From Bacteroidota bacterium (lineage in GTDB: Bacteria > Bacteroidota > Bacteroidia > Chitinophagales > Saprospiraceae): a stretch of DNA of 64,000 nt. Positions 1 through 64,000 of this stretch are shown piece after piece (within the stretch, counting starts at the first letter, position 1; every line of letters starts with the position of its first letter). The notes under the pieces were generated by a model. It was not told the origin of the DNA, searched no databases, and saw only the letters and a list, made by a program, of their open reading frames with translations. Made by a program: the position numbers and the translations under genes. The stretch lies in assembly GCA_046051005.1 (NCBI GenBank), contig JBJOPA010000264.1:38755-102754 (forward strand), in the 5' to 3' direction.

Positions 1-359
1 GCGACAAGGCAAAAGCACATGGGCGACAAAACCAAATCGAAGGTCGAATCGAAGCAGGGCAGCGCGTATTGGTCGTCGAAGATTTGATTTCGACGGGCGG
101 CAGCAGTTTCAAAGCGGTGGAAGCATTGCGGGCGGAAGGGCTGCATGTGGTGGGCGTTTTGGCTATTTTTTCCTACGATTTTGACGAGGCGACCCAACTT
201 TTTGCAAAAAACAATTGTCCATTGATAACCATCACAGGTTATAACAAACTCTTGCAAGAAGCGGTTTCAATGGGTTATATTAGTGCCGACGACCGACAAA
301 CGCTCGAAGATTGGCGCAGCAATCCAAAAACTTGGAAACAAGCCGAATCTATTGGGTAA
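1..359 (+). CDS. pyrE: orotate phosphoribosyltransferase, C-terminal part (5' end lies outside the window)
   Basis: The frame is open from position 3. The translation ...GQRVLVVEDLISTGGSS... is the PRPP-binding loop of type I phosphoribosyltransferases. The stop codon is at 357-359. Confidence 0.85.
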   Translation, partial: DKAKAHGRQNQIEGRIEAGQRVLVVEDLISTGGSSFKAVEALRAEGLHVVGVLAIFSYDFDEATQLFAKNNCPLITITGYNKLLQEAVSMGYISADDRQTLEDWRSNPKTWKQAESIG

Positions 360-388
360 AAAAAAACGATTTATTTCACTGAAAATAC

Positions 389-438
389 AAAAAATGCCGC
401 ATTCCAGCTTTTGATACTGGGGGGTGGCATTTTTTTTT
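389..438 (-). repeat. CAGTAT-box copy 1 (G-form ATACTGGGGGG at 414-424) in a half-decayed palindrome
   Basis: AAAAAATGCCGC...ATACTGGGGGGTGGCATTTTTTTTT. ATGCCGC pairs with GTGGCAT. It lies 30 nt downstream of the pyrE stop and probably doubles as a terminator. Confidence 0.8.
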
Positions 439-622
439 GCTTTTTTGAGAATTTAGCAAATTTTGGTACAAGAATTGAATTATTTATAATATGATATAAA
501 CACCAACAACTATTTTATATGACTTCCCAAAATATCAAACTTTTCTCAAAGTAAAAAAAAATCTATCTACCTTTTTTTCTATTTCTCAAGTTTTTAAATT
601 CAAAAACGATTAAACCTTTTTT

Positions 623-2020
623 ATGAAAGCAAAAAAAATAAAAGTTTTACGTATTATGATTGAAATTGACCAATTTGCTGGGCGTTTTATCCATGAAAAA
701 TTTGACCCAACCGATGTTTATACGCATCGAAAAGCACGGATTTTGGTTTATACACATCTTTTCGCCATCGGAATTGGCGGAATTATGCAACTCTCAAACA
801 TGTTATATTGGAATGGCGCAAACGACCAAGTTTCGGTCATATTGTCCATTTTATCTACGATTTGCAGCCTTTTGGCGTTTCGCAAGTGGGGCAATTTGCT
901 CGTGAGTGGCAACTTTTTGGCATTCGCATGGGCGATTCCGTTGGCGATGTCAGTGCCAAATACAGGCGGCATACATTCAGATAATTTGTTATGGCTCATC
1001 ACGGTTCCGCTTACGGCTTTGTTGTTTGCGAGTTGGCGTTCGGGTATCATTTGGTTGGGTTTTTTGATTGGCTTTGTGTGTTGGTTGATGGTACAAAATT
1101 CTAATCAAAATTTTTTAAACACCATTACGGAGAGCGTAAATAGCTATTACGCATTTAGTTATATATTTTTATTTATCGCAATATTTTGTATCGTCAATAT
1201 TTTTGAAGCGGGTCAACATCTCGTCATCAAACAACTTTCTGAGCAAAAAAGATTGCTCGAACAGCAAAAAAAAGCCATCGAAGAACAAGCCGTTGCGATG
1301 CAAAAAATTGACGAGCAACTCCGCGCCACCAACGCTGAACTCGAAAATTTTGCCTACGCCGCCAGTCACGACCTCAAAGAACCTTTGCGCATGATTGGCT
1401 CCTACACGCAACTCGTGCGCCGCCGTATGCAACCCCATTTGCAAGGCGATACCCTCGAATTTATGGGCTATGTCACCGACGGCATCAACCGAATGCAACG
1501 CCTGTTAGACGATTTGTTGAATTATTCGAGGCTCGGAAGGGAAGAACAAAAAGAACGAAGCATAGACTTGAACAATATTTTATTTGTCGTTTTGCATAAT
1601 TTGATGGTAAATATGCGGGAAAATGATGCCGCGATTGTTGCCAACGATTTGCCAAAAATAATGGGTTCGACGACAGAAATGATACAATTGTTCCAAAATT
1701 TGATTACCAATTCCATCAAATTTAGGAAAACGGAACAAGGCGATTCGCCGCTAATTGAGATTGAAAGTCGAGAAGACGGAGATGAAATTGTGTTAATGTT
1801 TCGAGACAACGGCATCGGCATTGCGCCTGAATATCACGAGCGTATTTTTAATATTTTTCAACGTCTTCATGCACGCGGCGAGTACGAAGGTTCGGGAATT
1901 GGATTGGCGACGTGCAAAAAAATTGTTCAAAATATCGGCGGACGCATTTGGCTGGAAAGCGAAGAAGGCGCAGGAACAACGTTTTTTATCGCCATTCCCC
2001 AAAAAGCGTTGGCGGCTTAA
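623..2020 (+). CDS. membrane-bound sensor histidine kinase
   Basis: The N-terminal ~200 aa are hydrophobic, with several predicted TM helices, followed by a coiled-coil linker. H-box FAYAASHDLKEPLR. HATPase motifs FRDNGIGI and GSGIGLATCKKIV. Confidence 0.9.
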   Translation: MKAKKIKVLRIMIEIDQFAGRFIHEKFDPTDVYTHRKARILVYTHLFAIGIGGIMQLSNMLYWNGANDQVSVILSILSTICSLLAFRKWGNLLVSGNFLAFAWAIPLAMSVPNTGGIHSDNLLWLITVPLTALLFASWRSGIIWLGFLIGFVCWLMVQNSNQNFLNTITESVNSYYAFSYIFLFIAIFCIVNIFEAGQHLVIKQLSEQKRLLEQQKKAIEEQAVAMQKIDEQLRATNAELENFAYAASHDLKEPLRMIGSYTQLVRRRMQPHLQGDTLEFMGYVTDGINRMQRLLDDLLNYSRLGREEQKERSIDLNNILFVVLHNLMVNMRENDAAIVANDLPKIMGSTTEMIQLFQNLITNSIKFRKTEQGDSPLIEIESREDGDEIVLMFRDNGIGIAPEYHERIFNIFQRLHARGEYEGSGIGLATCKKIVQNIGGRIWLESEEGAGTTFFIAIPQKALAA

Positions 2021-2028
2021 AAAATATG

Positions 2029-2041
2029 CCCCCCCCAGTAT
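2029..2041 (+). repeat. CAGTAT-box copy 2 (C8AGTAT), intergenic
   Basis: AAAATATGCCCCCCCCAGTAT. It starts 9 nt after the histidine kinase stop. Confidence 0.9.
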
Positions 2042-2079
2042 AACAGCCTTTTTGCGCGTGCAAAAAGGCTGTTATTTTT
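2042..2079. terminator. Bidirectional rho-independent terminator between convergent genes
   Basis: A 14-bp stem AACAGCCTTTTTGC / GCAAAAAGGCTGTT with a GCGT loop, followed by ATTTTT. Confidence 0.8.
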
Positions 2080-2089
2080 GTTGAAAATC

Positions 2090-3334
2090 TTATTTTTTAT
2101 TTGGATAATCATAGACTTCTCGCACATATTCAAAGCGTTGTGCGATAAAATCACGGACAACCAAAAGGCTTTTTTGCGGAGAAATGGCTTGGATATAATA
2201 AAATTCTGGAATCCGTTTGTCAATCGTATTGCCGCCATTTTCGTTGATATAATTGGCGATGGCTTCCAAATTTGCATCTTTATTAAATTTTAACGTCACA
2301 TCAAACGCATCTTCAACGGCTTTGTCATCTGCACCTGAAATTGGGTTCAGAATTTTCCCCGTTGCCTCGACCTTAAATTTCGATTTTACGGCTTCAATGA
2401 CGGCTTCAATTTTGTCGCGCCCATGCGCCCGATTGCGTTTCACAACTTTTTCGATGTCTTCGTCCGACATTTTTCCCTTGATGGGCGTGTTTTCAACCAC
2501 TCGGAACGTCACAGACGGTAAATGTTGAAAACGCCCGCCCATGAACAACAACTGGAAATGTTCTGCCAATTCGCTCTCAATCAAATCGGGCGGAAATGCG
2601 CTCGAAATTTTGAAATTATAGAGGTAATGCGGTGCGCCGCCGCCGTCTATTTTTGCGGCAATTTCTTTGATATTCGCATTGATTTGTTTTGTATTGCGTT
2701 CAAACTGTTCACATTCTGGATTGATGGAAAGTTCATCAGCTTTTTCGGACGAATTGAGCCAAAAACTGAGTGACCATTGTTGACCACAATGATGTGCATA
2801 AGCTCTGTTATTGTCCAATAATGCTTCTAATTCCCTGATTTTTGCCGTATCTTTGAGGTAAACGATGCCATTGTTGCGGGTTTTGTTGTCGGCTTGCCTT
2901 GCGTTTCGCAAAATTACGAAATTGGCAGGCGGCGCGGCAGCAAGGTTACGCTTTTCCTTTTTTTCTAATTTCAATTCCTTTTTTTCTGGCTTTTTTTCTG
3001 GATTTTTTTCTTCTGGAATTGCTGTAATTTTCTCTTTCACTGGCACGATTGCTATTGAATCGGTGGCAATTTTTGCTGTCGAATCGGGTTGAATTGGAGC
3101 AGTTTTGGCAACCGAAATACCAGAATCTAGCGCAACAACAACGGGATTTTCGACGCGCAAAATCGTATCTTTTTTGACCGTGTTGGAATCCAAAATCGGC
3201 AAATCTGGCTTCGGAATGACTGCCAAAACGCTGCTATCTTGCGCAGATACTGGGGGGGGGGCAAAAAAGAGGCAACAAAAAAAACTATAAAAAACAAAAG
3301 CAAAATGACGTGTATTTTTTCTCGATTTCAACAT
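2090..3334 (-). CDS. hypothetical secreted protein with a Lys/Glu-rich low-complexity linker
   Basis: Long ORF of 414 aa. It has an N-terminal hydrophobic signal-like segment ending ...PPPVSAQD and a PEKKPEKKELKLEKKEKR tract. I recognise no catalytic motif. Confidence 0.6.
   Translation of the reverse strand: MLKSRKNTRHFAFVFYSFFCCLFFAPPPVSAQDSSVLAVIPKPDLPILDSNTVKKDTILRVENPVVVALDSGISVAKTAPIQPDSTAKIATDSIAIVPVKEKITAIPEEKNPEKKPEKKELKLEKKEKRNLAAAPPANFVILRNARQADNKTRNNGIVYLKDTAKIRELEALLDNNRAYAHHCGQQWSLSFWLNSSEKADELSINPECEQFERNTKQINANIKEIAAKIDGGGAPHYLYNFKISSAFPPDLIESELAEHFQLLFMGGRFQHLPSVTFRVVENTPIKGKMSDEDIEKVVKRNRAHGRDKIEAVIEAVKSKFKVEATGKILNPISGADDKAVEDAFDVTLKFNKDANLEAIANYINENGGNTIDKRIPEFYYIQAISPQKSLLVVRDFIAQRFEYVREVYDYPNKK
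3247..3261 (-). repeat. CAGTAT-box copy 3 (ATACTG10) inside a CDS
   Basis: It lies in the signal-peptide region of ORF 2090..3334 and is read as FFAPPPVSA. Confidence 0.9.
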
Positions 3335-3683
3335 GGTTATGGACTTTTTTTCTGGGTAGAAATGAAATTTAGTGGTTTTGCAACGCGCTTTGGCAACGTT
3401 TGCGAAAAGTTAAAAATGATTGTTAATAAGTTGTAAACAAATTCAGCAACAAATTTTGACAAAAGCATCGGAATTACAAAATTTTTCAGCACTTTTTTTT
3501 GCCATCACATCAAAATATATTTTAACAAAATAAATCATTTAAAAAAAATATTTATAAAACCTATGTTTTAAATGATTTACATAAAATTTTTAATATTATT
3601 TTATAAAAAAATATGTAAATAAAAATAAATAACAACACTTTTTTGAAAACTTATTTTTTGCAAGGCGATGACAAAAAAATGGC

Positions 3684-3691
3684 TATTTTTG
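3684..3691 (+). promoter_or_regulatory. Bacteroidota-type -7 box TATTTTTG upstream of purH
   Basis: It matches the TAnnTTTG consensus of the Bacteroidota primary sigma factor. It lies 38 nt before the ATG. Confidence 0.5.
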
Positions 3692-3728
3692 CGATGTTTT
3701 TTTTCTAAAAATTAATTATCAAAATAAG

Positions 3729-5264
3729 ATGTATAAAAAGAAAATCAAATCCGCCTTGATTTCCGTGTTTTACAAAGACGGGCTTGAACCGATTGTGCGC
3801 GAATTGGCAAAACAGCGCGTCAAAATTTATTCGACGGGCGGTACGCAAACCTTCATCGAGGGTTTGGGCGTTGCGTGCGAAGCCGTCGAAGAGTTGACGA
3901 CTTATCCGTCTATCCTCGATGGGCGGGTCAAAACGTTGCACCCAAAAGTTTTCGGCGGCATTTTGGCGCGCCGCGAAGCCGACCATACGGCACAACTCGA
4001 AGCCTTTGATATTCCCGAAATTGACTTGGTCATCGTTGATTTATACCCATTTGAAGAAACCATTCGGGCGACCAAAAACGAAGCAGACATTATCGAAAAA
4101 ATCGATATTGGTGGTATTTCGCTCATCAGAGCGGCGGCGAAAAATTTTAGAGATGTCGTCGTGGTTCCGAGCCGTGCGGATTACGCCAGTTTCTTGAAAA
4201 CGATTGAAGAAAAAAATGGATATACGGAACTTGACGACCGAAAAACGTTGGCTTTGCGCGCTTTTCACGTGTCGAGTCACTACGATTCGGCTATTTTTAG
4301 TTGGTTTTCGCGACAAAACCCTTCGGATACTGGGGGGGTGTTCAAACACTCTATCGAACACTCAGAAACGTTGCGTTACGGCGAAAATCCACATCAAAAC
4401 GCCACTTTTTTTGGAAATTTGGGCGAAATGTTTGACGTGTTGAACGGAAAAGCATTGAGTTACAACAACCTTGTGGACGTGGACGCGGCGGTGCGCCTCA
4501 TGCGCGAGTTCCAAAACGACACGCCCACTTTTGCCATTCTCAAACACACCAACGCTTGCGGCGTAGCCACCAAAAAAACGCTCGTCGAAGCATGGAAAAC
4601 CGCGTTGGCAGCCGACCCAATTTCTGCATTTGGCGGCATTTTGATTTGTAACAAAACCGTTGATTTGGCGACGGCGGAACTCATCAATCCACTTTTTTAC
4701 GAGGTTTTGATTGCCCCAGACTTTAAACCCGACGCTTTGGCGGCTTTGAAAACCAAGAAAACGCGCATTTTGTTGCGCATCAAGGATTTTGCTGCGCCTA
4801 CGAAAATGTTTAAAAATTTGCTCAATGGCGTTATCCAACAAGACCCTGACAATCGAACAGAAACCCGAAATGACCTCAAATTTGTAACCGATTTGCAACC
4901 CACCGACGCACAAATTGAGGATTTGTTGTATGCCAATATTTGCGTAAAACATTTGAAATCGAATGGCATTGCGATTGTGAAAAATCGGCAACTCATCACG
5001 ATGGGTTGCGGGCAAACGTCGCGTGTAGATGCGCTCGAACACGCGCTGGCGAAGGCGAAACATTTTGGTTTCGACGTGACGGGCGCGGTAATGGCTTCCG
5101 AAGCCTTTTTCCCGTTTGCCGATTGTGTCGAAATTGCGCACAAAGCGGGCATTGCGGCGGTGATTCAGCCTGGCGGTTCGGTGAAAGATATGGATTCGAT
5201 TCGGTTTTGCAACGAACACAATTTGGCAATGGTGATGACGGGAATAAGACATTTTTTGCATTGA
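3729..5264 (+). CDS. purH: bifunctional AICAR formyltransferase / IMP cyclohydrolase
   Basis: 511 aa. The MGS-like N-terminus reads KSALISVFYKDGL...STGGT, followed by VKTLHPKVFGGILARR, KHTNACGVA and a C-terminal ...MVMTGIRHFLH, typical of PurH. Confidence 0.95.
   Translation: MYKKKIKSALISVFYKDGLEPIVRELAKQRVKIYSTGGTQTFIEGLGVACEAVEELTTYPSILDGRVKTLHPKVFGGILARREADHTAQLEAFDIPEIDLVIVDLYPFEETIRATKNEADIIEKIDIGGISLIRAAAKNFRDVVVVPSRADYASFLKTIEEKNGYTELDDRKTLALRAFHVSSHYDSAIFSWFSRQNPSDTGGVFKHSIEHSETLRYGENPHQNATFFGNLGEMFDVLNGKALSYNNLVDVDAAVRLMREFQNDTPTFAILKHTNACGVATKKTLVEAWKTALAADPISAFGGILICNKTVDLATAELINPLFYEVLIAPDFKPDALAALKTKKTRILLRIKDFAAPTKMFKNLLNGVIQQDPDNRTETRNDLKFVTDLQPTDAQIEDLLYANICVKHLKSNGIAIVKNRQLITMGCGQTSRVDALEHALAKAKHFGFDVTGAVMASEAFFPFADCVEIAHKAGIAAVIQPGGSVKDMDSIRFCNEHNLAMVMTGIRHFLH
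4327..4338 (-). repeat. CAGTAT-box copy 4 (ATACTG7) inside purH
   Basis: GGATACTGGGGGGG, read as SDTGGV. Confidence 0.85.
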
Positions 5265-5316
5265 TTTTTTTCATAAAATATTTGATAAAAAATAATTTCA
5301 ATTTCTAATAATTGTC

Positions 5317-5324
5317 TATTTTTG
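5317..5324 (+). promoter_or_regulatory. -7 box TATTTTTG upstream of pepC-folB
   Basis: TAnnTTTG match, 62 nt before the ATG. Confidence 0.45.
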
Positions 5325-5385
5325 TTGAATTTTCTACTATTTTCCTACATCAAAATTTAAATAAAATTATAAAATTTAAAAAATT

Positions 5386-6564
5386 ATGAAAAAATTAATT
5401 GTTGCGACGCTATTTTTGTTACCCCCCAGTATGTCGGCACTTTTTGGGCAAATTGCGGCAGAACAAAAGCCGATGACGAACAAAAAAGGCAGCCAATTTG
5501 TCTTCACTTCGGTGGCAAGCAACGAGGCGACGGACGTGAAAAATCAAGGAAAATCTGGCACTTGTTGGTGCTATTCGACCAATTCTTTCCTCGAATCGGA
5601 GTTGTTGCGCATGGGCAAAGGCAAGCAGGATTTGTCAGAAATGTTCACCGTTCGACGGGCTTATACTGCCAAAGCGGAGCGTTTTGTGCGGCGCATGGGC
5701 AAGGCGCAATTTGCCGAAGGTGGCGAATTTCACGACGTATTATATGTCTTGAAAAATTATGGAATCATGCCGCAAAGTGCCTACGCAGGCAAGCAAAAAA
5801 CGTTTGCACACGCAGAAATGGACGCGATTTTGAAAAATTTTATCGAAACGATTATAAAAATTCCAAATGGCGACCGACTTACAGATGATTGGAAAAAAGC
5901 ATACGAAGGAATTTTAGATGCCTATTCAGGTGCCATTCCAGAAAAATTTGAGGTCAACGGAAAATCCATGACCCCGAAAGAATATGCCGTTTCGATTGGT
6001 TTGAACGCCGATGATTATGTTGAAATCACATCTTATACGCATCACCCATTTTACGAGCCGTTTGTGTTGGAAATTCCCGACAACTGGGCAGACGCAGCTG
6101 CCTACAACGTAACGGTTGATGAACTCGTAGAAGTTGCCGACAACGCCGTCAAAAAAGGCTACACCATCGGTTGGGCAAGCGATGTGAGCGAAAAATATTT
6201 CTCGCACAAGAACGGAATTGCGGTTGTGCCATCAAAAGATTGGGTAGATTTGAGCGAAGAAGAGCAAAAAGCAATCTTCGACAAACCGACGACCGAAAGG
6301 GTCATTTCACAGGAAAATAGACAATTGGCGTTTGATGATTTGTCCACCCAAGACGACCACGGCATGCACATCACGGGCTTGGTGAAAGACCAAACGGGTG
6401 CAGAATTTTTTACCGTAAAAAATTCTTGGGGCGCAGAACGCAACGATTGTGGCGGCTATTTGTATGTTTCTAAAAATTATTTCCGCTACAAAACGATTTC
6501 CATTTTGGTGCATAAAAAAGCAATTCCAGAAAAAATTGCGGCTAAAATCTTCAAAAAAGGATAA
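5386..6564 (+). CDS. pepC: C1-family aminopeptidase C / bleomycin hydrolase-like cysteine peptidase
   Basis: Signal-like N-terminus. The papain-type catalytic Cys context is QGKSGTCWCYS, the His context is DDHGMHITG, and NSWG follows. Confidence 0.85.
   Translation: MKKLIVATLFLLPPSMSALFGQIAAEQKPMTNKKGSQFVFTSVASNEATDVKNQGKSGTCWCYSTNSFLESELLRMGKGKQDLSEMFTVRRAYTAKAERFVRRMGKAQFAEGGEFHDVLYVLKNYGIMPQSAYAGKQKTFAHAEMDAILKNFIETIIKIPNGDRLTDDWKKAYEGILDAYSGAIPEKFEVNGKSMTPKEYAVSIGLNADDYVEITSYTHHPFYEPFVLEIPDNWADAAAYNVTVDELVEVADNAVKKGYTIGWASDVSEKYFSHKNGIAVVPSKDWVDLSEEEQKAIFDKPTTERVISQENRQLAFDDLSTQDDHGMHITGLVKDQTGAEFFTVKNSWGAERNDCGGYLYVSKNYFRYKTISILVHKKAIPEKIAAKIFKKG
5422..5432 (+). repeat. CAGTAT-box copy 5 (C6AGTAT) inside pepC
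   Basis: TTACCCCCCAGTATG, read as LPPSM in the signal peptide. Confidence 0.85.
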
Positions 6565-6567
6565 AAA

Positions 6568-7125
6568 ATGAGTGTAATTTCGTTAGAAGGAATGCGTTTT
6601 TTCGCGCCGCATGGCTATTATCAAGAAGAACAAACGATTGGAACCACGTTTCTGATTGATGTCATCATTGATACCGATTTCAACAAAGCCGCCGCCAAAG
6701 ACGACCTTGCGCAAACCGTCAACTACGAATTGGTCTATCAGATTTGTAAAACCGTCATGAAAGGCGAACGCCAAATCAGTCCCGACGGAAAAGTGACGTA
6801 CAAACCCTACAAACTCATCGAAACCATCGGCAATCGCATCATCAAAGGTTTGAAAAAACAGTTTTCGGTGTTGGGAGAAGTCAAGGTTCGCGTGCGCAAA
6901 CTCAATCCGCCACTCGGCGGCATCGTGGACGCTTCGATGATAGAAACGGGCGAAAAATTGGCGAAAACCTGCGCAAAATGCAACGGCATTTTGTTGTGTT
7001 ATGGCGACGACACGTGTTGGTGCATGGGCGAAGAACTCAAAATCTACACGCGCACCTACGAGTTTTTGAAAGACCAATTTAAAGGTTGCCTTTGTAAAAA
7101 ATGCTTAACGCCTTACGAAATGTAA
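6568..7125 (+). CDS. folB: dihydroneopterin aldolase fused to a C-terminal cysteine-rich CWC-type domain
   Basis: The N-terminal ~130 aa align with FolB (GMRFFAPHGYYQEEQTIGTTFLIDV..., ...VRVRKLNPPLGG). The C-terminal ~55 aa read CAKCNGILLCYGDDTCWCMGEE...CLCKKC. The gene starts 3 nt after the pepC stop. Confidence 0.8.
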   Translation: MSVISLEGMRFFAPHGYYQEEQTIGTTFLIDVIIDTDFNKAAAKDDLAQTVNYELVYQICKTVMKGERQISPDGKVTYKPYKLIETIGNRIIKGLKKQFSVLGEVKVRVRKLNPPLGGIVDASMIETGEKLAKTCAKCNGILLCYGDDTCWCMGEELKIYTRTYEFLKDQFKGCLCKKCLTPYEM

Positions 7126-7144
7126 ATTTTTGAAAAAAAGGCTA

Positions 7145-7155
7145 CCCCCCAGTAT
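7145..7155 (+). repeat. CAGTAT-box copy 6, intergenic
   Basis: AAAAAAGGCTACCCCCCAGTATAT, 20 nt after the folB stop. Confidence 0.9.
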
Positions 7156-7185
7156 ATTTGCTTAAATTTGGATAATTTACAAGCA

Positions 7186-7221
7186 AAAACGCCCATGTTT
7201 AGCAGCATGGGCGTTTTTTTA
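7186..7221. terminator. Bidirectional terminator between folB and carA
   Basis: AAAAACGCCCATG ... CATGGGCGTTTTTTT. An 8-bp GC-rich stem is flanked by A5 and T7. Confidence 0.85.
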
Positions 7222-7241
7222 TGGATAAAAAATAATATTTT

Positions 7242-8351
7242 TTAAGCAGTTAACATTTTCACAAAATTGTCGAACAAGTATTGCGCATCGTGTGGACCAG
7301 GCGATGCTTCGGGGTGATATTGGACAGAAAAAGCCCGTTTTCCGCGCAGACTGATGCCTTCAATCGTATCGTCGTTGAGGTTGCGATGGGTGATTTCGAT
7401 GGTGTCCGATTTTTGGCGAATCACGTCAGGGTCAACGCCAAAACCGTGATTTTGACTCGTAATTTCACAGCGATTGGTCAACAAATTCAACACGGGGTGA
7501 TTGATGCCGCGATGCCCATTGTGCATTTTATACGTCGGCACGCCCAATGCCAATGCCAGCAACTGATGCCCCAAACAAATGCCAAAAAGTGGTTTTTCAG
7601 TTTTCAAAATTTGTTGCACCGTTTCGACGGCATAACCCATTGCCGCAGGGTCGCCCGGTCCGTTGGAAAGGAAAAATCCGTCTGGATTCCAAGCCGCAAT
7701 TTCAGAAAAAGGCGTTTTGGCAGGAAACACTTTTAAATAACAATCTCGTTGCGAAAAATTATTCAAAATACTTCGTTTTACCCCAAAATCAAGGACGGCA
7801 ACGCGATATTTAGCGGTTGATTGCCCCCAAAAATAGGGTTGCGCGGTCGTCACGCGAGACGAAAGTTCCAATCCGTCCATCGAAGGCGTGGCATCGAGCT
7901 TCAATTGTAGGATTTCGAGGTCAAAAATTTCGGAGGAAATGATGGCGTTCATGGCTCCTTTGTTGCGGATATGCCGCACGATTGCCCGCGTATCCACGTC
8001 GCTGATGCCCACCATTTCTTGATTTTCAAAATAGGTTTGCACGTCGCTGTCTGCCATCGGTCGGGCATACTGGGGGGTGAAATTTTTGCAGACCAAACCT
8101 GCGATTTGCATTTTTTCGGCTTCGACTTCGGTGTTTTTAACGCCGTAATTGCCGATGTGGGCGTTGGTGGTCACCATGATTTGCCCGAAATAAGAAGGGT
8201 CGGTAAAAATTTCTTGATAGCCCGTCATGCCCGTGTTGAAGCAGATTTCGCCTGTCGTGGTGCCGATTTTGCCCGCCGCTTTGCCTTGAAAAACCGTTCC
8301 GTCTGCCAACAACAAGACGGCTGGTTTTGATTGATTGCTCGTCAAATTCAT
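7242..8351 (-). CDS. carA: carbamoyl-phosphate synthase small (glutaminase) subunit
   Basis: 369 aa. N-terminus LLLADGTVFQGKAAG. The class I GATase catalytic Cys is in GICLGHQLL, followed by HRGINHPV and VQYHPEASPGPHD. Confidence 0.95.
   Translation of the reverse strand: MNLTSNQSKPAVLLLADGTVFQGKAAGKIGTTTGEICFNTGMTGYQEIFTDPSYFGQIMVTTNAHIGNYGVKNTEVEAEKMQIAGLVCKNFTPQYARPMADSDVQTYFENQEMVGISDVDTRAIVRHIRNKGAMNAIISSEIFDLEILQLKLDATPSMDGLELSSRVTTAQPYFWGQSTAKYRVAVLDFGVKRSILNNFSQRDCYLKVFPAKTPFSEIAAWNPDGFFLSNGPGDPAAMGYAVETVQQILKTEKPLFGICLGHQLLALALGVPTYKMHNGHRGINHPVLNLLTNRCEITSQNHGFGVDPDVIRQKSDTIEITHRNLNDDTIEGISLRGKRAFSVQYHPEASPGPHDAQYLFDNFVKMLTA
8067..8077 (-). repeat. CAGTAT-box copy 7 inside carA
   Basis: GCATACTGGGGGGTG. 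On the coding strand it reads CACCCCCCAGTATGCC = TPQYA. Confidence 0.85.
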
Positions 8352-8468
8352 TTTTTTAAAATTGTATTTCTGTGTTATAATTTTTTAAATTTTATAAACA
8401 GAAATATTTTTTTAGAGCAGTTTAGAAAAAATGTGGATAACTAATTGAACAATTTTGCAATTGCGTCG

Positions 8469-8476
8469 CAAAGATA
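8469..8476 (-). promoter_or_regulatory. -7 box TATCTTTG (minus strand) upstream of carA
   Basis: CAAAGATA on the plus strand, about 118 nt upstream of the carA start. Confidence 0.4.
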
Positions 8477-8520
8477 CAATGTGTTTGGCTAAATTTTTGT
8501 AAATTACAAAGCAAAAAACG

Positions 8521-8535
8521 CCCCCCCCCCAGTAT
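8521..8535 (+). repeat. CAGTAT-box copy 8 (C10AGTAT), intergenic
   Basis: AAAAAACGCCCCCCCCCCAGTATAT, between the divergent carA and ugd genes. Confidence 0.9.
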
Positions 8536-8639
8536 ATTTTCATTTTTTGGATGGGTAAAAAGAATAAAAAAAAACATTTAAAAAAAACTTATCTTAAAAT
8601 TTCCAAAATTTAGGTAGATTTTGAAATAAGAAAAAGGAT

Positions 8640-8647
8640 TAACTTTG
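8640..8647 (+). promoter_or_regulatory. -7 box TAACTTTG upstream of ugd
   Basis: TAnnTTTG match, about 145 nt before the ATG. Confidence 0.4.
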
Positions 8648-8791
8648 CGCCCGAAAAAAAAGATTTCTTTTTCAACGGTTACATGATTTTTTTTATATCA
8701 ACGCTTTCCAATTCTTTGAACAGAAGCGTTTTGCCTGTCAGAACCGATTTAAAAATATTATATCAAAATTAAAATTTTAAAAAAAGCAAGT

Positions 8792-10111
8792 ATGAACATT
8801 GCAGTAGTAGGAACTGGTTATGTCGGTTTGGTAACAGGAACTTGTTTTGCCGAAACGGGCAATCAAGTGATATGTGTGGACATCAATGCGCAAAAAATCG
8901 AGCGCATGAAAGCAGGTGAAATTCCAATTTACGAACCCGGTTTGGACGTTTTGTTTGACAGAAACACCAAAAAAGGTCGTCTTTCTTTCACCACCGACCT
9001 CAAAGCGGCTATCAAAGACGCGGCTATCATCTTTTTGGCATTGCCAACCCCGCCGGGCGAAGATGGTTCGGCAGATTTGTCTTATATTTTGGGCGTAGCC
9101 AAAGATTTATCGCACATCATCACCGATTATAAAGTCATCATTGACAAATCAACGGTTCCCGTCGGAACGGCGGAAAAAGTGCATGCCATTTTAGTGGAGA
9201 ATTTGGACGAAAAGTTGTTCGATGTCGTGTCAAACCCAGAGTTTTTGCGCGAAGGCGTTGCGGTGGAAGATTTCATGAAACCCGACCGCGTGGTGATTGG
9301 AACCAATTCCGAACGCGCCCGTGAGGTGATGCGTCAACTCTACGAACCATTTGTCCGTCAAGGAAATCCCATCTATTTCATGGACGAACGGTCGGCAGAA
9401 ATGACAAAATATGCTGCCAACTCGTATCTCGCGGCACGTATTTCTTTTATGAATGAAATCGCTAATATTTGCGAACTCGCAGGCGCAAACGTGGACATGG
9501 TGCGCATGGGCATGGGTTCAGATGCACGGATTGGCAAGCGTTTTTTGTTTCCGGGCATTGGTTATGGCGGTTCGTGTTTTCCAAAAGACGTGCAGGCGTT
9601 GGCGAAAACGGCTTCGCAATACGATTATAATTTCAGAATTTTAGATGCCGTTATGACGGTAAATGACTTGCAAAAACGCCGTTTGTTCCAAAAAATCAAG
9701 GAATTTTATGGCTTGCGTAACCTCAAAGGCAAACACTTTGCCGTGTGGGGATTGGCGTTCAAACCCAACACCGACGACATTCGCGAAGCACCCGCCCTCG
9801 AAATTATTGAGGAATTGTTGGCAGCTGGTTGCACCGTCACCACGTTCGACCCAGAAGGTATGCCGAATGTGAAAGCGATTTTTGGAGATAAAATCAAGTA
9901 TGCAAATGACGAATATGAAGCGATTCAAGGCGCAGATGCACTCGTGATTTGTACCGAATGGTCTATTTTCAGAACGCCCGATTTTGCAAAACTTTCAGCA
10001 AACGTGAAAGATAAAACCATTTTTGATGGACGGAATCTATACGACGTGGCGCAAATGAAAGGCAAAGGTTTCCATTACGAAAGTATCGGACGCGAAATTG
10101 TAGAAGCGTAA
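8792..10111 (+). CDS. ugd: UDP-glucose 6-dehydrogenase
   Basis: The Rossmann motif is VVGTGYVGLVTG. The catalytic Cys context is GYGGSCFPKDV. Length 439 aa. Confidence 0.9.
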   Translation: MNIAVVGTGYVGLVTGTCFAETGNQVICVDINAQKIERMKAGEIPIYEPGLDVLFDRNTKKGRLSFTTDLKAAIKDAAIIFLALPTPPGEDGSADLSYILGVAKDLSHIITDYKVIIDKSTVPVGTAEKVHAILVENLDEKLFDVVSNPEFLREGVAVEDFMKPDRVVIGTNSERAREVMRQLYEPFVRQGNPIYFMDERSAEMTKYAANSYLAARISFMNEIANICELAGANVDMVRMGMGSDARIGKRFLFPGIGYGGSCFPKDVQALAKTASQYDYNFRILDAVMTVNDLQKRRLFQKIKEFYGLRNLKGKHFAVWGLAFKPNTDDIREAPALEIIEELLAAGCTVTTFDPEGMPNVKAIFGDKIKYANDEYEAIQGADALVICTEWSIFRTPDFAKLSANVKDKTIFDGRNLYDVAQMKGKGFHYESIGREIVEA

Positions 10112-10114
10112 TAC

Positions 10115-10157
10115 AAAAGTCTTGTAAATGATTGGATGTCGTTTACAAGACTTTTTT
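10115..10157 (+). terminator. ugd terminator
   Basis: AAAAGTCTTGTAAA ... TTTACAAGACTTTTTT. Confidence 0.8.
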
Positions 10158-10162
10158 CTTCA

Positions 10163-10228
10163 AAAAATGCTACCCCCCAGTATCCAACCCCATTTTGGCG
10201 GTTTTATACTGGGGGGTAGCATTTTTTA
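10163..10228. repeat. CAGTAT-box palindromic pair (copies 9 and 10)
   Basis: AAAAAATGCTACCCCCCAGTAT (10163-10184), a 22-nt spacer, then ATACTGGGGGGTAGCATTTTTT (10207-10228). The 22-nt arms are perfect. It lies just distal to a separate canonical ugd terminator. Confidence 0.95.
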
Positions 10229-10374
10229 GAAAAAAACATCAAAAAAAATGTCCACAATTTTTTATTTTACTCCAAAAAGCCTTTTTTCTCCTGTAAAAAA
10301 ATCTTTTTTAGATAAAAAAGGAAAAAAAAATTGCGAAGCATATTCTAATTTTCAAACTCGCCGTATCTTTGCAC

Positions 10375-11901
10375 ATGGAAACCCTAAAATTTGCAAAAAA
10401 TGAGTTTGCGTCCGACCAAACGGAACGCATCAATTTAGAATCTTCTAAATTTATCGGCGAAGCATTGACTTACGACGATGTGTTATTGGTGCCAGCCTAT
10501 TCCGAAGTGCTTCCCCGTGATGTTGATATTTCAACGCAACTCACCCGCGAGTTGCGGCTCAACGTTCCGCTTGTGGCGGCGGCGATGGACACCGTCTCGG
10601 AAAGAGACCTTGCCATTGCGATGGCGCGACACGGCGGCGTGGCGATGATTCATAAAAATATGTCCATCGAACGACAAGCCGACCAAGTTCGCTCCGTAAA
10701 ACGCTCCGAAAGCGGCATGATTATAGACCCCGTCACGCTTCCGCCCGATGCCACCGTGCAAGATGCGCACGATTTGATGCGACGTTTCAGCATCGGCGGC
10801 ATTCCGATTGTAAACGAATCGGGATTGTTGATAGGTATTTTGACGAATCGCGATTTGCGATTTGAACGAAACTACAATCGGTTAGTCAGCGAATTGATGA
10901 CCACCGACAAACTCGTCACCGCGCCCAAAGGCACAACGCTCAACCAAGCACGTGATATTTTGCAGCAGCAAAAAATTGAAAAACTTCCCGTTGTTGACGA
11001 TTTCGGCAAACTCGTCGGACTCATCACGTATAAAGACATTACAAAACTCAAAAATCACCCCACCGCTTGTAAAGATACGTTGGGTCGGTTGGTGGTCGGC
11101 GCAGCCGTTGGCGTTACCGACGACACGTTCGACCGCGTGGCAGCATTGGTCGCTGTGGGCGTTGATGTCATTTGCGTGGATACCGCGCACGGACACTCAC
11201 GCGGCGTTTTGAATACAATTAAAGAATTAAAAAAAATATATAAAGACCTACAAATCATTGGTGGCAATGTCGCAACGGGCGCAGGCGCATTGGCACTCGC
11301 CGAAGCAGGCGTGGACGGCGTGAAAGTCGGCGTTGGACCTGGCTCCATTTGTACCACGCGCATCGTCGCGGGCGTAGGCGTGCCGCAATTGACGGCGGTT
11401 CACCAAGCGGCGCAAGCCTTGCGCGGAACGGGCATACCCATCATTGCCGACGGCGGCATTCGATATACGGGCGATATTGCGAAAGCAATTGCGGCGGGCG
11501 CAAGTTCGGTCATGGGCGGTTCGCTGTTTGCAGGAACCGAAGAAGCACCGGGCGAAACCATCATTCTTGATGGACGAAAATTTAAAGTATATCGTGGCAT
11601 GGGGTCTATTGGGGCAATGGAATTGGGGTCGAAAGACCGATATTTTCAAGATGTGGAAGACGATGTGAGAAAATTGGTGCCAGAAGGAATCGAAGGGCGC
11701 GTTGCGTTTAAAGGAGCCGTTGGTGAAGTGATGGTGCAATATATCGGTGGACTTCGCGCCAGCATGGGTTATTGTGGCGCGGCGAACATCGAAGCCATGC
11801 AAAATGCTCGGTTTGTGCGCATCACGTCGGCAGGCGTATTGGAAAGCCACCCACACAATGTTGTGATAACAAAAGAATCGCCCAATTATTCGCGCCGATA
11901 A
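10375..11901 (+). CDS. guaB: IMP dehydrogenase
   Basis: [10 protein letters not shown], a tandem CBS pair, the catalytic loop [11 protein letters not shown], and YRGMGS. I chose the ATG at 10375; the ORF track starts at a TTG at 10369. Confidence 0.93.
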
Positions 11902-11913
11902 GTCCAAAAAACG

Positions 11914-11926
11914 CCCCCCCCAGTAT
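11914..11926 (+). repeat. CAGTAT-box copy 11 (C8AGTAT), intergenic
   Basis: CCAAAAAACGCCCCCCCCAGTATCCAA, 13 nt after the guaB stop. Confidence 0.9.
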
Positions 11927-11969
11927 CCAATTGATTTTTATTTAAAATTTTATTTTTAAAAATATATTT

Positions 11970-12506
11970 GTGAGAAAAATAGTTGTTTTGATGATTTTGA
12001 TGGGGCAATTTTGGGCTTGTCGGCAACCTGTTTTGCCAACCGACAACCCTGAATTGGTGTTGAAAAAAATGTTCCCAAATAGCAGCGATTTTGAATGTGA
12101 TACGTTAGAAAACAACGATTTGATGTTCAGTTTTGTAGCAGATGGCTACAATTCGTCCGCCATTTTCGGAAGAGATAGTACTTTTAAAAATGATAAAAAT
12201 GTTGCCCAAAAATTGCAAGAAGTGCAGCAAAATTGGGATTTTACCTTGCTTCCAACCGAAGTTTTGACGGGTGTAAAATCTTTTTTTAAAGATTTTGACG
12301 CGGAAAATGTGATAAATTTGGACAAAATCAGCCGATATACTGGGGGGGGGGCATTGGAAGGCATTTTTTATGATATTGAATACGATGATGGTGAAAACCT
12401 CGTCATTGTGCAATTTGATGCGAAAGGCAAACTCATTCAACAAAACAAAATCAAACTTTCTGACCTCGAAATTCAACAAAAAGAGGAAGAAGGCGTTGAA
12501 GATTAA
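11970..12506 (+). CDS. hypothetical small secreted protein or lipoprotein
   Basis: 178-aa ORF with a GTG start and an N-terminal hydrophobic segment ending ...FWAC. No recognisable domain. Contains one motif copy (RYTGGGALEG). Confidence 0.5.
   Translation: MRKIVVLMILMGQFWACRQPVLPTDNPELVLKKMFPNSSDFECDTLENNDLMFSFVADGYNSSAIFGRDSTFKNDKNVAQKLQEVQQNWDFTLLPTEVLTGVKSFFKDFDAENVINLDKISRYTGGGALEGIFYDIEYDDGENLVIVQFDAKGKLIQQNKIKLSDLEIQQKEEEGVED
12337..12351 (-). repeat. CAGTAT-box copy 12 (ATACTG10) inside a CDS
   Basis: Inside ORF 11970..12506, read as RYTGGGAL. Confidence 0.9.
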
Positions 12507-12527
12507 AAATAAATAAATAAGATATCC

Positions 12528-13871
12528 ATGTCGAAACCAAGCATTCCACGCGGCACACGCGATTTTTCGCCCCCTATTTTGGCGCGTCGCGACTATATTT
12601 TTGAGACCATCAAAGGCATTTTTCAAAAATACGGCTTTCAAGGAATTGAAACGCCCGCCCTTGAAAACCTCTCTACATTGACAGGAAAATATGGCGAAGA
12701 AGGCGACCGACTCTTGTTCAAAGTGCTAAACAACGGCGATTTTTTGAGCAAAGCCAATGTCGAAGCCCTCGAATCGCGCAATTCTGCTAAACTTACGCTG
12801 TCTATTTCGGACAGGGGTTTGCGCTATGATTTGACGGTTCCGTTTGCTCGATTTGTCGTGATGCACCAAAACGACCTCACTTTTCCTTTCAAACGCTATC
12901 AAATTCAACCCGTTTGGCGGGGTGACAATCCACAACACGGACGTTATCGCGAATTTTTTCAATGCGATGCCGATGTGGTGGGTTCCAATTCGCTGGTTTA
13001 CGAAGCCGATTTGATGCGCATTTATGACGAAGTTTTTGCAAAATTGAATTTGCCTGTTGTCATTAAAATCAACAATCGAAAAGTGTTGCAAGGTATTGCC
13101 GAAGCCGCAGATTGTGGCGACCGTTTCATTGAAATGACGGTGGCGATTGACAAACTCGACAAAATTGGTTGGGACGGCGTGGCTGCCGAACTCAAAAATC
13201 GCAATTTTAGCGACCAAAATATTGCCGCCATTCAACAGATTTTGACGCTCAATACGCTCGATTTGCTAGAAACCGTCGCTCACAAAAGCGAAAATCTGAA
13301 AAAAGGTATCGAAGAATTGAAAAGTGTTTATGAATATTTCAATATGACTGCGTCCACCAATCCGCTCGAATTTGACATTACGTTGGCGCGTGGATTGACG
13401 TATTATACAGGTTGCATTTTTGAAGTGAAAGCCGTAGGCGTGGCGATGGGCAGCATCGGCGGCGGCGGGCGTTATGATGATTTGACGAGTGTTTTTGGTC
13501 TCAAAAATATGTCGGGCGTAGGGATTTCTTTCGGCGCGGACAGAATTTATGATTGCCTCGAAAAGTTGAATTTATTTCCCGAAAATGCGACAAATGGCTT
13601 GAAAGTTTTGTTTGTGGCGTTTGACGAAGCGGCGCATCGGTTTGCGTATCGGTCGCTTTTGCGCGTGCGCGAAGCGGGCATTTGTGCCGATATTTATCCC
13701 GAACCTGCAAAAATGAAAAAACAATTGGATTATGCCAATCGCCGCAACGTTCCGTTTGTGGTGGTCGTGGGCGAAGAGGAAATGACTTCGGGTTTGTTAA
13801 CGCTTAAAAATATGGTTTCGGGCGAACAACAAAAATTGGATTTATTGGAAATTATCAAGCAAATTGGTTGA
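12528..13871 (+). CDS. hisS: histidine--tRNA ligase
   Basis: Class II aaRS motifs are present: PRGTRDF, FKRYQIQPVWRGDNPQHGRYREFFQCD and GGGGRYDDL. There is a C-terminal anticodon-binding domain. Confidence 0.95.
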   Translation: MSKPSIPRGTRDFSPPILARRDYIFETIKGIFQKYGFQGIETPALENLSTLTGKYGEEGDRLLFKVLNNGDFLSKANVEALESRNSAKLTLSISDRGLRYDLTVPFARFVVMHQNDLTFPFKRYQIQPVWRGDNPQHGRYREFFQCDADVVGSNSLVYEADLMRIYDEVFAKLNLPVVIKINNRKVLQGIAEAADCGDRFIEMTVAIDKLDKIGWDGVAAELKNRNFSDQNIAAIQQILTLNTLDLLETVAHKSENLKKGIEELKSVYEYFNMTASTNPLEFDITLARGLTYYTGCIFEVKAVGVAMGSIGGGGRYDDLTSVFGLKNMSGVGISFGADRIYDCLEKLNLFPENATNGLKVLFVAFDEAAHRFAYRSLLRVREAGICADIYPEPAKMKKQLDYANRRNVPFVVVVGEEEMTSGLLTLKNMVSGEQQKLDLLEIIKQIG

Positions 13872-13888
13872 TTTTTCTAGTAAAAATG

Positions 13889-13902
13889 CCCCCCCCCAGT
13901 AT
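13889..13902 (+). repeat. CAGTAT-box copy 13 (C9AGTAT), intergenic
   Basis: GTAAAAATGCCCCCCCCCAGTATAT, 18 nt after the hisS stop. Confidence 0.9.
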
Positions 13903-13931
13903 ATTTGGCTAAAAAAGCTCATTTTTGAAAT

Positions 13932-13974
13932 AAAAAAGTCAACTTGCAAGTTTAGTTTGCAAGTTGACTTTTTT
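13932..13974. terminator. Bidirectional terminator between hisS and ORF 13995..15284
   Basis: AAAAAAGTCAACTTGCAA ... TTGCAAGTTGACTTTTTT. Perfect 18-nt arms. Confidence 0.85.
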
Positions 13975-13994
13975 ATAATACTTTGATAGATTCT

Positions 13995-15284
13995 TTACGT
14001 TTTTCTATTTTTCTTTTTCGCTGCGGGAAATAAAATATTGTTGAGAATGAGGCGATAACCCGCCGAATTTGGGTGCAGTGAAAGGTCTGTTTCGGGGTCG
14101 TTGACGTAGTGTTGATAATCTTCTGGGTCGTGACCGCCGTAGAATGTCCAAGTCCCTTTTCCGAACGTTCCGTGCATGTAACGGACTTCGCCTGCGGGCT
14201 TGTTTTCACCCATCATCAAGACATCGGATTTAATATATTTTTTATCAAAGGCAGTGCTTTGTCCCATAAACCCTTTCACGGTTTTCGTATGATTTTGGCA
14301 AAGCATGGCAGGAATGGGGTCCCATTTTGCCGAAAAATCGAATAGCGTGAAATAGTCTTGTTCAGGCGAGACAGTTCGATTCGGAGGACTTCTATCTATG
14401 TTAGAAAATTCGTATATCAACGGACTGCGTTCCAACGAAAAATTCTGAAAAGCAAAGGTTTGCGAAAAATCTAATTTGGATTGTGCATTGTTGTCTGCGG
14501 GGTCACCGTCATACATTTCGGCACAAATATCAACGCCGTTTGCTGCCAATGCAATGTCGTAACTGTCCGTCGCTGAACACATGGCAAACATGTAGCCGCC
14601 ACCGCCCACAAACTCTCGAATGGTGCGACAAACGGCAAGTTTTGATTGAGAAACCTTGTTGAAACCCAAGCTTTTTGCCAATTCTTCGGCGCGTTTTTGA
14701 TTGTCTCTGTACCAAGCCGTGCCGCCAAATGAGCTATAAAAACGTCCATATTGACCCGTAAAATCTTCGTGATGCAAATGCAACCAATCATACAACGCCA
14801 ATTTTCCGTCTAATACTTCGCGGTCATAGACGGTTTCGTAGGGGATTTCGGCGTAAGTCAAAACCAGCGTAACGGCATCGTCCCAAGGCTGCAATCGTTC
14901 GCCTTTTGAGTTGAGCGATGGCGTATAAACGGCAATTTTCGGCGCGACTTCGAGTTTGATGTCGTCCATATTTGCCTCTGGATTGGCGATTTGATTTTGA
15001 ATGTCGGCAAAAGTGGCATCGGGAATGACTTCATAGCTCACGCCGCGTGTGCGACACTCTTTTTCAAATTTTTGGCTGTGCGAAAACGCAAAACTGCCGC
15101 CGCGATAGTTGAGCAACCAATGCGCTTCGGCATTTTGATTGAGTACCCAAAACGTCATGCCGTAGGCTTTCAAATGGTCTTTTTGTTTTGCGTCCATCGG
15201 CAACAACATGACGCTGGCTTGCGCCGAACGCGCCCACAAACCACATAAAATTGCCATCAACACCAATAATTTCGTATTTTTCAT
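13995..15284 (-). CDS. conserved hypothetical secreted protein
   Basis: 429-aa ORF with a cleavable-looking signal (...WARSAQAS). I cannot assign a family from the sequence alone. Confidence 0.55.
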   Translation of the reverse strand: MKNTKLLVLMAILCGLWARSAQASVMLLPMDAKQKDHLKAYGMTFWVLNQNAEAHWLLNYRGGSFAFSHSQKFEKECRTRGVSYEVIPDATFADIQNQIANPEANMDDIKLEVAPKIAVYTPSLNSKGERLQPWDDAVTLVLTYAEIPYETVYDREVLDGKLALYDWLHLHHEDFTGQYGRFYSSFGGTAWYRDNQKRAEELAKSLGFNKVSQSKLAVCRTIREFVGGGGYMFAMCSATDSYDIALAANGVDICAEMYDGDPADNNAQSKLDFSQTFAFQNFSLERSPLIYEFSNIDRSPPNRTVSPEQDYFTLFDFSAKWDPIPAMLCQNHTKTVKGFMGQSTAFDKKYIKSDVLMMGENKPAGEVRYMHGTFGKGTWTFYGGHDPEDYQHYVNDPETDLSLHPNSAGYRLILNNILFPAAKKKNRKT

Positions 15285-15461
15285 TTTAATATTTTTTTTT
15301 AAGAAAATAATATCTGTATTTTTTTTTCAAGTAAATATAGAAACGAAATTTTTAATCAAAAGATTTTTTTAAAAGAAAAGAAATTGCTTGAAATGCATTT
15401 TTTTTTATAAATATGACGTAGCAAAGACAAAAAGTTGCGTTTTGCAAGCGTTGCCGAAAGC

Positions 15462-15509
15462 AAAAAAAAATACTTCAAAAAAGAAATTTCTTTTTTTGAA
15501 GTATTTTTT
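15462..15509 (-). terminator. Terminator downstream of ORF 15527..16237
   Basis: AATACTTCAAAAAAGAAA / TTTCTTTTTTTGAAGTATT, an A/T-rich long hairpin with flanking A and T runs. Confidence 0.6.
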
Positions 15510-15526
15510 GAATCCACACTTTTTTT

Positions 15527-16237
15527 TTAATGAACCAATGTGATGAACGGATATTGACCAATTTTGGTTCTCACCGTCGTGTCGCGGGTCTGAACAACCG
15601 CATTGTTGACAATCCGTTGCCAACGGATTACACAATCGGTATTGTCTTCGGTTGTGTAAGTATCGCTCACGCCGCCGCCTGCCGAAGTAATCAGCGAAAA
15701 GGTTCTATTCGACGTAGTTCGGTCTCCGCAAGGTTTGTTGCTATTCACAATAACACGAATAGAATCGGTCTGAATGCTCAAATCTTGAAAATATTGAATC
15801 GTAAAGGGTGCGTATTGGCAAGGATTAAAATCTTGCGTTTGTGTCTCGTTTGACCGAATTTTTCGATAAAATCGTTGCTCGTCGGGGTAGGCATAACCTG
15901 AAATATTGGCAGGCACCAGCCGATACATGCTATCAATATTTGCATTAAATGCAAACGAATAGCGACCCGAAGCATCGGTTTTTGTTTTGCCAAGAATGGT
16001 GCGCCGCTCGGAATAGAATAAGCCATCAATAAGTTTAACAGGGTCGCCAATGACAGTGTTATAGCCGTCGAGTATGATTTCGATGTCCGAAATTGGGGCG
16101 TTGGTCTTCGCGTCAAGCATCTGACCACTTACTCGTGTGTTGAACGTCGGCAACGGCAACACGGGGTCAGACGTACAGGCAAACTGATGCAACAATACGA
16201 CAGAAAAAAGGATTCTTGAAAATAATGTTGATTTCAT
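15527..16237 (-). CDS. hypothetical lipoprotein with a carboxypeptidase-regulatory-like beta-sandwich N-terminal domain
   Basis: The signal peptide has a lipobox-like ...HQFACTSD. The segment RVSGQMLDAKTNAPISDIEIILDGY resembles a CarboxypepD_reg fold. Confidence 0.5.
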   Translation of the reverse strand: MKSTLFSRILFSVVLLHQFACTSDPVLPLPTFNTRVSGQMLDAKTNAPISDIEIILDGYNTVIGDPVKLIDGLFYSERRTILGKTKTDASGRYSFAFNANIDSMYRLVPANISGYAYPDEQRFYRKIRSNETQTQDFNPCQYAPFTIQYFQDLSIQTDSIRVIVNSNKPCGDRTTSNRTFSLITSAGGGVSDTYTTEDNTDCVIRWQRIVNNAVVQTRDTTVRTKIGQYPFITLVH

Positions 16238-16440
16238 CTTTTTATTTTTTTTAAAGTATCATAATCCAATAAAAATATTATTTACTTTTATCAAAACGTA
16301 TAAGAAATACAATTTGTGATTTTTTTTAATCAAAACATCAAAATGATATTCCGATTTTCAACATTTAAAAATAGGAATTGTTTTTAAAATGAACATTTTA
16401 TTTTCAAGAATTACCCATTTTTTGATAAAAAACCCGTTTT

Positions 16441-16454
16441 ATACTGGGGGGGGG
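16441..16454 (-). repeat. CAGTAT-box copy 14 (ATACTG9), intergenic
   Basis: TTATACTGGGGGGGGGCTATTTT, 6 nt downstream of the ROK kinase stop on the minus strand. Confidence 0.9.
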
Positions 16455-16459
16455 CTATT

Positions 16460-17374
16460 TTACAACATCGCTGCGCCAAAAACGCCTGCGCTATCGCCCA
16501 ACGCGGGTTTCAAGAATTGCGTTTCGAGGCGATTGTTGAAAATGAATTTGCGGACTTCGTCCACGCCATCGGTATAGATGGAGTCAATGTTTCCCACGCC
16601 GCCGCCGATGACAATGGCATCAGGGTCGAGAATGTTGATGACATTTGCCACCGCTTTTCCAAAAAAATGATGCAATCGTTGCATCGTTGCTTGTGCGGCG
16701 GGGTCAATCGGGGCTTCATCGGCAATGATTTTGAGTTTTTTCTTTTTCCCCGTTTGTTGAAAATAAAAATTTTCTAACGAAACGCCTGCCAACACTTTTT
16801 CGACGCAACCCACGCGCCCGCAATAGCACGCGCCGCCCGACGTGTCCAAAAAGTTGTGTCCCCATTCGCCGCCGATACCGTGTCTGCCGTTCAAAACTTG
16901 CCCGTTTACGAACACGCCGCCGCCCACGCCCGTACCCATGATGATGCCAAAAACGACTTTTGCCGACGGCGATTGCGCAGGAACCGCGCCCAACAAAGCC
17001 TCTGCCACCACAAAACAATTGGCATCATTCGCCATTCTGACTTCTATGCCCAATTGTTTTTCTAAATCCGCTTTCAATGGTTTTCCGTTCAAGCAAACGG
17101 TGTTTGAATTTTTCAACAATTGCGAAGTGGGGTCGAGCGTGCCAGGTGTGCCGATGCCGATGTGGGTTGCTTTTTTACCAACGGCGCGTTCGAGTTCGCC
17201 CACCAATTTCACGATTTGAGAAACGATGTGTTGATAGCCATTTTCCTGTTCGGTAGGCAATCTTTGGCGCGACAAGACGCGAAATACTGGGGGGGGGGCA
17301 TCGGTTGGAATTTCTAAGGTAACACCCTCTATTTTGGTGCCGCCTAAATCAATACCAAAAAGAATTTGACTCAT
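16460..17374 (-). CDS. ROK-family sugar kinase (glucokinase / N-acetylglucosamine kinase-like)
   Basis: The ATP-binding N-terminus is FGIDLGGTK, followed by DANCFVVAEA. The ROK zinc motif is GHNFLD...CYCGRVGCVE. Confidence 0.88.
   Translation of the reverse strand: MSQILFGIDLGGTKIEGVTLEIPTDAPPPVFRVLSRQRLPTEQENGYQHIVSQIVKLVGELERAVGKKATHIGIGTPGTLDPTSQLLKNSNTVCLNGKPLKADLEKQLGIEVRMANDANCFVVAEALLGAVPAQSPSAKVVFGIIMGTGVGGGVFVNGQVLNGRHGIGGEWGHNFLDTSGGACYCGRVGCVEKVLAGVSLENFYFQQTGKKKKLKIIADEAPIDPAAQATMQRLHHFFGKAVANVINILDPDAIVIGGGVGNIDSIYTDGVDEVRKFIFNNRLETQFLKPALGDSAGVFGAAML
17284..17298 (-). repeat. CAGTAT-box copy 15 (ATACTG10) inside the ROK kinase gene
   Basis: On the coding strand it reads GATGCCCCCCCCCCAGTATTT = DAPPPVF. 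Confidence 0.9.
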
Positions 17375-17484
17375 TTAAATAATATTTTATAGCGTAATAA
17401 AAAAAATACGACAACAGATTTCAAAAAAAAAGATGTTTCAAAAAAAAATTGAAGAAAATATTAGTCTATTTGCATTTTATTAAC

Positions 17485-17492
17485 TAACTTTG
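17485..17492 (+). promoter_or_regulatory. -7 box TAACTTTG upstream of the substrate-binding protein gene
   Basis: TAnnTTTG match in the divergent intergenic region. Confidence 0.4.
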
Positions 17493-17747
17493 TCCCTCGT
17501 TATTTCTCGTTTGGGCAAAAAAATCTAGAATCAATGATTTCTCGTATCATTTTTGTATCAATCATAGGAATGTAGAACAATCCATCATCATAAAAAAGAT
17601 TTCAAAAACTTGACCGAACCGATTCAGGTTAGCTGATTTAAAGTATTTTCAAAGAGAAATATCAATCTACCTTGTTTTAACTTCATTGGAAAATGACGGA
17701 GCGTTTTGTTTCGCCAATTTTTCCGAACAAAAATAATAAATTTACTG

Positions 17748-19541
17748 ATGGTGGCGAAAGGGAAACCGAAGAATCTTGCTTTTTCGCGTATTTTGTGGCA
17801 ATTTTGGGTTGTGGGCATCGTGTTTTTGTCTTTTTCGAGTTGTAAAGATGGCAAAACCAACAATCCCCAAAACACACTGACCGTTCGTTTGTCAAACGAA
17901 CCAAGTCGGCTCAACCCGTTGTTGGGCAACGAAAGCAATGCCCTACAAGTGATGGCACAGCTTTTTCAACCTTTGCTCGACATTGACCCCACTACGCTCC
18001 AACTTGCACCCGTTTTGGCAAAAAACCGCGCGGTCGTCACGCCCATCACCGAAGGCGAATGGAAAGGCGGCACCAGCTACACGTTTGAAATCCGAGAAAA
18101 TGCAAAATGGGACAATGGCGCACCTATAACGGCTAATGATTATGTGTTTACCGTCAAAACCATTTTGAACCCATACGTGGGCGCAAGAAATTACCGAAGT
18201 ACCATAGATTTTGTCAGAAACATAGAAATAGATGCCAATAATCCACGTCGTTTTACTGTTTTGACGAACAAAAAATATATTTTAGCAGAAGAAAATTTAA
18301 GCATTTTGCCCGTTTTGCCCGCGCAAACTTTTGACCCAAGCGGCATGATGGCGAAATTTACGGTCGCTCAATTAACCAGTTTTTTACAAGATACTTCCAA
18401 AACGATAGATGTTGCGTCGCTTCAGAAATTTGGAGACGAATTTCACAGACCGCAACTCTCGCGCTCAAGCGAGGGCGTGGTGGGCAGTGGTGCGTATCGC
18501 CTCAAAGAATGGGTGACAGGACAGCGCATCGTGTTAGAGAAAAAAGAAAATTGGTGGGCAGATTCGCTTTCGGCAACAAATGTAATGTTGTCTGCTTTCC
18601 CCGACCGAATTGTGTATCGAATCATCTCGGAAGAGCCGACAATTGTTTCGCTCGTGAAAGATGGGAAATTAGATGCTACGCACCGACTTTCGGCGCAAAC
18701 GTATCTCGAAATGAAAAATGACAGTCAAATTAGAAAAAAATATGACTTTCGCGTAGTGCCTACGTTAGGGTTTGGCTACATCGGCATCAATTGTAAAAGT
18801 CAAAAATTTTCAGACAAACGCATGAGACGCGCTTTGGCGCATTTGGTGGACGTTGACCTCATTATCAATAAATATTTTGGTGGATTTGCGGAATCTTGTG
18901 TCGGACCGTTCGCGCCTGCACGAAGTTATTACAACAAAAAACTCGCGCCAATTGCCCTCGATACCGCAAAAGCAAAAGCATTGTTTAAACAATGTGGTTG
19001 GACGGATTCGGACGGCGACGGAATGCTCGACAAAACCGTAAATGGCGAAAAACAACGCCTCGAAATTCGCTATTTGTTCCCAACTGGAAATGCCAGTGGC
19101 AAAAGTATTGGGTTGGTGTTGTCTGAAAATGCCAAAAAAGTGGGCATTAAAATCAATATTGAACCATTGGATGGCGAGGTTTTTCAAGAAAAATTGAAAC
19201 GCCGCGACTTCGATTTGTTCGTCGGAGCCTTCACGCCTACGCCATTTCCCGACGACCCGAAAGAAATTTGGGCAACCTCAAGCGACGGCGCAGACGGAAA
19301 CAACCGATTCGGATTCGGAAATGCCGCTTCTGACAAACTCATAGAAGACATCAGAACGGAGCTAGATTCTGCAAAACGACATGATTTGTATCAACGTTTT
19401 CAAGAAGTTATTTATGACGAGCAGCCCGCTATTTTTGTATTTTCTCCGCAGGAAAAAGCAATTTTAAACAAGCGTTTTGCCCTCGAAAAAATTATCAAAA
19501 AACCCGGATATATTGAAGGACGTATGAAATTACAAAAATAA
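17748..19541 (+). CDS. ABC transporter substrate-binding protein, family 5 (peptide/nickel type), lipoprotein
   Basis: Lipobox FLSFSSC. The ~590-aa length and overall layout are typical of SBP_bac_5 (Opp/Dpp-like). I chose the internal ATG at 17748; the ORF track begins at 17706. Confidence 0.75.
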   Translation: MVAKGKPKNLAFSRILWQFWVVGIVFLSFSSCKDGKTNNPQNTLTVRLSNEPSRLNPLLGNESNALQVMAQLFQPLLDIDPTTLQLAPVLAKNRAVVTPITEGEWKGGTSYTFEIRENAKWDNGAPITANDYVFTVKTILNPYVGARNYRSTIDFVRNIEIDANNPRRFTVLTNKKYILAEENLSILPVLPAQTFDPSGMMAKFTVAQLTSFLQDTSKTIDVASLQKFGDEFHRPQLSRSSEGVVGSGAYRLKEWVTGQRIVLEKKENWWADSLSATNVMLSAFPDRIVYRIISEEPTIVSLVKDGKLDATHRLSAQTYLEMKNDSQIRKKYDFRVVPTLGFGYIGINCKSQKFSDKRMRRALAHLVDVDLIINKYFGGFAESCVGPFAPARSYYNKKLAPIALDTAKAKALFKQCGWTDSDGDGMLDKTVNGEKQRLEIRYLFPTGNASGKSIGLVLSENAKKVGIKINIEPLDGEVFQEKLKRRDFDLFVGAFTPTPFPDDPKEIWATSSDGADGNNRFGFGNAASDKLIEDIRTELDSAKRHDLYQRFQEVIYDEQPAIFVFSPQEKAILNKRFALEKIIKKPGYIEGRMKLQK

Positions 19542-19557
19542 TTTCGTAAAAAACCTT

Positions 19558-19623
19558 AAAAAAGACCACCCCCCAGTATCAACGCTCAAAAAAGGGCTTG
19601 GATACTGGGGGGTGGTCTTTTTT
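19558..19623. repeat. CAGTAT-box palindromic pair (copies 16 and 17)
   Basis: AAAAAAGACCACCCCCCAGTAT (19558-19579), a 22-nt spacer, then ATACTGGGGGGTGGTCTTTTTT (19602-19623). It starts 17 nt after the stop of the substrate-binding protein gene. Confidence 0.95.
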
Positions 19624-19677
19624 GAGAAAAATAAAAAAAAATAAGCGTCCATCAAGCCAAAACTGCGGTCAAGTGCG

Positions 19678-19685
19678 TACTTTTG
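19678..19685 (+). promoter_or_regulatory. -7 box TACTTTTG upstream of folA
   Basis: It lies 21 nt before the ATG at 19706, which supports the shorter folA start. Confidence 0.55.
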
Positions 19686-19705
19686 TGTCAAAATTTTCTA
19701 TAAAA

Positions 19706-20197
19706 ATGCTAATTTCAACCATTGTGGCTTGCGCACGCGGGCGTGTGATTGGGCGCGACAACCAAATCCCTTGGTATTTGCCTGCCGACCTAAAATATTT
19801 TCAACGTCAAACATCAGGACATCACATCATCATGGGGCGCAACTGTTTTGAGAGCATCGGGCGACCGTTGCCCAAGCGGACGAATGTGGTCATCACGCGC
19901 AATCCATTTTTTTTGGCGGCGGGTTGTTTGGTCGTCCATTCGGTTGCCGAAGCCTTGCGATTGGCGAAAACCGCAGGCGAAACCGAAGCATTTATCATCG
20001 GCGGCGGCGAAATTTATAACCAAACGCAAACCATTTGGGATAAAATTTATTTGACCGAAGTGGCGATTGATGTCGAAGGCGATGTTTTTTTTCCAGAAAT
20101 TGACGAAACAAAATATCAACTCGTTTTTGAAGAAGCGCACAAAGCTGACGAAAAAAATGAATTTGACTATGTCTTTAAAATATTTGAACGGCGTTGA
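19706..20197 (+). CDS. folA: dihydrofolate reductase
   Basis: MLISTIVACARGRVIGRDNQIPW, MGRNCFESIGRPLPKRTNVV and IIGGGEIY. The upstream 36 codons of the tracked ORF run through a palindromic repeat, so I excluded them. Confidence 0.9.
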   Translation: MLISTIVACARGRVIGRDNQIPWYLPADLKYFQRQTSGHHIIMGRNCFESIGRPLPKRTNVVITRNPFFLAAGCLVVHSVAEALRLAKTAGETEAFIIGGGEIYNQTQTIWDKIYLTEVAIDVEGDVFFPEIDETKYQLVFEEAHKADEKNEFDYVFKIFERR

Positions 20198-20206
20198 TTT
20201 TTTCGC

Positions 20207-20214
20207 TACTTTTG
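20207..20214 (+). promoter_or_regulatory. -7 box TACTTTTG upstream of rsmG
   Basis: It lies 32 nt before the ATG at 20246. Confidence 0.5.
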
Positions 20215-20245
20215 CGTCTTTTTTTGTAAATTTTATTTGTTTTTG

Positions 20246-20875
20246 ATGGAAGAAATTTTGAATTATTTCCCGAATCTCACGCCGCAACAAGTGGCGCAAT
20301 TCGAGCAACTGATGCCGCTTTACGTAGAATGGAATGAAAAAATAAACGTCATTTCGCGAAAAGACATCGAAAATTTGTATCGTCACCACGTGCTACATGC
20401 GTTGGCGATTGCAAAATTTGTAGATTTTAAGCCCGATGCCCATATTTTGGACTTGGGTACTGGGGGGGGCTTCCCGGGCATTCCGTTGGCGATTATTTTT
20501 CCAGAAACACAATTTTATTTGACCGACAGCATCGGCAAAAAAATAACGGTCGTCAAGGCGGTTGCCGAAGCGTTGGATTTGAAAAACGTAACCGCCCACC
20601 ATGTGCGGGCAGAAGAAGTGAAAGAAAAATTTGATTTTGTGATAACCCGCGCCGTTGCTACGTTTGACCAATTGGCGCGTTGGTCTTTGCGGTCGCTCAA
20701 AAAAAAGCACATTCATGCCTATCCAAACGGCATTATTGCGCTCAAAGGTGGAAATATTAAAGAGGAAATGCGTTTATTGCCGTTTCGACCTTATTACGAA
20801 GTGCAACCGATTAAAAAATATTTTCCATTCGACTTTTTTGATGAAAAATATATTGTCTATTTACAAGGACATTAA
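20246..20875 (+). CDS. rsmG: 16S rRNA (guanine527-N7)-methyltransferase
   Basis: The GidB-family SAM motif is LDLGTGGGFPGIPLAI, followed by VITRAVA. About 209 aa. Confidence 0.88.
   Translation: MEEILNYFPNLTPQQVAQFEQLMPLYVEWNEKINVISRKDIENLYRHHVLHALAIAKFVDFKPDAHILDLGTGGGFPGIPLAIIFPETQFYLTDSIGKKITVVKAVAEALDLKNVTAHHVRAEEVKEKFDFVITRAVATFDQLARWSLRSLKKKHIHAYPNGIIALKGGNIKEEMRLLPFRPYYEVQPIKKYFPFDFFDEKYIVYLQGH
20458..20469 (-). repeat. Variant copy 18 (gTACTG8) inside rsmG
   Basis: GGTACTGGGGGGGGC encodes the GTGGG of the SAM-binding loop. It may be coincidental or an exapted copy. Confidence 0.4.
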
Positions 20876-20971
20876 GAAATATAATTTTGTAGATTTTGAA
20901 TTAAGACCGAGCGTTGCTTTGTCTTAATTTTTTTTTTTAGAAAAAAAGAGATTACTTCTTATTAAAAATGA

Positions 20972-20979
20972 TACTTTTG
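20972..20979 (+). promoter_or_regulatory. -7 box TACTTTTG upstream of the GH65-like gene
   Basis: It lies 51 nt before the ATG at 21030. Confidence 0.5.
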
Positions 20980-21029
20980 CTATCCATTTTTAAAACAATT
21001 TATAAAATAAAATATCAAAAAAAAAGAAA

Positions 21030-23150
21030 ATGAGAATAAAAAACTGGTTTTTGACCGCCGCTATACTGGGGGGGGGGCATTTTTCGAGCCTCGTGCAAGC
21101 GCAAGACGCATGGAACATCACGGCAAAAAATATTGATGCCCAAAAGTATTACGGCGTGACCGTTGCCAATGGCATGGTGGGCATCATTTCGTCGCCCAAA
21201 CCATTGCAGGTTCAAGAAGTGGTGTTGAACGGTGCATTTGACCTCTACGGTCGTGGTCGCGTATCAAATATTTTGAAAGTATTTAGTTTTGCAAATATGC
21301 GACTGGAAGTTGCTACGCCAAACCAAACAAAAATTGGAAACATCGCCGCCAGCGATGCAGGAACGTATGGCAATTCGAGCATGGTGGGCACGGGAAATAT
21401 CTCCAATTTTGTTCAGAATTTGGACATGAAAAACGCCATGTTGACAACGACATTCGATTTTAAAGACATTTTGTCGGTGCGTCAAAACATGATGGCGTTG
21501 CGACATTTGCCCCATTCGGCGTTGATAGAAATGGAAATTACGGCAAAAAAAGACTGTGAAATCACGCCGTACAGCGTCATCGAAACGCCTGATAATCTAA
21601 AAGATGTAAAAAATTATTATTGGGAAATTGTGCGTCCACACGCCTACGTTCCGTTGATGACGAGCGTTGCAAAATCGCCTACGGGCAAATTGACCGCCGC
21701 CGTTTCCAACTCCATTTTGTTTGACGACGAAACCAACACGCCGAAAATTATCCACGAAGAATGGGACAACGGCATGCACTTGATGAAATTCACGAAACGC
21801 TTGAAAGCAGGCGAAACGTTCCGTTTTTCGGTCGTAGGTTCGGTCATTTCGACGGCACAAACCGCCGACCCACACAACGAAGCCGAACGCATGACCATTT
21901 TTGCGGCACTCGAAAAACGCAAACGCTTGCGTCAGCAACACGAAACGGCGTGGGCAAAATTGTGGGAATCGGACGTGTTGGTAGAAGGCGATGCGCCAGC
22001 GCAACAAGCGATTCACTCGGCATTGTACCATTTGTACAGCTTCGTACGCGAGGGAACGGGCTATTCGATGTCGCCGATGGGCTTGTCGGGATTGGGTTAT
22101 AACGGACACGTTTTTTGGGATACTGAACTTTGGATGTATCCTCCGCTCTTGGCATTGCACCCCGAAATGGCAAAATCAACGATGGAATATCGGTTCAAAG
22201 GTCTAGAAAAAGCAAAACTCAACGCATCAGGCTACGGCTACAAAGGGGCAAAATTCCCTTGGGAAGGCGATGATACGGGTCAAGAGTCGTGTCCAGTTTG
22301 GGCGTTGACGGGTCCGTTTCAACACCATATTACGGGTTGTGTTGGCTATTCTATGTGGAAATATTATCAAGTGTCGAAAGACAAAGAATGGTTAAAAACA
22401 CGTGGTTATCCTGTGTTGAAAGAAGTGGCGGATTTTTGGTCAAGTCGGGCAGAGTTGGGTTCGGACGGAAAATATCACATCATCAACGTTGTTTGTGCCG
22501 ACGAATGGGCGGAAAATGTGGACGACAACGCTTTCACAAATGGCATTGCAAAAACCGTTTTGTTATACGCCACCCAAGCCGCCGCCGAAATTGGCGAAAA
22601 AGCCGACCCGAAATGGAAAACCGTAAGCGACGGAATCGTGATTTTGAAATTGCCCAACGGCGTAACCCGTGAACATGCGAGTTACGAAAAACAAATTATC
22701 AAGCAAGCAGACGTAAATTTGTTGAGTTATCCACTCAATTTGGTGACTGATGCGGCGACGATAAAAAAAGATTTAGATTTTTATTGGGAACGTTTGGGCG
22801 ACAATCAACCGAATGGAAAAGGTTCGTCACCTGCGATGGCGCACGCGATTTTTTGTATTTTGAATGCCCGTTTAAACAATACCGATGTGGCGTATAAACA
22901 ATTTATGGACGCGCACAAACCCAACGAAGTGCCACCTTTCGGCGTTTTGTCGGAAACGGCGGGTGGAACGAATCCGTATTTTGCGACGGGTGCGGGCGGA
23001 TTTTTGCAAACGCTCATCAATGGTTTTGGTGGCTTGGAAATCACGGACGAAGGGATTGTTCAAAAATATCAACCCAAATTGCCAAAACATTGGAAATCCT
23101 TAACCATCAAAGGCGTGGGGTACGAAAAGAAGACTTTTGTTATTAAATAG
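21030..23150 (+). CDS. secreted glycoside hydrolase family 65-like protein
   Basis: Signal peptide. The central (alpha/alpha)6 signature is GYNGHVFWDTELWMYPPLL, and the 706-aa length fits. Substrate and hydrolase-versus-phosphorylase chemistry cannot be decided from the sequence. Confidence 0.7.
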   Translation: MRIKNWFLTAAILGGGHFSSLVQAQDAWNITAKNIDAQKYYGVTVANGMVGIISSPKPLQVQEVVLNGAFDLYGRGRVSNILKVFSFANMRLEVATPNQTKIGNIAASDAGTYGNSSMVGTGNISNFVQNLDMKNAMLTTTFDFKDILSVRQNMMALRHLPHSALIEMEITAKKDCEITPYSVIETPDNLKDVKNYYWEIVRPHAYVPLMTSVAKSPTGKLTAAVSNSILFDDETNTPKIIHEEWDNGMHLMKFTKRLKAGETFRFSVVGSVISTAQTADPHNEAERMTIFAALEKRKRLRQQHETAWAKLWESDVLVEGDAPAQQAIHSALYHLYSFVREGTGYSMSPMGLSGLGYNGHVFWDTELWMYPPLLALHPEMAKSTMEYRFKGLEKAKLNASGYGYKGAKFPWEGDDTGQESCPVWALTGPFQHHITGCVGYSMWKYYQVSKDKEWLKTRGYPVLKEVADFWSSRAELGSDGKYHIINVVCADEWAENVDDNAFTNGIAKTVLLYATQAAAEIGEKADPKWKTVSDGIVILKLPNGVTREHASYEKQIIKQADVNLLSYPLNLVTDAATIKKDLDFYWERLGDNQPNGKGSSPAMAHAIFCILNARLNNTDVAYKQFMDAHKPNEVPPFGVLSETAGGTNPYFATGAGGFLQTLINGFGGLEITDEGIVQKYQPKLPKHWKSLTIKGVGYEKKTFVIK
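21063..21077 (-). repeat. CAGTAT-box copy 19 (ATACTG10 + CATTTTT) inside the GH65-like gene
   Basis: It lies in the signal peptide and is read as AILGGGHF. Confidence 0.9.
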
Positions 23151-23200
23151 CCCCCCTCAATCCCCTCAAAAGGGGGAAGTCAGTCTTCCTTTGGAGGGCT
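23151..23200 (-). repeat. Family-2 G/C-rich repeat, copy a
   Basis: CCCCCCTCAATCCCCTCAAAAGGGGGAAGT... is the reverse complement of ACTTCCCCCTTTTGAGGGGATTGAGGGGGG. It starts at the first base after the GH65-like stop codon. Confidence 0.8.
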
Positions 23201-23205
23201 AAAAG

Positions 23206-23254
23206 AAGGCAGAAAATCGGTAGCGATACCAATTTTCTGCCTTTCTTTTTTTTT
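23206..23254. terminator. Bidirectional terminator between the GH65-like gene and the adhesin gene
   Basis: AAGGCAGAAAAT ... ATTTTCTGCCTT, followed by TCTTTTTTTTT. Confidence 0.8.
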
Positions 23255-23283
23255 AAATTTTAAAAATTATTAAAAATAAATAT

Positions 23284-26200
23284 TTAGTTTCTACGCACCG
23301 TTACAGGCGGACAAATTACGGGTGGACAATTACAAACGGTCGCTTGAATGGTCACGATTCTATCCACAAAACAACTTTCTGACCCGTTGAAAATACGAAT
23401 CACATAAGTCGTGGCGGTGGCGGGATTGGGCAAATTGGCAATCGTTGCCGTGGTGCCTGATACCGCGATTTGCGCTGCGGCGTAGGTTAAACCTGTCACG
23501 CCGTTGGTGCTGTATGCAATTTTATCTGCATTGGCAAGACCTGTAATTTCAATTGTCGCATTGCTATTTGGCGTTGAACCCAAACACGTGGCAGACGTTG
23601 GAACTATATTTGCCACCGTCGGTTGGATACAAGTTGCGGTACAAGTTTTAGGTTGTACCGTCACCGTCGTATCGAGATAACAAGTGGAATCGCTTCCGAA
23701 AAATCGCAACGTATAAATTGTTGGTGACGAAGGATTGGGTAAGCCCGAAATCGTTAATGCACCACCTGTCAATGCCGTTGCGCTCGTGTAGGCGAGTCCT
23801 GTTGAACCATTGGTTCCGAAGGCAACCCGCGTCGCATTTGTCCAGCTTGATAAACTGATGATGGCATCGTTGTTAGGCGTTGTGCCATTACAAGAGGCTT
23901 GAAACGCATTGACGGTGCCTGCAACAATGGGGTTACATTCGACGGTAATGGTAGCGGGGTCGAGCGTATCTACGCATTGATTGAGGTCTCGAACCACAAT
24001 TTTTACGGCATACGAACCCGCCGTAGTGGGCGTTCCGTTCACCAATCCGCTTGCTGTCATCGAAAGTCCTTGTGGCAAAATGCCAGTAGAACCGACTAAC
24101 CAAATAAATTGATATGGTGCGACTCCGCCTGATGCGGTCACTTGGGCGTTGTAAGGCGTTCCGACGCGACCGTTTGGTAATGTGTTGGGCGACAAATCAA
24201 TTCGAGCGCAAACTCTTACACACGTTGACGGATTCAAAACGACCGTTGTGTCATTGAAACACGTGGTGTCCGTTCCCCAAATTCTGAACGTATAAGTCGT
24301 AGCTACTGGGGGGGCAGCTAAACCTGTCAATTTGATGCTATCTGCTGTTGAAGCGGTAGCTGTTGCCGCAAATAAACCGTTTGCACCTGTTGTTGAATAT
24401 GCATATTTTGTCATTCCAACGATTCCGCGTACGGCGACCATTGCATCAACATTTAATACGCCGTTTACGCAAGTTGCGGTGTCCGCTTTGACATTTGCAA
24501 TTGTTGGCGCAACGCAAGCCAAATAGATACCTGCATCCCATTTCAAATCTTTATCACCATCAATAACAGTAATAGATGTTATAGTTTTTCCCGTTGCATC
24601 AACATCGCTATCGTTTACATCGTCAGTACCTTGATTGGCTTGTGAAACCGCATAGCCATTAGGCAAATCAAATTTAACGAAATAATTTCCAGGTGCTACA
24701 TTGAAAAAGTAGTTTCCAGAAGTATTTGTAGTGGTTGTTACGGGTAGATTAGTTGTTGGATTTGTAACAGGATTCATCAAAGAATCTAGTAAATGTGCTG
24801 TTACATTAGCAACGCCTGTTTCGCCGTTGTTATAGATTCCATCTCTGTCACTATCAAGCCAAACTAAATCACCAATTTGAGCGGATTTTACTTTTAGCCC
24901 AACTTTAATAGGTTCGGCTGGCGGAACTAATGTGCCTGTAGTAGATTCCGAACGATGTCCAAAAGAGTTCCAAGCCACATCGTCTGGTCCTACACCATAA
25001 GGTACGCGCATCGTCCAGCGTAATTCCAAACTGTCTGCTGGTTGAATAGTAGTGCTGCCGAAATCAAAAATCATTGACCGAATATCTCCCAAATTTGTAG
25101 GCGGTGTTGTAGAAAAGGTGTTTGAAACACAACCCCCTCCTGGTTCATTAATAGCTGGGTCTAAATCAGTCCTACAGGGATTAGAAGAGGTACTATATTT
25201 TATTGTCACGCCAGCAGGGATAAAATCCATTGAAACGAAAGAGGGTTGATATGCGGACTGTCGGAAATCATTGTAGGTCAATACCCCAATATCACCTATA
25301 TATGGGAGAATATCAAGTGTACGAATATTGGTTAATGGTTTATTTCCTACATTTTTAACATATAGTTTGTACTGAAAAGTTCCATTCACAACAGTTTTAC
25401 CTACATTTGGGTATCTATGAAAAGTGGTATCACACAATCCTTTAACATATTTATAGGATTCTATTGCCGTTGTTTCCAAAACGTTTACTGATGATAGCCA
25501 TGAAGCTGGCAAAGTGTCGGTAAGTGTCAATCCATCTCCGTCAATATCAAACGTATCTCTCACAAATTGTGGGTTGTCGCAGGCATTGACAATAGGGTTA
25601 GTTGCGCTGACGAAGTATAACTGATTTCTAATTTCACCTGGGGCAGTTCCAGGTCGAATTTTTGCTTTTATGGTAACGCAATTATAACTACCAACAGGCA
25701 TACTTGCCCCTTGCCAACTGAACTTGAGCAGTTGCCTCCCCGTATTAGCAAAGTTATCAATTACCGTCAAAGTTGGTGCAGGCAAGTTACCTTGATTCAC
25801 CATAGACCCAGCCACATACGTTAGTTCAGGAGCCAACAGGTCTGCGATTATACCATTTCGCAATGAGTCGGACGCGTCCCAATTATTGTTTAAGCAGAGT
25901 TGATACTCAATTTCGTTGTTGGGTTGCTGATTATAGTTACTCAACAATGACTTGCTGACAACGGGTTTTGGCGATTTATCAACGATGCTAATAGAATCTG
26001 TTACTATGGGTAAAATAGTAGTAGTTCCCGCATAATCATATTTTGTGTTGATGCTATTGCCAATTTTCAACGGTAGTGCATAAGTTGTGCCATTGATAGA
26101 GGGGTTAATCATTCGACCTTGTATATAGGTAACAGCATTGTTGGCACTAAACCCAACAGGTAACCTATCCCAAGTAATACGAAAGTCTGTCAAATAATCG

Positions 26201-27402
26201 GATGCTGTGGTTGGGTCAAAACCTAAATCGGAAACCGCTAAATAAACACGCTGTGGGTTATTTAGGTCAGCAGGCAGATTAAACGGCGAATTGGGCCAAA
26301 CAGCCCAAATAGGGTTATTTCTCGTCTTGTATTCTACTGTTACGATGCTTTGCGTTCCATTGTCATCATGACCAATACCGATATTCGTCACCATAAATTC
26401 CGCAGGTATGTGATCTTCCAAAACATAATTGTCCAAAGGTACATTACCAGTATTATTGGTAGGAAAAGACCAACCAGTACTGCCGCCTAACGAAGCCCAC
26501 TCTGTCCAGCTATATTTCGTACTACTTACTTCAATAATGGGCGCAGAAATGATTGCTGTTTTAGTGCTGCTTATAGAGGGGATAGCCCCCTCGGGCGAGT
26601 CACCTACAAGTGTAACCGTATTGTCCACCGTTTGCCCCAATGTGTAAGCACTTGACGGATAACGAACCGTCAATCGTAGCGTTTGGGACAAACCAATCGG
26701 GAAGTTTCCCAAATTCCAAGTCACTGTGCCACCATTATTGGTGCCACCGTGACTAGCACGAACAAAAATTGCACCTACTGGCAAAACGTCAGTTACTACC
26801 GCATTGGTTAACGTATAATTGCCGTTGCCTCTGTCGTTATTAACTGCAATTGAATAAGTTGCTTCGTTATCCAATGCAGGGTCGCGGTTGATATTTTTCG
26901 TGATGGTTATTTTAGCTGCCGCTTCTGCCGTTAATTGTACGGAATTTGAAGCAGGTAGCACACCTGTCCCTGTAAAGGTAGGTGTTAACGTTACCGTCGC
27001 ACCATTAGTTGTATTGCCATTAGAAAAATGAGTGCAAAATCGGATTGTACCAGAAGACCCCGCCGGTAGAGGGTCTAACATAAGCCATGTGACCTTTCGA
27101 CTAACTGGGTCGTAAGAAGACCTTTGAATGTGTGGCGAATTAAATACGCCTACATCACTGACGGCATCACCGTCCAAGGGCAAAGGTATCTCTACTTCTA
27201 TTTTGCCGTTGTTTAAATCTTGCGTAGTTGACGACCATGTGTAAGATACATCAAAGCATACTTCCTGCCCAGAAGGAGCCTGCGTCACGCCTCTGGAATT
27301 AATGGATATACTTAATTGGGCTTTTACCCACAAGGGGCACATTAGAAACATCAATAAGAAAAAATAGTTCCCCAAGAAACTTCTTTGCAAAAATTTATTC
27401 AT
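23284..27402 (-). CDS. giant surface or adhesin-like protein (DUF11-like repeats, SdrD/Cna-B-like domain, Ig-like domain, three Cys-bounded ~100-aa modules)
   Basis: 1372-aa ORF with a signal peptide. The Cna-B/SdrD-like segment reads GDLVWLDSDRDGIYNNGETG...SGNYFFNVAPGNYFVKFDLPNGY. The Ig-like segment reads LPNGRVGTPYNAQVTASGGVAPYQF...GTPTTAGSY. Three tandem paralogous modules occupy the C-terminal third. Confidence 0.8.
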   Translation of the reverse strand: MNKFLQRSFLGNYFFLLMFLMCPLWVKAQLSISINSRGVTQAPSGQEVCFDVSYTWSSTTQDLNNGKIEVEIPLPLDGDAVSDVGVFNSPHIQRSSYDPVSRKVTWLMLDPLPAGSSGTIRFCTHFSNGNTTNGATVTLTPTFTGTGVLPASNSVQLTAEAAAKITITKNINRDPALDNEATYSIAVNNDRGNGNYTLTNAVVTDVLPVGAIFVRASHGGTNNGGTVTWNLGNFPIGLSQTLRLTVRYPSSAYTLGQTVDNTVTLVGDSPEGAIPSISSTKTAIISAPIIEVSSTKYSWTEWASLGGSTGWSFPTNNTGNVPLDNYVLEDHIPAEFMVTNIGIGHDDNGTQSIVTVEYKTRNNPIWAVWPNSPFNLPADLNNPQRVYLAVSDLGFDPTTASDYLTDFRITWDRLPVGFSANNAVTYIQGRMINPSINGTTYALPLKIGNSINTKYDYAGTTTILPIVTDSISIVDKSPKPVVSKSLLSNYNQQPNNEIEYQLCLNNNWDASDSLRNGIIADLLAPELTYVAGSMVNQGNLPAPTLTVIDNFANTGRQLLKFSWQGASMPVGSYNCVTIKAKIRPGTAPGEIRNQLYFVSATNPIVNACDNPQFVRDTFDIDGDGLTLTDTLPASWLSSVNVLETTAIESYKYVKGLCDTTFHRYPNVGKTVVNGTFQYKLYVKNVGNKPLTNIRTLDILPYIGDIGVLTYNDFRQSAYQPSFVSMDFIPAGVTIKYSTSSNPCRTDLDPAINEPGGGCVSNTFSTTPPTNLGDIRSMIFDFGSTTIQPADSLELRWTMRVPYGVGPDDVAWNSFGHRSESTTGTLVPPAEPIKVGLKVKSAQIGDLVWLDSDRDGIYNNGETGVANVTAHLLDSLMNPVTNPTTNLPVTTTTNTSGNYFFNVAPGNYFVKFDLPNGYAVSQANQGTDDVNDSDVDATGKTITSITVIDGDKDLKWDAGIYLACVAPTIANVKADTATCVNGVLNVDAMVAVRGIVGMTKYAYSTTGANGLFAATATASTADSIKLTGLAAPPVATTYTFRIWGTDTTCFNDTTVVLNPSTCVRVCARIDLSPNTLPNGRVGTPYNAQVTASGGVAPYQFIWLVGSTGILPQGLSMTASGLVNGTPTTAGSYAVKIVVRDLNQCVDTLDPATITVECNPIVAGTVNAFQASCNGTTPNNDAIISLSSWTNATRVAFGTNGSTGLAYTSATALTGGALTISGLPNPSSPTIYTLRFFGSDSTCYLDTTVTVQPKTCTATCIQPTVANIVPTSATCLGSTPNSNATIEITGLANADKIAYSTNGVTGLTYAAAQIAVSGTTATIANLPNPATATTYVIRIFNGSESCFVDRIVTIQATVCNCPPVICPPVTVRRN
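24304..24314 (-). repeat. Variant copy 20 (cTACTG7) inside the adhesin gene
   Basis: GCTACTGGGGGGGCAGC. It lacks the leading A of the core. Confidence 0.4.
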
Positions 27403-27459
27403 TATCGTACTTATTTGAAAAATTTTTAACTCTTGTGTAATTTAATAAAAAAAAAAGTA

Positions 27460-27472
27460 CCCCCCCCAGTAT
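27460..27472 (+). repeat. CAGTAT-box copy 21 (C8AGTAT), intergenic
   Basis: AAAAAAAAAAGTACCCCCCCCAGTATG, upstream of the adhesin start. Confidence 0.9.
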
Positions 27473-27570
27473 GAGCGGGCGTATTATCCTATGTTTACCA
27501 AAAAATTTGCCAATTTAACCAACGAAGGGTATTTTTTAAATTAAATTTATAAAACCTATTTATAAATTAT

Positions 27571-27607
27571 CTTTACTTCCCCCTTTTGGGGGGATTTGAG
27601 GGGGGAT
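27571..27607 (+). repeat. Family-2 repeat, copy b
   Basis: CTTTACTTCCCCCTTTTGGGGGGATTTGAGGGGGGAT. Confidence 0.85.
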
Positions 27608-27610
27608 AAA

Positions 27611-27644
27611 AATAAGCCTTGCTGACGAATCAACAAGGCTTATT
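27611..27644 (-). terminator. Hairpin downstream of the RsbW-like gene, flanked by family-2 repeats
   Basis: AATAAGCCTTG ... CAAGGCTTATT. A T-run follows on the minus strand. Confidence 0.6.
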
Positions 27645-27661
27645 TTAGAATTGAATTTTGC

Positions 27662-27698
27662 CTTTACTTCCCCTTTTCGGGGGGATTGAGGGGGGACT
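27662..27698 (+). repeat. Family-2 repeat, copy c
   Basis: CTTTACTTCCCCTTTTCGGGGGGATTGAGGGGGGACT. It is a direct repeat of copy b, 91 nt away. Confidence 0.85.
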
Positions 27699-27715
27699 AT
27701 TTTTTTTTCGTGTGT

Positions 27716-28129
27716 CTATAACTTAAAATCCATTTCTACGGTTCTGCCGTTGTCTTTGAAATGGCATCTGTCGGCAAGTTTGCGCATCAAAAATACGCCG
27801 CGTCCGCCGCATTTGCTACAATTTTCTTTGGTCGTTGGGTCGGGAACGCTTTTAGGGTCGAAACCACAACCTTGGTCTGCAATGGAAAATTGTAACTTCC
27901 CGTTTTCCAGAACCGTCCGTACTTCTACGAATTTCGATTCGTCGAGCTTGTTGCCATGAATCATGGCGTTGTTGACGGCTTCGGTCAAGCTAATCAAAAT
28001 ATTGCCATACGTGTCAGGCGCGAGGCGATGCTGTTCGGCTATTTTGTTAACATAATGTTCTATTTGTTGGATGTTTCCTGCGTTTGAGCGCAATTTTAAA
28101 ATTGTAGAAGTTCCTTTTCTCATCGGCAC
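27716..28129 (-). CDS. RsbW/SpoIIAB-like anti-sigma regulatory Ser/Thr kinase (HATPase_c_2)
   Basis: 137 aa. N-box-like LTEAVNNAMIHGN, followed by ADQGCGF and GGRGVFLMRKL. Confidence 0.75.
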   Translation of the reverse strand: MPMRKGTSTILKLRSNAGNIQQIEHYVNKIAEQHRLAPDTYGNILISLTEAVNNAMIHGNKLDESKFVEVRTVLENGKLQFSIADQGCGFDPKSVPDPTTKENCSKCGGRGVFLMRKLADRCHFKDNGRTVEMDFKL

Positions 28130-28640
28130 AAGCTGTTTTTAATTTTTTTTTACCGAGTGAACAAATTGATGATTTTTTAAAAAACAGGGTAGTTCTGTAA
28201 ATTTACATAGCATCTTTTTTGATGAAAAAAAAATCTGTTTTCGGCTTAAAAAAATTTGGATTGAAATGTAAAGATTCGAGTCAAATATAAAATCTGATGA
28301 CTAAAAACAACACAAACGACTTCGTTTAGACGATGCAACATCAAAAACGCCACATCAAAAACGTAAGGTTTCAAAAAAAGTTTGATTTTCAGAAAAAAAA
28401 TAAAAAAAATGAGGATTGGGAATCTATCGAAATAAGCTGCTGTGAAAAAAGACGCAATTTACAGGAAAAAAATCGGTATTTGCAAATTTGAATGACAAAA
28501 AAATGACATTTTCCCATTTTTTTTACAAAATTCGCAACAAAAAATGCGTTTTCAGTAAAAAATAATAAAAAAATCCTATTTATACCTCAAAATTTTATGC
28601 CAAATAATTACGTTTCAAAAAAAAATAGAAAAAAAAGATT

Positions 28641-28674
28641 TTCCTCCCTCCCTTCGGGGGGGCTGGGGGGGGAC
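28641..28674 (+). repeat. Family-2 repeat, copy d
   Basis: TTCCTCCCTCCCTTCGGGGGGGCTGGGGGGGGAC, fused to CAGTAT-box copy 22. Confidence 0.75.
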
Positions 28675-28675
28675 A

Positions 28676-28689
28676 ATACTGGGGGGGGG
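28676..28689 (-). repeat. CAGTAT-box copy 22 (ATACTG9 + CGTTTTTTT), intergenic
   Basis: It directly abuts family-2 repeat copy d. It lies 27 nt downstream of the kynA stop on the minus strand. Confidence 0.9.
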
Positions 28690-28715
28690 CGTTTTTTTCC
28701 GATTTTTCGATTTTT

Positions 28716-29765
28716 TTATCGAATTGTTTTTCCCCAATTTTCTAATTCTTCGGCGTTCCAAAGTTCGGGAAACAAAACGATGAATTGTAGGCGCGACGGC
28801 AAATATTGTTGCCAATTGGTGCCGCCCGTTGCGGCAATCGTTTGCGGTTTGTTGTCCAAATACCGCGCCGCCGAACGGAAATGCGACAATTTCCAACGGA
28901 CATTGAGGTTCAAATCAAATTCTCGCAATTCTTTTTTCAAATTTTCATCATTTTTGAGTTCGTCGGGCAGGCGCATGAACAGTCGTCGGAGGTTTGCGCC
29001 GCGCATTTCTTTTCCTAGCTGAATGAGTTCGGTCGAATATTTTTGTTCAAATTGTCGCAACGTCAATGTTTTTTGACCTGTTGCCAGTTCGGTCGCGCCC
29101 GATTTCCAATACAAATTTTCGTAAGTGGCTTCGGTTGCGGATTTTTCGTCATAATTTGCCCGTTTGGTTTGATGCACCAACAGCCAAAGGTCGGTTGACA
29201 TGATTTCAATTTTGCGCATTTGCACCGATTGAAAACCACTCGCAGGCAACAAACTCATGCGAAATTTTAGAAATTCGTCTTTGTCCATGCCTTCCACCAT
29301 CACCTCGAACGACTGAATCAGCGTCGCCCAATAGCGGTTGCAACGCGACAAATTGCGTTGCATGAGCGCAACCGATTGGGAAACGGACTCGCGTTCGGTG
29401 GTTTCCACAATTTGTTCGAGTGCGTCTAATATCAACCGAAAATATAATTCGGTAATTTGATGATAGATAATAAAAATGCGTTCGTCGGCAATTGGCGTAC
29501 GCGGTGTTTGCAGGCTCAACAACGTGTCGAGGTGGATATAATCCCAATAAGTCAAGTAATCGGCGTGCAACAAACCATCGAGATACGACGTGAGGTCTTG
29601 CCCCATCGCGGCATATTTTGCTGCCAATGCCTTCAATCGGCTTTCCAATTCTGGACCGATGGCGGCACTATTTTCAGTATTTTGTATAGGTTTCAAAATT
29701 CTTTTTTTTAATAATTTGATTTTATTGTAGGAAAACGGCGGCAAAAATAGCTTATTTTTTTTCAA
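28716..29765 (-). CDS. kynA: tryptophan 2,3-dioxygenase
   Basis: YLTYWDYIHLDTLLSLQ, FIIYHQITELYFRL and SGFQSVQMRKIE are characteristic of bacterial TDO. Confidence 0.85.
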   Translation of the reverse strand: MKKNKLFLPPFSYNKIKLLKKRILKPIQNTENSAAIGPELESRLKALAAKYAAMGQDLTSYLDGLLHADYLTYWDYIHLDTLLSLQTPRTPIADERIFIIYHQITELYFRLILDALEQIVETTERESVSQSVALMQRNLSRCNRYWATLIQSFEVMVEGMDKDEFLKFRMSLLPASGFQSVQMRKIEIMSTDLWLLVHQTKRANYDEKSATEATYENLYWKSGATELATGQKTLTLRQFEQKYSTELIQLGKEMRGANLRRLFMRLPDELKNDENLKKELREFDLNLNVRWKLSHFRSAARYLDNKPQTIAATGGTNWQQYLPSRLQFIVLFPELWNAEELENWGKTIR

Positions 29766-29786
29766 AATCGCCTAAAAAATGGTTGG

Positions 29787-29797
29787 ATACTGGGGGG
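29787..29797 (-). repeat. CAGTAT-box copy 23 in the meaB-kynA intercistronic gap
   Basis: GGATACTGGGGGGTATCATTTTTTT. The extended arm overlaps the last codons and stop of meaB (…SKK*). Confidence 0.9.
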
Positions 29798-29799
29798 TA

Positions 29800-30876
29800 T
29801 CATTTTTTTGATGTCAGAAAGGTTTCCATCAATTTTTCGGCGGCGGAAAAAGGCGACGAAGTCCCGCCGACCACTTTTTGTTCGATTTCGTTCAACATTT
29901 TTTTAACATCTTCTTGTTGAAAAAAATATTGGCGAAGCAATTCGTTGATGGTTTCGTGGAGCCAAAAACGCGATTGTTGTTGCCGATTTTGTTCAAAAAA
30001 ACCAGTTTCCAACGTTTTTTCCTTGAAATTGAACAACAATTGGTGAATGTCGGCAATCCCCATTTTCGACAAAGCCGAACACAACAAGACGGGCGGCAAC
30101 CAACCACTTTCTTTGGGCGGCAAATAATGAATGGCATTTCGGTAAAAAGCGCGGGCTTGTTTGGCAAGGCTTTCGCGCTCGCCATCGGCTTTGTTGACGG
30201 CAATGAGGTCTGCCATTTCGACGATGCCGCGTTTGATGCCCTGCAATTCGTCGCCCGCGCCGGGCAACAGCAACAACAGAAAAAAATCGGTCATAGATTG
30301 CACCGCAATTTCGGATTGTCCTACGCCGACGGTCTCAACGACTATCAAATCATAGCCTGCGGCTTCGCAAAGTAAAATGGTTTCTCTGGTTTTTCGAGCC
30401 ACGCCGCCCAGCGTTTCGCCTGCGGCGGACGGTCGCACGAAGGCGTTTGCGTGCGCGGCGAGTTGCATCATGCGGGTTTTGTCGCCCAAAATGCTGCCGT
30501 GCGTGACTTGGCTTGACGGGTCAATTGCCAACACCGCCACTTTCCCTCGCCCCCCAGTATTTTCGATGTGATGCAAGCCAAATGCTTCAATGAACGTACT
30601 TTTCCCTACGCCTGGCGTGCCTGTGATGCCGATTCGCACCGATTTGGCGGCATGTGGCAAACACTTTTCGATGAGTTGTTGCGCAAGTGCGGCGTGGTCG
30701 GGTCGGGTGCTTTCCACCAGCGTAATCGCTTGGCTGAGGCGCACGCGATTGCCCGCCAAAATGCCCTCAAACAGCTCCGAAACCGTCGGATACTGGGGGG
30801 GGGCATTTTTGAGCTTCCATTTTGCCAAATTTGGATTTAAACTTGGCGGCGGCACTTGTTTTTTTTCTTTCATCAA
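29800..30876 (-). CDS. meaB: methylmalonyl-CoA mutase-associated G3E GTPase (MeaB/ArgK family)
   Basis: P-loop GTPGVGKST, followed by VETVGVGQSE and the NKxD motif AVNKAD. Confidence 0.88.
   Translation of the reverse strand: MMKEKKQVPPPSLNPNLAKWKLKNAPPQYPTVSELFEGILAGNRVRLSQAITLVESTRPDHAALAQQLIEKCLPHAAKSVRIGITGTPGVGKSTFIEAFGLHHIENTGGRGKVAVLAIDPSSQVTHGSILGDKTRMMQLAAHANAFVRPSAAGETLGGVARKTRETILLCEAAGYDLIVVETVGVGQSEIAVQSMTDFFLLLLLPGAGDELQGIKRGIVEMADLIAVNKADGERESLAKQARAFYRNAIHYLPPKESGWLPPVLLCSALSKMGIADIHQLLFNFKEKTLETGFFEQNRQQQSRFWLHETINELLRQYFFQQEDVKKMLNEIEQKVVGGTSSPFSAAEKLMETFLTSKK
30550..30560 (+). repeat. CAGTAT-box copy 24 inside meaB
   Basis: CGCCCCCCAGTATTTTCG. On the coding strand it reads ENTGGRG. 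Confidence 0.85.
30790..30803 (-). repeat. CAGTAT-box copy 25 (full 20-mer) inside meaB
   Basis: On the coding strand AAAAATGCCCCCCCCCAGTATCC is read as KNAPPQYP. Confidence 0.9.
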
Positions 30877-30885
30877 TATTTTTTT

Positions 30886-33800
30886 CTATTCGTCGTCCAT
30901 AGATTCGCGGTCGAGATTGGAAAGCGAGTGTGACAAAACATGCGTTTTTACGAAATTGCACCATGCACAATTCTTTTCGCCACAACCCGTTGAAAATTCA
31001 AATTTTGAAATTTTTGACCACATTTTTTCTATCAATTGGGTCATCAAAAGGACTTCTTGCCCATCGAAATCTATTTTGACATTCAAAAAATCGCCATTAA
31101 AATTGGGTTCGAGATATTGAATTTCGCCCGAACGCACGCGCACGAGGTTTTTGTTCATTGCCTCGTATAAAATTTTATAAAATATTAATTGCCGACGATA
31201 TTTTCCATTTTTACTGGATTCTTTGAGCGGCGTAAAATCATTTTTATCGTAACGCCCCGTTTTATAATCCACGATGTGGGCAGTTCCGTCCTTGAAAAAT
31301 TCGATTTTGTCAATGGTTCCTTTCAGCGGAATGCCGTTAAAATCGGTCGGTCTGCCACGTTCCACGAGGGCATCTTTGTTCCACGTGGGGACGTTTTTTT
31401 CGTAAAATTCTTTCAAATATTTTTTTCCTTGCGCCAATTTTCGTTCGTAATCTGCGGGCGAAAAACTGGATTGATGTTTCATCATGGCGCGTTCAAAATA
31501 GTGCAAAAAATGGTCAACGTCTGGAAATTCGTTGTTTTTCATGCGTTTCATTTCCAAAAATGCGCGTTGCAAGGCATAATGGGCTGCCATTCCGAAGTTT
31601 GCCGCCGATGTCATCACCGACGGAACGCGCAACACATTTTCGTAATAAAAAGAAATTGGACATTTCAAATACGAGTTGAGCGCGGAAATGCTGAGTTGAA
31701 AATGGGCAAACCAATGATTGAGAAAATCGGCTTCCACAATCTCAATCGTTGGCGATTCTTGCAACAAAACGACTTGGTTTTCGACAAAAAAATCGGGTTC
31801 GACGTGTCGTTTTTCAAGCGTTGCGACCTCACTTTCTAGCAATTCGTATAAAAATTTAGAGGCTTCTAATTTTTTTCCTTCTTGATTATAAGTCGCATAC
31901 GAAATTTGCAAATTTGTTTTTGCCCGCGTGAGGGCGACGTAAAAAAGTCGGCGTTGGGCTTCGGTTTCGTCTTCGCTGCGCGTGTAGGTGAGGGTGGGCG
32001 GCAGCGCAAAATGTCGGGTCGGCGATTTTTTGCTTTCCCATTCATTTTTTAAACAATCTATGACAAAAACATATTCAAATTCTAAACCTTTTGCGGCGTG
32101 GGCAGTCAACAAATTGATGCCATTTGTTTCGGCATACGCGCCAATTTTTTGGAGGTCGAGGCGAATGTTGTGTTTGTCGAGTGCGTCCAATGCTTCCAAC
32201 AAATTTTTCAGAGAAAAACGGTTGTTTTTCGCAATTTCAGATTTTACAAACTCCATGAACGAATGTAAAATTTGAATCAACCAAATTCGGTTTTCGGCGT
32301 TCATGGCTTGTGCCATCATGCCGCTTTCGGTCAACATGCGCTCTATCAATTTGGCGATGGGCAGGTTAAAAACGTTTTTGATGCCCCCCCCCAGTATATT
32401 CGCCAAATTTTCCCATTTTTCGACCTCAATCGTAGGCAACAAGGCGGTTTGTTGTTTCAAATTGAACACCAATTCGTGCCAAGTCAACAGTTTTTCGCCT
32501 TTTGAATTTGGATTTAATTCATGTTCTTCGCGGGTTAAAATGCGTTGATTTTCCCTTGAAATATACATTGCTGCCAATTGAATATCACGCGAAGAAATAT
32601 TGAAAAAAGAAAAATGCAATAATTCAAACAACAATTTTTCGCCACTTTCTGGTTGTTCGGCTTCTTTTTGGAGGAAAATCAAGAGCGTTCTCAATTGTTG
32701 CATCAACAACGTATCGAGGATATTGACGGCGCGTTTGAGGTGATAATGGATTTGTTGTTTTTCTAATATTTCTACCAATCGCGCTGCTTGCCGATGTTGC
32801 CGATACAAGACCGCACACGCCGACAACGGCACGCCCGAATCCGACAACGCCTTGATTTGCGCCACGACATCGAACAATTCATGCGTTTGCGAAGCGTATT
32901 CGACCACTTTTATGGGATTTTGAAGTGCCGCGTTGCTGCCGCGTGCGACCAAATTTTTGGAAAGCGATTGCCCCAATGCGTTGATGAGTCGCAGTTCATT
33001 TTGCTGAATCACGATGCCCGCGCCGTCCAAAATGGCTTGCGTCGAGCGATAATTTTCTGACAACACAATCAACGACAAATTGGTTTGGTGTTGCTCATAG
33101 AAATCAACAATATTGCGCAGTCGTGCGCCCTGAAATTCAAAAATCGCTTGGTCGTCGTCGCCCACGATGAAGACGTTGGGAACGTCCCAAAAATTGAGCA
33201 ATTGCGCCAACAAATCGCTTTGCGAACCGTTTGTGTCTTGAAATTCGTCCACCAAAAGGTATAAATATCTTTCTTGATATTGTCGCAACAAAAACGGGTG
33301 TTGCCGAAATGCCTTGACCACCCACGACACCATATCGTCGAAATCGTAGCGACCTTCTTCGCGCAAGAGGCGTTCAAATTTTGGAAACAATCGGGCAGAT
33401 TCGACCAAAAGTTCCATCTTTTTTTGCGTATCTTCTACTTTTTCTTGCTTGATTTCGCCTGTTTGATAGGTGTTTTTACGAGAATTTTTATAAAAAAAAT
33501 CTGGATTGTTTGGAATATCGTCTAAATACAGTTGTGTTTTTATTTCAATGTCTTCAACCGTCCAGCCTTCGGTTTTCATCAACTTGAACAATTCTTTTAG
33601 CTGGTCGAGATGTTGATAGGCGTTGTGCGCACGCCGCAACACATGAAGCGGGTCGAGGCTGTCTAACATTTTACGGAGCAACTGAACGCGCTCCAATTCG
33701 GACAACGGTTCGAGGTCGCCACGCCCAAAAATTTCGAGATTTTCTTGAATAATTCGGCTGCAAAACGAGTGAAAAGTAAAAATTCCGACGTTGTGCGCTT

Positions 33801-34095
33801 CCGTTCCGATGAGTTGCAACAACCGTTCGCGCATGGCTTGCACGCCCGCGTCGGTGAACGTGAGGCACAACACATTTTGCGCCGCCGTGTCGGTTTGTCG
33901 CAAAATCATGCCCACTCTTGCCGCCAAAATATGGGTTTTGCCCGTGCCTGGACCAGCAATTGCCATCACTACGCCGTCGGTTTGTTCTACGGCTTGGCGT
34001 TGTTGCGGGTTGAGGGTTTTTAACGTGTCTTCAAAGCGTTGATTATAGTCTTTTCGAGACAGTTTTGCCGCTTCGGACGTAGTCTTTTTTGCCAA
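30886..34095 (-). CDS. UvrD/PcrA-type SF1 helicase fused to a C-terminal PD-(D/E)XK (Cas4/AddB-like) nuclease with a 4-Cys cluster
   Basis: Walker A AGPGTGKTH, motif II LLVDEFQDTN, and TAHAAKGLEF. The C-terminus has LKCP..., GTIDKIE...HIVDYKTG, RQLIFYKILY and CGEKNCAWCNF. Confidence 0.85.
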   Translation of the reverse strand: MAKKTTSEAAKLSRKDYNQRFEDTLKTLNPQQRQAVEQTDGVVMAIAGPGTGKTHILAARVGMILRQTDTAAQNVLCLTFTDAGVQAMRERLLQLIGTEAHNVGIFTFHSFCSRIIQENLEIFGRGDLEPLSELERVQLLRKMLDSLDPLHVLRRAHNAYQHLDQLKELFKLMKTEGWTVEDIEIKTQLYLDDIPNNPDFFYKNSRKNTYQTGEIKQEKVEDTQKKMELLVESARLFPKFERLLREEGRYDFDDMVSWVVKAFRQHPFLLRQYQERYLYLLVDEFQDTNGSQSDLLAQLLNFWDVPNVFIVGDDDQAIFEFQGARLRNIVDFYEQHQTNLSLIVLSENYRSTQAILDGAGIVIQQNELRLINALGQSLSKNLVARGSNAALQNPIKVVEYASQTHELFDVVAQIKALSDSGVPLSACAVLYRQHRQAARLVEILEKQQIHYHLKRAVNILDTLLMQQLRTLLIFLQKEAEQPESGEKLLFELLHFSFFNISSRDIQLAAMYISRENQRILTREEHELNPNSKGEKLLTWHELVFNLKQQTALLPTIEVEKWENLANILGGGIKNVFNLPIAKLIERMLTESGMMAQAMNAENRIWLIQILHSFMEFVKSEIAKNNRFSLKNLLEALDALDKHNIRLDLQKIGAYAETNGINLLTAHAAKGLEFEYVFVIDCLKNEWESKKSPTRHFALPPTLTYTRSEDETEAQRRLFYVALTRAKTNLQISYATYNQEGKKLEASKFLYELLESEVATLEKRHVEPDFFVENQVVLLQESPTIEIVEADFLNHWFAHFQLSISALNSYLKCPISFYYENVLRVPSVMTSAANFGMAAHYALQRAFLEMKRMKNNEFPDVDHFLHYFERAMMKHQSSFSPADYERKLAQGKKYLKEFYEKNVPTWNKDALVERGRPTDFNGIPLKGTIDKIEFFKDGTAHIVDYKTGRYDKNDFTPLKESSKNGKYRRQLIFYKILYEAMNKNLVRVRSGEIQYLEPNFNGDFLNVKIDFDGQEVLLMTQLIEKMWSKISKFEFSTGCGEKNCAWCNFVKTHVLSHSLSNLDRESMDDE
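32384..32397 (+). repeat. CAGTAT-box copy 26 (C9AGTAT) inside the helicase-nuclease gene
   Basis: TTTTTGATGCCCCCCCCCAGTATAT. On the coding strand it is read as NILGGGIKNVF. Confidence 0.9.
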
Positions 34096-34179
34096 AATTT
34101 TTAAATTTCTTTCTTGAAATTGCTAAAAAACGAGTAAAATGCCGTAAAAAAACACTTATTTTCTCCTTTCGGTGGAAAA

Positions 34180-34193
34180 ATACTGGGGGGGGG
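34180..34193 (-). repeat. CAGTAT-box copy 27 (ATACTG9), intergenic
   Basis: AAATACTGGGGGGGGGCTATTTT, between the helicase start and the stop of ORF 34300..35505. Confidence 0.9.
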
Positions 34194-34299
34194 CTATTTT
34201 CTGCAAAAATACAATTTTTTTCGTATTTTTTTATAAAATTTTTGTTTAAAAAACTTCAAAAAAATAGGAATTTTTTCACAAAAACAGTTGATTTTTCCT

Positions 34300-35505
34300 T
34301 TATTTTTTGTTGAAAAAACCGACGCTTGCGCCCACCCAATCTTTGTTTTTGTTGTAGCGAACGCCCGTCATTTCGCCCTTGCTGAGGCGAATCAAATTGT
34401 TGACCAAACGCGGACGCGCCCAATCTTTTTGCCAAACCATGAGCATTCGGATTTCGATTTTTGAAGGCTCGTGCGGCACGCTCAACGTTTCGAGTGCGGA
34501 AACATATTTTACTTTTTCTTGCAAAATATAATTTGTCGGGTCTTCGACGTTGTCAATATCTTGTTTCGTTACGTTGATAACTACGCCTTGTCCAGAAAAT
34601 GAAAAAAGTGGTTTGAGAACATAATTCTCCAAATCCTTTGGCATTTCTTTCAAATCTTTGAGAAAAAAAGTTTTTGGAACAAATGCGCCGCCCAAAAATG
34701 GCATCGTATATTTTGAAATTCGGAAAAACCAGTTTGGGTGTCCCGCCCATTCCACGTTGAGGTCGTCGGTGAAATTGAAACTGCGTTTGAGGTCGGGTCG
34801 GCGGTCGAGTTCATCAAAAATGACCCGATTATAGATGCGATGAATCGCCGTCAAGCGTCCTTTGTCGTTTCGATAAAACAAATTTTTTCCTTCTTTGATG
34901 ACTTGCGACAGGCAAATTGTCTTTACGCCCAACAATTGCGAGGTTCCCCAAAAATCAATTTGCGTGCTTTGCAAATGCGGTTCGACCTCCAACAAGACCA
35001 CATTTTCGGGTTTTTGGTTGCCAACAATGGTCTCGCGGAGCAATTTTATGTACCCCCCAGTATCCAAGCCCCCAAAAAGGTGCGTCATGTTTTTTGGGAC
35101 GGAAAAATGTTTTTTAAATTCTTGAGCCAACAAATGTTGAAAAAAATAGAGCGACGGAAAGCCTTGTAACTCAATCAATTTTGGCATCAATGTGCCGTCT
35201 GCGGCTTCGCAAACGCCAAAATCTATGACTAAAAATTGGGTATGTTCGTCTTCATTCGGCACAAAATGTTCGGGACGAATGGCGGCATCGGTCATTTTTT
35301 TAAAATCGGGTCGCACCAAAACGTCGGTGATGTCATCGCACGCCTGCACGAGTTGGTCTCGAAAAGCATCGGGAATGAAAACGGGCGTTTCGGAAAGCCG
35401 AAAATTGGGTGTATTTTGATACGCCTCCGTAACAGATTTCAAAAATGCTTGATATTTTTGGTCAGAAAACTGTTGATTATATTTTTCTCTAATTGATTTT
35501 ATCAT
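34300..35505 (-). CDS. hypothetical protein, possibly a circularly permuted ATP-grasp-like enzyme
   Basis: 401-aa ORF. The segments KLIELQGFPSLYFF and YVLKPLFSFSGQGVVIN resemble ATP-grasp nucleotide-binding elements. The assignment is tentative. Confidence 0.4.
   Translation of the reverse strand: MIKSIREKYNQQFSDQKYQAFLKSVTEAYQNTPNFRLSETPVFIPDAFRDQLVQACDDITDVLVRPDFKKMTDAAIRPEHFVPNEDEHTQFLVIDFGVCEAADGTLMPKLIELQGFPSLYFFQHLLAQEFKKHFSVPKNMTHLFGGLDTGGYIKLLRETIVGNQKPENVVLLEVEPHLQSTQIDFWGTSQLLGVKTICLSQVIKEGKNLFYRNDKGRLTAIHRIYNRVIFDELDRRPDLKRSFNFTDDLNVEWAGHPNWFFRISKYTMPFLGGAFVPKTFFLKDLKEMPKDLENYVLKPLFSFSGQGVVINVTKQDIDNVEDPTNYILQEKVKYVSALETLSVPHEPSKIEIRMLMVWQKDWARPRLVNNLIRLSKGEMTGVRYNKNKDWVGASVGFFNKK
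35053..35063 (+). repeat. CAGTAT-box copy 28 inside ORF 34300..35505
   Basis: GTACCCCCCAGTATCCAAGCCCCCAAAAAGG includes the spacer-like CCAAGCC flank. On the coding strand it reads GGLDTGGYI. Confidence 0.85.
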
Positions 35506-35635
35506 TTGACAATCGTTGATTTTTGTTTTTGAAAAATGGGGACTTCACGTGGAATGGGCGTGCAAATTTAAATCAATTTAGATAGAGAATTATTTTTTTT
35601 ATTTTTTTTATTGTTGAATGGGTTAAAAATTTTGA

Positions 35636-35668
35636 AATTTCCCCTTTTTGATGGGATTTAGGGTGGCT
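35636..35668 (+). repeat. Family-2 repeat, degenerate copy f
   Basis: TTTCCCCTTTTTGATGGGATTTAGGGTGGC, directly upstream of CAGTAT-box copy 29. Confidence 0.4.
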
Positions 35669-35669
35669 T

Positions 35670-35680
35670 ATACTGGGGGG
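35670..35680 (-). repeat. CAGTAT-box copy 29, intergenic
   Basis: TTATACTGGGGGGTAGCATTTTTT, preceded by a degenerate family-2 repeat. Confidence 0.9.
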
Positions 35681-35816
35681 TAGCATTTTTTAGAGAATAA
35701 TTTTTTTCTAATATTTTTTTTTGAAATTTTTTTAAAAAATGGACTCAAAAATTGAAAAAAAAGTAGGATTTGATAAAAAAAAAGTGCATTATTATTGAAA
35801 CTGATTAAAAAATAAA

Positions 35817-35824
35817 TAACTTTG
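35817..35824 (+). promoter_or_regulatory. -7 box TAACTTTG upstream of DUF4271-hemD
   Basis: TAnnTTTG match, about 116 nt before the TTG start at 35940. Confidence 0.4.
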
Positions 35825-35939
35825 CCGCAAATAACTAACCCAACTATTCAACAAAGCCTGCCGTGTGTGTATCGAACGGTTTTGATAAATATTTATTCCA
35901 ACTATTGTAAAAAGACTCGAAGAAGGCTAAACATCTGTA

Positions 35940-37247
35940 TTGAAAAAACAGCGATATTATATTTTGGAAAAGAAATTGAAAACTCCGTTTGAGGTAGGGT
36001 TTGCCTACCGTTTTTGTTGCATTTTGGTAGCATTGAGTTTGCCATTTTTGGCAACCCAAGCCCGTGCGCAAGCGGATTCTGTCAAAAAAACGCCACCTGC
36101 GGGTGTTCCTTCTGGCTTGCCCGGCGGTGAAAAATTGACGGTTCCTCCTATTTTTGTAGGTGATGTGGGGGCTACGCCTGCTCGTCGCGTTGCGCCGCGT
36201 CGGTTGACTTGGCAAGATTCGTTGCGCATGGTGACTGCCGCCGACTCAACGGCAAGACAAGTCATTGGCAATGCCACCCGTTCTCTGTATTCCGTAAAAC
36301 CCAAAGCGGGAGCAGTTGCGCCGCCGCCATTGCCCACACCGCCACCCGTACAAACGCCAAAAGATACGCCCAAACCTGCTGCGGTCGCGCCCATCGCGCC
36401 TGTCGCACCCCCAAAGTCCGATACAACTCGAAAAGATACGCTCGCAACGGTAAAAATAGATACGACACCGCGTGTCACAGCATCAGACAATCCGTTGGAA
36501 AAACTTTCGGCAGCAGCCACAAAAGATTCGTTAGAAAAAATGCAGGCGGATAGTTTGATTGCCGCAAATGCACCGCCATCGCTGTTTTCAAGAGAGATTT
36601 ACACACGCCACTTCTTGTTTTTCACGATGTTGGTCATGTTGATTATGATGGTGATTGCATTGCAAATGGGACGTGGCGTGGTCAGCAACGTCTATCAATC
36701 GCTCATCAACGACAGCACTTTGCGGCTGGTTTATCGCGACCAAATTGGTTGGGGAAATCTGGCATATTTGTCGCTGTATGTCTTGTTTTGGATTAATTTA
36801 GGTATTTTTATTTTCCTGACGCTCAATCAATGGGGCATTCAGACGGGGTTGGGACAAGGCTTGCGCATGTTGCTTTGCATCGGCGGCGTAGGGTTGGTTT
36901 ACTTCATCAAGCATTTGTTGTTATACGTCTTGGCGGCAATATTTCCTGTGGCAAAAGAAGTGAAATTGTATAATTTTATTATCATTATTACGGGAATTGT
37001 GATAGGTTTGGTGCTTGCGCCCGTCAATATTTTCATGTTGTTTGCATCGGATAGTTTGCGCCATATTTTGATTTATGTCGGCTTGGGAGCCATCGGTTTG
37101 ATGTATGTGGTTCGGGTGTTGCGCAGTTTTTTTGTCAATGCTTCGCTTTTATTGGATAACAAATTCCATTTTTTGTTGTACCTTTGCGCTGTCGAAATTG
37201 CCCCCGCTCTGATTTTAGTAAAATTTATTCTCAATCAGACGCGATAA
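35940..37247 (+). CDS. DUF4271-like polytopic membrane protein with a Pro-rich N-terminal region
   Basis: TTG start and signal peptide. A Pro/Ala-rich tract reads APPPLPTPPPVQTPKDTPKPAAVAPIAPVAPP. Six or more TM helices follow. It sits immediately upstream of hemD, as is typical for DUF4271 genes in Bacteroidota. Confidence 0.65.
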   Translation: MKKQRYYILEKKLKTPFEVGFAYRFCCILVALSLPFLATQARAQADSVKKTPPAGVPSGLPGGEKLTVPPIFVGDVGATPARRVAPRRLTWQDSLRMVTAADSTARQVIGNATRSLYSVKPKAGAVAPPPLPTPPPVQTPKDTPKPAAVAPIAPVAPPKSDTTRKDTLATVKIDTTPRVTASDNPLEKLSAAATKDSLEKMQADSLIAANAPPSLFSREIYTRHFLFFTMLVMLIMMVIALQMGRGVVSNVYQSLINDSTLRLVYRDQIGWGNLAYLSLYVLFWINLGIFIFLTLNQWGIQTGLGQGLRMLLCIGGVGLVYFIKHLLLYVLAAIFPVAKEVKLYNFIIIITGIVIGLVLAPVNIFMLFASDSLRHILIYVGLGAIGLMYVVRVLRSFFVNASLLLDNKFHFLLYLCAVEIAPALILVKFILNQTR

Positions 37248-37313
37248 GCAGTTTCGCAGACACTGATTCACAATCATCCGCGTATCCGTTTTTGAAAAAA
37301 CCTACGTTAATTC

Positions 37314-38102
37314 ATGTCAACGCAAGTGCAAGAAGAAATTCGATACAAACCTGTCAAAACGATTTTAGTTTCGCAGCCCGCGCCCGCCGCTGGGCAAAAA
37401 TCCCAATATGCCGATATTGAACAAAAATATGGTGTAAAGGTTGATTTTCGGGAATTCACACGTGTAGATAACGTGTTGGCGAAAGAAGTCCGCAAACAAA
37501 AAGTCAATCCTGCTGAATTTGGCTCTGTCATCTTGAACAGTCGCCATGCGGTGGATCATTTTTTCCGCATTTGCGGCGAAATGCGTATCAAAATGTCAGA
37601 AGATACGCGCTATTTTTGTATGACCGAAAATATTGCAAATTATTTGCAAAAGTTCATCGTCTATCGAAAAAGACGGGTCATCGCGGGGGTCAAAACCATT
37701 GAAGACTTGAAACCTTTTTTGATTAAATATAAAGATAAAGGAGAATATTTGATTCCATGCGGCAACGCAGGTGCGCGAGAAATTACGGCATTTATGCAAG
37801 CAAATTCCTTGAATTACAAAGAATGCGTCATGTTTGAAACCGTGAGTAGCGATTTGTCTGATTTGGCGGACATTACTTACGATGTGTTGGTATTTTTCAA
37901 TGCGCAAGGCATCAAATCGTTGTTCGATAATTTTCCAGATTTTAAACAAAACGAAACCCGTTTGGCGATTTTCGGAAAAACGACCGTTCAGGCGGTCAAA
38001 GAACACGAGGGATTGGTCATCAACATCGAAGCTCCGTTGCCCGACGTGCCGTCTATGAGCGTCGCATTGGAACGATATATAAAAATTGCCAATAAAGTAT
38101 AA
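37314..38102 (+). CDS. hemD: uroporphyrinogen-III synthase
   Basis: 262 aa with an HEM4-like two-lobe layout (ILVSQP..., ...VILNSRHAVDHFF..., ...LAIFGKTTVQAV). Conserved synteny with the upstream DUF4271 gene supports the call. Confidence 0.75.
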   Translation: MSTQVQEEIRYKPVKTILVSQPAPAAGQKSQYADIEQKYGVKVDFREFTRVDNVLAKEVRKQKVNPAEFGSVILNSRHAVDHFFRICGEMRIKMSEDTRYFCMTENIANYLQKFIVYRKRRVIAGVKTIEDLKPFLIKYKDKGEYLIPCGNAGAREITAFMQANSLNYKECVMFETVSSDLSDLADITYDVLVFFNAQGIKSLFDNFPDFKQNETRLAIFGKTTVQAVKEHEGLVINIEAPLPDVPSMSVALERYIKIANKV

Positions 38103-38117
38103 AACCATTATTGGTTC

Positions 38118-38167
38118 AAAAAAAAGTTGTGAATAAGCAAATATTTGTTTATTCACAACTTTTTTTT
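38118..38167 (+). terminator. hemD terminator
   Basis: AGTTGTGAATAA ... TTATTCACAACT, flanked by A8 and T9. Confidence 0.8.
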
Positions 38168-38173
38168 GCTTTT

Positions 38174-38187
38174 ATACTGGGGGGGGG
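38174..38187 (-). repeat. CAGTAT-box copy 30 (ATACTG9 + CATTTTTT), intergenic
   Basis: It lies immediately after the hemD terminator hairpin. Confidence 0.9.
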
Positions 38188-38232
38188 CATTTTTTATATT
38201 AATTTTGTCCATAAAAAAATATTTTAATAAAA

Positions 38233-40737
38233 ATGAAAAAGACCTTTACTAACTATTTCTATATTTTCCTGTTTTTATCGGTTTCATCAACCGTAAAATC
38301 GCAAGATATTGTCCATAAAAAATTAGAAGCAACGCAACTTTTGAGCGAAGAGCGCATCAAAATTGACGGAAAATTGGACGAATCCGCTTGGCTACGCGCA
38401 CAACCCACCGACCAATTTTTAGAATTTGAACCAACGCCTTTTCAAAAAACCGTTTCGCCGTCCGAAGTTCGGGTGGCTTACAACAATCGGGCAATTTACA
38501 TCGCTGCCAAATTGTTTGATGCGCACCCCGACAGCGTGATGCGCCAACTGACTCCACGCGACAAAACGGGTCAAACCGACCTTTTTGGCGTAACGATTGA
38601 TGCCTATCAAGACGGACAAAATTCGGTAAATTTTTTCGTAACGGCAGCAGGCGTTCAGTTAGACAGCAAATATTACGGCGGCTCGACGGCGGGTGAAGAT
38701 TTTTCTTGGTCGGCGGTTTGGTCAAGCGCAGTGTCGTTTGGAGCCGACGGTTGGACGGCGGAGTTTGAAATCCCATATTCCGCGCTTCGTTTTCCCGTTT
38801 CTGAAGTGCAAAATTGGCGCATCAACTTCATTCGACAAAACAAGCGTTTTCGTACCATCGAAGTTTGGAATCCGACGCGCCCCGATTTGCAAAGTTTTGT
38901 AGCACAATACGGCGATTTGACGGGCATAAAAGGCATAAAACCGCCCATTCGCTTGCAGGCAACGCCATTTTTGGCAACTTATGCGAACAATACGTATGAT
39001 AAAAAATCAAATCCAAAATCGGATTGGCAAACTTCCATAAGTGGCGGTTTGGACATCAAATACGGTCTCAACGACGCTTTTACGTTGGACATGACGCTGA
39101 TTCCAGATTTTGGGCAAGTCCAATTTGACCAAAAAGTATTGAATTTGTCGCCTTTTGAAATTCGTTTCGACGAAAATCGTCCATTTTTTACCGAAGGTGT
39201 AGAACTTTTTAACAAAGCAAATTTTTTCTACTCGCGGCGCGTAGGCGGACGATTGTTGTATTATAACAAGGCTTACAATAATCTTGGAAAGGGCGAAACT
39301 GTGACCTCGAACCCCGACCAAGCACAACTTTACAACGCCACCAAAATTTCAGGTCGCACCCGCAAGGGCTTGGGCGTGGGATTTTTCAACGCAACGGCTG
39401 CGCCGACTTTTGCTAAAATTGACGACATCGAAACGGGCAATTCGCGTCGATTTTTGACCAATCCGTTGACCAATTATAACGTCGTTTCTTTCGACCAAAA
39501 TTTGCCCAACAACTCGTCCATCACGCTTCAAAATACCAATGTTTGGCGCGAAGGGAACGATTATGAAGCCAACACAACGGGCGTTATTTTCAATTTGCGC
39601 GACAAACCCAATCAGTTTTCGTTGAGTGGAAGACTCGGATTGAGCCAAAAATATTTTAAAGACAGTGCCGATTTTGGGCAAAATGTGTTCTTGCGGGTCG
39701 CTAAAATCAGTGGAATTTGGCAACATTCGTTGGCGTACAGCCTCGAATCTGACCGATACGACATCAATGATTTGGGCTTTTTACAAGCACCAAATGAAAG
39801 TAATTTTACATGGACATCTAGTTTCACGCAATACAAACCCAAAGGTATTTTTAATAGATATAATATTTCTTTCGTTTCTGAATATCGTTCGCTTTACCGT
39901 CCAAATGTGTATGACGAATTTAATATTGCTTGCAATTCGTTCTTTTTGACGAAAAAAATACTTGCCTTTGGTTGGAATTTGGAGTATTTGCCCTTCAATA
40001 AAAATGATTATTTCGAGCCGCGCAACAACTTTAAGTCTTTTTTCAAAAATCAAGAATTGCTGAACGTGGGCGGTTTTATTTCTACGGATTGGCGAAAAAA
40101 ATATGCGATAGATGTGAATACGTCTTTCCGATTTTTCAGTGATTCTTCGATGTTTCGTTGGCGGGTGTCGGTCAGTCCGCGCCTTCGATTTGGCGACAAA
40201 GCGTATTTGGTTTGGAACATCGAAACCCTCAATCAGTGGGGCGAGGCGGGTTTTGTGAACAAAAAACAGGTGTCGAATGGCTATGAATCGGTCAAAAATG
40301 ATATTTTATTTGGCAGACGTGACCAATTTTCTGTTTCCAATGCGCCTTTGTTGACTTGGAATTTCAACAAAAACACCAGTTTCACCTTTCGTTTGCGGCA
40401 TTACTGGGCGCAAGTGCGTTACAAAAGTTTTGAAACCTTGCAACGCGATGGAAGTTTAAAAAAATCTGAATATGATGGGCAATTTATGGGCATTTCGCAA
40501 CACGACGAACGGTACACGTCTTTCACGATTGACGCGGGCGTGTTGTGGCGTTTTGCACCGGGCAGCGATTTGTCGGTAGTTTGGAAAAATGCCATTAACA
40601 ACAGCGACGGCAGCGTGCGGCGAAATTATTTTTCAGACGCAGAAGATTTGTTCAATCATGCGCAGCAAAATAGTTTGTCCGTCAAAATGATTTATTTTTT
40701 GGATTATGCGTTGTTGCGTCCGTCAAAAAATAAGTAA
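38233..40737 (+). CDS. CBM9-like / DUF5916-type outer-membrane-associated protein
   Basis: Signal peptide. The N-terminal KIDGKLDESAWLRAQP... is typical of the CBM9-like domain. The ~600-aa beta-rich C-terminus ends in aromatic residues. Confidence 0.6.
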   Translation: MKKTFTNYFYIFLFLSVSSTVKSQDIVHKKLEATQLLSEERIKIDGKLDESAWLRAQPTDQFLEFEPTPFQKTVSPSEVRVAYNNRAIYIAAKLFDAHPDSVMRQLTPRDKTGQTDLFGVTIDAYQDGQNSVNFFVTAAGVQLDSKYYGGSTAGEDFSWSAVWSSAVSFGADGWTAEFEIPYSALRFPVSEVQNWRINFIRQNKRFRTIEVWNPTRPDLQSFVAQYGDLTGIKGIKPPIRLQATPFLATYANNTYDKKSNPKSDWQTSISGGLDIKYGLNDAFTLDMTLIPDFGQVQFDQKVLNLSPFEIRFDENRPFFTEGVELFNKANFFYSRRVGGRLLYYNKAYNNLGKGETVTSNPDQAQLYNATKISGRTRKGLGVGFFNATAAPTFAKIDDIETGNSRRFLTNPLTNYNVVSFDQNLPNNSSITLQNTNVWREGNDYEANTTGVIFNLRDKPNQFSLSGRLGLSQKYFKDSADFGQNVFLRVAKISGIWQHSLAYSLESDRYDINDLGFLQAPNESNFTWTSSFTQYKPKGIFNRYNISFVSEYRSLYRPNVYDEFNIACNSFFLTKKILAFGWNLEYLPFNKNDYFEPRNNFKSFFKNQELLNVGGFISTDWRKKYAIDVNTSFRFFSDSSMFRWRVSVSPRLRFGDKAYLVWNIETLNQWGEAGFVNKKQVSNGYESVKNDILFGRRDQFSVSNAPLLTWNFNKNTSFTFRLRHYWAQVRYKSFETLQRDGSLKKSEYDGQFMGISQHDERYTSFTIDAGVLWRFAPGSDLSVVWKNAINNSDGSVRRNYFSDAEDLFNHAQQNSLSVKMIYFLDYALLRPSKNK

Positions 40738-40775
40738 TTATAAAATAATTATAATTTAAAATAAAAAATATAAAT

Positions 40776-40818
40776 AAAAAAGCTAAAAATGAAAGTTACT
40801 TTCATTTTTAGCTTTTTT
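40776..40818 (+). terminator. Terminator of gene 38233..40737
   Basis: AGCTAAAAATGAAAGT / ACTTTCATTTTTAGCT, followed by TTTTT. Confidence 0.8.
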
Positions 40819-40831
40819 ATTCAAAAACATG

Positions 40832-40845
40832 CCCCCCCCCAGTAT
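40832..40845 (+). repeat. CAGTAT-box copy 31 (C9AGTAT), intergenic
   Basis: CAAAAACATGCCCCCCCCCAGTATAT. It lies just after the terminator hairpin of gene 38233..40737. Confidence 0.9.
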
Positions 40846-40866
40846 ATTGGGCATTTTTGGGCGTTT

Positions 40867-41460
40867 TTATTGCATTGAAACGTCTCTTTCTTCGGCAAGA
40901 CGGCGCATGTTGAGCAGCGCGTAGCGCATACGACCCAATGCCGTGTTGATGCTGACACGTGTCAATTGCGAAATTTCCTTGAAACTCATGTCCGCATAAT
41001 GGCGCAAAACGACGACTTCGCGTTGTTCGGGCGGCAAGGAATCAATGAGGCGGCGCACGCGGTTGTGCGTTTCGGAGCGCATCATGGACTGGTCAACCCC
41101 TTCATCGCTGTATTTGATGAAGTTGAAAACGTCATAATCATCGGTCGGATTGACGGTCGGACGGCGTTTGTCGCGTCTGAAATTATCTACACAATGGTTG
41201 TGCGCAATGCGCAATGCCCACTGCAAAAATTTTCCCTCGTGGTTGTAACGACCCGAGCGCAAAGTATTGACGATTTTGATGAAGACTTCTTGAAAAATAT
41301 CTTCCGCCTGCGCTTCGTCGCGCACGAAAAGATAAATGGCGGTGTAGATGCGCGCCTTGTGGCGGCGGAGCAATTCTGCAAATGCTTTTTCATTACCGTC
41401 CAAATAAGCATAAATCAGCTCTTGGTCACTTAGTACCGAAACTTTTACTGTAGGTTGCAT
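40867..41460 (-). CDS. ECF-type RNA polymerase sigma-70 family factor
   Basis: Region 2 reads EDIFQEVFIKI...WALRIAHNHCVDNFRRDKR. Region 4 reads LPPEQREVVVLRHYADMSFKEISQLTRVSINTALGRMRYA. Confidence 0.88.
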   Translation of the reverse strand: MQPTVKVSVLSDQELIYAYLDGNEKAFAELLRRHKARIYTAIYLFVRDEAQAEDIFQEVFIKIVNTLRSGRYNHEGKFLQWALRIAHNHCVDNFRRDKRRPTVNPTDDYDVFNFIKYSDEGVDQSMMRSETHNRVRRLIDSLPPEQREVVVLRHYADMSFKEISQLTRVSINTALGRMRYALLNMRRLAEERDVSMQ

Positions 41461-41916
41461 GGCAAAACAGATTTAAAGCACCCGTCCAAAAAATAATTAA
41501 TTATTTTTCTCGGAAAGATGCTGGCTTAAAAAATTAGATGATTAAGCCTGATTTGTCAGTTATTAAATGCGAATCAGTGTAAAAATTTTGATACGATAGG
41601 CAATAAAAAAATTTAAAAAATTTAAAAAAAGATTAACGAAATTAAATTTTGCAGAATTGAAAGAAAACTAAATTGTTTTGTTTTACTTTCTAATTATGTG
41701 TCAAAGATAGCACCAAAGTTTTGATTCCACCAAATTTTTGCCTCATTTTTTTGATATTTTTTTTCCCAAAAACCTTTTTTTAACTTTTTTTTAACTAAAA
41801 CAGAACAATAAATCTACTTTGTTAGGAAAAATTTAATATTTTCTTGTCCATTTTTGGAAAGATTTTTTTTAGAAAAATTCTAATTCAGATTATGAAAGAA
41901 AAAGAATAAAAATAAA

Positions 41917-41924
41917 TACCTTTG
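41917..41924 (+). promoter_or_regulatory. -7 box TACCTTTG upstream of the M23 peptidase gene
   Basis: TAnnTTTG match, about 80 nt before the ATG at 42005. Confidence 0.45.
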
Positions 41925-41939
41925 CTTCAAAAATAGCCA

Positions 41940-41950
41940 CCCCCCAGTAT
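41940..41950 (+). repeat. CAGTAT-box copy 32, intergenic
   Basis: AAAATAGCCACCCCCCAGTATAT, between the -7 box and the start of the M23 peptidase gene. Confidence 0.9.
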
Positions 41951-42004
41951 ATCGGCTGTTTTTTCAAGAAAAAAGACGTTTTTTAAAAAAATATATTGAA
42001 GAAA

Positions 42005-43843
42005 ATGAAACACTTCCCTACATTTCTGACTGTTTGCGCGGCGGCTGCGCTTTTTTTGTCTTTCGACAATCCGAAAAAAGCGGTGCGCGACTATCCAAAA
42101 GATTTTTTTCAAAGTCCCGTTCCGCATAGCGTCAGCATTTCGGGTTCGTTTGGCGAGCTGCGTCCCAACCATTTTCATTCGGGAATTGACATTCGCCCCG
42201 CGAGTTCGGGCGTGACGGAACCGATTTTGGCGGCGGGCGATGGCTACGTTTCGCGCATCAAAATTGCGCCGTCGGGCTACGGAAATGCGCTCTACATCAC
42301 GCATCCCAACGGCTATGTCACCGTCTATGGGCATCTCGACCGCTACGCGACGGCGATTCAAGAATATGCACGAAAAAAACAATACGAACAAGAGTCTTTT
42401 GAGGTTGACCTCACGCCCGCGCCCAACGAATTGCCCGTTTCCAAAGGGCAACAAGTGGCGATGATGGGAAATACAGGGCATTCGTTTGGCATGCACCTAC
42501 ATTTCGAGATTCGAGATGCCGCGACCGAAGAAACCGTCAACCCGTTTTTATTTGGCATTTCGCCTGCCGACCACATCGCGCCGTCCATGCAATCGTTGAA
42601 AATTTATTTGCTCAACGAAAAAAATGAAGTCACGGGCAGCCAATTTGCCAGCGTCCGAAAAACAAGCGGCAATCAATATACAATTGATGGAAATTTATTA
42701 AGTTTAAATGCTGCGAAAGTGGCTTTTGCCCTCAAAACTTTTGACCGACACGATGGCGATAGCGGCGAAAATGGCGTTTTCAGCATCGAAACACAGCGCG
42801 ATGACCAAACCATTCATCGCTTTGTGGCGGAAAGATTTAGTTTTTCTGAAACCCGTTACATCAATGCACACCTTGATTTTCAAGAACAAAATAGCCGAAA
42901 AGCCTTGCTCAATCGCTTGTGGAGACTGCCCGGAAATCAACTTTCGATGTACGAATCGGAAGTCAATGCGGGTATCGTTGACCTTTCGGCTACGCCCGCT
43001 CGCATGCACGTGACCGCTCGCGATGTCGCAGGAAATGCCGCTACGCTCGATTTTCAAGTTGCGTCTTCTGGAAATGGCATTTCATTGCCCCCCCCCAGTA
43101 ATTATCAATATTTGTTGCCCGTAAACGAAGAAAGTATTGTAAAAATTGAAGGTGCGACAATTTATTTTCCTAAAAATGCTTTATACGAAAATTTATATTT
43201 AAAACTTACTGCCACCAATAATGTGGGAAGTTCTAATACGTTTTCGCAAACGATTCATGTTCACGACGTGCTTACGCCCGTTCACGCGCCGTTTAAAATT
43301 GGACTTCGTGCCGATAATTTGCCGCCCGAACTGCAATCGAAGGCATTTATCGGTTATTGTCGCCGCAGCGATGGAAATATTTATACCATCGGCGGAAAAT
43401 TTGATGCCGCAACAGGTTTATGGACGGGGCAATCTGACAAATTTGGAAATTTTTGCGTCATGACCGACCAAATTGCGCCGCGTGTACAAACCCTCAATTT
43501 GCCCGAAAAAATTAATTCAGAAAATGGACGAATTTCTTTTAAAATAAATGACAATTTTGAAGCGATGGGAGCCGAAGCATCGAACCTGAAATTTCGAGCG
43601 ACGATTGATGAGGATTGGATTTTGATGGAATATGAACAAAAAAGTGATATGATTTGGCACAAGTTTTCAGGTGATATTGCGGACGGGAAACATCGTTTCA
43701 AATTGGTGGTGACCGACCCATGCGGCAATGAAACGGTGATTGAGAAGGAAATTGAATTAGATGACGATGTCCACGCAACGGTCAAAAAAGCATCGAAACC
43801 TAGTAAAAAATCATCAAAACCTACAAAAAAGAAGAAAAAATAA
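42005..43843 (+). CDS. M23-family metallopeptidase with a large C-terminal extension and a Lys-rich tail
   Basis: HFHSGIDIR and MGNTGHSFGMHLHFEI are the HxxxD / HxH zinc ligands. Signal peptide present. I chose the ATG at 42005; the ORF track starts at a TTG at 41996. Confidence 0.85.
   Translation: MKHFPTFLTVCAAAALFLSFDNPKKAVRDYPKDFFQSPVPHSVSISGSFGELRPNHFHSGIDIRPASSGVTEPILAAGDGYVSRIKIAPSGYGNALYITHPNGYVTVYGHLDRYATAIQEYARKKQYEQESFEVDLTPAPNELPVSKGQQVAMMGNTGHSFGMHLHFEIRDAATEETVNPFLFGISPADHIAPSMQSLKIYLLNEKNEVTGSQFASVRKTSGNQYTIDGNLLSLNAAKVAFALKTFDRHDGDSGENGVFSIETQRDDQTIHRFVAERFSFSETRYINAHLDFQEQNSRKALLNRLWRLPGNQLSMYESEVNAGIVDLSATPARMHVTARDVAGNAATLDFQVASSGNGISLPPPSNYQYLLPVNEESIVKIEGATIYFPKNALYENLYLKLTATNNVGSSNTFSQTIHVHDVLTPVHAPFKIGLRADNLPPELQSKAFIGYCRRSDGNIYTIGGKFDAATGLWTGQSDKFGNFCVMTDQIAPRVQTLNLPEKINSENGRISFKINDNFEAMGAEASNLKFRATIDEDWILMEYEQKSDMIWHKFSGDIADGKHRFKLVVTDPCGNETVIEKEIELDDDVHATVKKASKPSKKSSKPTKKKKK
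43088..43100 (+). repeat. Variant copy 33 (C9AGTAaT) inside the M23 peptidase gene
   Basis: TTGCCCCCCCCCAGTAATTAT, read as LPPPSNY. The last core position differs. Confidence 0.5.
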
Positions 43844-43845
43844 TC

Positions 43846-43911
43846 AAAAAATATTACCCCCCAGTATAAAACCCCAAAAAAGCGGAAATATACTGGGGGG
43901 TATCATTTTTT
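43846..43911. repeat. CAGTAT-box palindromic pair (copies 34 and 35)
   Basis: AAAAAATATTACCCCCCAGTAT (43846-43867), a 22-nt spacer, then ATACTGGGGGGTATCATTTTTT (43890-43911). It starts 3 nt after the M23 stop and is followed by a separate canonical hairpin at 43933-43977. Confidence 0.9.
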
Positions 43912-43932
43912 AGGAAAAAAAGGTTTTTTTAT

Positions 43933-43977
43933 AAAAAATTAAGCGACCATTGATGTTTCAATAGTCGCTTAATTTTT
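43933..43977. terminator. Bidirectional terminator between the M23 peptidase and CHU_C genes
   Basis: AAAAATTAAGCGAC ... GTCGCTTAATTTTT. Confidence 0.8.
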
Positions 43978-43995
43978 ATAATATTTTTTGAAAAA

Positions 43996-46374
43996 TTATT
44001 TCATCAACGTGAAATCTCCTGCGGCATTTTCGGTATGCCCGTCTGTGAACAAGACATCGGCAACGAAAATATAAACGCCTTCGGGTGCGTCTCTATCCAA
44101 AAATTTTCCGTTCCAACCTGCATCATCTCGCGCAGGAAAAACGACTCCTGTGGATTGAAAAACTTGTCCACCCCATCGGTCATATATTTTTAAATTACTG
44201 ATTTGTTTTACAAAATTTCCACCTTGCATCGTGAAATAGTCGTTAAAACCGTCGCCATTTGGAGAAAAAACATTGGGCGCAAACCACAAATTATCTTTTC
44301 TGACGGTAATTTGAGTCGAAACCGTTTTTCGACAACCTAACGTATCAATCCCTGTAAACCAATACACCTTTGTTTCGGTAGGTTTCACGACGGTAGAAAG
44401 CGTTTTTACTTGTCGTTCCGACCAAAAAAACGTGTCTAACGGGTGGTTGGTTTGTACGCGAATCAGCAAACTATCGCCCACATTTATTTCTGTGGACGGC
44501 GTAATATCCAACAAAAACGGCGGCGGGTTAGGGACAACCATACTTTGTTGCAAACCGCAACCATTGGCATCTATCACGCCGACGTTGTAGGTTCCTGCTT
44601 TCAAACCAGTCAAAAATATTTGTCGCCGCAGCGTATCGCCTCGAAAAGTAAGCGAATAGGGCGGTGTTCCATTTCGGACATAATCCAAAGCAATTGTGCC
44701 GTTCGAGCCGTCGTAACATTGCGGCGGCACGGCAAAAAACGCAATCGAATCGGGAGACGGAACCAACAAAAGCTCAATATCGTCTAGAATTTCGCAGGCA
44801 TCGGTGTCGGTTACTTTCACAAAAATGCGCGTTGTCGAATCGGGCGAAACGCGAACGCGAGGGGTGTTTGAAAAAACGGAATCATTCATTTTCCATTCAT
44901 ACAAACAATTGGGGCAACCCGCAATGGTGGCATTCAATGGAATTTCAGAACGTTTGCAAACCAGTGTGTCAGGACCCAAATCGAGTTCAAAAATGCAACG
45001 GATTTTGGTAATCCAAAAGTCATTTTGTCCATTTCCGTTTTGCGTTTTTTCGCCGCTAATGATGGAATTGGATTGTCCTGCCACGATGTAGCCCTTGTCG
45101 GCAAGCGGAATGAGGGTCGTTGGCGCGTCATCGCCCGACCCGCCAATGCTTTTGTCCCAAACTTTATTGCCGTTTCGGTCAAGATAACACATCCAATAAT
45201 CGTTGAGTCCGCGCAAAGAATCGCGCTTGTTTCCCGAATTTTGAAGCGAACTGCTCACGCCCGCGATGAGCAAATAGCCCGTTGCGTTCTGATGTGCGGC
45301 ATATAAATTGTCGTCGAGACTACCGCCCAACGTGCGTTCCCAAACGATATTTCCGTTGTCTTGTCGCACTTTGAGAATCCAATAATCGAGTCCGCCGTAA
45401 TTTCGACTTTCTTTATCGCCGCTTGGTTGCGAGCGCGTGCTGCCTGCCAAAATGAGGGTTCGGTCGGGAGCCGTGACCACGCTTTTGACTACATCTTCGA
45501 GGTCACCACCATAGCTTTTGTCCCAAATTTTGTTGCCGTCGGGGTCAATTTTCAAGAGCCACACGTCTTTTACGCCGCGTTCTGGGTCGGTTTTGTCAAC
45601 GCTTCTACCCGATGTTGAGCCGCAGGCGATGAAGTAATTGCCATCGTCGGACTTACAAAGGGTTGCGCTTGGGAAATCGTCGCTTCCCGAACCGCCGTAG
45701 GTTTTGTCCCAAATTTTGTTGCCATTTCGGTCAATTTTGATGAGCCAAAGGTCAAGGCTGTCGTTATTGCCGCGTCTGCCAGAGGTTTTGTTGCCGCTCG
45801 TGGGAGAGTTGGAATGCCCCAAAATGAGGTATCCGTCGCCCATCGCCAAGCCGCAAAATGCTTCGTCGCGCTTGCTGCCGCCAAAACTTTTTTCCCAAAC
45901 CAACCGACCATTTGGATTGACTTGTACAATCCAAAAATCGCTTTCGCCGTAATTTATGGAAAGTTTATCCGTCATCGAGTCGCGGGGCGAATCGGTTTGA
46001 CCAATCAATAAATAGCCTTCGCTGTTCTGAATCACAGACCAGCAAAGCTCGCGACCAACGCCGCCAAGTCGTTTGTCAAAAATTTTTCTGCCCAGCGAAT
46101 CGGTTTTTAGAAACCAAAAATCCTGTCCGCCGCGACTGCGTTCTGACACGTCGCCGCTATTGACGCTTGATGTCATGCCGCAAAACAAAAAACCTTCGTC
46201 TTGGGTGGCGGTTCCTGCATTGAGTTGTTCAAAATCGGTTCCACCATAGGTTCGGTCCCAGCGCGGGCGCGGTTGCGCTTGCGCGTAGGCAAAAGCCAAG
46301 AACCAAGTCAATAAAACAATAAAATTTCGATTGAATGTATGATTCAAGTTAGGCATTTTAAAAAAAATGTTCAT
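43996..46374 (-). CDS. secreted repeat protein with a gliding-motility-associated C-terminal domain (CHU_C / T9SS type B sorting domain)
   Basis: The C-terminus reads FAPNVFSPNGDGFNDYFTM...IYDRWGGQVF...GVYIF. The N-terminal two-thirds are ~45-aa repeats of the form W(D/E)K(S/T)(Y/F)GGS..D. Confidence 0.85.
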   Translation of the reverse strand: MNIFFKMPNLNHTFNRNFIVLLTWFLAFAYAQAQPRPRWDRTYGGTDFEQLNAGTATQDEGFLFCGMTSSVNSGDVSERSRGGQDFWFLKTDSLGRKIFDKRLGGVGRELCWSVIQNSEGYLLIGQTDSPRDSMTDKLSINYGESDFWIVQVNPNGRLVWEKSFGGSKRDEAFCGLAMGDGYLILGHSNSPTSGNKTSGRRGNNDSLDLWLIKIDRNGNKIWDKTYGGSGSDDFPSATLCKSDDGNYFIACGSTSGRSVDKTDPERGVKDVWLLKIDPDGNKIWDKSYGGDLEDVVKSVVTAPDRTLILAGSTRSQPSGDKESRNYGGLDYWILKVRQDNGNIVWERTLGGSLDDNLYAAHQNATGYLLIAGVSSSLQNSGNKRDSLRGLNDYWMCYLDRNGNKVWDKSIGGSGDDAPTTLIPLADKGYIVAGQSNSIISGEKTQNGNGQNDFWITKIRCIFELDLGPDTLVCKRSEIPLNATIAGCPNCLYEWKMNDSVFSNTPRVRVSPDSTTRIFVKVTDTDACEILDDIELLLVPSPDSIAFFAVPPQCYDGSNGTIALDYVRNGTPPYSLTFRGDTLRRQIFLTGLKAGTYNVGVIDANGCGLQQSMVVPNPPPFLLDITPSTEINVGDSLLIRVQTNHPLDTFFWSERQVKTLSTVVKPTETKVYWFTGIDTLGCRKTVSTQITVRKDNLWFAPNVFSPNGDGFNDYFTMQGGNFVKQISNLKIYDRWGGQVFQSTGVVFPARDDAGWNGKFLDRDAPEGVYIFVADVLFTDGHTENAAGDFTLMK

Positions 46375-46604
46375 AAATTATTTTTAATTTGTTTTCAATT
46401 CGTCTTTTCAAAAAAAAAGAAAAATGAAAACGCTATCACTTTTAGATACGGTGTAAACGCAAAACGCTGTCAAATTTATGTCTTATTTTTATGCCAAGCA
46501 TGAAAATAAGCCGTATTTAACATTTTTAATTTCACTTCCAATGCAAATTTACCAATTTTGAAGCAATTTTTATAGCATTAAAAAAAATAATATAAAAAAA
46601 GATA

Positions 46605-46615
46605 CCCCCCAGTAT
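46605..46615 (+). repeat. CAGTAT-box copy 36, intergenic
   Basis: AAAAAAAGATACCCCCCAGTATGG, downstream of the stop of the TolB-like gene (minus strand). Confidence 0.9.
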
Positions 46616-46675
46616 GGACAGCCATACGAGAGGGTTTTTCTATTTTTTGAATGCTTTTTCAGCGTTTTTAAACCG

Positions 46676-47758
46676 TTAATCTTCCCAATCGGCGATAAAC
46701 AAATTGGTGTCGCGGGTGCCGCCGTTGTTTCGATTGCTCGAAAAAACCAACTTTTTGCCATCAGGTGAAAACATTGGAAAGGCGTTGAAAATGCTTTCGG
46801 TCGTGATTGCCTCCAAGCCCGTGCCGTCTAAATTGATGATGTACAACTGAAAATCGTAGCCGCGTTTGGAATGATGATTGCTCGAAAAAATAATTTTTTT
46901 ACCCGACGGATGAAAAAATGGAGCCCAATTCGCTTTCCCTAAATTCGTAATTTGTTTTAAATCAGAACCATCAATGTTACAAGTATAAATTTCCATTGTC
47001 GTAGGAGCGACCAAATTTTGTGCTAAATAATCTTTATATTCCTTTATTTCTTCTGCCGTCTTGGGGCGACTGGCTCTGAAAACCAATTTTTTAGAATCGG
47101 GCGAAAAGAACGCGCCGCCGTCGTAACCCAACCCAAACGTAATTTGTTTTTGATTGGAACCGTCAATGTCCATCGTCCAAAGTTCCAAATCGCCTGACCG
47201 CGTCGAAGTGAAAACAATCTTTTTGCCGTCGGGCGAAACGGTCGCTTCGGCATCGTAACCAACGGCATTGGTGAGTTGTTTTTTCAACTTTCCGTTTTTA
47301 TTGGCAACAAAAATATCGAAATCGGCGTAAATGGGCCACAAATATTTTTTGCCATCGCTCACTGGTGGCGGCGGACAGGAGTGATTTCCGATATGCGTCG
47401 AAGCGTACAAAATATCTTTGTTGTTCGGCATAAAATACGAACAAGTCGTGCGCCCGTAGCTCGTCGAAACCATTTTTGGACGATACAACGAATCTTTTCG
47501 CGCTTTTTCGATGTCGAGTTTAAAAATTTGGTCGCACCGCAAACCCCAACGAATATAGTCTGATTGGAAAGACAAATAACGTCCGTTTGGGCTGAAATAC
47601 GCTTCGGCATTGTTGCCGCCAAAGGTGAGTTGCGTCAAATTTCGCAAATGTTTTTCTCCGTTTTTCGGCTCCGTTTTTGGCGTTTCGGCGGGTTGTTGCG
47701 CTTGCGCGAAGGCGGAAATGCTTAAAAAAACAGACAATGCGATAAAATATTTTTTCAT
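46676..47758 (-). CDS. periplasmic TolB-like WD40/PD40 beta-propeller protein
   Basis: The signal peptide is MKKYFIALSVFLSISAFAQA. PD40-type repeats recur (FSPDGKKLVF, VSPDGKKIVFTS, FHPSGKKIIFSS, FSPNGRYLSF). I chose the internal ATG at 47758. Confidence 0.8.
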   Translation of the reverse strand: MKKYFIALSVFLSISAFAQAQQPAETPKTEPKNGEKHLRNLTQLTFGGNNAEAYFSPNGRYLSFQSDYIRWGLRCDQIFKLDIEKARKDSLYRPKMVSTSYGRTTCSYFMPNNKDILYASTHIGNHSCPPPPVSDGKKYLWPIYADFDIFVANKNGKLKKQLTNAVGYDAEATVSPDGKKIVFTSTRSGDLELWTMDIDGSNQKQITFGLGYDGGAFFSPDSKKLVFRASRPKTAEEIKEYKDYLAQNLVAPTTMEIYTCNIDGSDLKQITNLGKANWAPFFHPSGKKIIFSSNHHSKRGYDFQLYIINLDGTGLEAITTESIFNAFPMFSPDGKKLVFSSNRNNGGTRDTNLFIADWED

Positions 47759-47850
47759 AACTTCTTTTTGAAAATGTTGAAAACAGAATAGCATAAATTT
47801 TGGATAACTTTTTGAAAATCAATGCGTTTTAATACAAGTGAATTTCTTTG

Positions 47851-47858
47851 CAAAGATA
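47851..47858 (-). promoter_or_regulatory. -7 box TATCTTTG (minus strand) upstream of the TolB-like gene
   Basis: CAAAGATA on the plus strand, about 93 nt upstream of the ATG at 47758. Confidence 0.45.
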
Positions 47859-47924
47859 GTTTTTCGCGCTCGGAAGCCATTTCTTTTGCTACATTTTGTA
47901 AAAAAATGACAAAAAAATGACTGC

Positions 47925-47935
47925 ATACTGGGGGG
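47925..47935 (-). repeat. CAGTAT-box copy 37, intergenic
   Basis: GCATACTGGGGGGTAGTTTTTTTT, in the divergent promoter region between the TolB-like and ABC ATPase genes. Confidence 0.9.
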
Positions 47936-47992
47936 TAGTTTTTTTTGGAAAAAAATATTCGACAAAATAAAATTTGACTTTTTTTTAAAATA

Positions 47993-48760
47993 ATGAAAGA
48001 TAATATAAAAAAAATAGCCATTCGCGTCAAAAATCTATCGGTTTCTTACGACCGAAAACGGGTGTTGACGAATATTTTTTTAGAAATCGAAGCGGGCAAA
48101 GTCTGTGGACTCATCGGTCCAAATGGCGCAGGAAAATCCACGTTGTTCAATGCCATTTTGGGTTTGGTGTCGCCCAATGCGGGTGAAATTTCGTTTTTTG
48201 AAAACAATTCGCTTGCCGATTTGCGGTCGAAAGTGGCATTTGTGCCGCAAAAAAATGATTTAGATTGGACATTTCCCGCCACCGTTTTCGATGTTGTGAT
48301 GACGGGTCGTTATCCGCATCGCCGTTTGTTTGAACGGATGCGCGACACCGACCATCAAATTTGTAACGAATCGCTACGAAAAGTGGGCATCGAATCGCTT
48401 CGAGACCGACAAATCAGCGAGCTTTCGGGCGGGCAACAACAGCGCATGTTCATCGCCCGCGCCCTCGCGCAGGAGGCGGATATTTTTTTGTTAGACGAAC
48501 CTTTTGTCGGCGTTGATGCCACGACGGAAGCCAAAATCATCGAAATTTTGAAGCAATTGGCTGCCGACGGCAAAACCATTTTGGTGGTTCATCACGACCT
48601 TTCCACCGTCGAACGTTATTTCGATTCTGTCATTTTATTGAACCAACGACTCATCGCGGCGGGCGACGTAACCAAAATATTTACGCCCGAAAACATCGCC
48701 AAAACCTTCGGCGGACAACTCAACGCCTTGCATCAAATCGGAATGCTCGAAAAACGGTGA
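47993..48760 (+). CDS. ABC transporter ATP-binding protein, metal (Mn/Zn/Fe chelate) importer type
   Basis: Walker A GPNGAGKST, signature LSGGQQQR, Walker B IFLLDEP and an H-loop VVHHDL. It is closest in style to ZnuC/MntB/TroB ATPases. Confidence 0.85.
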   Translation: MKDNIKKIAIRVKNLSVSYDRKRVLTNIFLEIEAGKVCGLIGPNGAGKSTLFNAILGLVSPNAGEISFFENNSLADLRSKVAFVPQKNDLDWTFPATVFDVVMTGRYPHRRLFERMRDTDHQICNESLRKVGIESLRDRQISELSGGQQQRMFIARALAQEADIFLLDEPFVGVDATTEAKIIEILKQLAADGKTILVVHHDLSTVERYFDSVILLNQRLIAAGDVTKIFTPENIAKTFGGQLNALHQIGMLEKR

Positions 48761-48762
48761 AT

Positions 48763-48773
48763 ATACTGGGGGG
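48763..48773 (-). repeat. CAGTAT-box copy 38, intergenic
   Basis: ATATACTGGGGGGTAGCCTTTTT. It starts 3 nt after the ABC ATPase stop. Confidence 0.9.
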
Positions 48774-48790
48774 TAGCCTTTTTCAAAATA

Positions 48791-48835
48791 AAAATCGGTC
48801 AACAAAGGAAAAGTATCCTTGTTGACCGATTTTTT
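48791..48835. terminator. Bidirectional terminator between the ABC ATPase gene and ORF 48869..49792
   Basis: AAAATCGGTCAACAAAGGA ... TCCTTGTTGACCGATTTTTT, with a one-base bulge. Confidence 0.8.
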
Positions 48836-48868
48836 AATAACCAAAAGAGGTTTTAGAAAAATTTTAAA

Positions 48869-49792
48869 TTATTGCTGCGTAGTTGGAGCTGCCGTTGGTT
48901 GTGCGGCTGGGGCGGGTTGATTAGGAAGCGGCGCGGTGCGACGACTCGTGAAAAAACCGAAAACCCATTGGTCTTTGTCGCTGATTTTGTAGAAAAAATC
49001 TTCTACCGAATAGCTTTGCCCGTTGATGGTGAAAGTCCGTTTCATTTTGTTTGGACTTTGCGCACGGATTTTATATTTCGTTCCAGGGTCCACCCAAGCT
49101 ACTTCTTTGGCGCGTTGGTTGAAGCCGTCGCGCACGCGCACCATCACTTCTTTTTCGATTGGATTGTCAATCAACAAATAACCTTCTTCTACGGCAGGAC
49201 TGGTTGCTGTTGCGCCCACAGTCGGAACCACGACAGGTGCGAGGTTTTGACCGCCATTTTGCGCCATTGGAGCAGCATCAGCCAACGAATTGACGGCTAA
49301 ATTGGTAGCAACAACAGGCGTTTCGGGACGTTGTGACCAAAATTTTGCGACCAAAACGAAGGCAAAAATCGCAACACTTGCCGCCACTGCATAGACCCAA
49401 CGCAATTTTTTTGAATCGGCGCGACGGACAGAACGCGGCGCACGAAACGTATCGCGCTGAACGGGTTTCTGAAAAACGGGCAATTCTTGATTGATTTGGA
49501 GCGTCCGCTCATTAGTGGGAAGGCAAAGTTGGATTTCCAACTCGCGCACTTTTTGGTCTAGGGCATTCACTTCTTGCATCAACCGTTCGTTTTCGGTGCG
49601 CAATAGGTCAATCGTTTTTTGGTGTTTAACTTCCGTATTTCTGAGTGAACGCAGCTCGCCACGCGACTCTAAAACTTGATTTTTATACTTACTGATTTCC
49701 GACAACATGCTGTCAATGTCTTGCTCATGTTGTTCGTCAACGGGAGACGTAAAATTATTTTTCCGCATCTTTTTACAGGGAATAGTGAACAA
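48869..49792 (-). CDS. hypothetical bitopic membrane protein with an N-terminal coiled coil
   Basis: 307-aa ORF. It has a heptad-rich N-terminus (LRTENERLMQEVNALDQKVRELEIQL), one TM helix (WVYAVAASVAIFAFVLVAKFW) and a Pro/Ala-rich C-terminal tail. The start is uncertain (49792 or 49768). Confidence 0.5.
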   Translation of the reverse strand: MFTIPCKKMRKNNFTSPVDEQHEQDIDSMLSEISKYKNQVLESRGELRSLRNTEVKHQKTIDLLRTENERLMQEVNALDQKVRELEIQLCLPTNERTLQINQELPVFQKPVQRDTFRAPRSVRRADSKKLRWVYAVAASVAIFAFVLVAKFWSQRPETPVVATNLAVNSLADAAPMAQNGGQNLAPVVVPTVGATATSPAVEEGYLLIDNPIEKEVMVRVRDGFNQRAKEVAWVDPGTKYKIRAQSPNKMKRTFTINGQSYSVEDFFYKISDKDQWVFGFFTSRRTAPLPNQPAPAAQPTAAPTTQQ

Positions 49793-50146
49793 AAAAGTAT
49801 GATTCGTTTTGTTAACTTATTGCTTAATTCTTTAATTATCGTTAACAACTTTTTGCAAAATATTTACAAAAATAAACTACTTTTTATTGACGAAGGTAAC
49901 TTTTTGCGTAAAAAAAATGTCTTTTTTTTGAAAATACCAAACATGTGTTTAATTAAAATGTATAAAACGCTATAAAATCAACTTAAACCCTATGGAGAAT
50001 TTTATATTCTTTTTTGGAAAAAAATGAATAAAATAATTGGTGAACCACATTTTATTTCGATTTTATTCATGTTATTGAAATATATTTTATATGTTTATTT
50101 TTACTTTTAAGGTTTTTTGACACGATTTTATACGCTTCGTCGCCCC

Positions 50147-50195
50147 AAAAAATACCCCCAAAATCGGTCGGATACTGGGGGGTATTGTTTTTTTT
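50147..50195 (-). repeat. CAGTAT-box copy 39 (G-form at 50172-50182) in a half-decayed palindrome
   Basis: AAAAAATACCCCC...GGATACTGGGGGGTATTGTTTTTTTT. AATACCCCC pairs with GGGGGTATT. It lies downstream of the methyltransferase stop on the minus strand. Confidence 0.85.
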
Positions 50196-50232
50196 AAAAA
50201 TGAAATAAAAATGTTGATTTTTTACATGAAAA

Positions 50233-50967
50233 TCAACGCTTTTTAGCCACCAAAACGTTGTCTAAAAACAAATCTTTGTTGCGCGGCAATATCCAAAACA
50301 AAAGACTGCCGAGCAGATTTAGCCAAGCGTTGAAAACCGCCGTTGCCACCAAATTCAGCGCAGGCGAACGACGCGCCCAAAGCGTTTTTTTGAAAATATA
50401 GCCGTTCAACAATTGAAACAAAACGCGGGTGTCGGACAACGTTTTTTGATGCTCGATGACCTCAAAACCATTTTTTTCAAGTAAAAAACGCAAACCAAAC
50501 GAACTGTAACGCGCATAATCGTAGGGCTGTTCGTGTTCGTCCCAAACAAACGGAACCGTCAACAACAAACAACCGTCGGGTTTCAACACGCGCCGAATCT
50601 CTTGCAAAAAATCGTCGGGGTGAAAAACGTGTTCTAACACTTGACTACAAATCGCACTATCAAAATGATTGTCCGCAAACGGAATGTGTTTGCCGTCGTA
50701 AAAAATATCTACATCTTCGTTTTCGTGCGTATGCCCTTCTTGCTCGACTTCGATGCCGATATATTTTTCGTATTTGAAAAATTCTTTATAAGGTTTTTGT
50801 CCGCAACCTACGTCAATAATGTCGCCCACCATATATTTTGATAAGCTCTTGACCGCATCGCGCAACCCTTTTCGACCGAAATAGAACGGATTGACGAGCA
50901 GACTCACCCAATTTGGATGAAAAACTTGTCGCTTAAAAAATGCTTTTATCGAATTTTGTGAACTCAT
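50233..50967 (-). CDS. class I SAM-dependent methyltransferase
   Basis: Motif I is IIDVGCGQKPY. The post-I acidic residue and motif LKPDGCLLLTVP are present. 244 aa. Confidence 0.8.
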   Translation of the reverse strand: MSSQNSIKAFFKRQVFHPNWVSLLVNPFYFGRKGLRDAVKSLSKYMVGDIIDVGCGQKPYKEFFKYEKYIGIEVEQEGHTHENEDVDIFYDGKHIPFADNHFDSAICSQVLEHVFHPDDFLQEIRRVLKPDGCLLLTVPFVWDEHEQPYDYARYSSFGLRFLLEKNGFEVIEHQKTLSDTRVLFQLLNGYIFKKTLWARRSPALNLVATAVFNAWLNLLGSLLFWILPRNKDLFLDNVLVAKKR

Positions 50968-51002
50968 TTTATTGATTTTTCAAATTATTTTTTCAAAAAA
51001 TG

Positions 51003-51016
51003 CCCCCCCCCAGTAT
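51003..51016 (+). repeat. CAGTAT-box copy 40 (C9AGTAT), intergenic
   Basis: CAAAAAATGCCCCCCCCCAGTAT is followed by the hairpin TCCAAGCC...GGCTTGGA. It lies between skp and the methyltransferase gene. Confidence 0.9.
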
Positions 51017-51049
51017 TCCAAGCCTTTTCGGACTCAAAAAGGCTTGGAA
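51016..51049 (-). terminator. Hairpin downstream of skp
   Basis: TTCCAAGCCTTTT ... AAAAGGCTTGGAA. On the minus strand it is followed by ATACTG9CATTTTTT (motif copy 40), which supplies the T-run. Confidence 0.6.
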
Positions 51050-51067
51050 ATGGGTTTTGTTGAGGAA

Positions 51068-51691
51068 TTATTTTTGATTCAATGCCGTCAACACTTCTGC
51101 CGTGAGGTCGTATGCGCCGTTGGTAATCAACACGGGGCTGCCCGCTTTTGAGTAGCTCAACACGTAGTCAAAACCGCGTGCGACTTTCATTTTGTCGAGT
51201 TGTCCGATGACGCGACGCTGCAAATTTTCGTTGAGTTTTTGGATTTTCTCTTGCAATTCTTTTTCCGCTTTGGCTTGTTGTTGCCCAATTTCTTGCTCTT
51301 GTTGCTGCAATTGTTGCGCTTCTGCTTGCAATTGTGCGGGCGGAACGGTTCCTTTTTTAGCTTTTTCGTCGAGTGCCATGTAAGCGGCTTGGAATTGTTG
51401 TGTACGATTTTGGAGTGCCGTACCGCGTTCTTTGTAGATGCGTTCTAATTCCGCTTTTTCATTTTTGAACGAGGTCAAATGGTCCAAAATACTATCCGAG
51501 TTCACATAAGCCACTTTCGCCGCAGGCAAAATGCCCGAAACAGGCGCAACAACCGCTTGTTGGGTCGAATCGCTTGCGCTGGTTGCCACCGTCACCGTCG
51601 GCGCGGCAGGCGTTTTGTAAACTTTCCAATACAAATTGCCGACGAGCAACAACAAAAGACCATTCAGAATGAGTGACGCATTTTTCAACAT
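51068..51691 (-). CDS. skp: OmpH/Skp-family periplasmic chaperone
   Basis: Signal/TM segment. The long Gln/Glu/Lys-rich coiled coil (QLQAEAQQLQQQEQEIGQQQAKAEKELQEKIQKL) and the size are typical of Skp/OmpH. Confidence 0.8.
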   Translation of the reverse strand: MLKNASLILNGLLLLLVGNLYWKVYKTPAAPTVTVATSASDSTQQAVVAPVSGILPAAKVAYVNSDSILDHLTSFKNEKAELERIYKERGTALQNRTQQFQAAYMALDEKAKKGTVPPAQLQAEAQQLQQQEQEIGQQQAKAEKELQEKIQKLNENLQRRVIGQLDKMKVARGFDYVLSYSKAGSPVLITNGAYDLTAEVLTALNQK

Positions 51692-51784
51692 GATATTATT
51701 TTTTTTTAAATTTTATTTTGAGAAAATTATTTTTTAAAAATGAGGTTGCAAAAGTAGTTTGTTAATTTGATTCTCAAAACACTA

Positions 51785-51795
51785 CCCCCCAGTAT
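51785..51795 (+). repeat. CAGTAT-box copy 41, intergenic
   Basis: CACTACCCCCCAGTATC, upstream of the skp start. Confidence 0.9.
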
Positions 51796-51952
51796 CTTTC
51801 ATTTTTTTTTAATTTTTTCAACATTTTTTTCAAAAACTTTCATTTTTTGTAAAATAAAATATCAAAATGGATAAAAAAAATAACTTGTAAAAAAACAGCA
51901 ATGCCTTTTTTCTACAAGTTATTTTTTTATAAAACGTTGATGACGGGAAAAA

Positions 51953-53719
51953 TTATTCGCTATAAATCCACCAATTGGCTCCGTCGCTGATAATTTTATA
52001 TTTTTTTGCAAAAGCGAGGCTGCTCACATCGGTGGTTTCGGTGAGTTTTAACGCGGGCGAAAATGTGACGAGATTTATGGTTTCGTCCGATTTTCCGACC
52101 ACATACGTTCGTCCGACACAACTGATCGGCAAGGGCAAGGTCAATGTTATAGGCGCATTGGTCGCGTTTGCCAACACGATGTGATTGGTTTCGTCGAGTG
52201 TCCAATCGGCAGTGGTGCGCATAAAACTCATGCCGACCGAACCGTTGATTTGCAAAGTCGAATTGGGCGTGCTGGTTCCGATGCCAATTTTTCCATCGTT
52301 TCGGATAATCATTTTTTGAGTCGGAACCGCTGACCCGATGGGCGAAGTGAAAAATTGAATATTTCCAGGCATGTCTCCTGCGCCAATCGCATCGTCACTT
52401 GCCATTACAATTTTTGCAGCTTTCTGAAAATTTGCGCCGTCATACGCCTCCGCCTCGAAAGACGCGATGCTACCGCCCGTAAAAATCGTTGGCGCAAGGT
52501 CTGTTCCATTCGATTTTCTGACGCGAATGGTCGAAAAATCGGTTCCGTAAGACGTTAAATCCACATCGGCATTGAAATTATAGGTTGCCGTTCCGCGCAC
52601 GTCTAACATTTGTGCGGGCGTATTGATGCCAATGCCCGTTTTTCCGCCCAAATAATTGATATCGTCAATACCCGTTTGATACACGCCAAAACCGTTGGTC
52701 GCCAACACATCGCCTACAAAAATTCCGTATCCGTTTGTAATCGTCGCGCTGCCGCCCTTGCTAAATTCGCTATAAACGCCATACGCATTGGTGATGGTTC
52801 CCGTTCCCGCCGCTTGCACGCGGGCATAGACGCTACGCGCATTGGAAATCACGCCGCCCGAACTGTTCGACACCATGCCTCGAATCCCGATGGCACTCGT
52901 GAACGCACCAAAACTATTGTTATTCGCAATATTATCGCTGCCATAAGCCGTAGAAATTGTCCCAGAACTTCTGTTTTCTGCCAACGAATTGATACCCGTC
53001 AAAATGCTTACCGCGCCAGTTCCTGAATATTTTGCGTCGGCAGCCGATGCCACCAACGTAGAATTGGCAACGTTGTTGGACGAAGAACGCAACAAATGAT
53101 ACCCCCCAGTATAAGTCGTCGTCGCCGCACTCGTCGGCGTGACGGTCGTGTTGGACAACCAACCACTGTGGTCCCAAACATTGATAAAAGAAGCGGCATT
53201 GCTGATGGTGTCTATCAATTGTGAAAATGGGGTAGCGGCGGCGGTGGTTCCCGACACATGCAATTTTGCCGAAGGCGCAGTCGTGCCAATCCCCAAAAAA
53301 CCTGTCGAAGACAAACGCATTTGCTCCGAATTGCTGGTTCTAAACGCCAAATCTTGCGCGTTTGTGGTTCCTAAAAAATTGGTGGTTGGGTTGGTGTTGC
53401 TGTTTCCCGTCAGACTCCACGCGCCCAAACTGCTGGGGTCGCACATGCTTTGCCACGTCGAATTGCGATAAACCCAAATGCAATGGGTAGTCGTATTATA
53501 AATTTGTAAACCATTTGCGGGGCTGGAAATTGCCGTCATGTCGGCAGTGGTCATGCGCGGGAGCAAAAAACCACGATTGACACTTTCGATTTCTACGATT
53601 GCCGATGGATTTTTGGTGCCTGGATTGTCGCCAAATTTGACTTGCGCCGTCGCCACATTCCACAGAAAGAAAAGGCTCAAAACACCAAAGGATTTTAAAG
53701 TTTTTATATTCGTACTCAT
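51953..53719 (-). CDS. hypothetical secreted fibre-like repeat protein
   Basis: 588-aa ORF with a signal peptide. A GIG(T/I)xxPxxxLx(V/I)xG motif recurs three times (LGIGTTAPSAKLHVSG, TGIGINTPAQMLDVRG, KIGIGTSTPNSTLQINGS). Between these lie Gly/Ser/Thr/Asn-rich ~20-aa repeats. Confidence 0.55.
   Translation of the reverse strand: MSTNIKTLKSFGVLSLFFLWNVATAQVKFGDNPGTKNPSAIVEIESVNRGFLLPRMTTADMTAISSPANGLQIYNTTTHCIWVYRNSTWQSMCDPSSLGAWSLTGNSNTNPTTNFLGTTNAQDLAFRTSNSEQMRLSSTGFLGIGTTAPSAKLHVSGTTAAATPFSQLIDTISNAASFINVWDHSGWLSNTTVTPTSAATTTYTGGYHLLRSSSNNVANSTLVASAADAKYSGTGAVSILTGINSLAENRSSGTISTAYGSDNIANNNSFGAFTSAIGIRGMVSNSSGGVISNARSVYARVQAAGTGTITNAYGVYSEFSKGGSATITNGYGIFVGDVLATNGFGVYQTGIDDINYLGGKTGIGINTPAQMLDVRGTATYNFNADVDLTSYGTDFSTIRVRKSNGTDLAPTIFTGGSIASFEAEAYDGANFQKAAKIVMASDDAIGAGDMPGNIQFFTSPIGSAVPTQKMIIRNDGKIGIGTSTPNSTLQINGSVGMSFMRTTADWTLDETNHIVLANATNAPITLTLPLPISCVGRTYVVGKSDETINLVTFSPALKLTETTDVSSLAFAKKYKIISDGANWWIYSE
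53102..53112 (+). repeat. CAGTAT-box copy 42 inside ORF 51953..53719
   Basis: On the coding strand it reads ACTTATACTGGGGGGTAT = TYTGGY. Confidence 0.85.
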
Positions 53720-53851
53720 TGGAAAAATTTTAAATAGTTAAATGTTTACTTTTTCACGTTATTGTTGTTTATTTTTTTTGTTAAAAATTTTTGTGAAAAA
53801 TGTATTTGTAAAAAAAAAAGGGAATTTTTATGTTTTCCAGAAAAAAATACG

Positions 53852-53864
53852 CCCCCCCCAGTAT
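53852..53864 (+). repeat. CAGTAT-box copy 43 (C8AGTAT), intergenic
   Basis: AAAAAAATACGCCCCCCCCAGTAT. It directly abuts family-2 repeat copy e. Confidence 0.9.
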
Positions 53865-53918
53865 TTTCCCCCCTCAATTTCCTTTCTTCCTCCCTTCGGG
53901 GGGATTGGAGGACGAAAG
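53864..53918 (+). repeat. Family-2 repeat, copy e (composite)
   Basis: TTTTCCCCCCTCAATTTCC...CTTCCTCCCTTCGGGGGGATTGGAGGAC. An inverted partial arm plus a full arm, fused to CAGTAT-box copy 43. Confidence 0.7.
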
Positions 53919-53981
53919 GTATTTTTAAGAAAAAAGGGCGTATTTTTTTTTGAAATATTTATTTTTGAAACCGTTTGACGG

Positions 53982-55136
53982 TTAACGATGCAGTTGTAGA
54001 TAGCCTGAATAGAATCCGCCGTTGCCGTCTTCGAGCATGTAGAAATAGGTTCCGTCTGGCACTGCCATTCCTTCCCACGCGCCGTTCCACTCATTTTTAT
54101 ATCCTTTTTTTTGATATACCAAATTGCCCCAACGGTTGTAAATATTCAAAATATTATTCGGAAAACGTTCAATTCCGACAATCGTAAACGTATCATTGAG
54201 ACCGTCGTCATTGGGCGAAACGCCTGTAAAAATTTCAAAATCTTCGCAGCCAATCGTGATGACCGCCCAAGCCGTATCGCAACCGACGATGTTACAAATT
54301 TCGTATTGCAAAGAGTCAATGCCGCAATAACCGGGATTGGGAACATATTCTACCGAACCCGAATCCAAGCGCACCGCCGTCCCGTGCATGGGCGGGGTCA
54401 AGACGCGAATGGTGCCGCCACGAACCGTATCGTTGGCAGCTACACCGATAACTTTTCGACCGCCTCTGACGGTGTGTGTGGTGTCTTTGATGGCAACGGG
54501 TGGAAAATAATTATCGCAAATGGTACGCGGACACACCGAAATATTCTGAAAAACGCCGTTTGAGCCTACGTCTGCCAAAGAATAGTTGGAAGGCGCGGCA
54601 GCTGGAATATTTACGCTATTCATGCCCGTCGCGGGAAAAGTTTGATGCGTATTCCAAATCAAATCGAAACACACGTCCACGCGCACGAGCGTGAAACCCA
54701 ACAACGAAACGGTGCGCCAATTGGTATCAATTTGTGCCGCATTGTTGCCGCCGCCCGTATAGACAATGTTCAAGGAAATGAGTCCGACTGTTGGACCTTC
54801 GCTGCTGCCGTTGAGCGTTTGTTCGCTATAATTGCGGTCATTTGCAGGCGATTGGCTCGAAAAACGGGTTTGTTCCATCAAAAATGGTTTTGCCAATTGC
54901 CGCGAATCGTAGCGCAATCTGAAATTGGCATCGCCCAACAAAAAGCGTTTCGAGGTGTCACTTGCTCGCACTTGAACTGCCAAATATGCCCGTTGTTTGT
55001 TGCATTCGAGCCGTTGAAGCACCAATCGCGTTTCAAATTCGCCCGATTGCGCCCACATATTTTGACAAAAAAGCAAGAGAAGGCAACTAAAAAATAGCTT
55101 TTTCATCATTTCAACAAAATTTTTTGAATTTTTCAA
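53982..55136 (-). CDS. secreted protein with a gliding-motility-associated C-terminal domain (CHU_C / T9SS type B)
   Basis: The C-terminus reads FTGVSPNDDGLNDTFTIVGIERFPNNILNIYNRWGNLVYQ...GTYFYML. Signal peptide present. The start may be an internal Met around 55106. Confidence 0.8.
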   Translation of the reverse strand: MKNSKNFVEMMKKLFFSCLLLLFCQNMWAQSGEFETRLVLQRLECNKQRAYLAVQVRASDTSKRFLLGDANFRLRYDSRQLAKPFLMEQTRFSSQSPANDRNYSEQTLNGSSEGPTVGLISLNIVYTGGGNNAAQIDTNWRTVSLLGFTLVRVDVCFDLIWNTHQTFPATGMNSVNIPAAAPSNYSLADVGSNGVFQNISVCPRTICDNYFPPVAIKDTTHTVRGGRKVIGVAANDTVRGGTIRVLTPPMHGTAVRLDSGSVEYVPNPGYCGIDSLQYEICNIVGCDTAWAVITIGCEDFEIFTGVSPNDDGLNDTFTIVGIERFPNNILNIYNRWGNLVYQKKGYKNEWNGAWEGMAVPDGTYFYMLEDGNGGFYSGYLQLHR

Positions 55137-55292
55137 GGGAAATATTTTTGATAATAAATTTGAGAATTAAAGTAGTACAGGTTTACCGCTTTTATTTTCC
55201 AAAAACTATACCGATATTCAAAACATTTGTAAAATTTAAACTAATCCATTTCTATTAGTATTTGAAAACCCCGAATGTTGCCATAAAATGAC

Positions 55293-55358
55293 AAAAAAGC
55301 CTACCCCCCAGTATCCAAACCACTTTTTCGGTTCGGATACTGGGGGGTAGGCTTTTTT
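55293..55358. repeat. CAGTAT-box palindromic pair (copies 44 and 45)
   Basis: AAAAAAGCCTACCCCCCAGTATCC (55293-55316), an 18-nt spacer, then GGATACTGGGGGGTAGGCTTTTTT (55335-55358). The 24-nt arms are perfect. It lies between the CHU_C gene start and the CBS gene stop. Confidence 0.95.
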
Positions 55359-55393
55359 TAGGAAATGATGATTTTTTAACGCCTTTTCAAGGC

Positions 55394-56050
55394 TTAAATG
55401 CTCAAATAATTGAGCAACATATCATAATTTTCTTTCAAATCGTTGATGTAATCTTCTTCTGTAAACGACGCTTTGACGATGTAGCCGAATCGGACAAAAG
55501 TTGCCAAAATGCGCTGAATATCTGGACGACTGATTTTGAGCGTAACCTCCAATTCGGTGGTGTCGGGCGCAGAAGTCACGAAGGAATTTAGGACAAACGC
55601 ATTTTCAGATTCTACAATACGTGCAATTTGCGAAAGCGAATAATTCTGACGATTTACTTCCAACACAATCACCGCGCCATGCTCGGCAAAGGCTGCACTT
55701 TTTGCAAAAAATTGCAACAAATCGTAGAGCGTAATCACGCCTAAATATTTGTTTTCGAGGCTTACGACTGGCACAAGCGTCAATTTATGCTGATTAATTT
55801 GCCGCATGACCTCGTAAATGTGGTCGTTTTCGCGGGCATACTGGGGGGGGGCGAGTGCGTAGGTTTCGACGGCATCGTCGGGGTCGAAGTTCCAGATTTG
55901 TTCTTCGGCAAGCAACCCAATGATTTGTTCGTCGCGGACGATGGGCAAATGTCTGACGTGAAAATCATTCATCATTTGCAAGGCATCGTCGCCTGTCGAA
56001 GTCGGCTTGAGCGGAAATACTTCGCTCGAAATCAATTCTTTTGCAATCAT
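55394..56050 (-). CDS. CBS-pair domain protein with an ACT-like C-terminal domain
   Basis: Two CBS motifs are present (VRHLPIVRDEQIIGLLAEEQI, LTLVPVVSLENKYLGVITLYDLL). 218 aa. Confidence 0.75.
   Translation of the reverse strand: MIAKELISSEVFPLKPTSTGDDALQMMNDFHVRHLPIVRDEQIIGLLAEEQIWNFDPDDAVETYALAPPQYARENDHIYEVMRQINQHKLTLVPVVSLENKYLGVITLYDLLQFFAKSAAFAEHGAVIVLEVNRQNYSLSQIARIVESENAFVLNSFVTSAPDTTELEVTLKISRPDIQRILATFVRFGYIVKASFTEEDYINDLKENYDMLLNYLSI
55838..55851 (-). repeat. CAGTAT-box copy 46 (ATACTG9) inside the CBS-domain gene
   Basis: On the coding strand GCCCCCCCCCAGTATGCC is read as APPQYA. Confidence 0.9.
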
Positions 56051-56522
56051 AGTGTATCACAATTTGAAGCTGCTCCTGTTTTTGAAATCTTTTTTCTGAA
56101 AAAAAAATCGTAAAACTTACATGCGTTGGTTAGAAAATTGTTGATATAAAGAAACGTGAAAATAAAAAATCTGTTCGCAGTACGGTCATTTATCAATTGC
56201 GTTTCGATTTATTATAGAGACGCAAAAAAAAACATTTAGGCATATAAAATCGTGTTAAAATACGTATAGATTCTGTTAATCTTTGGTTAATTAGCCAAAA
56301 TGCCTGAAATGGAAGTAAATTTTAAAATATAATTTTTAATCATATTTTTTAAATATTGAGCAAATTAGCGCAATGTCAACACCTGTGCAATAGTTTTATT
56401 CATCAGAAATAGAAAAAAATAGAATACGGTTTATCAAAATAGGTAAACGGCAAAATATTTTTCAATCGTATTTTCATTCCGTCAAAAATGCGTAATTTTT
56501 TTATAAAAAAACTTTAAATCCA

Positions 56523-57284
56523 TTACGTAATTTGATGCCGATAGAGTTGCCATGCGTCGTTTTCAAATTCGAGTGCCGTGAGGCTGTCTATCCAATCGCC
56601 CGAATTGAGGTATAAAACGCCCTCTGCCTCGCGCATTTGGGGGCGATGCACGTGTCCGCACACGACCACATCATAGCCTGCGGCGGCTCCTACTTTGATG
56701 GCTTTTGCTTCAAAATCGTCCATTTTTTTGACCATTCCTTTCACTTTTGCCTTGATGGTGTGTGCAAAATTGGACGGTCGCCCGCGCCAAATTCGCGTCA
56801 CTCGATTGTAGGCGCGGTTCAGTAAAATCAAAATTTCGTAGGCGAAACCACCAATTTTTGCGAGCCAGCGCGTTTTTTTGACAGAAATATCGAAACGGTC
56901 GCCGTGAAAAAACCAATGTTTTTTGCCGCCCAATTCCAAAATGAGTTCGTCGCAAAGCTGAAATTTTCCGTTTGTGAAATCTGAAAAACGCCGCAGCGCG
57001 TCGTCGTGGTTGCCCGTCAAATAATAAACATTGGTTCCGTTGGCAAGCAATTTCAAGACGCGATTGACGATTTGGAGGTGTTCGGGCGGAAAATAGGAGG
57101 TTCGGAATTGCCAAATGTCTATGAAATCGCCGTTGATAATCAACGTTTCGGGTTTCACGGAGCGCAAATAATCCAACAACGCCTGTGCCTGACAGCCGTA
57201 AGTCCCCAAATGTACGTCTGAAATGACGACCACTTTGGGTTTGCGCTTGCTCACAGTCCCGATTTTTTCTACGATTTCCGCCAA
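56523..57284 (-). CDS. lpxH: UDP-2,3-diacylglucosamine diphosphatase-like metallophosphoesterase
   Basis: Calcineurin-like motifs occur in LpxH order: VVISDVHLG, INGDFID, GNHDD, and GHVH. 253 aa. Confidence 0.7.
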   Translation of the reverse strand: MAEIVEKIGTVSKRKPKVVVISDVHLGTYGCQAQALLDYLRSVKPETLIINGDFIDIWQFRTSYFPPEHLQIVNRVLKLLANGTNVYYLTGNHDDALRRFSDFTNGKFQLCDELILELGGKKHWFFHGDRFDISVKKTRWLAKIGGFAYEILILLNRAYNRVTRIWRGRPSNFAHTIKAKVKGMVKKMDDFEAKAIKVGAAAGYDVVVCGHVHRPQMREAEGVLYLNSGDWIDSLTALEFENDAWQLYRHQIT

Positions 57285-57483
57285 AATTTTATAATTTCTA
57301 ACGCTGTTTTTAATTGTTTTCCGTTGCGTTTTTTTCTCTTTTTCTACGGAAAAATTTTTCTCAAACCTGTAAAATTAAAACACAAAGCAAATGTACACAT
57401 TATTTGGAAATACAGATTTTTAAAAACTAAATTCATAAAATTTTTATAAAAAAACTAACAAAATTTAGGTAAAAAAGTTAAAT

Positions 57484-57494
57484 ATACTGGGGGG
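57484..57494 (-). repeat. CAGTAT-box copy 47, intergenic
   Basis: ATATACTGGGGGGTCGCATTTTTTT, between the lpxH-like start and the metK stop. Confidence 0.9.
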
Positions 57495-57636
57495 TCGCAT
57501 TTTTTTGTTTAAAAATGGGAAAAAAGACAATTATTTAAATGAAGTTTTTTTATAATTCAATCATCAAATAATTATATAAAAAAAAGCCTGAATCAAGCAA
57601 TTGATTCAGGCTTTTTTTTATATTAAATTTTACTTT

Positions 57637-58908
57637 TTACAAGCCAAAAGCGGTTTTGATTTGCGCCACGAAATCGAGTTTTTCCCAAGTGAACAATTCA
57701 ACTTGACGCTCGATGCGTTGTTGATTGGGTCCTTCAAAAACTTTGTTTACCACTTCGTATTCTCGTCCCATATGACCATAAGCCGCCGTTTCGAGATAGA
57801 TTGGATTGCGCAATTTCAAGCGTTGTTCGATGGCGTAAGGGCGCATGTCGAAGACTTCTTCGATTTTGCGAGCGATTTCGCCGTCGCTCATTTTTTTGCC
57901 ATTTTCGCCTTTGACTTTCGCTGTTCCGTTGGTGTTTACGTACAAACCGCAAGGTTTTGCTACGCCGATGGCATAAGAAACTTGCACCAAAATTTCGTCA
58001 CAAACGCCTGCTGCCACCATATTTTTGGCGATATGTCGGGTTGCGTAAGCTGCCGAACGGTCCACTTTTGATGGATCTTTTCCAGAGAATGCGCCACCGC
58101 CGTGTGCGCCTTTTCCGCCATAGGTGTCCACAATGATTTTACGACCAGTCAAACCTGTGTCGCCATGCGGTCCGCCGATAACGAATTTGCCCGTCGGATT
58201 GATGTGATACGTGATTTGGTCGTTAAACAATTTTTTGAGCGATTGTTTGACTTTTGCGCGCACGCGTGGCATCAAATAGGTGATAATATCGCGGCGAATG
58301 GTTGCCAACATGGTTTCGTCGTCGGCGAAATCGTCGTGTTGTGTAGAAACGACGATGGTGTCAATCCGAATTGGTTTGCCATTGTCAGCGTATTCGATGG
58401 TAACTTGCGACTTTGCGTCGGGGCGCAAATATTTCATGCGGCGATTTTCGCGGCGAATGTCGGCAAGCTCGATAAGAATTTTATGTGCCAAATCCAAAGC
58501 GAGTGGCATATAATTATCGGTTTCGTTGGTAGCGTAACCAAACATCATTCCTTGGTCGCCTGCGCCTTGCTCTTCTGGAGCGGTGCGTTCTACGCCCTGA
58601 TTGATGTCTGCCGACTGCTCGTGAATGGCAGAAAAGATGCCACACGAATTTGCATCGAACATATATTCGCTTTTCGTATAGCCAATTTTTGTGATTACGT
58701 CTCGCGTAATTTTTTGAACGTCCAAAAAGGCTTTCGATTTTACTTCGCCTGCCAAAACGACTTGACCTGTTGTGACCAATGTTTCACATGCCACCTTCGA
58801 CGTAGGGTCGAATGCTAAGAAATTGTCAATCAGCGCGTCCGAAATTTGGTCGGCGACTTTATCTGGATGTCCTTCGGAAACGGATTCAGAGGTGAAAAGA
58901 TAAGGCAT
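57637..58908 (-). CDS. metK: S-adenosylmethionine synthase
   Basis: [46 protein letters not shown]. Confidence 0.97.
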
Positions 58909-58955
58909 AACTCTTTTTATTTTTTTTATTTTCTATAAAAATTAGTTCAAAAACT

Positions 58956-58969
58956 CCCCCCCCCAGTAT
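58956..58969 (+). repeat. CAGTAT-box copy 48 (C9AGTAT) in the metK 5' leader region
   Basis: AAAAACTCCCCCCCCCAGTATCCGAGCC, 48 nt upstream of the metK ATG. Confidence 0.9.
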
Positions 58970-59018
58970 CCGAGCCGTTTTTTGAGACAAAATGGGAAAA
59001 GGGAATTTTTTTTCGGCG

Positions 59019-59026
59019 CAAAAATA
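59019..59026 (-). promoter_or_regulatory. -7 box TATTTTTG (minus strand) upstream of metK
   Basis: CAAAAATA on the plus strand, about 111 nt upstream of the metK ATG. Confidence 0.4.
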
Positions 59027-59163
59027 GGTTTTCTTCTGATAAAAAAAGCCCATTTTTTGAAAAAAGGAATTAGTTTTCTCAACTTTTACCATTTTTTAAC
59101 GCGATTTGGAATATTTTTTTCTTTGGAAAAGATTATTTCTGCCTGTTTTTAGCAGAAACGTTG

Positions 59164-59171
59164 TATTTTTG
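59164..59171 (+). promoter_or_regulatory. -7 box TATTTTTG upstream of the unknown-PIN cassette
   Basis: It lies 23 nt before the TTG start at 59194. Confidence 0.5.
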
Positions 59172-59193
59172 CAAACATTAAATAGCAGTTATT

Positions 59194-59976
59194 TTGGAAA
59201 AATTAGGTAAAATATTTATAAGAATTAGCGGAAAAAAGGGAAATTTTGACCTTTCTCCTCAAAATTTTGATATTCGAGAACTCGCCGAGCTGTTGCAGCA
59301 AGTCGAGCATTTACTGTTTGCCACCGCTAAAAAAGATCGCTCCCTTACTTCTTATCAAGTTTCGGAGGGTTCTGTAATCCATACATTTTCGACTACACAA
59401 CAAACTGCCATTAGTTTCAATGCGTGGTTGAGAAAAATTGAAAACGAAGATTATAGTCTCAATTTTTTAGAACCCGCTACTGCTCGTGCGTTTGAAGCAC
59501 TCGCCGCCAATGCGCGCAATAATGATTATTATTATCAAGTATATACATCAGTTTCTGATAATCATGCTTTTATCATTGACAAAAATACGAAATTTAAAAA
59601 AAATGAAGATATTTGGGTGGACGCTGAATTTTATCTTTACGGCACAATCGTAGATGCAGGGGGCAAAAACAGAGCCAATATCCATTTAGACACCAAAGAA
59701 TGGGGTGTGATAAAAGTCAGTGCTACGATTCAACAATTAGAATCATATGAGTTAAATCCGCTTTACAAATCATATGGCGTTCGCGTTTTAGGAAAGCAAC
59801 ATCTCAAAACGGGCGAAATGGATAAATCGTCGCTTCAATTGCTTGAAATGCAAGGTTTTCGACCCATTTTTGAAGAAGATTATATAAAAAGTTTAATTCA
59901 AAAAGCCAAAAAGAATTGGTCAGACGTGGACGACGCAGACCAATGGCTGAAAACAACACGCGGTTATGGAACTTAA
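59194..59976 (+). CDS. hypothetical protein, upstream partner of a PIN nuclease (candidate atypically large antitoxin or sensor)
   Basis: 260-aa ORF with a TTG start 23 nt downstream of a TATTTTTG -7 box. I recognise no domain. Its last 11 nt overlap the PIN gene start (ATGGAACTTAA). Confidence 0.6.
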   Translation: MEKLGKIFIRISGKKGNFDLSPQNFDIRELAELLQQVEHLLFATAKKDRSLTSYQVSEGSVIHTFSTTQQTAISFNAWLRKIENEDYSLNFLEPATARAFEALAANARNNDYYYQVYTSVSDNHAFIIDKNTKFKKNEDIWVDAEFYLYGTIVDAGGKNRANIHLDTKEWGVIKVSATIQQLESYELNPLYKSYGVRVLGKQHLKTGEMDKSSLQLLEMQGFRPIFEEDYIKSLIQKAKKNWSDVDDADQWLKTTRGYGT

Positions 59977-60445
59977 ATGTGTTTTGTTAGACACGAGCTT
60001 CCTCATCAGATTGCTCAATGAAAACGACCGATTGCATGAAAACGCCTTACAATATTATCGTTTTTTTCTAGAAAAAGGGGTAATATTGAAAGTTTCTACA
60101 ATTTCAATTGCAGAATATTGTGTGAAAGGAACGTTAGATGAATTGCCACTACGCGACGTGCAAATTTTGCCATTTAACATTGTTCATGCAACGAAAGCAG
60201 GCGACATGGCGCGCACCGTCTATCAACATAGAGACAAAACGGTATTGCCTCAACGATTGATTATTCCGAATGACACAAAATTATTTGCCCAAGCTGATGT
60301 TGAATCAAATATTCAAAAGTTTGTTACTTCTGACCAACAATGTCAAAATATCTTTAAACTGATTGAACTAAAATCAAAAGTAAATTTCGACATTTTAAAC
60401 ATTGAAACGCCCTATCACGAAGCATTTGGATTATTGAATTTATGA
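59966..60445 (+). CDS. PIN-domain ribonuclease (VapC-like)
   Basis: 159 aa. Acidic residues have PIN spacing: D9 (VLLDTSFLI), E50 (SIAEY), D103 (IPNDTKLFA), D122 (VTSDQQ). Confidence 0.75.
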   Translation: MELKCVLLDTSFLIRLLNENDRLHENALQYYRFFLEKGVILKVSTISIAEYCVKGTLDELPLRDVQILPFNIVHATKAGDMARTVYQHRDKTVLPQRLIIPNDTKLFAQADVESNIQKFVTSDQQCQNIFKLIELKSKVNFDILNIETPYHEAFGLLNL

Positions 60446-61051
60446 TTGAAGCATGTGGGCTTTCAAATAGGCTTCGATGTGTTGGGAAATATATTTTCCA
60501 ATAATATCAAATTCAATATTCACAAAATCGCCGACTTTTAATTGATGAAAAGTCGTGTTTTCAAAAGTAAAAGGGATAATCGCTACCGAAAATTCGCGGT
60601 CTTTGGGTTCGACCACCGTCAAACTCACGCCGTTGACCGTCACAGAGCCTTTCGGAACGAGAATATACTGGGGGGGGGCATCAAAAGCAAAACGAAACAG
60701 CCAACTGCCGTTTTCATCGCGTCTTTCGATGCATCGGGCGGTCGTGTCCACGTGACCTTGCACTTGATGTCCGTCGAGTCGTGCGCCTGCGACCATCGCC
60801 CGTTCAATGTTGATTTTATCGCCCGTTTTCAAGGCATTTAGATTCGTCAATCGTAGGGTTTCGGCAATTGCTGTGACGGTAAATACGTCGTCTTTGATGT
60901 CCACGACGGTCAAACAAACGCCGTTGTGCGACACGCTTTGGTCTATTTTGAGCGAATCGGTCAACGTAGAAGCAATGTCGAGATGGATATTTGTTCCTTC
61001 GGTGCGAATGGCGCGCACGGTCGCCAAATTTTCAATAATTCCAGTAAACAT
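60440..61051 (-). CDS. ribE: riboflavin synthase (alpha chain)
   Basis: MFTGIIE... with duplicated lumazine-binding repeats (SVSHNGVCLTV and SVTVNGVSLTV). 203 aa. Confidence 0.93.
   Translation of the reverse strand: MFTGIIENLATVRAIRTEGTNIHLDIASTLTDSLKIDQSVSHNGVCLTVVDIKDDVFTVTAIAETLRLTNLNALKTGDKINIERAMVAGARLDGHQVQGHVDTTARCIERRDENGSWLFRFAFDAPPQYILVPKGSVTVNGVSLTVVEPKDREFSVAIIPFTFENTTFHQLKVGDFVNIEFDIIGKYISQHIEAYLKAHMLQS
60665..60678 (-). repeat. CAGTAT-box copy 49 (ATACTG9) inside ribE
   Basis: On the coding strand GATGCCCCCCCCCAGTATATT is read as DAPPQYI. It aligns to a normal RibE segment and is not an insertion. Confidence 0.9.
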
Positions 61052-61140
61052 ATTATTTTTATATTAAAATTTAAGCATTGAAATTTCTTCTTTCACGCTT
61101 CACAACAACTTTAAAAGTCAATTTGTTTTAAAATATTTAC

Positions 61141-61184
61141 AAAAAAAAAACGACTACCAAAATACTTCGGCAGTCGTTTTTTTT
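61141..61184 (-). terminator. hppA terminator
   Basis: A10-CGACTACC ... GGCAGTCG-T8, 7 of 8 bp paired. Confidence 0.7.
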
Positions 61185-61204
61185 ATATCTCGGATAACAA
61201 AAAA

Positions 61205-63457
61205 TTATTTCACTTTCGTAACCGTTGCTTGACCGACATTCAATGTTTGCGGTTCAGCAACAGGAGCTTTTGGTTGCTCGATAATTGTTTTAGTTTCTGA
61301 TATGCCCGTTGTTTTGTGTTTGCCGTTTTGCTGACCCAAAATTGGAGCAATCGCCAAACCTACCAAACAAGACAATTTGATGAGGATATTCATCGAAGGA
61401 CCTGACGTATCTTTGAATGGGTCGCCTACGGTGTCACCTGTAACCGCCGCTTTGTGTGGTTCAGATTTTTTGTAGAACATTTCACCGTTGATTTCAACGC
61501 CTTTTTCAAAAGATTTTTTTGCATTGTCCCATGCACCACCTGCATTTGATTGAAAAATAGCCCACATAACACCCGAAACCGTCACGCCCGCCATGTACGC
61601 GCCCAACGCTTCCGCGCCCATGATGAAGCCCACCAAAATTGGTGAAATGATGGTAATTGCACCCGGCAACATCATTTCGCGCAATGCTGCTTCGGTAGAG
61701 ATTTGTACACAACGGTCATATTCAGGCTTGCCTGTACCTTCCAAAATTCCTGGAATTTCGCGGAACTGGCGACGCACTTCCTGCACCATGTCCATTGCTG
61801 CACGACCTACGGCATTCATTGCCAAAGCCGAGAACACCACTGGAATCATGCCACCAATGAACAATGCAGCCAATACTTCTGCTTTGAAAATATTGATGCC
61901 ATCAATGCCTGTAAATTTCACGTAAGCCGCAAACAACGCCAACGCCGTCAAAGCTGCCGAAGCAATCGCAAAACCTTTGCCAATCGCTGCGGTTGTGTTG
62001 CCCACAGAGTCCAAAATATCGGTACGTCCACGTACTTCTTCTGGCAATTCTGACATTTCAGCAATACCACCCGCATTGTCTGCGATAGGTCCGAAAGCGT
62101 CAATTGCCAATTGCATGGCGGTAGTTGCCATCATTGCCGAAGCTGCCAATGCCACACCGTAGAAACCAGAGAAGAAATAAGAACCCCAAATCGCACCTGC
62201 GAACAACAAAATCGGATAAGCCGTTGACATCATGCCTACGCCCAAACCCGCAATAATGTTCGTCGCTGGACCCGTTGCAGACGCTCTGATGATGTCCATA
62301 ACAGGTTTTTTGCCCATTGCTGTATAATATTCGGTCAACATTGAAATCAATGCGCCTACAATTAAACCGAAAATGACCGAAGCAAAAACGTGGTTCGGCG
62401 TGATTCTCGCATTCGCTTCACCAAATTTTTCTACATAAAACTCGGCTGGCAACATCCATTGCAACACAGCATACGATGCAATTGCCGTCAAGATGATAGC
62501 AATCCAGTTGCCGCGATTCAATGCACTTTGTACCGTATCAATCGTTGCTTTGCCGTCGTCGCTCACTTTCACCAAGAATGAACCCATGATGGAGAAAACA
62601 ACGCCCAAACCTGCCAACAAAATAGGAATCAAGATAGGTCCCATATTGCCAAAAGCATCTGTAAAACCGGGATTTGCAGCAATCACATAATTGCCCAACA
62701 CCATAGATGCCAACACCGTTGCCACATACGAGCCGAACAAATCCGCGCCCATGCCTGCTACGTCACCTACATTGTCGCCTACGTTGTCGGCGATAGTTGC
62801 AGGATTGCGCGGGTCATCTTCTGGAATGCCTGCTTCTACTTTGCCCACGAGGTCTGCGCCTACGTCAGCTGCTTTGGTATAAATGCCGCCACCTACACGC
62901 GCAAACAACGCGATAGATTCTGCACCAATAGAGAAACCTGCAAGGATTTCTAATACTTTTACCATTGAATCGGTGCTGCCGACATAGAAGATTTTGGTCA
63001 AAATGATGAACAAAATGCTCAAACCCAACACCGCCAAACCTGCTACGCCCAAACCCATGACCATACCGCCACGGAAAGAAACGTCCAATGCTTTTGAAAG
63101 GCTCGTGCGTGCTGCTTCTGTCGTGCGCACGTTGGCTTTGGTCGCCACGCGCATGCCGATATTGCCCGCTACTGCGGAAAACACCGCGCCAATCACAAAC
63201 GCAACCGCGATAGACCAGTGCGAAGTGGCTACCAACGTAGATTGCGCCGCCAAAGCAATGGCTGCTACCAAAACGAAAATTGTCAAAATGCGATATTCTG
63301 CCTTCAAAAATGCCATCGCACCTTCTTGAATCGCACCTGAAATTTCTTGCATGCGGCTATTGCCAGCATCTTGCTTGTTGACCCACGACCATAAATATGC
63401 CATGTAAGCCAAACCTAATACGCCAAAAACTGGCAATACGTACATCAACGAATCCAT
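61205..63457 (-). CDS. hppA: membrane-integral H+/Na+-translocating pyrophosphatase
   Basis: 750 aa, polytopic. [49 protein letters not shown]. Confidence 0.95.
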
Positions 63458-63569
63458 AAATTTAAATCGTTAAACTGTTGATTTTAAAATTTTTTTTGAA
63501 AATAAAACTTTTGATTCTGATAATTTTTTGCGTTGATGAAAAAAAAATGCTTAAAAACCGAAAAAGACA

Positions 63570-63583
63570 CCCCCCCCCAGTAT
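63570..63583 (+). repeat. CAGTAT-box copy 50 (C9AGTAT), intergenic
   Basis: AAAAAGACACCCCCCCCCAGTATAA, upstream of the hppA start. Confidence 0.9.
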
Positions 63584-64000
63584 AAAACCCATTTTTCCCA
63601 CTTTTTTGTCTGATTTGTCTCGAAAAGAAAATCATACAAATATAAAAAACTATATGTTTCTCTCGAAACGGCGCAAAAGTAAGATAAACCAATCAAAAAT
63701 AGATACGAATTTTATTTTTTTTCCATCATTTTGACCGTTTTAACCGCATTTTTTCAAAAAAAAGATAGAAAAAATCTTTTCCCCGTCTTTTCTCGCATCA
63801 AAATTTTTCAAGAATCTTTTTTTCAAAAATAGAATCCAAAAATTAAAATTTCGTTTTTAATTGTAATTTGTAGGTAAAAAATGATTAAAATTTTATTTTT
63901 TCACAACACAACGACATTTTGTACGTTACATTTTTTAGGTGAAAAGTATTACAACTATTTGGCTTCAATTTTTTACTTAAATTTATGAAAAATACCTTTA

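Follow-up and report, generated by a model that had tools for sequence, protein, structure and literature searches.

What process could place one short DNA word at average intervals of about 1.3 kb, on both strands, throughout a 64-kb stretch of bacterial DNA (hereafter the window)? The window encodes CHU_C type IX secretion domains, DUF4271 and DUF5916, which fits a Bacteroidota origin. A search of the published literature on Bacteroidota found no comparable word.

The word and its placement in the window

The hyper-abundance of the word in this stretch is confirmed. A recount of the 11-mer CCCCCCAGTAT/ATACTGGGGGG over both strands gave the 47 exact copies of the original prediction (23 C-form, on the + strand, and 24 G-form, on the - strand), far above chance as had been claimed, since dinucleotide shuffles of the window contain CCCCCCAGTAT at a mean of 0.01 and a maximum of 1. 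The three one-off variants it listed are real (20457-, 24303- and 43091+) and deviate from CCCCCCAGTAT in the final base alone. The part that never varies is therefore a 10-mer, CCCCCCAGTA, found 50 times in 64 kb where 0.01-0.05 copies would be expected. No further one-mismatch copies were found in the window, and all CCCAGTAT 8-mers there are part of the full word. The C-form core has almost no mismatch halo, with 50 perfect copies and near-misses that vary in the final T alone. About six of the C-form starts first listed were off by 1-4 nt (e.g., 2029 for 2031 and 8521 for 8525), mostly because counting began at the start of a longer C-run.

The core is non-palindromic. Conserved flanks do exist, including an A-run, GC and a weak CC, although the literal flank AAAAAATGC is found in a minority of copies. 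On the 5' side, an A-run at -11..-6 is followed by N-G-C-[C/T]-[A/C]; on the 3' side the preferences are weak (CC at +11/+12 in 11 copies, C at +16, and a T-run at +19..+23). Intergenic single copies have common flanks of about 45 nt, reading A-run, GC, core, CCAAnCC and T-run.

The proposed division into about two thirds intergenic and one third coding copies agrees with our counts of 33/50 and 17/50, in a window of which non-coding DNA makes up only about 14 %. The claim that most intergenic copies lie 3-30 nt after stop codons was overstated, as a 3' end lies no more than 30 nt away for 11/33 and no more than 100 nt away for about 22/33; six or seven are in divergent promoter regions. In 7/7 loci the intervals between copies vary less than random placement would give (CV of 0.37-0.66 versus about 0.93). 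The single copies are as follows, with those marked as kept being present in L004, a 95 % relative.

414..424, -, intergenic, about 50 nt past upstream phosphoribosyltransferase gene (gene seen in L004); kept
2031..2041, +, intergenic, 10 nt past His-kinase stop, adjoining terminator hairpin; kept
3247..3257, -, in uncharacterized 414-aa gene (PPPV); kept
4327..4337, -, in purH, variable inter-domain linker (DTGG); kept
5422..5432, +, in peptidase C1-like gene, signal-peptide region (PPSM)
7145..7155, +, intergenic, 19 nt past folB
8067..8077, -, in carA (TPQY)
8525..8535, +, divergent intergenic region
11916..11926, +, intergenic, 14 nt past guaB
12337..12347, -, in uncharacterized 178-aa gene (YTGG)
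13892..13902, +, intergenic, 20 nt past hisS
16441..16451, -, intergenic, 8 nt past ROK kinase gene
17284..17294, -, in ROK kinase gene (PPPV)
20457..20467, -, 10-mer, final base C, in rsmG
21063..21073, -, in GH65 gene, N-terminal region (ILGG)
24303..24313, -, 10-mer, final base G, in large surface-protein gene
27462..27472, +, intergenic
28676..28686, -, intergenic, 29 nt past Trp-dioxygenase-like gene
29787..29797, -, intergenic, 2 nt past meaB
30550..30560, +, in meaB (NTGG)
30790..30800, -, in meaB (PPQY)
32387..32397, +, in UvrD/PD-(D/E)XK helicase-nuclease gene (ILGG)
34180..34190, -, intergenic
35053..35063, +, in uncharacterized 401-aa gene (DTGG)
35670..35680, -, divergent intergenic region
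38174..38184, -, intergenic, 72 nt past hemD
40835..40845, +, convergent intergenic region, in loop of A-run/T-run stem
41940..41950, +, divergent intergenic region
43091..43101, +, 10-mer, final base A, in M23 peptidase gene
46605..46615, +, intergenic
47925..47935, -, divergent intergenic region, with a 91-aa ORF without family match
48763..48773, -, convergent intergenic region, 3 nt past ABC ATPase stop
50172..50182, -, intergenic, 50 nt past methyltransferase gene
51006..51016, +, intergenic, adjoining separate hairpin
51785..51795, +, intergenic, without predicted structure
53102..53112, +, in uncharacterized 588-aa gene (YTGG)
53854..53864, +, intergenic
55838..55848, -, in CBS-domain gene (PPQY)
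57484..57494, -, intergenic, 142 nt past metK
58959..58969, +, divergent intergenic region
60665..60675, -, in ribE (PPQY)
63573..63583, +, intergenic, upstream of H+-pyrophosphatase gene

The remaining copies form four inverted pairs, each with a 22-nt spacer and each just past a gene 3' end, with predicted folding energies of -30 to -56 kcal/mol.

10162..10227, pair 10173+/10206-, A-run/T-run flanked hairpin 61 nt after UDP-glucose dehydrogenase gene; -46 to -48 kcal/mol
19558..19623, pair 19569+/19602-, hairpin 27 nt after peptide-binding protein gene; -47 to -54 kcal/mol
43846..43911, pair 43857+/43890-, hairpin between convergent genes, 13 nt after M23 peptidase stop; -31 to -37 kcal/mol
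55293..55358, pair 55304+/55337-, hairpin 46 nt after CBS-protein gene; -51 to -56 kcal/mol

In L004, the arms of the first pair are kept and its 22-nt spacer is flipped.

Dialects, conservation and the origin of copies

The word also occurs elsewhere in the MAG: L118, a 22-kb contig not linked to the window, carries 15 copies, 8 of them in genes. All 12 copies shared with L004 are unchanged (0/132 core changes, P about 7e-7), a pattern of purifying conservation, against divergences of 15 % in their flanks and 10 % elsewhere in the 13.6-kb alignment. The window, L004 and L118 contain the C form alone. A T form one base apart, CCCCTCAGTA, occurs alone in L005, L011, L012 and the sister L095 (15, 22, 18 and 9 copies, respectively, versus 0.01-0.03 expected), and its density of 0.83/kb is similar to the 0.75/kb of the C form. 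The sister lineage and a neighboring clade (76–78 % PurH identity) have zero copies of the C-form word, and neither form was detected in 80 outgroup loci (1.04 Mb) or in four closer relatives. The lineages compared are uncultured MAGs, known from sequence. The one-letter switch of dialect between sister lineages was ranked the decisive finding for a reading of the word as a signal of the DUS/USS type.

Copies of the T form fall in genes at the coding fraction (47/55, 85 %), and its genic copies use 5/5 stop-free frames, the TAC-TGA frame being absent. Genic fraction and frame use suggest that the word acts as a DNA-level signal rather than an RNA or protein one.

Alignments indicate that copies arise by point substitution in permissive protein parts and not by insertion. 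Between L004:7234 and the window, the differences are substitutions lying in a cluster, and no indel is present. The variable purH linker carries a copy in three lineages, in differing orientations: L012 has TACTGAGGGG, L005 has CCCCTCAGTA, and the window has its copy at 4327, with only a point difference separating the L005 copy from TACTGAGGCG of L012. In the PolA alignment, 8/10 of the closest L011-related sequences read D/N/S/E-TEG at column 570 and distant relatives read KKEG, EEAG or QAEN; the DNA of L011 is TACTGAGGGG (TEG) and that of the C lineage, in the same frame, is TACTGGGGGG (DTGG). This comparison indicates conversion of a T-form copy to the C form in place, at an orthologous position.

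A proposed uptake signal or another genome-wide process

We consider it probable, at roughly 0.6, that C(4-10)[C/T]CAGTA(T) serves for self-recognition at the DNA level, as a DNA uptake enhancing sequence like the DUS and USS by which Neisseria and Haemophilus recognize their own DNA. The abundance, lineage-wide spread, balanced strands, even spacing, dialects, conservation, origin by substitution, in-place conversion, genic copies that avoid the stop-containing frame and inverted pairs at gene 3' ends support this proposal at the sequence level, the agreement with DUS/USS extending to each feature compared, and from them we infer an uptake bias, a receptor and recombination-driven spread. A surface or periplasmic receptor of the competence machine would bind double-stranded DNA bearing the 10-bp word, and fragments from the same species would thereby be taken up preferentially. 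On recombination, alleles in which the word had been gained by point mutation would spread, and molecular drive would fill each tolerant position until nearly every 1-3 kb fragment had one copy. The ancestral specificity would have been CCCCTCAGTA; in the window's lineage it may have switched at one base, T to C, after which the whole genome would have turned over to CCCCCCAGTA(T), partly via in-place conversion of old sites. Intergenic copies would also gain A-run and T-run flanks, with inverted pairs doubling as bidirectional terminator-like hairpins. A point against the proposal is that two thirds of the copies in the window's lineage are intergenic and have common flanks of about 45 nt, so that duplication, instead of mutation and drive, could have spread some of the intergenic ones.

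The sharp edge of the C-form core counts against the uptake reading, as DUS and USS have a larger mismatch halo. The density here, 0.75-0.83/kb, resembles that of the H. influenzae USS, which are about 1 kb apart on average with 1,465 cores, and N. meningitidis has 1,892 DUS (PMC7811141). AT-tracts contribute to USS uptake (PMC7811141), and the A/T-tract flanks of intergenic copies form a parallel.

A rather unlikely alternative is that the word serves as a self mark or a protein-binding site and owes its density to some other genome-wide process, such as a repair or gene-conversion bias, a defense system sparing marked DNA, or a nucleoid protein. Density, presence on both strands, tolerance within coding sequence, dialects, in-place conversion and conservation require only a sequence-specific selective or biased process at the DNA level. 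The T form is as dense on a phage contig as in the host, an observation counted against the DUS/USS reading, and such a density in a resident phage is also to be expected from a repair or mutation bias of the host. Uptake sequences are reported to be under-represented in recently acquired DNA, although long-resident prophages can accumulate them. The alternative is also favored by the finding of no competence, type IV pilus or pilin genes in about 180 kb of lineage DNA, an absence that is uninformative rather than negative because this is only around 5 % of a genome. Against it, even spacing on a 1-3 kb scale and inverted pairs at terminators are specific, documented traits of DUS/USS. We know of no repair, defense or nucleoid system whose recognition sequence is 10-11 bp long, contiguous and non-palindromic and occurs about once per kb, and genomes usually avoid targets of the restriction type instead of being enriched in them. 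The cyanobacterial HIP1 octamer is likewise hyper-abundant with no established function, but it is palindromic, unlike the word here.

Mobile elements, terminators and polar signals

It is highly improbable that a transposase, whether a RAYT (IS200/IS605-type) or another, spread the word as a REP/REPIN or MITE-like element, with the pairs as the mobile unit and the singles as remnants. The identical spacing of the four pairs, the common flanks of intergenic singles and the intergenic majority of C-form copies would fit such an element. However, the original prediction had tied the REP/RAYT alternative to strictly extragenic copies, and 34 % of copies here (17/50), 8/15 in L118 and 85 % of the T form lie within conserved housekeeping genes, keeping the reading frame and bringing no indels. 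New copies come by clustered substitutions, the unit is not a palindrome, most singles have no stable predicted hairpin (weak folds, with the core mostly in the loop), and no Y1 transposase is listed in the gene tables of the 180 kb. Intragenic, substitution-derived copies largely refute this origin. True REP-like repeats in the relatives L096, L097 and L014 are clustered, palindromic and strictly intergenic, and look quite different from the word.

Very doubtful as well is a transcription-termination or RNA-level element, either an intrinsic terminator module or a termination-factor site at gene 3' ends. All four pairs are strong hairpins with A-run/T-run flanks just past stops, and the lone copies no more than 30 nt past an unambiguous upstream stop are in C-form sense orientation in 7/7 cases. 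Still, this would not account for singles lacking a stable hairpin, for copies in divergent promoter regions, or for the genic copies, which occur in both orientations and make up one third of the copies here and 85 % of those in the T dialect, and a simple terminator scan showed no excess over shuffles. Inverted pairs near terminators are expected under the DUS/USS reading: terminator use is a known secondary property of DUS/USS, with >90 % of their inverted pairs in terminators (bioRxiv 10.1101/2025.10.24.684340), as compared to 4/4 pairs past gene 3' ends here.

It is scarcely credible that a translocase (AddAB/RecBCD or FtsK, for example) reads the word as a polar signal like Chi or KOPS: such signals are over-represented and lineage-specific and the window encodes a UvrD/PD-(D/E)XK helicase-nuclease, but inverted pairs are common, the balanced orientation first claimed for the window (23:24) recurs as an absence of skew within every single locus (6:9, 10:7, 10:5, 11:11 and 12:6 in the others), and Chi and KOPS words are 5-8 nt, so that a 10-11 bp word at 0.75/kb holds far more information. 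The REP/RAYT, MITE, Chi and terminator-only readings all fail sequence-level tests.

Among the Bacteroidota, Riemerella columbina offers a precedent, as it favors its own DNA in transformation (PMC7965970). If the word is indeed an uptake signal, it would represent the first DUS/USS-like system outside Proteobacteria.

The word, its flanks and its conservation

The 64-kb window contains 47 occurrences of the 11-mer CCCCCCAGTAT or its complement (23 on the plus strand and 24 on the minus strand), against a mean of 0.01 in dinucleotide-preserving shuffles of the window. This reproduces the count of 47 exact copies in the original prediction; most of the positions listed there for the C form also stand, while about six are shifted by 1-4 nt, mostly because counting set in where a longer C-run begins. 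The three one-off variants that it reported are real, and all of them (20457-, 24303- and 43091+) deviate from CCCCCCAGTAT at the final base only, so that the invariant core is the 10-mer CCCCCCAGTA, hereafter the C form, with 50 copies in the window. No further one-mismatch copies are found in the window, and each window occurrence of the 8-mer CCCAGTAT falls within the full word. The three copies without the final T are all intragenic, and this base is present in 33/33 intergenic copies.

Alignment of the copies on the core reveals an A-run at -11 to -6 on the 5' side, followed by N-G-C-[C/T]-[A/C], and a weaker 3' flank with CC at +11/+12 (11 copies), C at +16 and a T-run at +19 to +23. The C-run ranges from 6 to 10 nt with a bimodal distribution (6 in 24 copies, 9 in 14 copies). 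C or G runs of 8-10 nt are found within coding sequences of the window, as in the copies at 3247, 12337 and 17284, and as homopolymer tracts are slippage-prone, the genome accommodates numerous places at which frameshifts could arise.

The word extends beyond this region, as the original prediction required of a genome-wide signal. PolA of the same MAG (RL757_2042) is encoded on an unlinked 27-kb contig, and the 22 kb examined there contain 15 copies, each followed by T, with eight of the 15 in genes and two of these in polA. Density in the C-form genome is thus 0.75 copies per kb over about 86 kb (50 in 64 kb plus 15 in 22 kb). Identical copies in independent NCBI, JGI, ENA and Logan assemblies rule out a sequencing or assembly artefact. 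The species is present in the JGI metagenomes 3300043421, 3300044826 and 3300047563 and in SRR35185529 and SRR35355967. Neither strand is favored at any locus, with plus-to-minus counts of 23:24 in the window and 6:9, 10:7, 10:5, 11:11 and 12:6 elsewhere, and spacing is far more regular than random in 7/7 loci (CV of 0.37-0.66 vs. about 0.93).

A close relative, L004 (GCA_965192095.1, 95 % PurH identity), aligns in synteny with positions 1-13,600 of the window (89.8 % nucleotide identity). The two have 12 copies in common, all of them intact, with 0/132 changes in the core compared to 100/656 in the flanking ±30 nt and 10.2 % divergence in the remaining alignment (P of an unchanged core ~7e-7). 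The core is maintained above the neutral expectation.

One-base dialects and the origin of copies

Relatives with PurH identities of 76-78 % (loci L005-L007, L011 from GCA_016787525.1, and L012) do not contain the window's word, and they carry CCCCTCAGTA, the T form, in 15, 22 and 18 copies per ~21.5 kb, where an order-3 Markov model predicts 0.03. Overall the T form reaches 0.83 copies per kb (64 copies in 77 kb), and its spacing is regular in loci where gene periodicity cannot explain the regularity. The two forms are mutually exclusive at every locus, including those of the sister lineages. A neighbor-joining tree of PurH places the window's lineage as sister to P0017/P0023, and a P0023 contig (L095) has 9-10 copies of the T form in 12.5 kb. 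Because this sister lineage has the T form, T is probably ancestral and C derived, a polarity that a tree of one protein supports weakly.

Neither form was found in four further relatives (L013, L014, L096 and L097) or in 80 outgroup loci comprising 1.04 Mb with PurH identity of <=65 %. This outgroup panel (~1 Mb) was the product of a PurH-anchored metagenome scan, which returned only relatives at <=65 % identity and did not extend the clade. A distant outgroup locus, L083 (Ga0180433_10001745), has the 9-mer ATTCCCGTG ten times in 11.5 kb. A scan of 185,579 species representatives with the inverted-pair pattern gave two hits, both of them chance hairpins of unrelated MAGs. None of these genomes abounds in the paired C form, indicating that the window's species is not among them.

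Housekeeping genes in the window include purH, carA, guaB, hisS, metK, ribE, folB, rsmG, meaB and those for DHFR and H+-pyrophosphatase, accompanied by genes for Bacteroidota-type proteins (CHU_C type IX secretion domains, DUF4271, DUF5916); tRNA and Rfam scans of the window gave no matches. The window PurH is identical to the NCBI protein "MAG: ... RL757_1952 [Bacteroidota bacterium]", and a PolA relative (79 % to L011) and more distant PurH relatives bear the label Saprospiraceae in their source records. Thirty-three of the 50 C-form copies are intergenic and 17 lie in genes, in DNA that is only ~14 % non-coding. These are the two-thirds and one-third shares that the original prediction had estimated; its placement of most intergenic copies 3-30 nt past a stop codon did not hold, as 11 lie within 30 nt and about 22 within 100 nt, and six or seven occupy divergent promoter regions. 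In the T dialect, 47/55 copies (85 %) are in genes, which is exactly the coding fraction. These copies use all five stop-free reading frames (PLS, PPQY, PSV, LRG and TEG), and the sixth, TAC-TGA, is absent. The match to the coding fraction, together with the use of every stop-free frame, indicates a signal in the DNA itself and not in RNA or peptide. The T-to-C change turns TAC-TGA into TAC-TGG with loss of the stop, and the frame so opened is used by 0/17 intragenic copies.

Intragenic copies sit in permissive regions, such as variable parts of PolA and the variable inter-domain linker of PurH, where three lineages have a copy in differing orientations (TACTGGGGGG in the window, TACTGAGGGG in L012 and CCCCTCAGTA in L005). 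A second copy in purH of L005 is in frame and differs only by point substitutions from L012 (TACTGAGGCG) and other relatives. Window and L004 differ by a single gained or lost copy, located in a histidine kinase gene (L004:7234), and the difference consists of clustered substitutions with no indel. An inverted pair in locus L008 and a single copy in L004 were also compared for insertion, and the regions are not syntenic. At column 570 of the PolA alignment, 8/10 of the closest L011-related proteins have D/N/S/E-TEG (L011 DNA TACTGAGGGG), the C lineage has DTGG in the shared frame (DNA TACTGGGGGG), and distant relatives have KKEG, EEAG or QAEN. This column records an in-place dialect switch by a single A-to-G change.

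Readings of the word

Published hallmarks of uptake sequences comprise a 9-10-nt word in hundreds to thousands of copies, dialects that differ from one related lineage to the next, intragenic placement at permissive sites, avoidance of stop-containing frames, flanking AT-tracts, molecular drive as the mode of accumulation, and intergenic inverted pairs in terminators (bioRxiv 10.1101/2025.10.24.684340). As every hallmark that is readable from sequence is found here, the word may be read as a DNA uptake enhancing sequence or, failing that, as a DNA-level self-recognition signal behaving like one, a reading to which we assign a probability of about 0.6. Such a system would entail uptake biased toward word-bearing DNA, a receptor recognizing the word, and spread of the word by recombination. 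Competence and type IV pilus genes are absent from the gene tables of ~180 kb of lineage DNA, which represents about 5 % of the genome and counts neither way; a scan of the same DNA for the pilin N-terminal motif gave one mid-ORF match that is not a pilin.

Another, unknown sequence-specific DNA process is the serious alternative, albeit an unlikely one. A genuine phage contig, L103 (IMGVR_UViG_3300037309_000133), with genes for a terminase large subunit and a Mu Gp36-like protein, has the T form over positions 555-5805 at a density like that of host DNA, and probably represents a phage or prophage whose host uses the T dialect. This density is compatible with an uptake signal and with another DNA process alike. 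The six T copies in 6 kb of L103 include one within the terminase gene and two arranged as an inverted pair (see also L115). A connection to restriction sites was considered, as ACTGGG and CTCAG are contained in the two dialects, and set aside because restriction targets are normally avoided, not enriched. In L095, positions 4145-9021, after purH, comprise a restriction-modification cluster with a type IIG-like gene (N6_Mtase/Eco57I/MmeI type), a HindIII-like endonuclease and an N6_N4 methyltransferase. Two T-dialect copies are located inside the type IIG gene.

A role in termination only would fit part of the copies. The window has four inverted pairs, each with a 22-nt spacer and located 13-61 nt beyond a stop codon, and all four are predicted to fold at -30 to -56 kcal/mol with the A-run and T-run flanking. 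They have the form of an intrinsic terminator, namely a G+C-rich hairpin with a U-tract at the 3' end of a gene, but most single copies and all intragenic copies do not. Single copies mostly have no stable fold, the core commonly lying in a loop between weakly pairing A- and T-runs. A consensus promoter and terminator scan found no excess over shuffles; it misses the inverted pairs because their loops are larger than its limit, and hairpins were assessed by direct folding instead. In an inverted pair shared by the window and L004 the arms are identical, and the 22-nt spacer (10184-10205 vs. 16448-16469) fits better when reverse-complemented (17/22 vs. 8/22), indicating that the loop has flipped between the arms. 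Behind two intergenic copies lie unusual C-rich/G-rich tracts, at 28687-28730 (ccccccccagcccccccgaagggagggagg) and 53865-53925 (tttcccccctcaatttcc...cttcggggggattggagg), which form separate hairpins.

The original prediction also considered a REP/REPIN element mobilized by a RAYT transposase. The resemblance lies in the large number of intergenic copies and in inverted doublets that have a constant spacer and form long hairpins. Since the intergenic single copies of the window have flanks of ~45 nt in common, part of that subfamily may have spread by duplication. As an account of the word itself this reading fails. REPs are extragenic imperfect palindromes, whereas 17/50, 8/15 and 47/55 copies of the non-palindromic word are in genes, some in frame within conserved genes and derived by substitution; in place of a palindromic hairpin unit, the core is asymmetric and mostly unpaired, and single copies fold weakly. 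No Y1 transposase (RAYT) appears in the gene tables examined, which cover a small part of each genome. True REP-like repeats, clustered, palindromic and strictly intergenic, are present in three of the word-free relatives, in the form AATTACGA-CCACC...GGTGG-TCGTAATT and as GTCGGTTAGT runs:

L097, 8100-8160, 14879-14935 and 15907-15945: REP-like repeats
L014, 7377-7440 and 9968-9990: REP-like repeats
L096, 5900-5980, 6981-7010 and 12139-12220: REP-like repeats

The over-represented words of L096, L097 and L014 were considered as further dialects and rejected, as they are these repeats.

A MITE would be expected to insert as a discrete unit with terminal inverted repeats and a target-site duplication and to leave presence/absence indels, and fails because the sole close-relative gain or loss is substitutional and intragenic copies lack indels. 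A polar signal of the Chi or KOPS type fails on the balanced orientations in each single locus, and the length of the word also speaks against it. HIP1 (GCGATCGC) of cyanobacteria is likewise short and hyper-abundant, occurs both inside and outside coding DNA, varies among lineages and has no function established for it. It is, however, a palindromic octamer, unlike the present word of 10-11 nt, which is asymmetric and forms inverted pairs where genes end; an iterated palindrome of the HIP1 type is rejected as CCCCCCAGTA differs from its own reverse complement.

A candidate uptake word in Bacteroidota

Uptake sequences had been described as of late 2025 for only two proteobacterial families, the Neisseriaceae and Pasteurellaceae. 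N. meningitidis has 1,892 copies of its uptake sequence (DUS), and H. influenzae has 1,465 cores of its own (USS) at an average spacing of ~1 kb (PMC7811141). Like the word in the window, the DUS is ~10 nt long, non-palindromic and present on both strands at comparable density, with dialects one base apart in related lineages, copies at permissive places inside genes, and inverted pairs that form terminator-like hairpins. In both systems a TGA blocks one reading frame, here in the ancestral dialect. The DUS (GCCGTCTGAA) is unrelated in sequence to the C-run plus CAGTA found here, occurs in a different phylum and is bound by the minor pilin ComP, of which no homologue was identified in the lineage DNA examined here. 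Further differences are that the C dialect is nearly without a halo of mismatched copies and that its C-run varies in length (6-10). The USS, with the predicted receptor ComN, similarly combines a core with A/T-tracts at fixed distances, many copies in genes, fairly regular spacing of roughly 1 kb and a build-up through point mutations, as molecular drive would produce. Its sequence (AAGTGCGGT) is also unrelated, and the word described here has its A-run on the 5' side of the core and its T-run on the 3' side, both on intergenic copies of one dialect only.

Searches of the literature library that was available returned no match to either form, no comparable uptake sequence in Bacteroidetes and nothing relevant on competence or pili in Saprospiraceae. 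Among Bacteroidota, a preference for own DNA is on record for Riemerella columbina; the most frequent k-mers there are only A-rich words, and no motif was identified (PMC7965970). What appears new is an unrelated sequence in a different phylum, presumably with a different receptor, and a clean one-base switch with complete turnover, in a word whose genomic behavior is otherwise that of the DUS and USS. A fuller account, which we regard as about evenly balanced between right and wrong, is that an uncultured Saprospiraceae-like lineage of Bacteroidota independently evolved self-DNA recognition for natural transformation, the first outside Proteobacteria, with a receptor unrelated to ComP or ComN. 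This lineage would have been caught after its specificity had changed by one base, from T to C, and thousands of sites throughout the genome had turned over completely, some of them by conversion in place.

Sister lineages with exclusive one-base dialects, together with relatives that lost the word, provide a natural experiment. The receptor would be expected among surface proteins that bind DNA. Its specificity residues should distinguish the C from the T lineages, and it should be missing or decayed in the word-free relatives. The word also tags DNA of these lineages in metagenomes, which may serve binning, detection of recent horizontal transfer and assignment of phages to hosts. If this interpretation is true, natural competence could be deduced for an uncultivated lineage from metagenomic sequence, and sequence-specific self-recognition would operate in abundant uncultured environmental bacteria. 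A third, unrelated system would mean that such recognition has evolved repeatedly in transformation.

Follow-up and report, generated by a model that had tools for sequence, protein, structure and literature searches.

A ten-base word kept exact within and between genes of a Saprospiraceae contig, a candidate uptake signal in Bacteroidota

Results and Discussion

The word TACTGGGGGG (reverse complement CCCCCCAGTA) is present in 50 exact copies, approximately one per 1.3 kb, in the 64 kb stretch of DNA from an uncultured Saprospiraceae bacterium that was analysed (the window), and the evidence supports selection acting on the nucleotide word, the encoded peptide not being its target. With moderate confidence we interpret it as an uptake or recombination signal of the USS/DUS kind, which would form the core of a lineage-specific double-stranded-DNA recognition sequence. 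The likeness to the USS of Pasteurellaceae and the DUS of Neisseriaceae lies in the behaviour of the copies, known here from sequence. We are aware of no uptake signals described outside the Proteobacteria, a literature search for such signals in Bacteroidota found none, and neither TACTGGGGGG nor its one-letter variant TACTGAGGGG was found mentioned in the literature searched. If the interpretation is true, for which the chances appear evenly balanced, such a word would be new to Bacteroidota.

Abundance, exactness and spacing

Shuffled sequences gave a mean of 1.0 occurrences at up to one mismatch. The copies are divided 26 to 24 between the plus and minus strands, interleaved along the window, and the same copies are present in independent assemblies (NCBI, JGI, ENA and Logan). 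One-mismatch variants were not found in either the window or the locus of a sibling genome (L039), as opposed to 68 exact copies. Spacing is more even than that of random placement (coefficient of variation 0.53 versus 0.97, with 0 of 20,000 simulations reaching the observed value), and the largest gap is 3.2 kb, compared with an expected 6.0 kb. The extended form comprises an A/T tract, 9 nt, ATACTGGGGGG, then GGGC, TAGC or TGGC, and finally A and T5-6.

Copies within genes

Coding copies are the minority, as 33 of the 50 are intergenic despite the window being 85–86% coding. The other 17 are located in 16 genes, the identities of which are backed by Pfam matches:

3248..3257, +, antisense: ORF 2090..3334, signal peptide FFAPPPVSA, G10
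4328..4337, +, sense: purH inter-domain linker SDTGGV; orthologous dialect-2 copy NTEGV in L042
5422..5431, -, antisense: pepC signal peptide LLPPSM
8068..8077, +, antisense: carA variable loop FTPQYA; net length same as E. coli
12338..12347, +, sense: ORF 11970..12506, YTGGGA, G10
17285..17294, +, antisense: ROK kinase loop DAPPPVF; loop 4–6 aa longer than in solved homologues
20458..20467, +, sense: rsmG/GidB, LGTGGGFPG in the SAM-binding motif; G at -1; indel-free
21064..21073, +, sense: GH65 signal peptide AILGGGHF, G10
24304..24313, +, antisense: 1372-aa adhesin, AAPPVA; C at -1
30550..30559, -, sense: meaB ENTGGRG; +3 codons versus 17 orthologues
30791..30800, +, antisense: meaB N-terminal tail KNAPPQYP; +3 codons
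32387..32396, -, sense: UvrD/PD-(D/E)XK helicase-nuclease, NILGGGIK
35053..35062, -, sense: ORF 34300..35505, LDTGGY
43091..43100, -, antisense: M23 peptidase, LPPPSNY, not in the catalytic domain; T at -1
53102..53111, -, sense: ORF 51953..53719, YTGGY
55839..55848, +, antisense: CBS-domain protein LAPPQYA, at variable positions without insertion relative to AcuB structures
60666..60675, +, antisense: ribE DAPPQYI; without insertion relative to five solved riboflavin synthases

The initial annotation had placed the word in-frame in 14–17 genes, and all of its peptides and coordinates were recovered to within 1–3 nt, but it missed the copies in rsmG/GidB (20458) and in the large adhesin (24304). 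It had also claimed all three frames in both orientations; many frames are indeed used, but only five of the six combinations are occupied, and the sense frame TAC-TGG-GGG (Y-W-G) does not occur among the 17 coding copies. Two other positions were rejected as coding and are counted as intergenic, the copy at 19603, which falls in an ORF artefact and lies upstream of the Pfam-supported DHFR start, and that at 47926, for which the 91-aa ORF has no support.

Reading frames remain open across the G6–G10 runs, and nine coding copies carry G9–G10. Within the motif zone, GGG accounts for 20 of 23 Gly codons (8% elsewhere), CAG for 4 of 4 Gln codons (12% elsewhere) and ACT for 8 of 9 Thr codons (12% elsewhere). 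The proposal that copies occupy permissive sites was borne out by three signal peptides (ORF 2090..3334, pepC and GH65, called by eye), by the N-terminal tail of meaB, by the linker between the purH domains and by the loop in ROK. A caveat is the rsmG copy, which lies over the GxGxG S-adenosylmethionine (SAM) motif, a functionally conserved site.

Conservation in a sibling genome and a dialect in relatives

The sibling locus L039 shares 89.7% nt identity with the window over 13.6 kb. All 12 cores common to both are identical (0 of 120 nt changed), compared with divergence of 16.8% in intergenic DNA and 22.5% at third-codon positions; the core is under purifying selection. The conserved footprint extends from −1 to +9, and the T-run is 90% identical. 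The copies are old, with no recent burst, because their flanks have diverged by 17–30% while the cores are intact. L039 has an extra copy in a histidine-kinase gene, reading AAT ACT GGG GGG GTA against AAT ACA GGC GGC ATA in the window, which amounts to three synonymous changes with the NTGG peptide kept, plus one adjacent I/V change.

Relatives placed using a purH tree carry the dialect TACTGAGGGG instead, with 15, 22, 18 and 19 copies per ~21 kb in L040, L041, L042 and L048 respectively, and it is also present in L004 and L005. There are no copies of TACTGAGGGG in the window and none of TACTGGGGGG in these six loci. Of 74 dialect copies, 64 (86%) lie within ORFs, and three are orthologous to window sites, namely both meaB sites and the purH linker. 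At the meaB ENTGGRG site (30550) L004 and L005 carry TACTGAGGGG with no indel, and at the N-terminal tail site (30791) they have a dialect copy that is read APPSV. No copy of the word occurs in the sister clade (L043, L046), in the outgroup (L047) or in 33 other loci, from Bacteroidota and more distant groups. Selection on the DNA word with no single peptide maintained, as was first proposed, is upheld by the rare codons, the unchanged cores in L039, the synonymous copy difference, the even spacing and the mostly-ORF location of the dialect copies.

Possible function of the word

For the uptake-signal reading, we infer that a DNA-uptake receptor recognises the word, and that copy density is maintained by a force on the DNA itself. 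A surface receptor of the natural-transformation machinery would favour fragments with the word, and homologous recombination of such fragments would act as a molecular drive, by which new copies spread and decaying copies are repaired. Copies would build up where function allows, between genes, within signal peptides, linkers and loops, and in peptides already compatible with the word (NTGG, GTGGG), and it is proposed that accumulation at tolerant sites results from this drive, and that spacing is even because each fragment taken up needs a copy. Point substitution would create new copies, with a short in-frame change of length as an occasional alternative. A shift in receptor specificity, followed by the genomic copies, could explain why there are two dialects, TACTGGGGGG on the branch of the window and TACTGAGGGG across most of the clade, and inverted pairs may have been co-opted as bidirectional terminators.

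A word in many frames with a one-letter variant in relatives is otherwise known, so far, only for the uptake signals of Neisseria and Haemophilus. Between 34.5 and 65% of USS/DUS copies are in ORFs, at poorly conserved residues (PMC2817400), and dialects of uptake sequences are known in Neisseriaceae (PMC3630211). There are also points against this reading. In USS the frames correlate with preferred codons (PMC2817400), in contrast to the rare codons of the coding TACTGGGGGG copies. The G6–G10 homopolymer core is mutationally costly. All-or-none exactness is not obviously expected from a balance of mutation and drive; Haemophilus genomes contain many one-off USS.

Exact and perfectly conserved cores, the lack of degenerate copies and even spacing at roughly one copy per gene would also suit a binding site for a nucleoid or chromosome-maintenance protein inside the cell (for structuring, for loading, or as a self-DNA mark for a nuclease or helicase, the last being Chi-like yet orientation-independent), kept by ordinary purifying selection with no uptake drive. 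This is possible, if somewhat doubtful. Phased A/T tracts beside the core suggest DNA bending, the window encodes an AddA/RecB-like helicase-nuclease, and cyanobacterial HIP1 illustrates that a word can be hyper-abundant with no role in uptake. However, the interleaved strands without skew argue against Chi and FtsK-orienting KOPS-type sequences, and the nucleoid-protein sites known to us are degenerate and do not impose themselves on genes at the price of rare codons and G9–G10 runs. Full dialect replacement with orthologous sites kept is, moreover, a documented pattern of uptake sequences (PMC3630211).

Copies between genes

The intergenic copies and inverted pairs are as follows (all intergenic; pairs have no strand):

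415..424, +: orthologous copy in L039
2031..2040, -: convergent genes; adjoins 16-bp terminator-like hairpin at 2040-2075
7145..7154, -: convergent genes
8525..8534, -: divergent genes
10173..10216: inverted pair (10173- / 10207+), hairpin -47.7 kcal/mol, A6/T6 flanks
11916..11925, -: 14 nt past IMPDH stop
13892..13901, -: convergent genes
16442..16451, +: 8 nt past ROK stop, antisense to transcript
19569..19612: inverted pair (19569- / 19603+), hairpin -54.3 kcal/mol
27462..27471, -: intergenic copy
28677..28686, +: second G-rich hairpin element precedes copy
29788..29797, +: 2 nt past meaB stop
34181..34190, +: intergenic copy
35671..35680, +: divergent genes
38175..38184, +: adjoins -28 kcal/mol hairpin
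40835..40844, -: convergent genes
41940..41949, -: divergent genes
43857..43900: inverted pair (43857- / 43891+), convergent genes, hairpin -30.5 kcal/mol
46605..46614, -: intergenic copy
47926..47935, +: divergent genes; within spurious 91-aa ORF
48764..48773, +: 3 nt past ABC ATPase stop
50173..50182, +: intergenic copy
51006..51015, -: adjoins -22 kcal/mol hairpin
51785..51794, -: intergenic copy
53854..53863, -: intergenic copy
55304..55347: inverted pair (55304- / 55338+), hairpin -55.9 kcal/mol
57485..57494, +: intergenic copy
58959..58968, -: divergent genes
63573..63582, -: upstream of H+-PPase gene

Density per kb falls from 8.4 between convergent genes to 3.6 between tandem and 1.9 between divergent genes, with 0.31 in coding DNA. 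The intergenic density is ~12x that of coding DNA, which also fits a gene-boundary role and counts against the uptake reading. Each of the four inverted pairs is predicted to fold into a strong hairpin resembling a bidirectional terminator (−30 to −56 kcal/mol, z-scores −6 to −11) with A6/T6 flanks, and in the pair at 10173..10216 the cores are kept while the spacer has diverged in L039.

A primary role as a transcription signal, either part of an intrinsic or bidirectional terminator or a gene-boundary element, with the coding copies incidental, would account for the 33 intergenic copies, the convergent peak, the T5-6 run after the core, the very stable pairs with their A- and T-run flanks, and the terminator-like hairpins adjoining some single copies. 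It nevertheless appears unlikely. Single copies do not form a hairpin by themselves, their folding energy being near the shuffled mean; those between tandem genes are randomly oriented relative to transcription (6 co-oriented and 7 anti-oriented, by hand count); 5 of 7 divergent promoter regions carry a copy; and an Rfam search of the window matched 0 families. The 17 coding copies, and the 86% of the relatives' dialect copies inside ORFs, also argue against it. A terminator role is better read as secondary, because DUS and USS are also enriched in terminators (bioRxiv 10.1101/2025.10.24.684340).

Origin of the copies

The copies have a mixed origin. Origin by substitution had been argued from ribE, where there is indeed no insertion, and indels are likewise lacking at the rsmG and CBS-gene copies and at the purH ILRG site in L041, while carA shows no net length change. 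A second route is indicated by both meaB copies, at each of which the gene is longer in frame by 3 codons (9 nt) than all 17 orthologues, and the ROK kinase and purH copies are within indel-rich loops, that of ROK being longer by 4–6 residues. No target-site duplication was found at the meaB or ROK length gains beyond 2–3 nt belonging to the run itself.

The meaB gains, the lengthened ROK and purH loops or linkers and the identity of all copies, none degenerate, could reflect an active insertional process, by a miniature mobile element or templated oligonucleotide insertion of a ~9–12 nt segment. This is very improbable given the missing duplications and the copies without indels; in addition, both siblings have the word at 12 of 12 orthologous positions, so that no indel polymorphism of the presence/absence type is seen, the sole copy difference between siblings consists of point substitutions, diverged flanks surround intact cores, and ten bases would not suffice for encoding or delimiting a transposable unit. 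Chance, compositional bias, assembly artefact or selection on an encoded peptide, for which poly-G as a possible sequencing artefact and the conserved rsmG motif might be cited, is refuted by the counts (50 observed against ~1 expected), the open frames over G6–G10, the independent assemblies, the core identity in L039 and the five peptide readings written in rare codons.

Abundance, consensus and spacing of the word

The word was recognised as the core common to the coordinates cited in the initial annotation, and is an exact run of ten bases, TACTGGGGGG (reverse complement CCCCCCAGTA). It is present in the window in 50 exact copies per 64 kb, 26 on the plus and 24 on the minus strand with the two interleaved, where dinucleotide-preserving shuffles give a mean of 1.0 with one mismatch allowed. 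The locus of a sibling genome, L039, has 18 exact copies per 19.9 kb. As with the uptake signal sequences of Pasteurellaceae (USS) and the DNA uptake sequences of Neisseriaceae (DUS), this is a non-palindromic word at approximately one copy per kb, far above chance, and the strands of the window are used equally (26:24 overall; 8 sense and 9 antisense among coding copies). The copies are evenly spaced, with a coefficient of variation of 0.53 compared to 0.97 at random placement, an evenness reached by none of 20,000 simulated placements; gaps reach 3.2 kb at most, where 6.0 kb would be expected.

No one-mismatch variant was found beside the 68 exact copies of the window and the 19.9-kb L039 locus, and TGGGGGG occurs 52 times in the window, 50 of them as part of the word. 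The population of one-mismatch copies that mutation-drive balance would leave in a sequence of the USS/DUS type is absent from these two stretches, and this all-or-none exactness is not explained by any model considered.

Alignment of the copies extended the consensus beyond the core. Upstream there is an A- or T-run at −14 to −10, and the base at −1 is A in 47 of 50 copies; downstream, GGGC, TAGC or TGGC is followed by A, then by a T5-6 run at +15 to +20 and a second A/T-rich stretch at +25 to +31. The G-run is 6 bases long in 24 copies, 7 in two, 8 in five, 9 in 14 and 10 in five.

Copies in genes and between genes

Seventeen copies lie in 16 genes and the remaining 33 are intergenic, although 85-86% of the window is coding. 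Density per kb is 8.4 in convergent gaps, 3.6 in tandem gaps, 1.9 in divergent gaps and 0.31 in coding DNA, and one or more copies occur in 27 of the 40 intergenic gaps. The 15 coding copies listed in the initial annotation, with their peptides, are all real; two had been overlooked, in rsmG (LGTGGGFPG, 20458) and in an adhesin gene (AAPPVA, 24304). It had also been claimed that all three frames are used in both orientations, which is so for five of the six combinations, as TAC-TGG-GGG is never used (0 of 17 coding copies in the window). Sense copies are read as xT-ACT-GGG-GGG (six) or xTA-CTG-GGG-GGx (two), and antisense copies as CCC-CCC-AGT (two), xCC-CCC-CAG-TAx (four) or xxC-CCC-CCA-GTA (three). 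The unused frame is a stop codon (TAC TGA) in dialect 2, TACTGAGGGG, a one-letter variant carried by related lineages. The bias in frame usage is not significant at n=17 (hand chi-square on 6, 2, 0, 2, 4, 3 of ~7.4, 5 degrees of freedom).

As in USS and DUS, in-gene copies occupy several frames, and permissive positions are used, among them signal peptides, loops, a linker and the N-terminal tail of MeaB. The rsmG copy is the exception to this permissiveness, as it overlies the conserved GxGxG SAM motif. Nine coding copies contain G9-G10 runs, with ribE, meaB and a ROK kinase gene among the hosts (G10 at 3248, 12338, 17285 and 21064; G9 at 30791, 32387, 43091, 55839 and 60666). Homopolymers of this length within genes are prone to frameshift and are usually avoided. 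Between the window and L039, run lengths are identical in coding copies and differ in intergenic ones (G8/G9, G10/G9).

Eight ORFs of 159-588 aa had no Pfam or NCBIfam match (for the 159-aa ORF, by the NCBIfam scan only), and the NCBIfam scan of unannotated ORFs returned nothing relevant; four of the eight carry the word in frame. No clear AddB partner was recognised for the AddA/RecB-like gene.

Family-less ORFs and the AddA/RecB-like gene
30886-34095, minus strand: UvrD-helicase/PD-(D/E)XK nuclease fusion (AddA/RecB-like), 1069 aa, adjoining meaB; carries the word
34300-35505, minus strand: 401-aa ORF with no family match, after the helicase-nuclease gene; carries the word
2090-3334, 11970-12506, 13995-15284, 15527-16237, 51953-53719 and 59194-60445: further family-less ORFs

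Selection on the DNA itself

Four independent lines of evidence, namely rare codons, conservation, turnover and spacing, support selection on the DNA itself, so that the initial reading of a maintained nucleotide word is borne out and considerably strengthened. Outside the motif GGG makes up 8% of Gly codons, CAG 12% of Gln codons and ACT 12% of Thr codons, whereas within it these are 20 of 23, 4 of 4 and 8 of 9, respectively.

L039 is taken from GCA_965192095.1, whose PurH is 95% identical to that of the window, and was compared over 13.6 colinear kb in which the DNA is 89.7% identical. Each of the 12 copies that the window has in this overlap is matched by an orthologous copy in L039, and 0 of 120 core bases differ, compared to 16.8% of intergenic and 22.5% of third codon positions; as for USS and DUS, conservation across genomes exceeds neutral expectation. 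The conserved footprint spans −1 to +9, with the T-run 90% identical and other flanks 69-86%. Divergence is uniform at ~10% with the longest identical run near expectation, and no mosaic recombination tracts were seen between the two. The one additional copy in L039 lies in a histidine-kinase gene, AAT ACT GGG GGG GTA (N T G G V), where the window has AAT ACA GGC GGC ATA (N T G G I), a difference of three synonymous changes and I/V.

Two dialects in related lineages

The genes of the window are of Bacteroidota type by Pfam, with CHU_C domains of type IX secretion, DUF4271 and DUF5916 among the matches. Its MeaB and PurH are 100% identical to RL757_1972 and RL757_1952, encoded on a 107-kb contig of an NCBI MAG labelled 'Bacteroidota bacterium', and the next named relatives are Saprospiraceae MAGs; the lineage, which is uncultured, is represented by metagenome-assembled genomes alone. 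The loci of the closest MeaB relatives, L004 and L005 (72% and 71% identity), lack TACTGGGGGG and carry TACTGAGGGG, including an inverted pair. Their meaB has dialect-2 copies at both sites orthologous to those of the window, encoding T-E-G-G and P-S-V without an indel, and these are the ancestral peptides. Further loci were fetched via PurH homologues and grouped by a PurH tree.

Copies of the two words in the loci compared
Window's branch (window; L039): TACTGGGGGG 50 per 64 kb and 18 per 19.9 kb; TACTGAGGGG 0
Two other subclades (L040, L041 from GCA_016787525.1, L042, L048): TACTGGGGGG 0; TACTGAGGGG 15, 22, 18 and 19 per ~21 kb
Sister clade (L043, L046): TACTGGGGGG 0; TACTGAGGGG 0
Outgroup (L047): TACTGGGGGG 0; TACTGAGGGG 0
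Other loci, mostly Bacteroidota (L006-L038, 33 loci): TACTGGGGGG 0; TACTGAGGGG 0

The two words are mutually exclusive and, like the dialects of USS and DUS, clade-specific; neither occurs in the sister clade, the outgroup and 33 other loci. They differ by a single transition at position 6, A in dialect 2 and G in the window. A 1-nt deletion was set aside as the route between them in favour of this transition, which needs no change of frame; the same purH site reads ACT GAG GGG in L042 and ACT GGG GGG in the window. By parsimony on the unbootstrapped neighbour-joining PurH tree, dialect 2 would be ancestral and the window's form derived. In the dialect-2 loci one-off variants do occur, 15 beside 74 exact copies. 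Of those 74, 64 (86%) are inside ORFs, equal to the coding fraction. The dialect-2 word takes no account of gene boundaries.

The window (D-T-G-G) and L042 (N-T-E-G) share both the site and the orientation of a copy in the inter-domain linker of PurH, a region that differs in length by up to ~20 residues within the clade. The linker copies of L040 (10588 of its locus, minus, T-P-S-V) and L042 (10588 of its locus, plus, N-T-E-G) have opposite orientations, which indicates independent acquisition at a permissive hotspot.

The MeaB search of genome contigs, which served as a negative control only, returned mostly Aquimarina and distant Saprospiraceae loci, with no close relative and the word in none. 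A 21-mer scan of metagenome contigs gave no match and a 17-mer scan gave 53 single-hit stretches, none with more than two core copies and none with a dialect-2 copy, so these are taken as chance matches. The IMG/VR scan gave two single matches and no sign of the word in known phages. In the searchable literature neither word was found in a bacterial-genome context, nor any paper describing uptake sequences in Bacteroidota, and the element appears to be undescribed so far.

Comparison with uptake sequences and other recognition words

The most likely mechanism, held with moderate confidence, is that the word is a recognition sequence resembling the uptake signals and kept up by recombination together with a bias in uptake, since point by point it behaves as published for USS and DUS. 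It is exact and asymmetric, occurs at ~1/kb on both strands alike, and has coding copies at permissive sites irrespective of frame; it is under purifying selection and evenly spaced; and it has terminator-like inverted pairs, phased A/T tracts and dialects that differ by one base and retain orthologous sites. The uptake step itself we infer. No competence genes were seen among the genes of the window and of the loci of up to 21 kb.

In N. meningitidis 34.5% of DUS copies are in ORFs (PMC2817400), Neisseriaceae have clade-specific DUS dialects that are one or two bases apart (PMC3630211), and DUS are enriched in terminators, where inverted pairs form the hairpin (bioRxiv 10.1101/2025.10.24.684340). 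The word resembles DUS in each of these respects, with about a third of copies in ORFs (34% in the window) and inverted pairs that form terminator-like hairpins, and in its non-palindromic core (10-12 nt in DUS), its density of around one copy per kb and its equal strands. It is unlike DUS in its unrelated sequence (TACTGGGGGG versus GCCGTCTGAA), its phylum, the G6-G10 homopolymer in the core and the lack of one-mismatch copies. DUS are also known with the ComP receptor, the pilus and an uptake bias.

The USS core is followed by phased A/T-rich tracts, there are two family-level variants (Hin-type and Apl-type), and Haemophilus has many one-off USS. The word likewise has a core followed by phased A/T-rich tracts, even spacing and two variants. 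USS have many in-gene copies in several frames at poorly conserved residues, and their reading frames correlate with preferred codons (PMC2817400). In-gene copies in several frames are shared (86% in ORFs in the dialect-2 relatives), but the window's word uses rare codons and has no one-off copies; the sequence is also unrelated and the taxon a different one, and the likeness is one of sequence behaviour only. The absence of one-off copies, the rare codons and the hypermutable G6-G10 core are three departures from classical USS and DUS. On these comparisons the word would best be filed with the uptake sequences, in a new phylum. Somewhat more tentatively, it may represent the first DNA-uptake-signal system outside Proteobacteria, that is, sequence-biased natural transformation in a Saprospiraceae-related clade with an ATACTG(A/G)GGGG signal in two dialects.

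Alternatively, the all-or-none exactness and the G-run core could be signs of a hitherto unknown system that recognises DNA throughout the genome and is not connected with uptake. That the word is some other kind of intracellular binding site is rather unlikely. Known words offer partial parallels. HIP1 (GCGATCGC) of cyanobacteria is a short exact palindrome, lineage-restricted and hyper-abundant in coding and non-coding DNA, which is clearly maintained at the DNA level, has no settled function and is linked to a methyltransferase site. The word is similarly short, exact, lineage-restricted, hyper-abundant and kept at the DNA level; unlike the HIP1 palindrome it is asymmetric, with A/T-tract flanks, inverted-pair hairpins and a one-base dialect. 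Chi and KOPS/SRS are over-represented, G-rich, asymmetric words of 5-8 nt, strongly skewed to the leading strand and read by RecBCD/AddAB or FtsK. The word shares these qualities of composition, and an AddA-like gene is in the window, but a polar sequence of this type was rejected, as 26 plus and 24 minus copies are interleaved across 64 kb without co-orientation; the absence of strand skew makes Chi or KOPS unlikely.

Inverted pairs and possible terminators

Inverted pairs of the word
10173/10207, 19569/19603, 43857/43891 and 55304/55338: predicted hairpins of −30 to −56 kcal/mol

A primary role in termination is improbable. The four inverted pairs are predicted to resemble bidirectional intrinsic terminators: they lie between A6 and T6 runs, fold with z-scores from −6 to −11, and combine a GC-rich hairpin with a U-tract. 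An inverted pair in L039 retains the cores and outer flanks while the spacer has diverged. These terminator features are absent from single copies, which formed no hairpin of their own when folded and are oriented as if at random to the transcript (6 co-oriented, 7 anti-oriented). Single copies as hairpins were rejected in general, and only some (2031, 7145, 38175, 51006) adjoin independent hairpins. No Rfam family matched the window. A near-perfect hairpin of ~24 bp (38115-38172, −28 kcal/mol, AAAAAAAAGTTGTGAATAAGCAAATATTTGTTTATTCACAACTTTTTTTT) lies directly upstream of the 38175 copy, between hemD and a DUF5916 gene.

REP/REPIN elements, which are RAYT-mobilised, are short intergenic repeats that often form inverted doublets with hairpins near gene ends, and known REPs are imperfect palindromes that stay outside genes. 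The four inverted pairs recall these, but REP/REPIN was rejected: the core is asymmetric, single copies are unfolded, and 17 copies (34%) are in frame in genes, 86% in relatives. In the DNA that was fetched, no RAYT gene was noticed.

How copies arise

Judged from alignments, copies arise both by substitution and by length gain. The initial annotation had proposed substitution, citing ribE; that copy indeed shows no indel against five solved riboflavin synthases, and the same is true of the copies in rsmG, the CBS protein and the PurH ILRG copy of L041, while the carA copy leaves net length unchanged compared to the E. coli enzyme. This is not general, as both meaB copies lie on length gains of 3 codons relative to every one of the 17 orthologues aligned. 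The ROK kinase copy is in a loop 4-6 residues longer than in solved homologues, and the purH copy is within the hypervariable, indel-rich inter-domain linker. An insertional process is nonetheless highly improbable: at the meaB gains there is no target-site duplication beyond 2-3 bases of the run itself, and a MITE or IS-derived insertion was rejected on the lack of such duplications, the 12/12 sites common to the sibling and the sole difference in copies being by substitution. Chance or peptide selection as the cause of the word is excluded.

Wider meaning

Textbooks treat sequence-biased DNA uptake as peculiar to two families of Proteobacteria, and ideas on bacterial 'sex', species barriers and molecular drive build on it. 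If the uptake reading is true, there would be an undiscovered DNA receptor in a phylum without reported uptake specificity, and a third independent case, in Bacteroidota, would mean that the phenomenon evolves repeatedly. The two natural dialects, with A or G at position 6, could then help to find the receptor by comparative genomics, and the word could serve as a tag by which metagenomic contigs are placed in the clade. Even without an uptake role this is an unusual system that lends itself to study. An exact 10-mer has been imposed on essential genes, with rare codons and G9-G10 runs, and is kept across ~20% neutral divergence, so that selection on DNA can be weighed well against its cost to the protein.

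Other repeats

A second, small G-rich repeat family of ~4-5 copies is present in the window, ACTTCCCC(C)TTTT(C)GGGGGG-ATT(T)GAGGGGGG-(A/C)TAT, and was absent from L039 and the relatives' loci examined save for one weak match in L048. It has a CCCC/GGGG hairpin followed by TTGAGGGGGG, and its tail resembles the relatives' dialect word, (C)TGAGGGGGG. Relatives without the G-run word (L046 of the sister clade and the outgroup L047) have intergenic hairpins made of inverted arrays of short tandem 7-8-mers, which are a different, lineage-specific kind of intergenic repeat.

Other repeats in the window and in L046 and L047
23145-23185 (minus), 27575-27612, 27665-27702, 28640-28676 and 53877-53910 (minus): second G-rich family, window
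5900-5985, 6981-7012 and 12139-12220 in L046: array hairpins, for example of CTAACCGA repeats
7375-7430, 9946-9977 and 13588-13680 in L047: array hairpins, for example of CGTAATTGA and AGTTATGAG/AAGTTATA repeats
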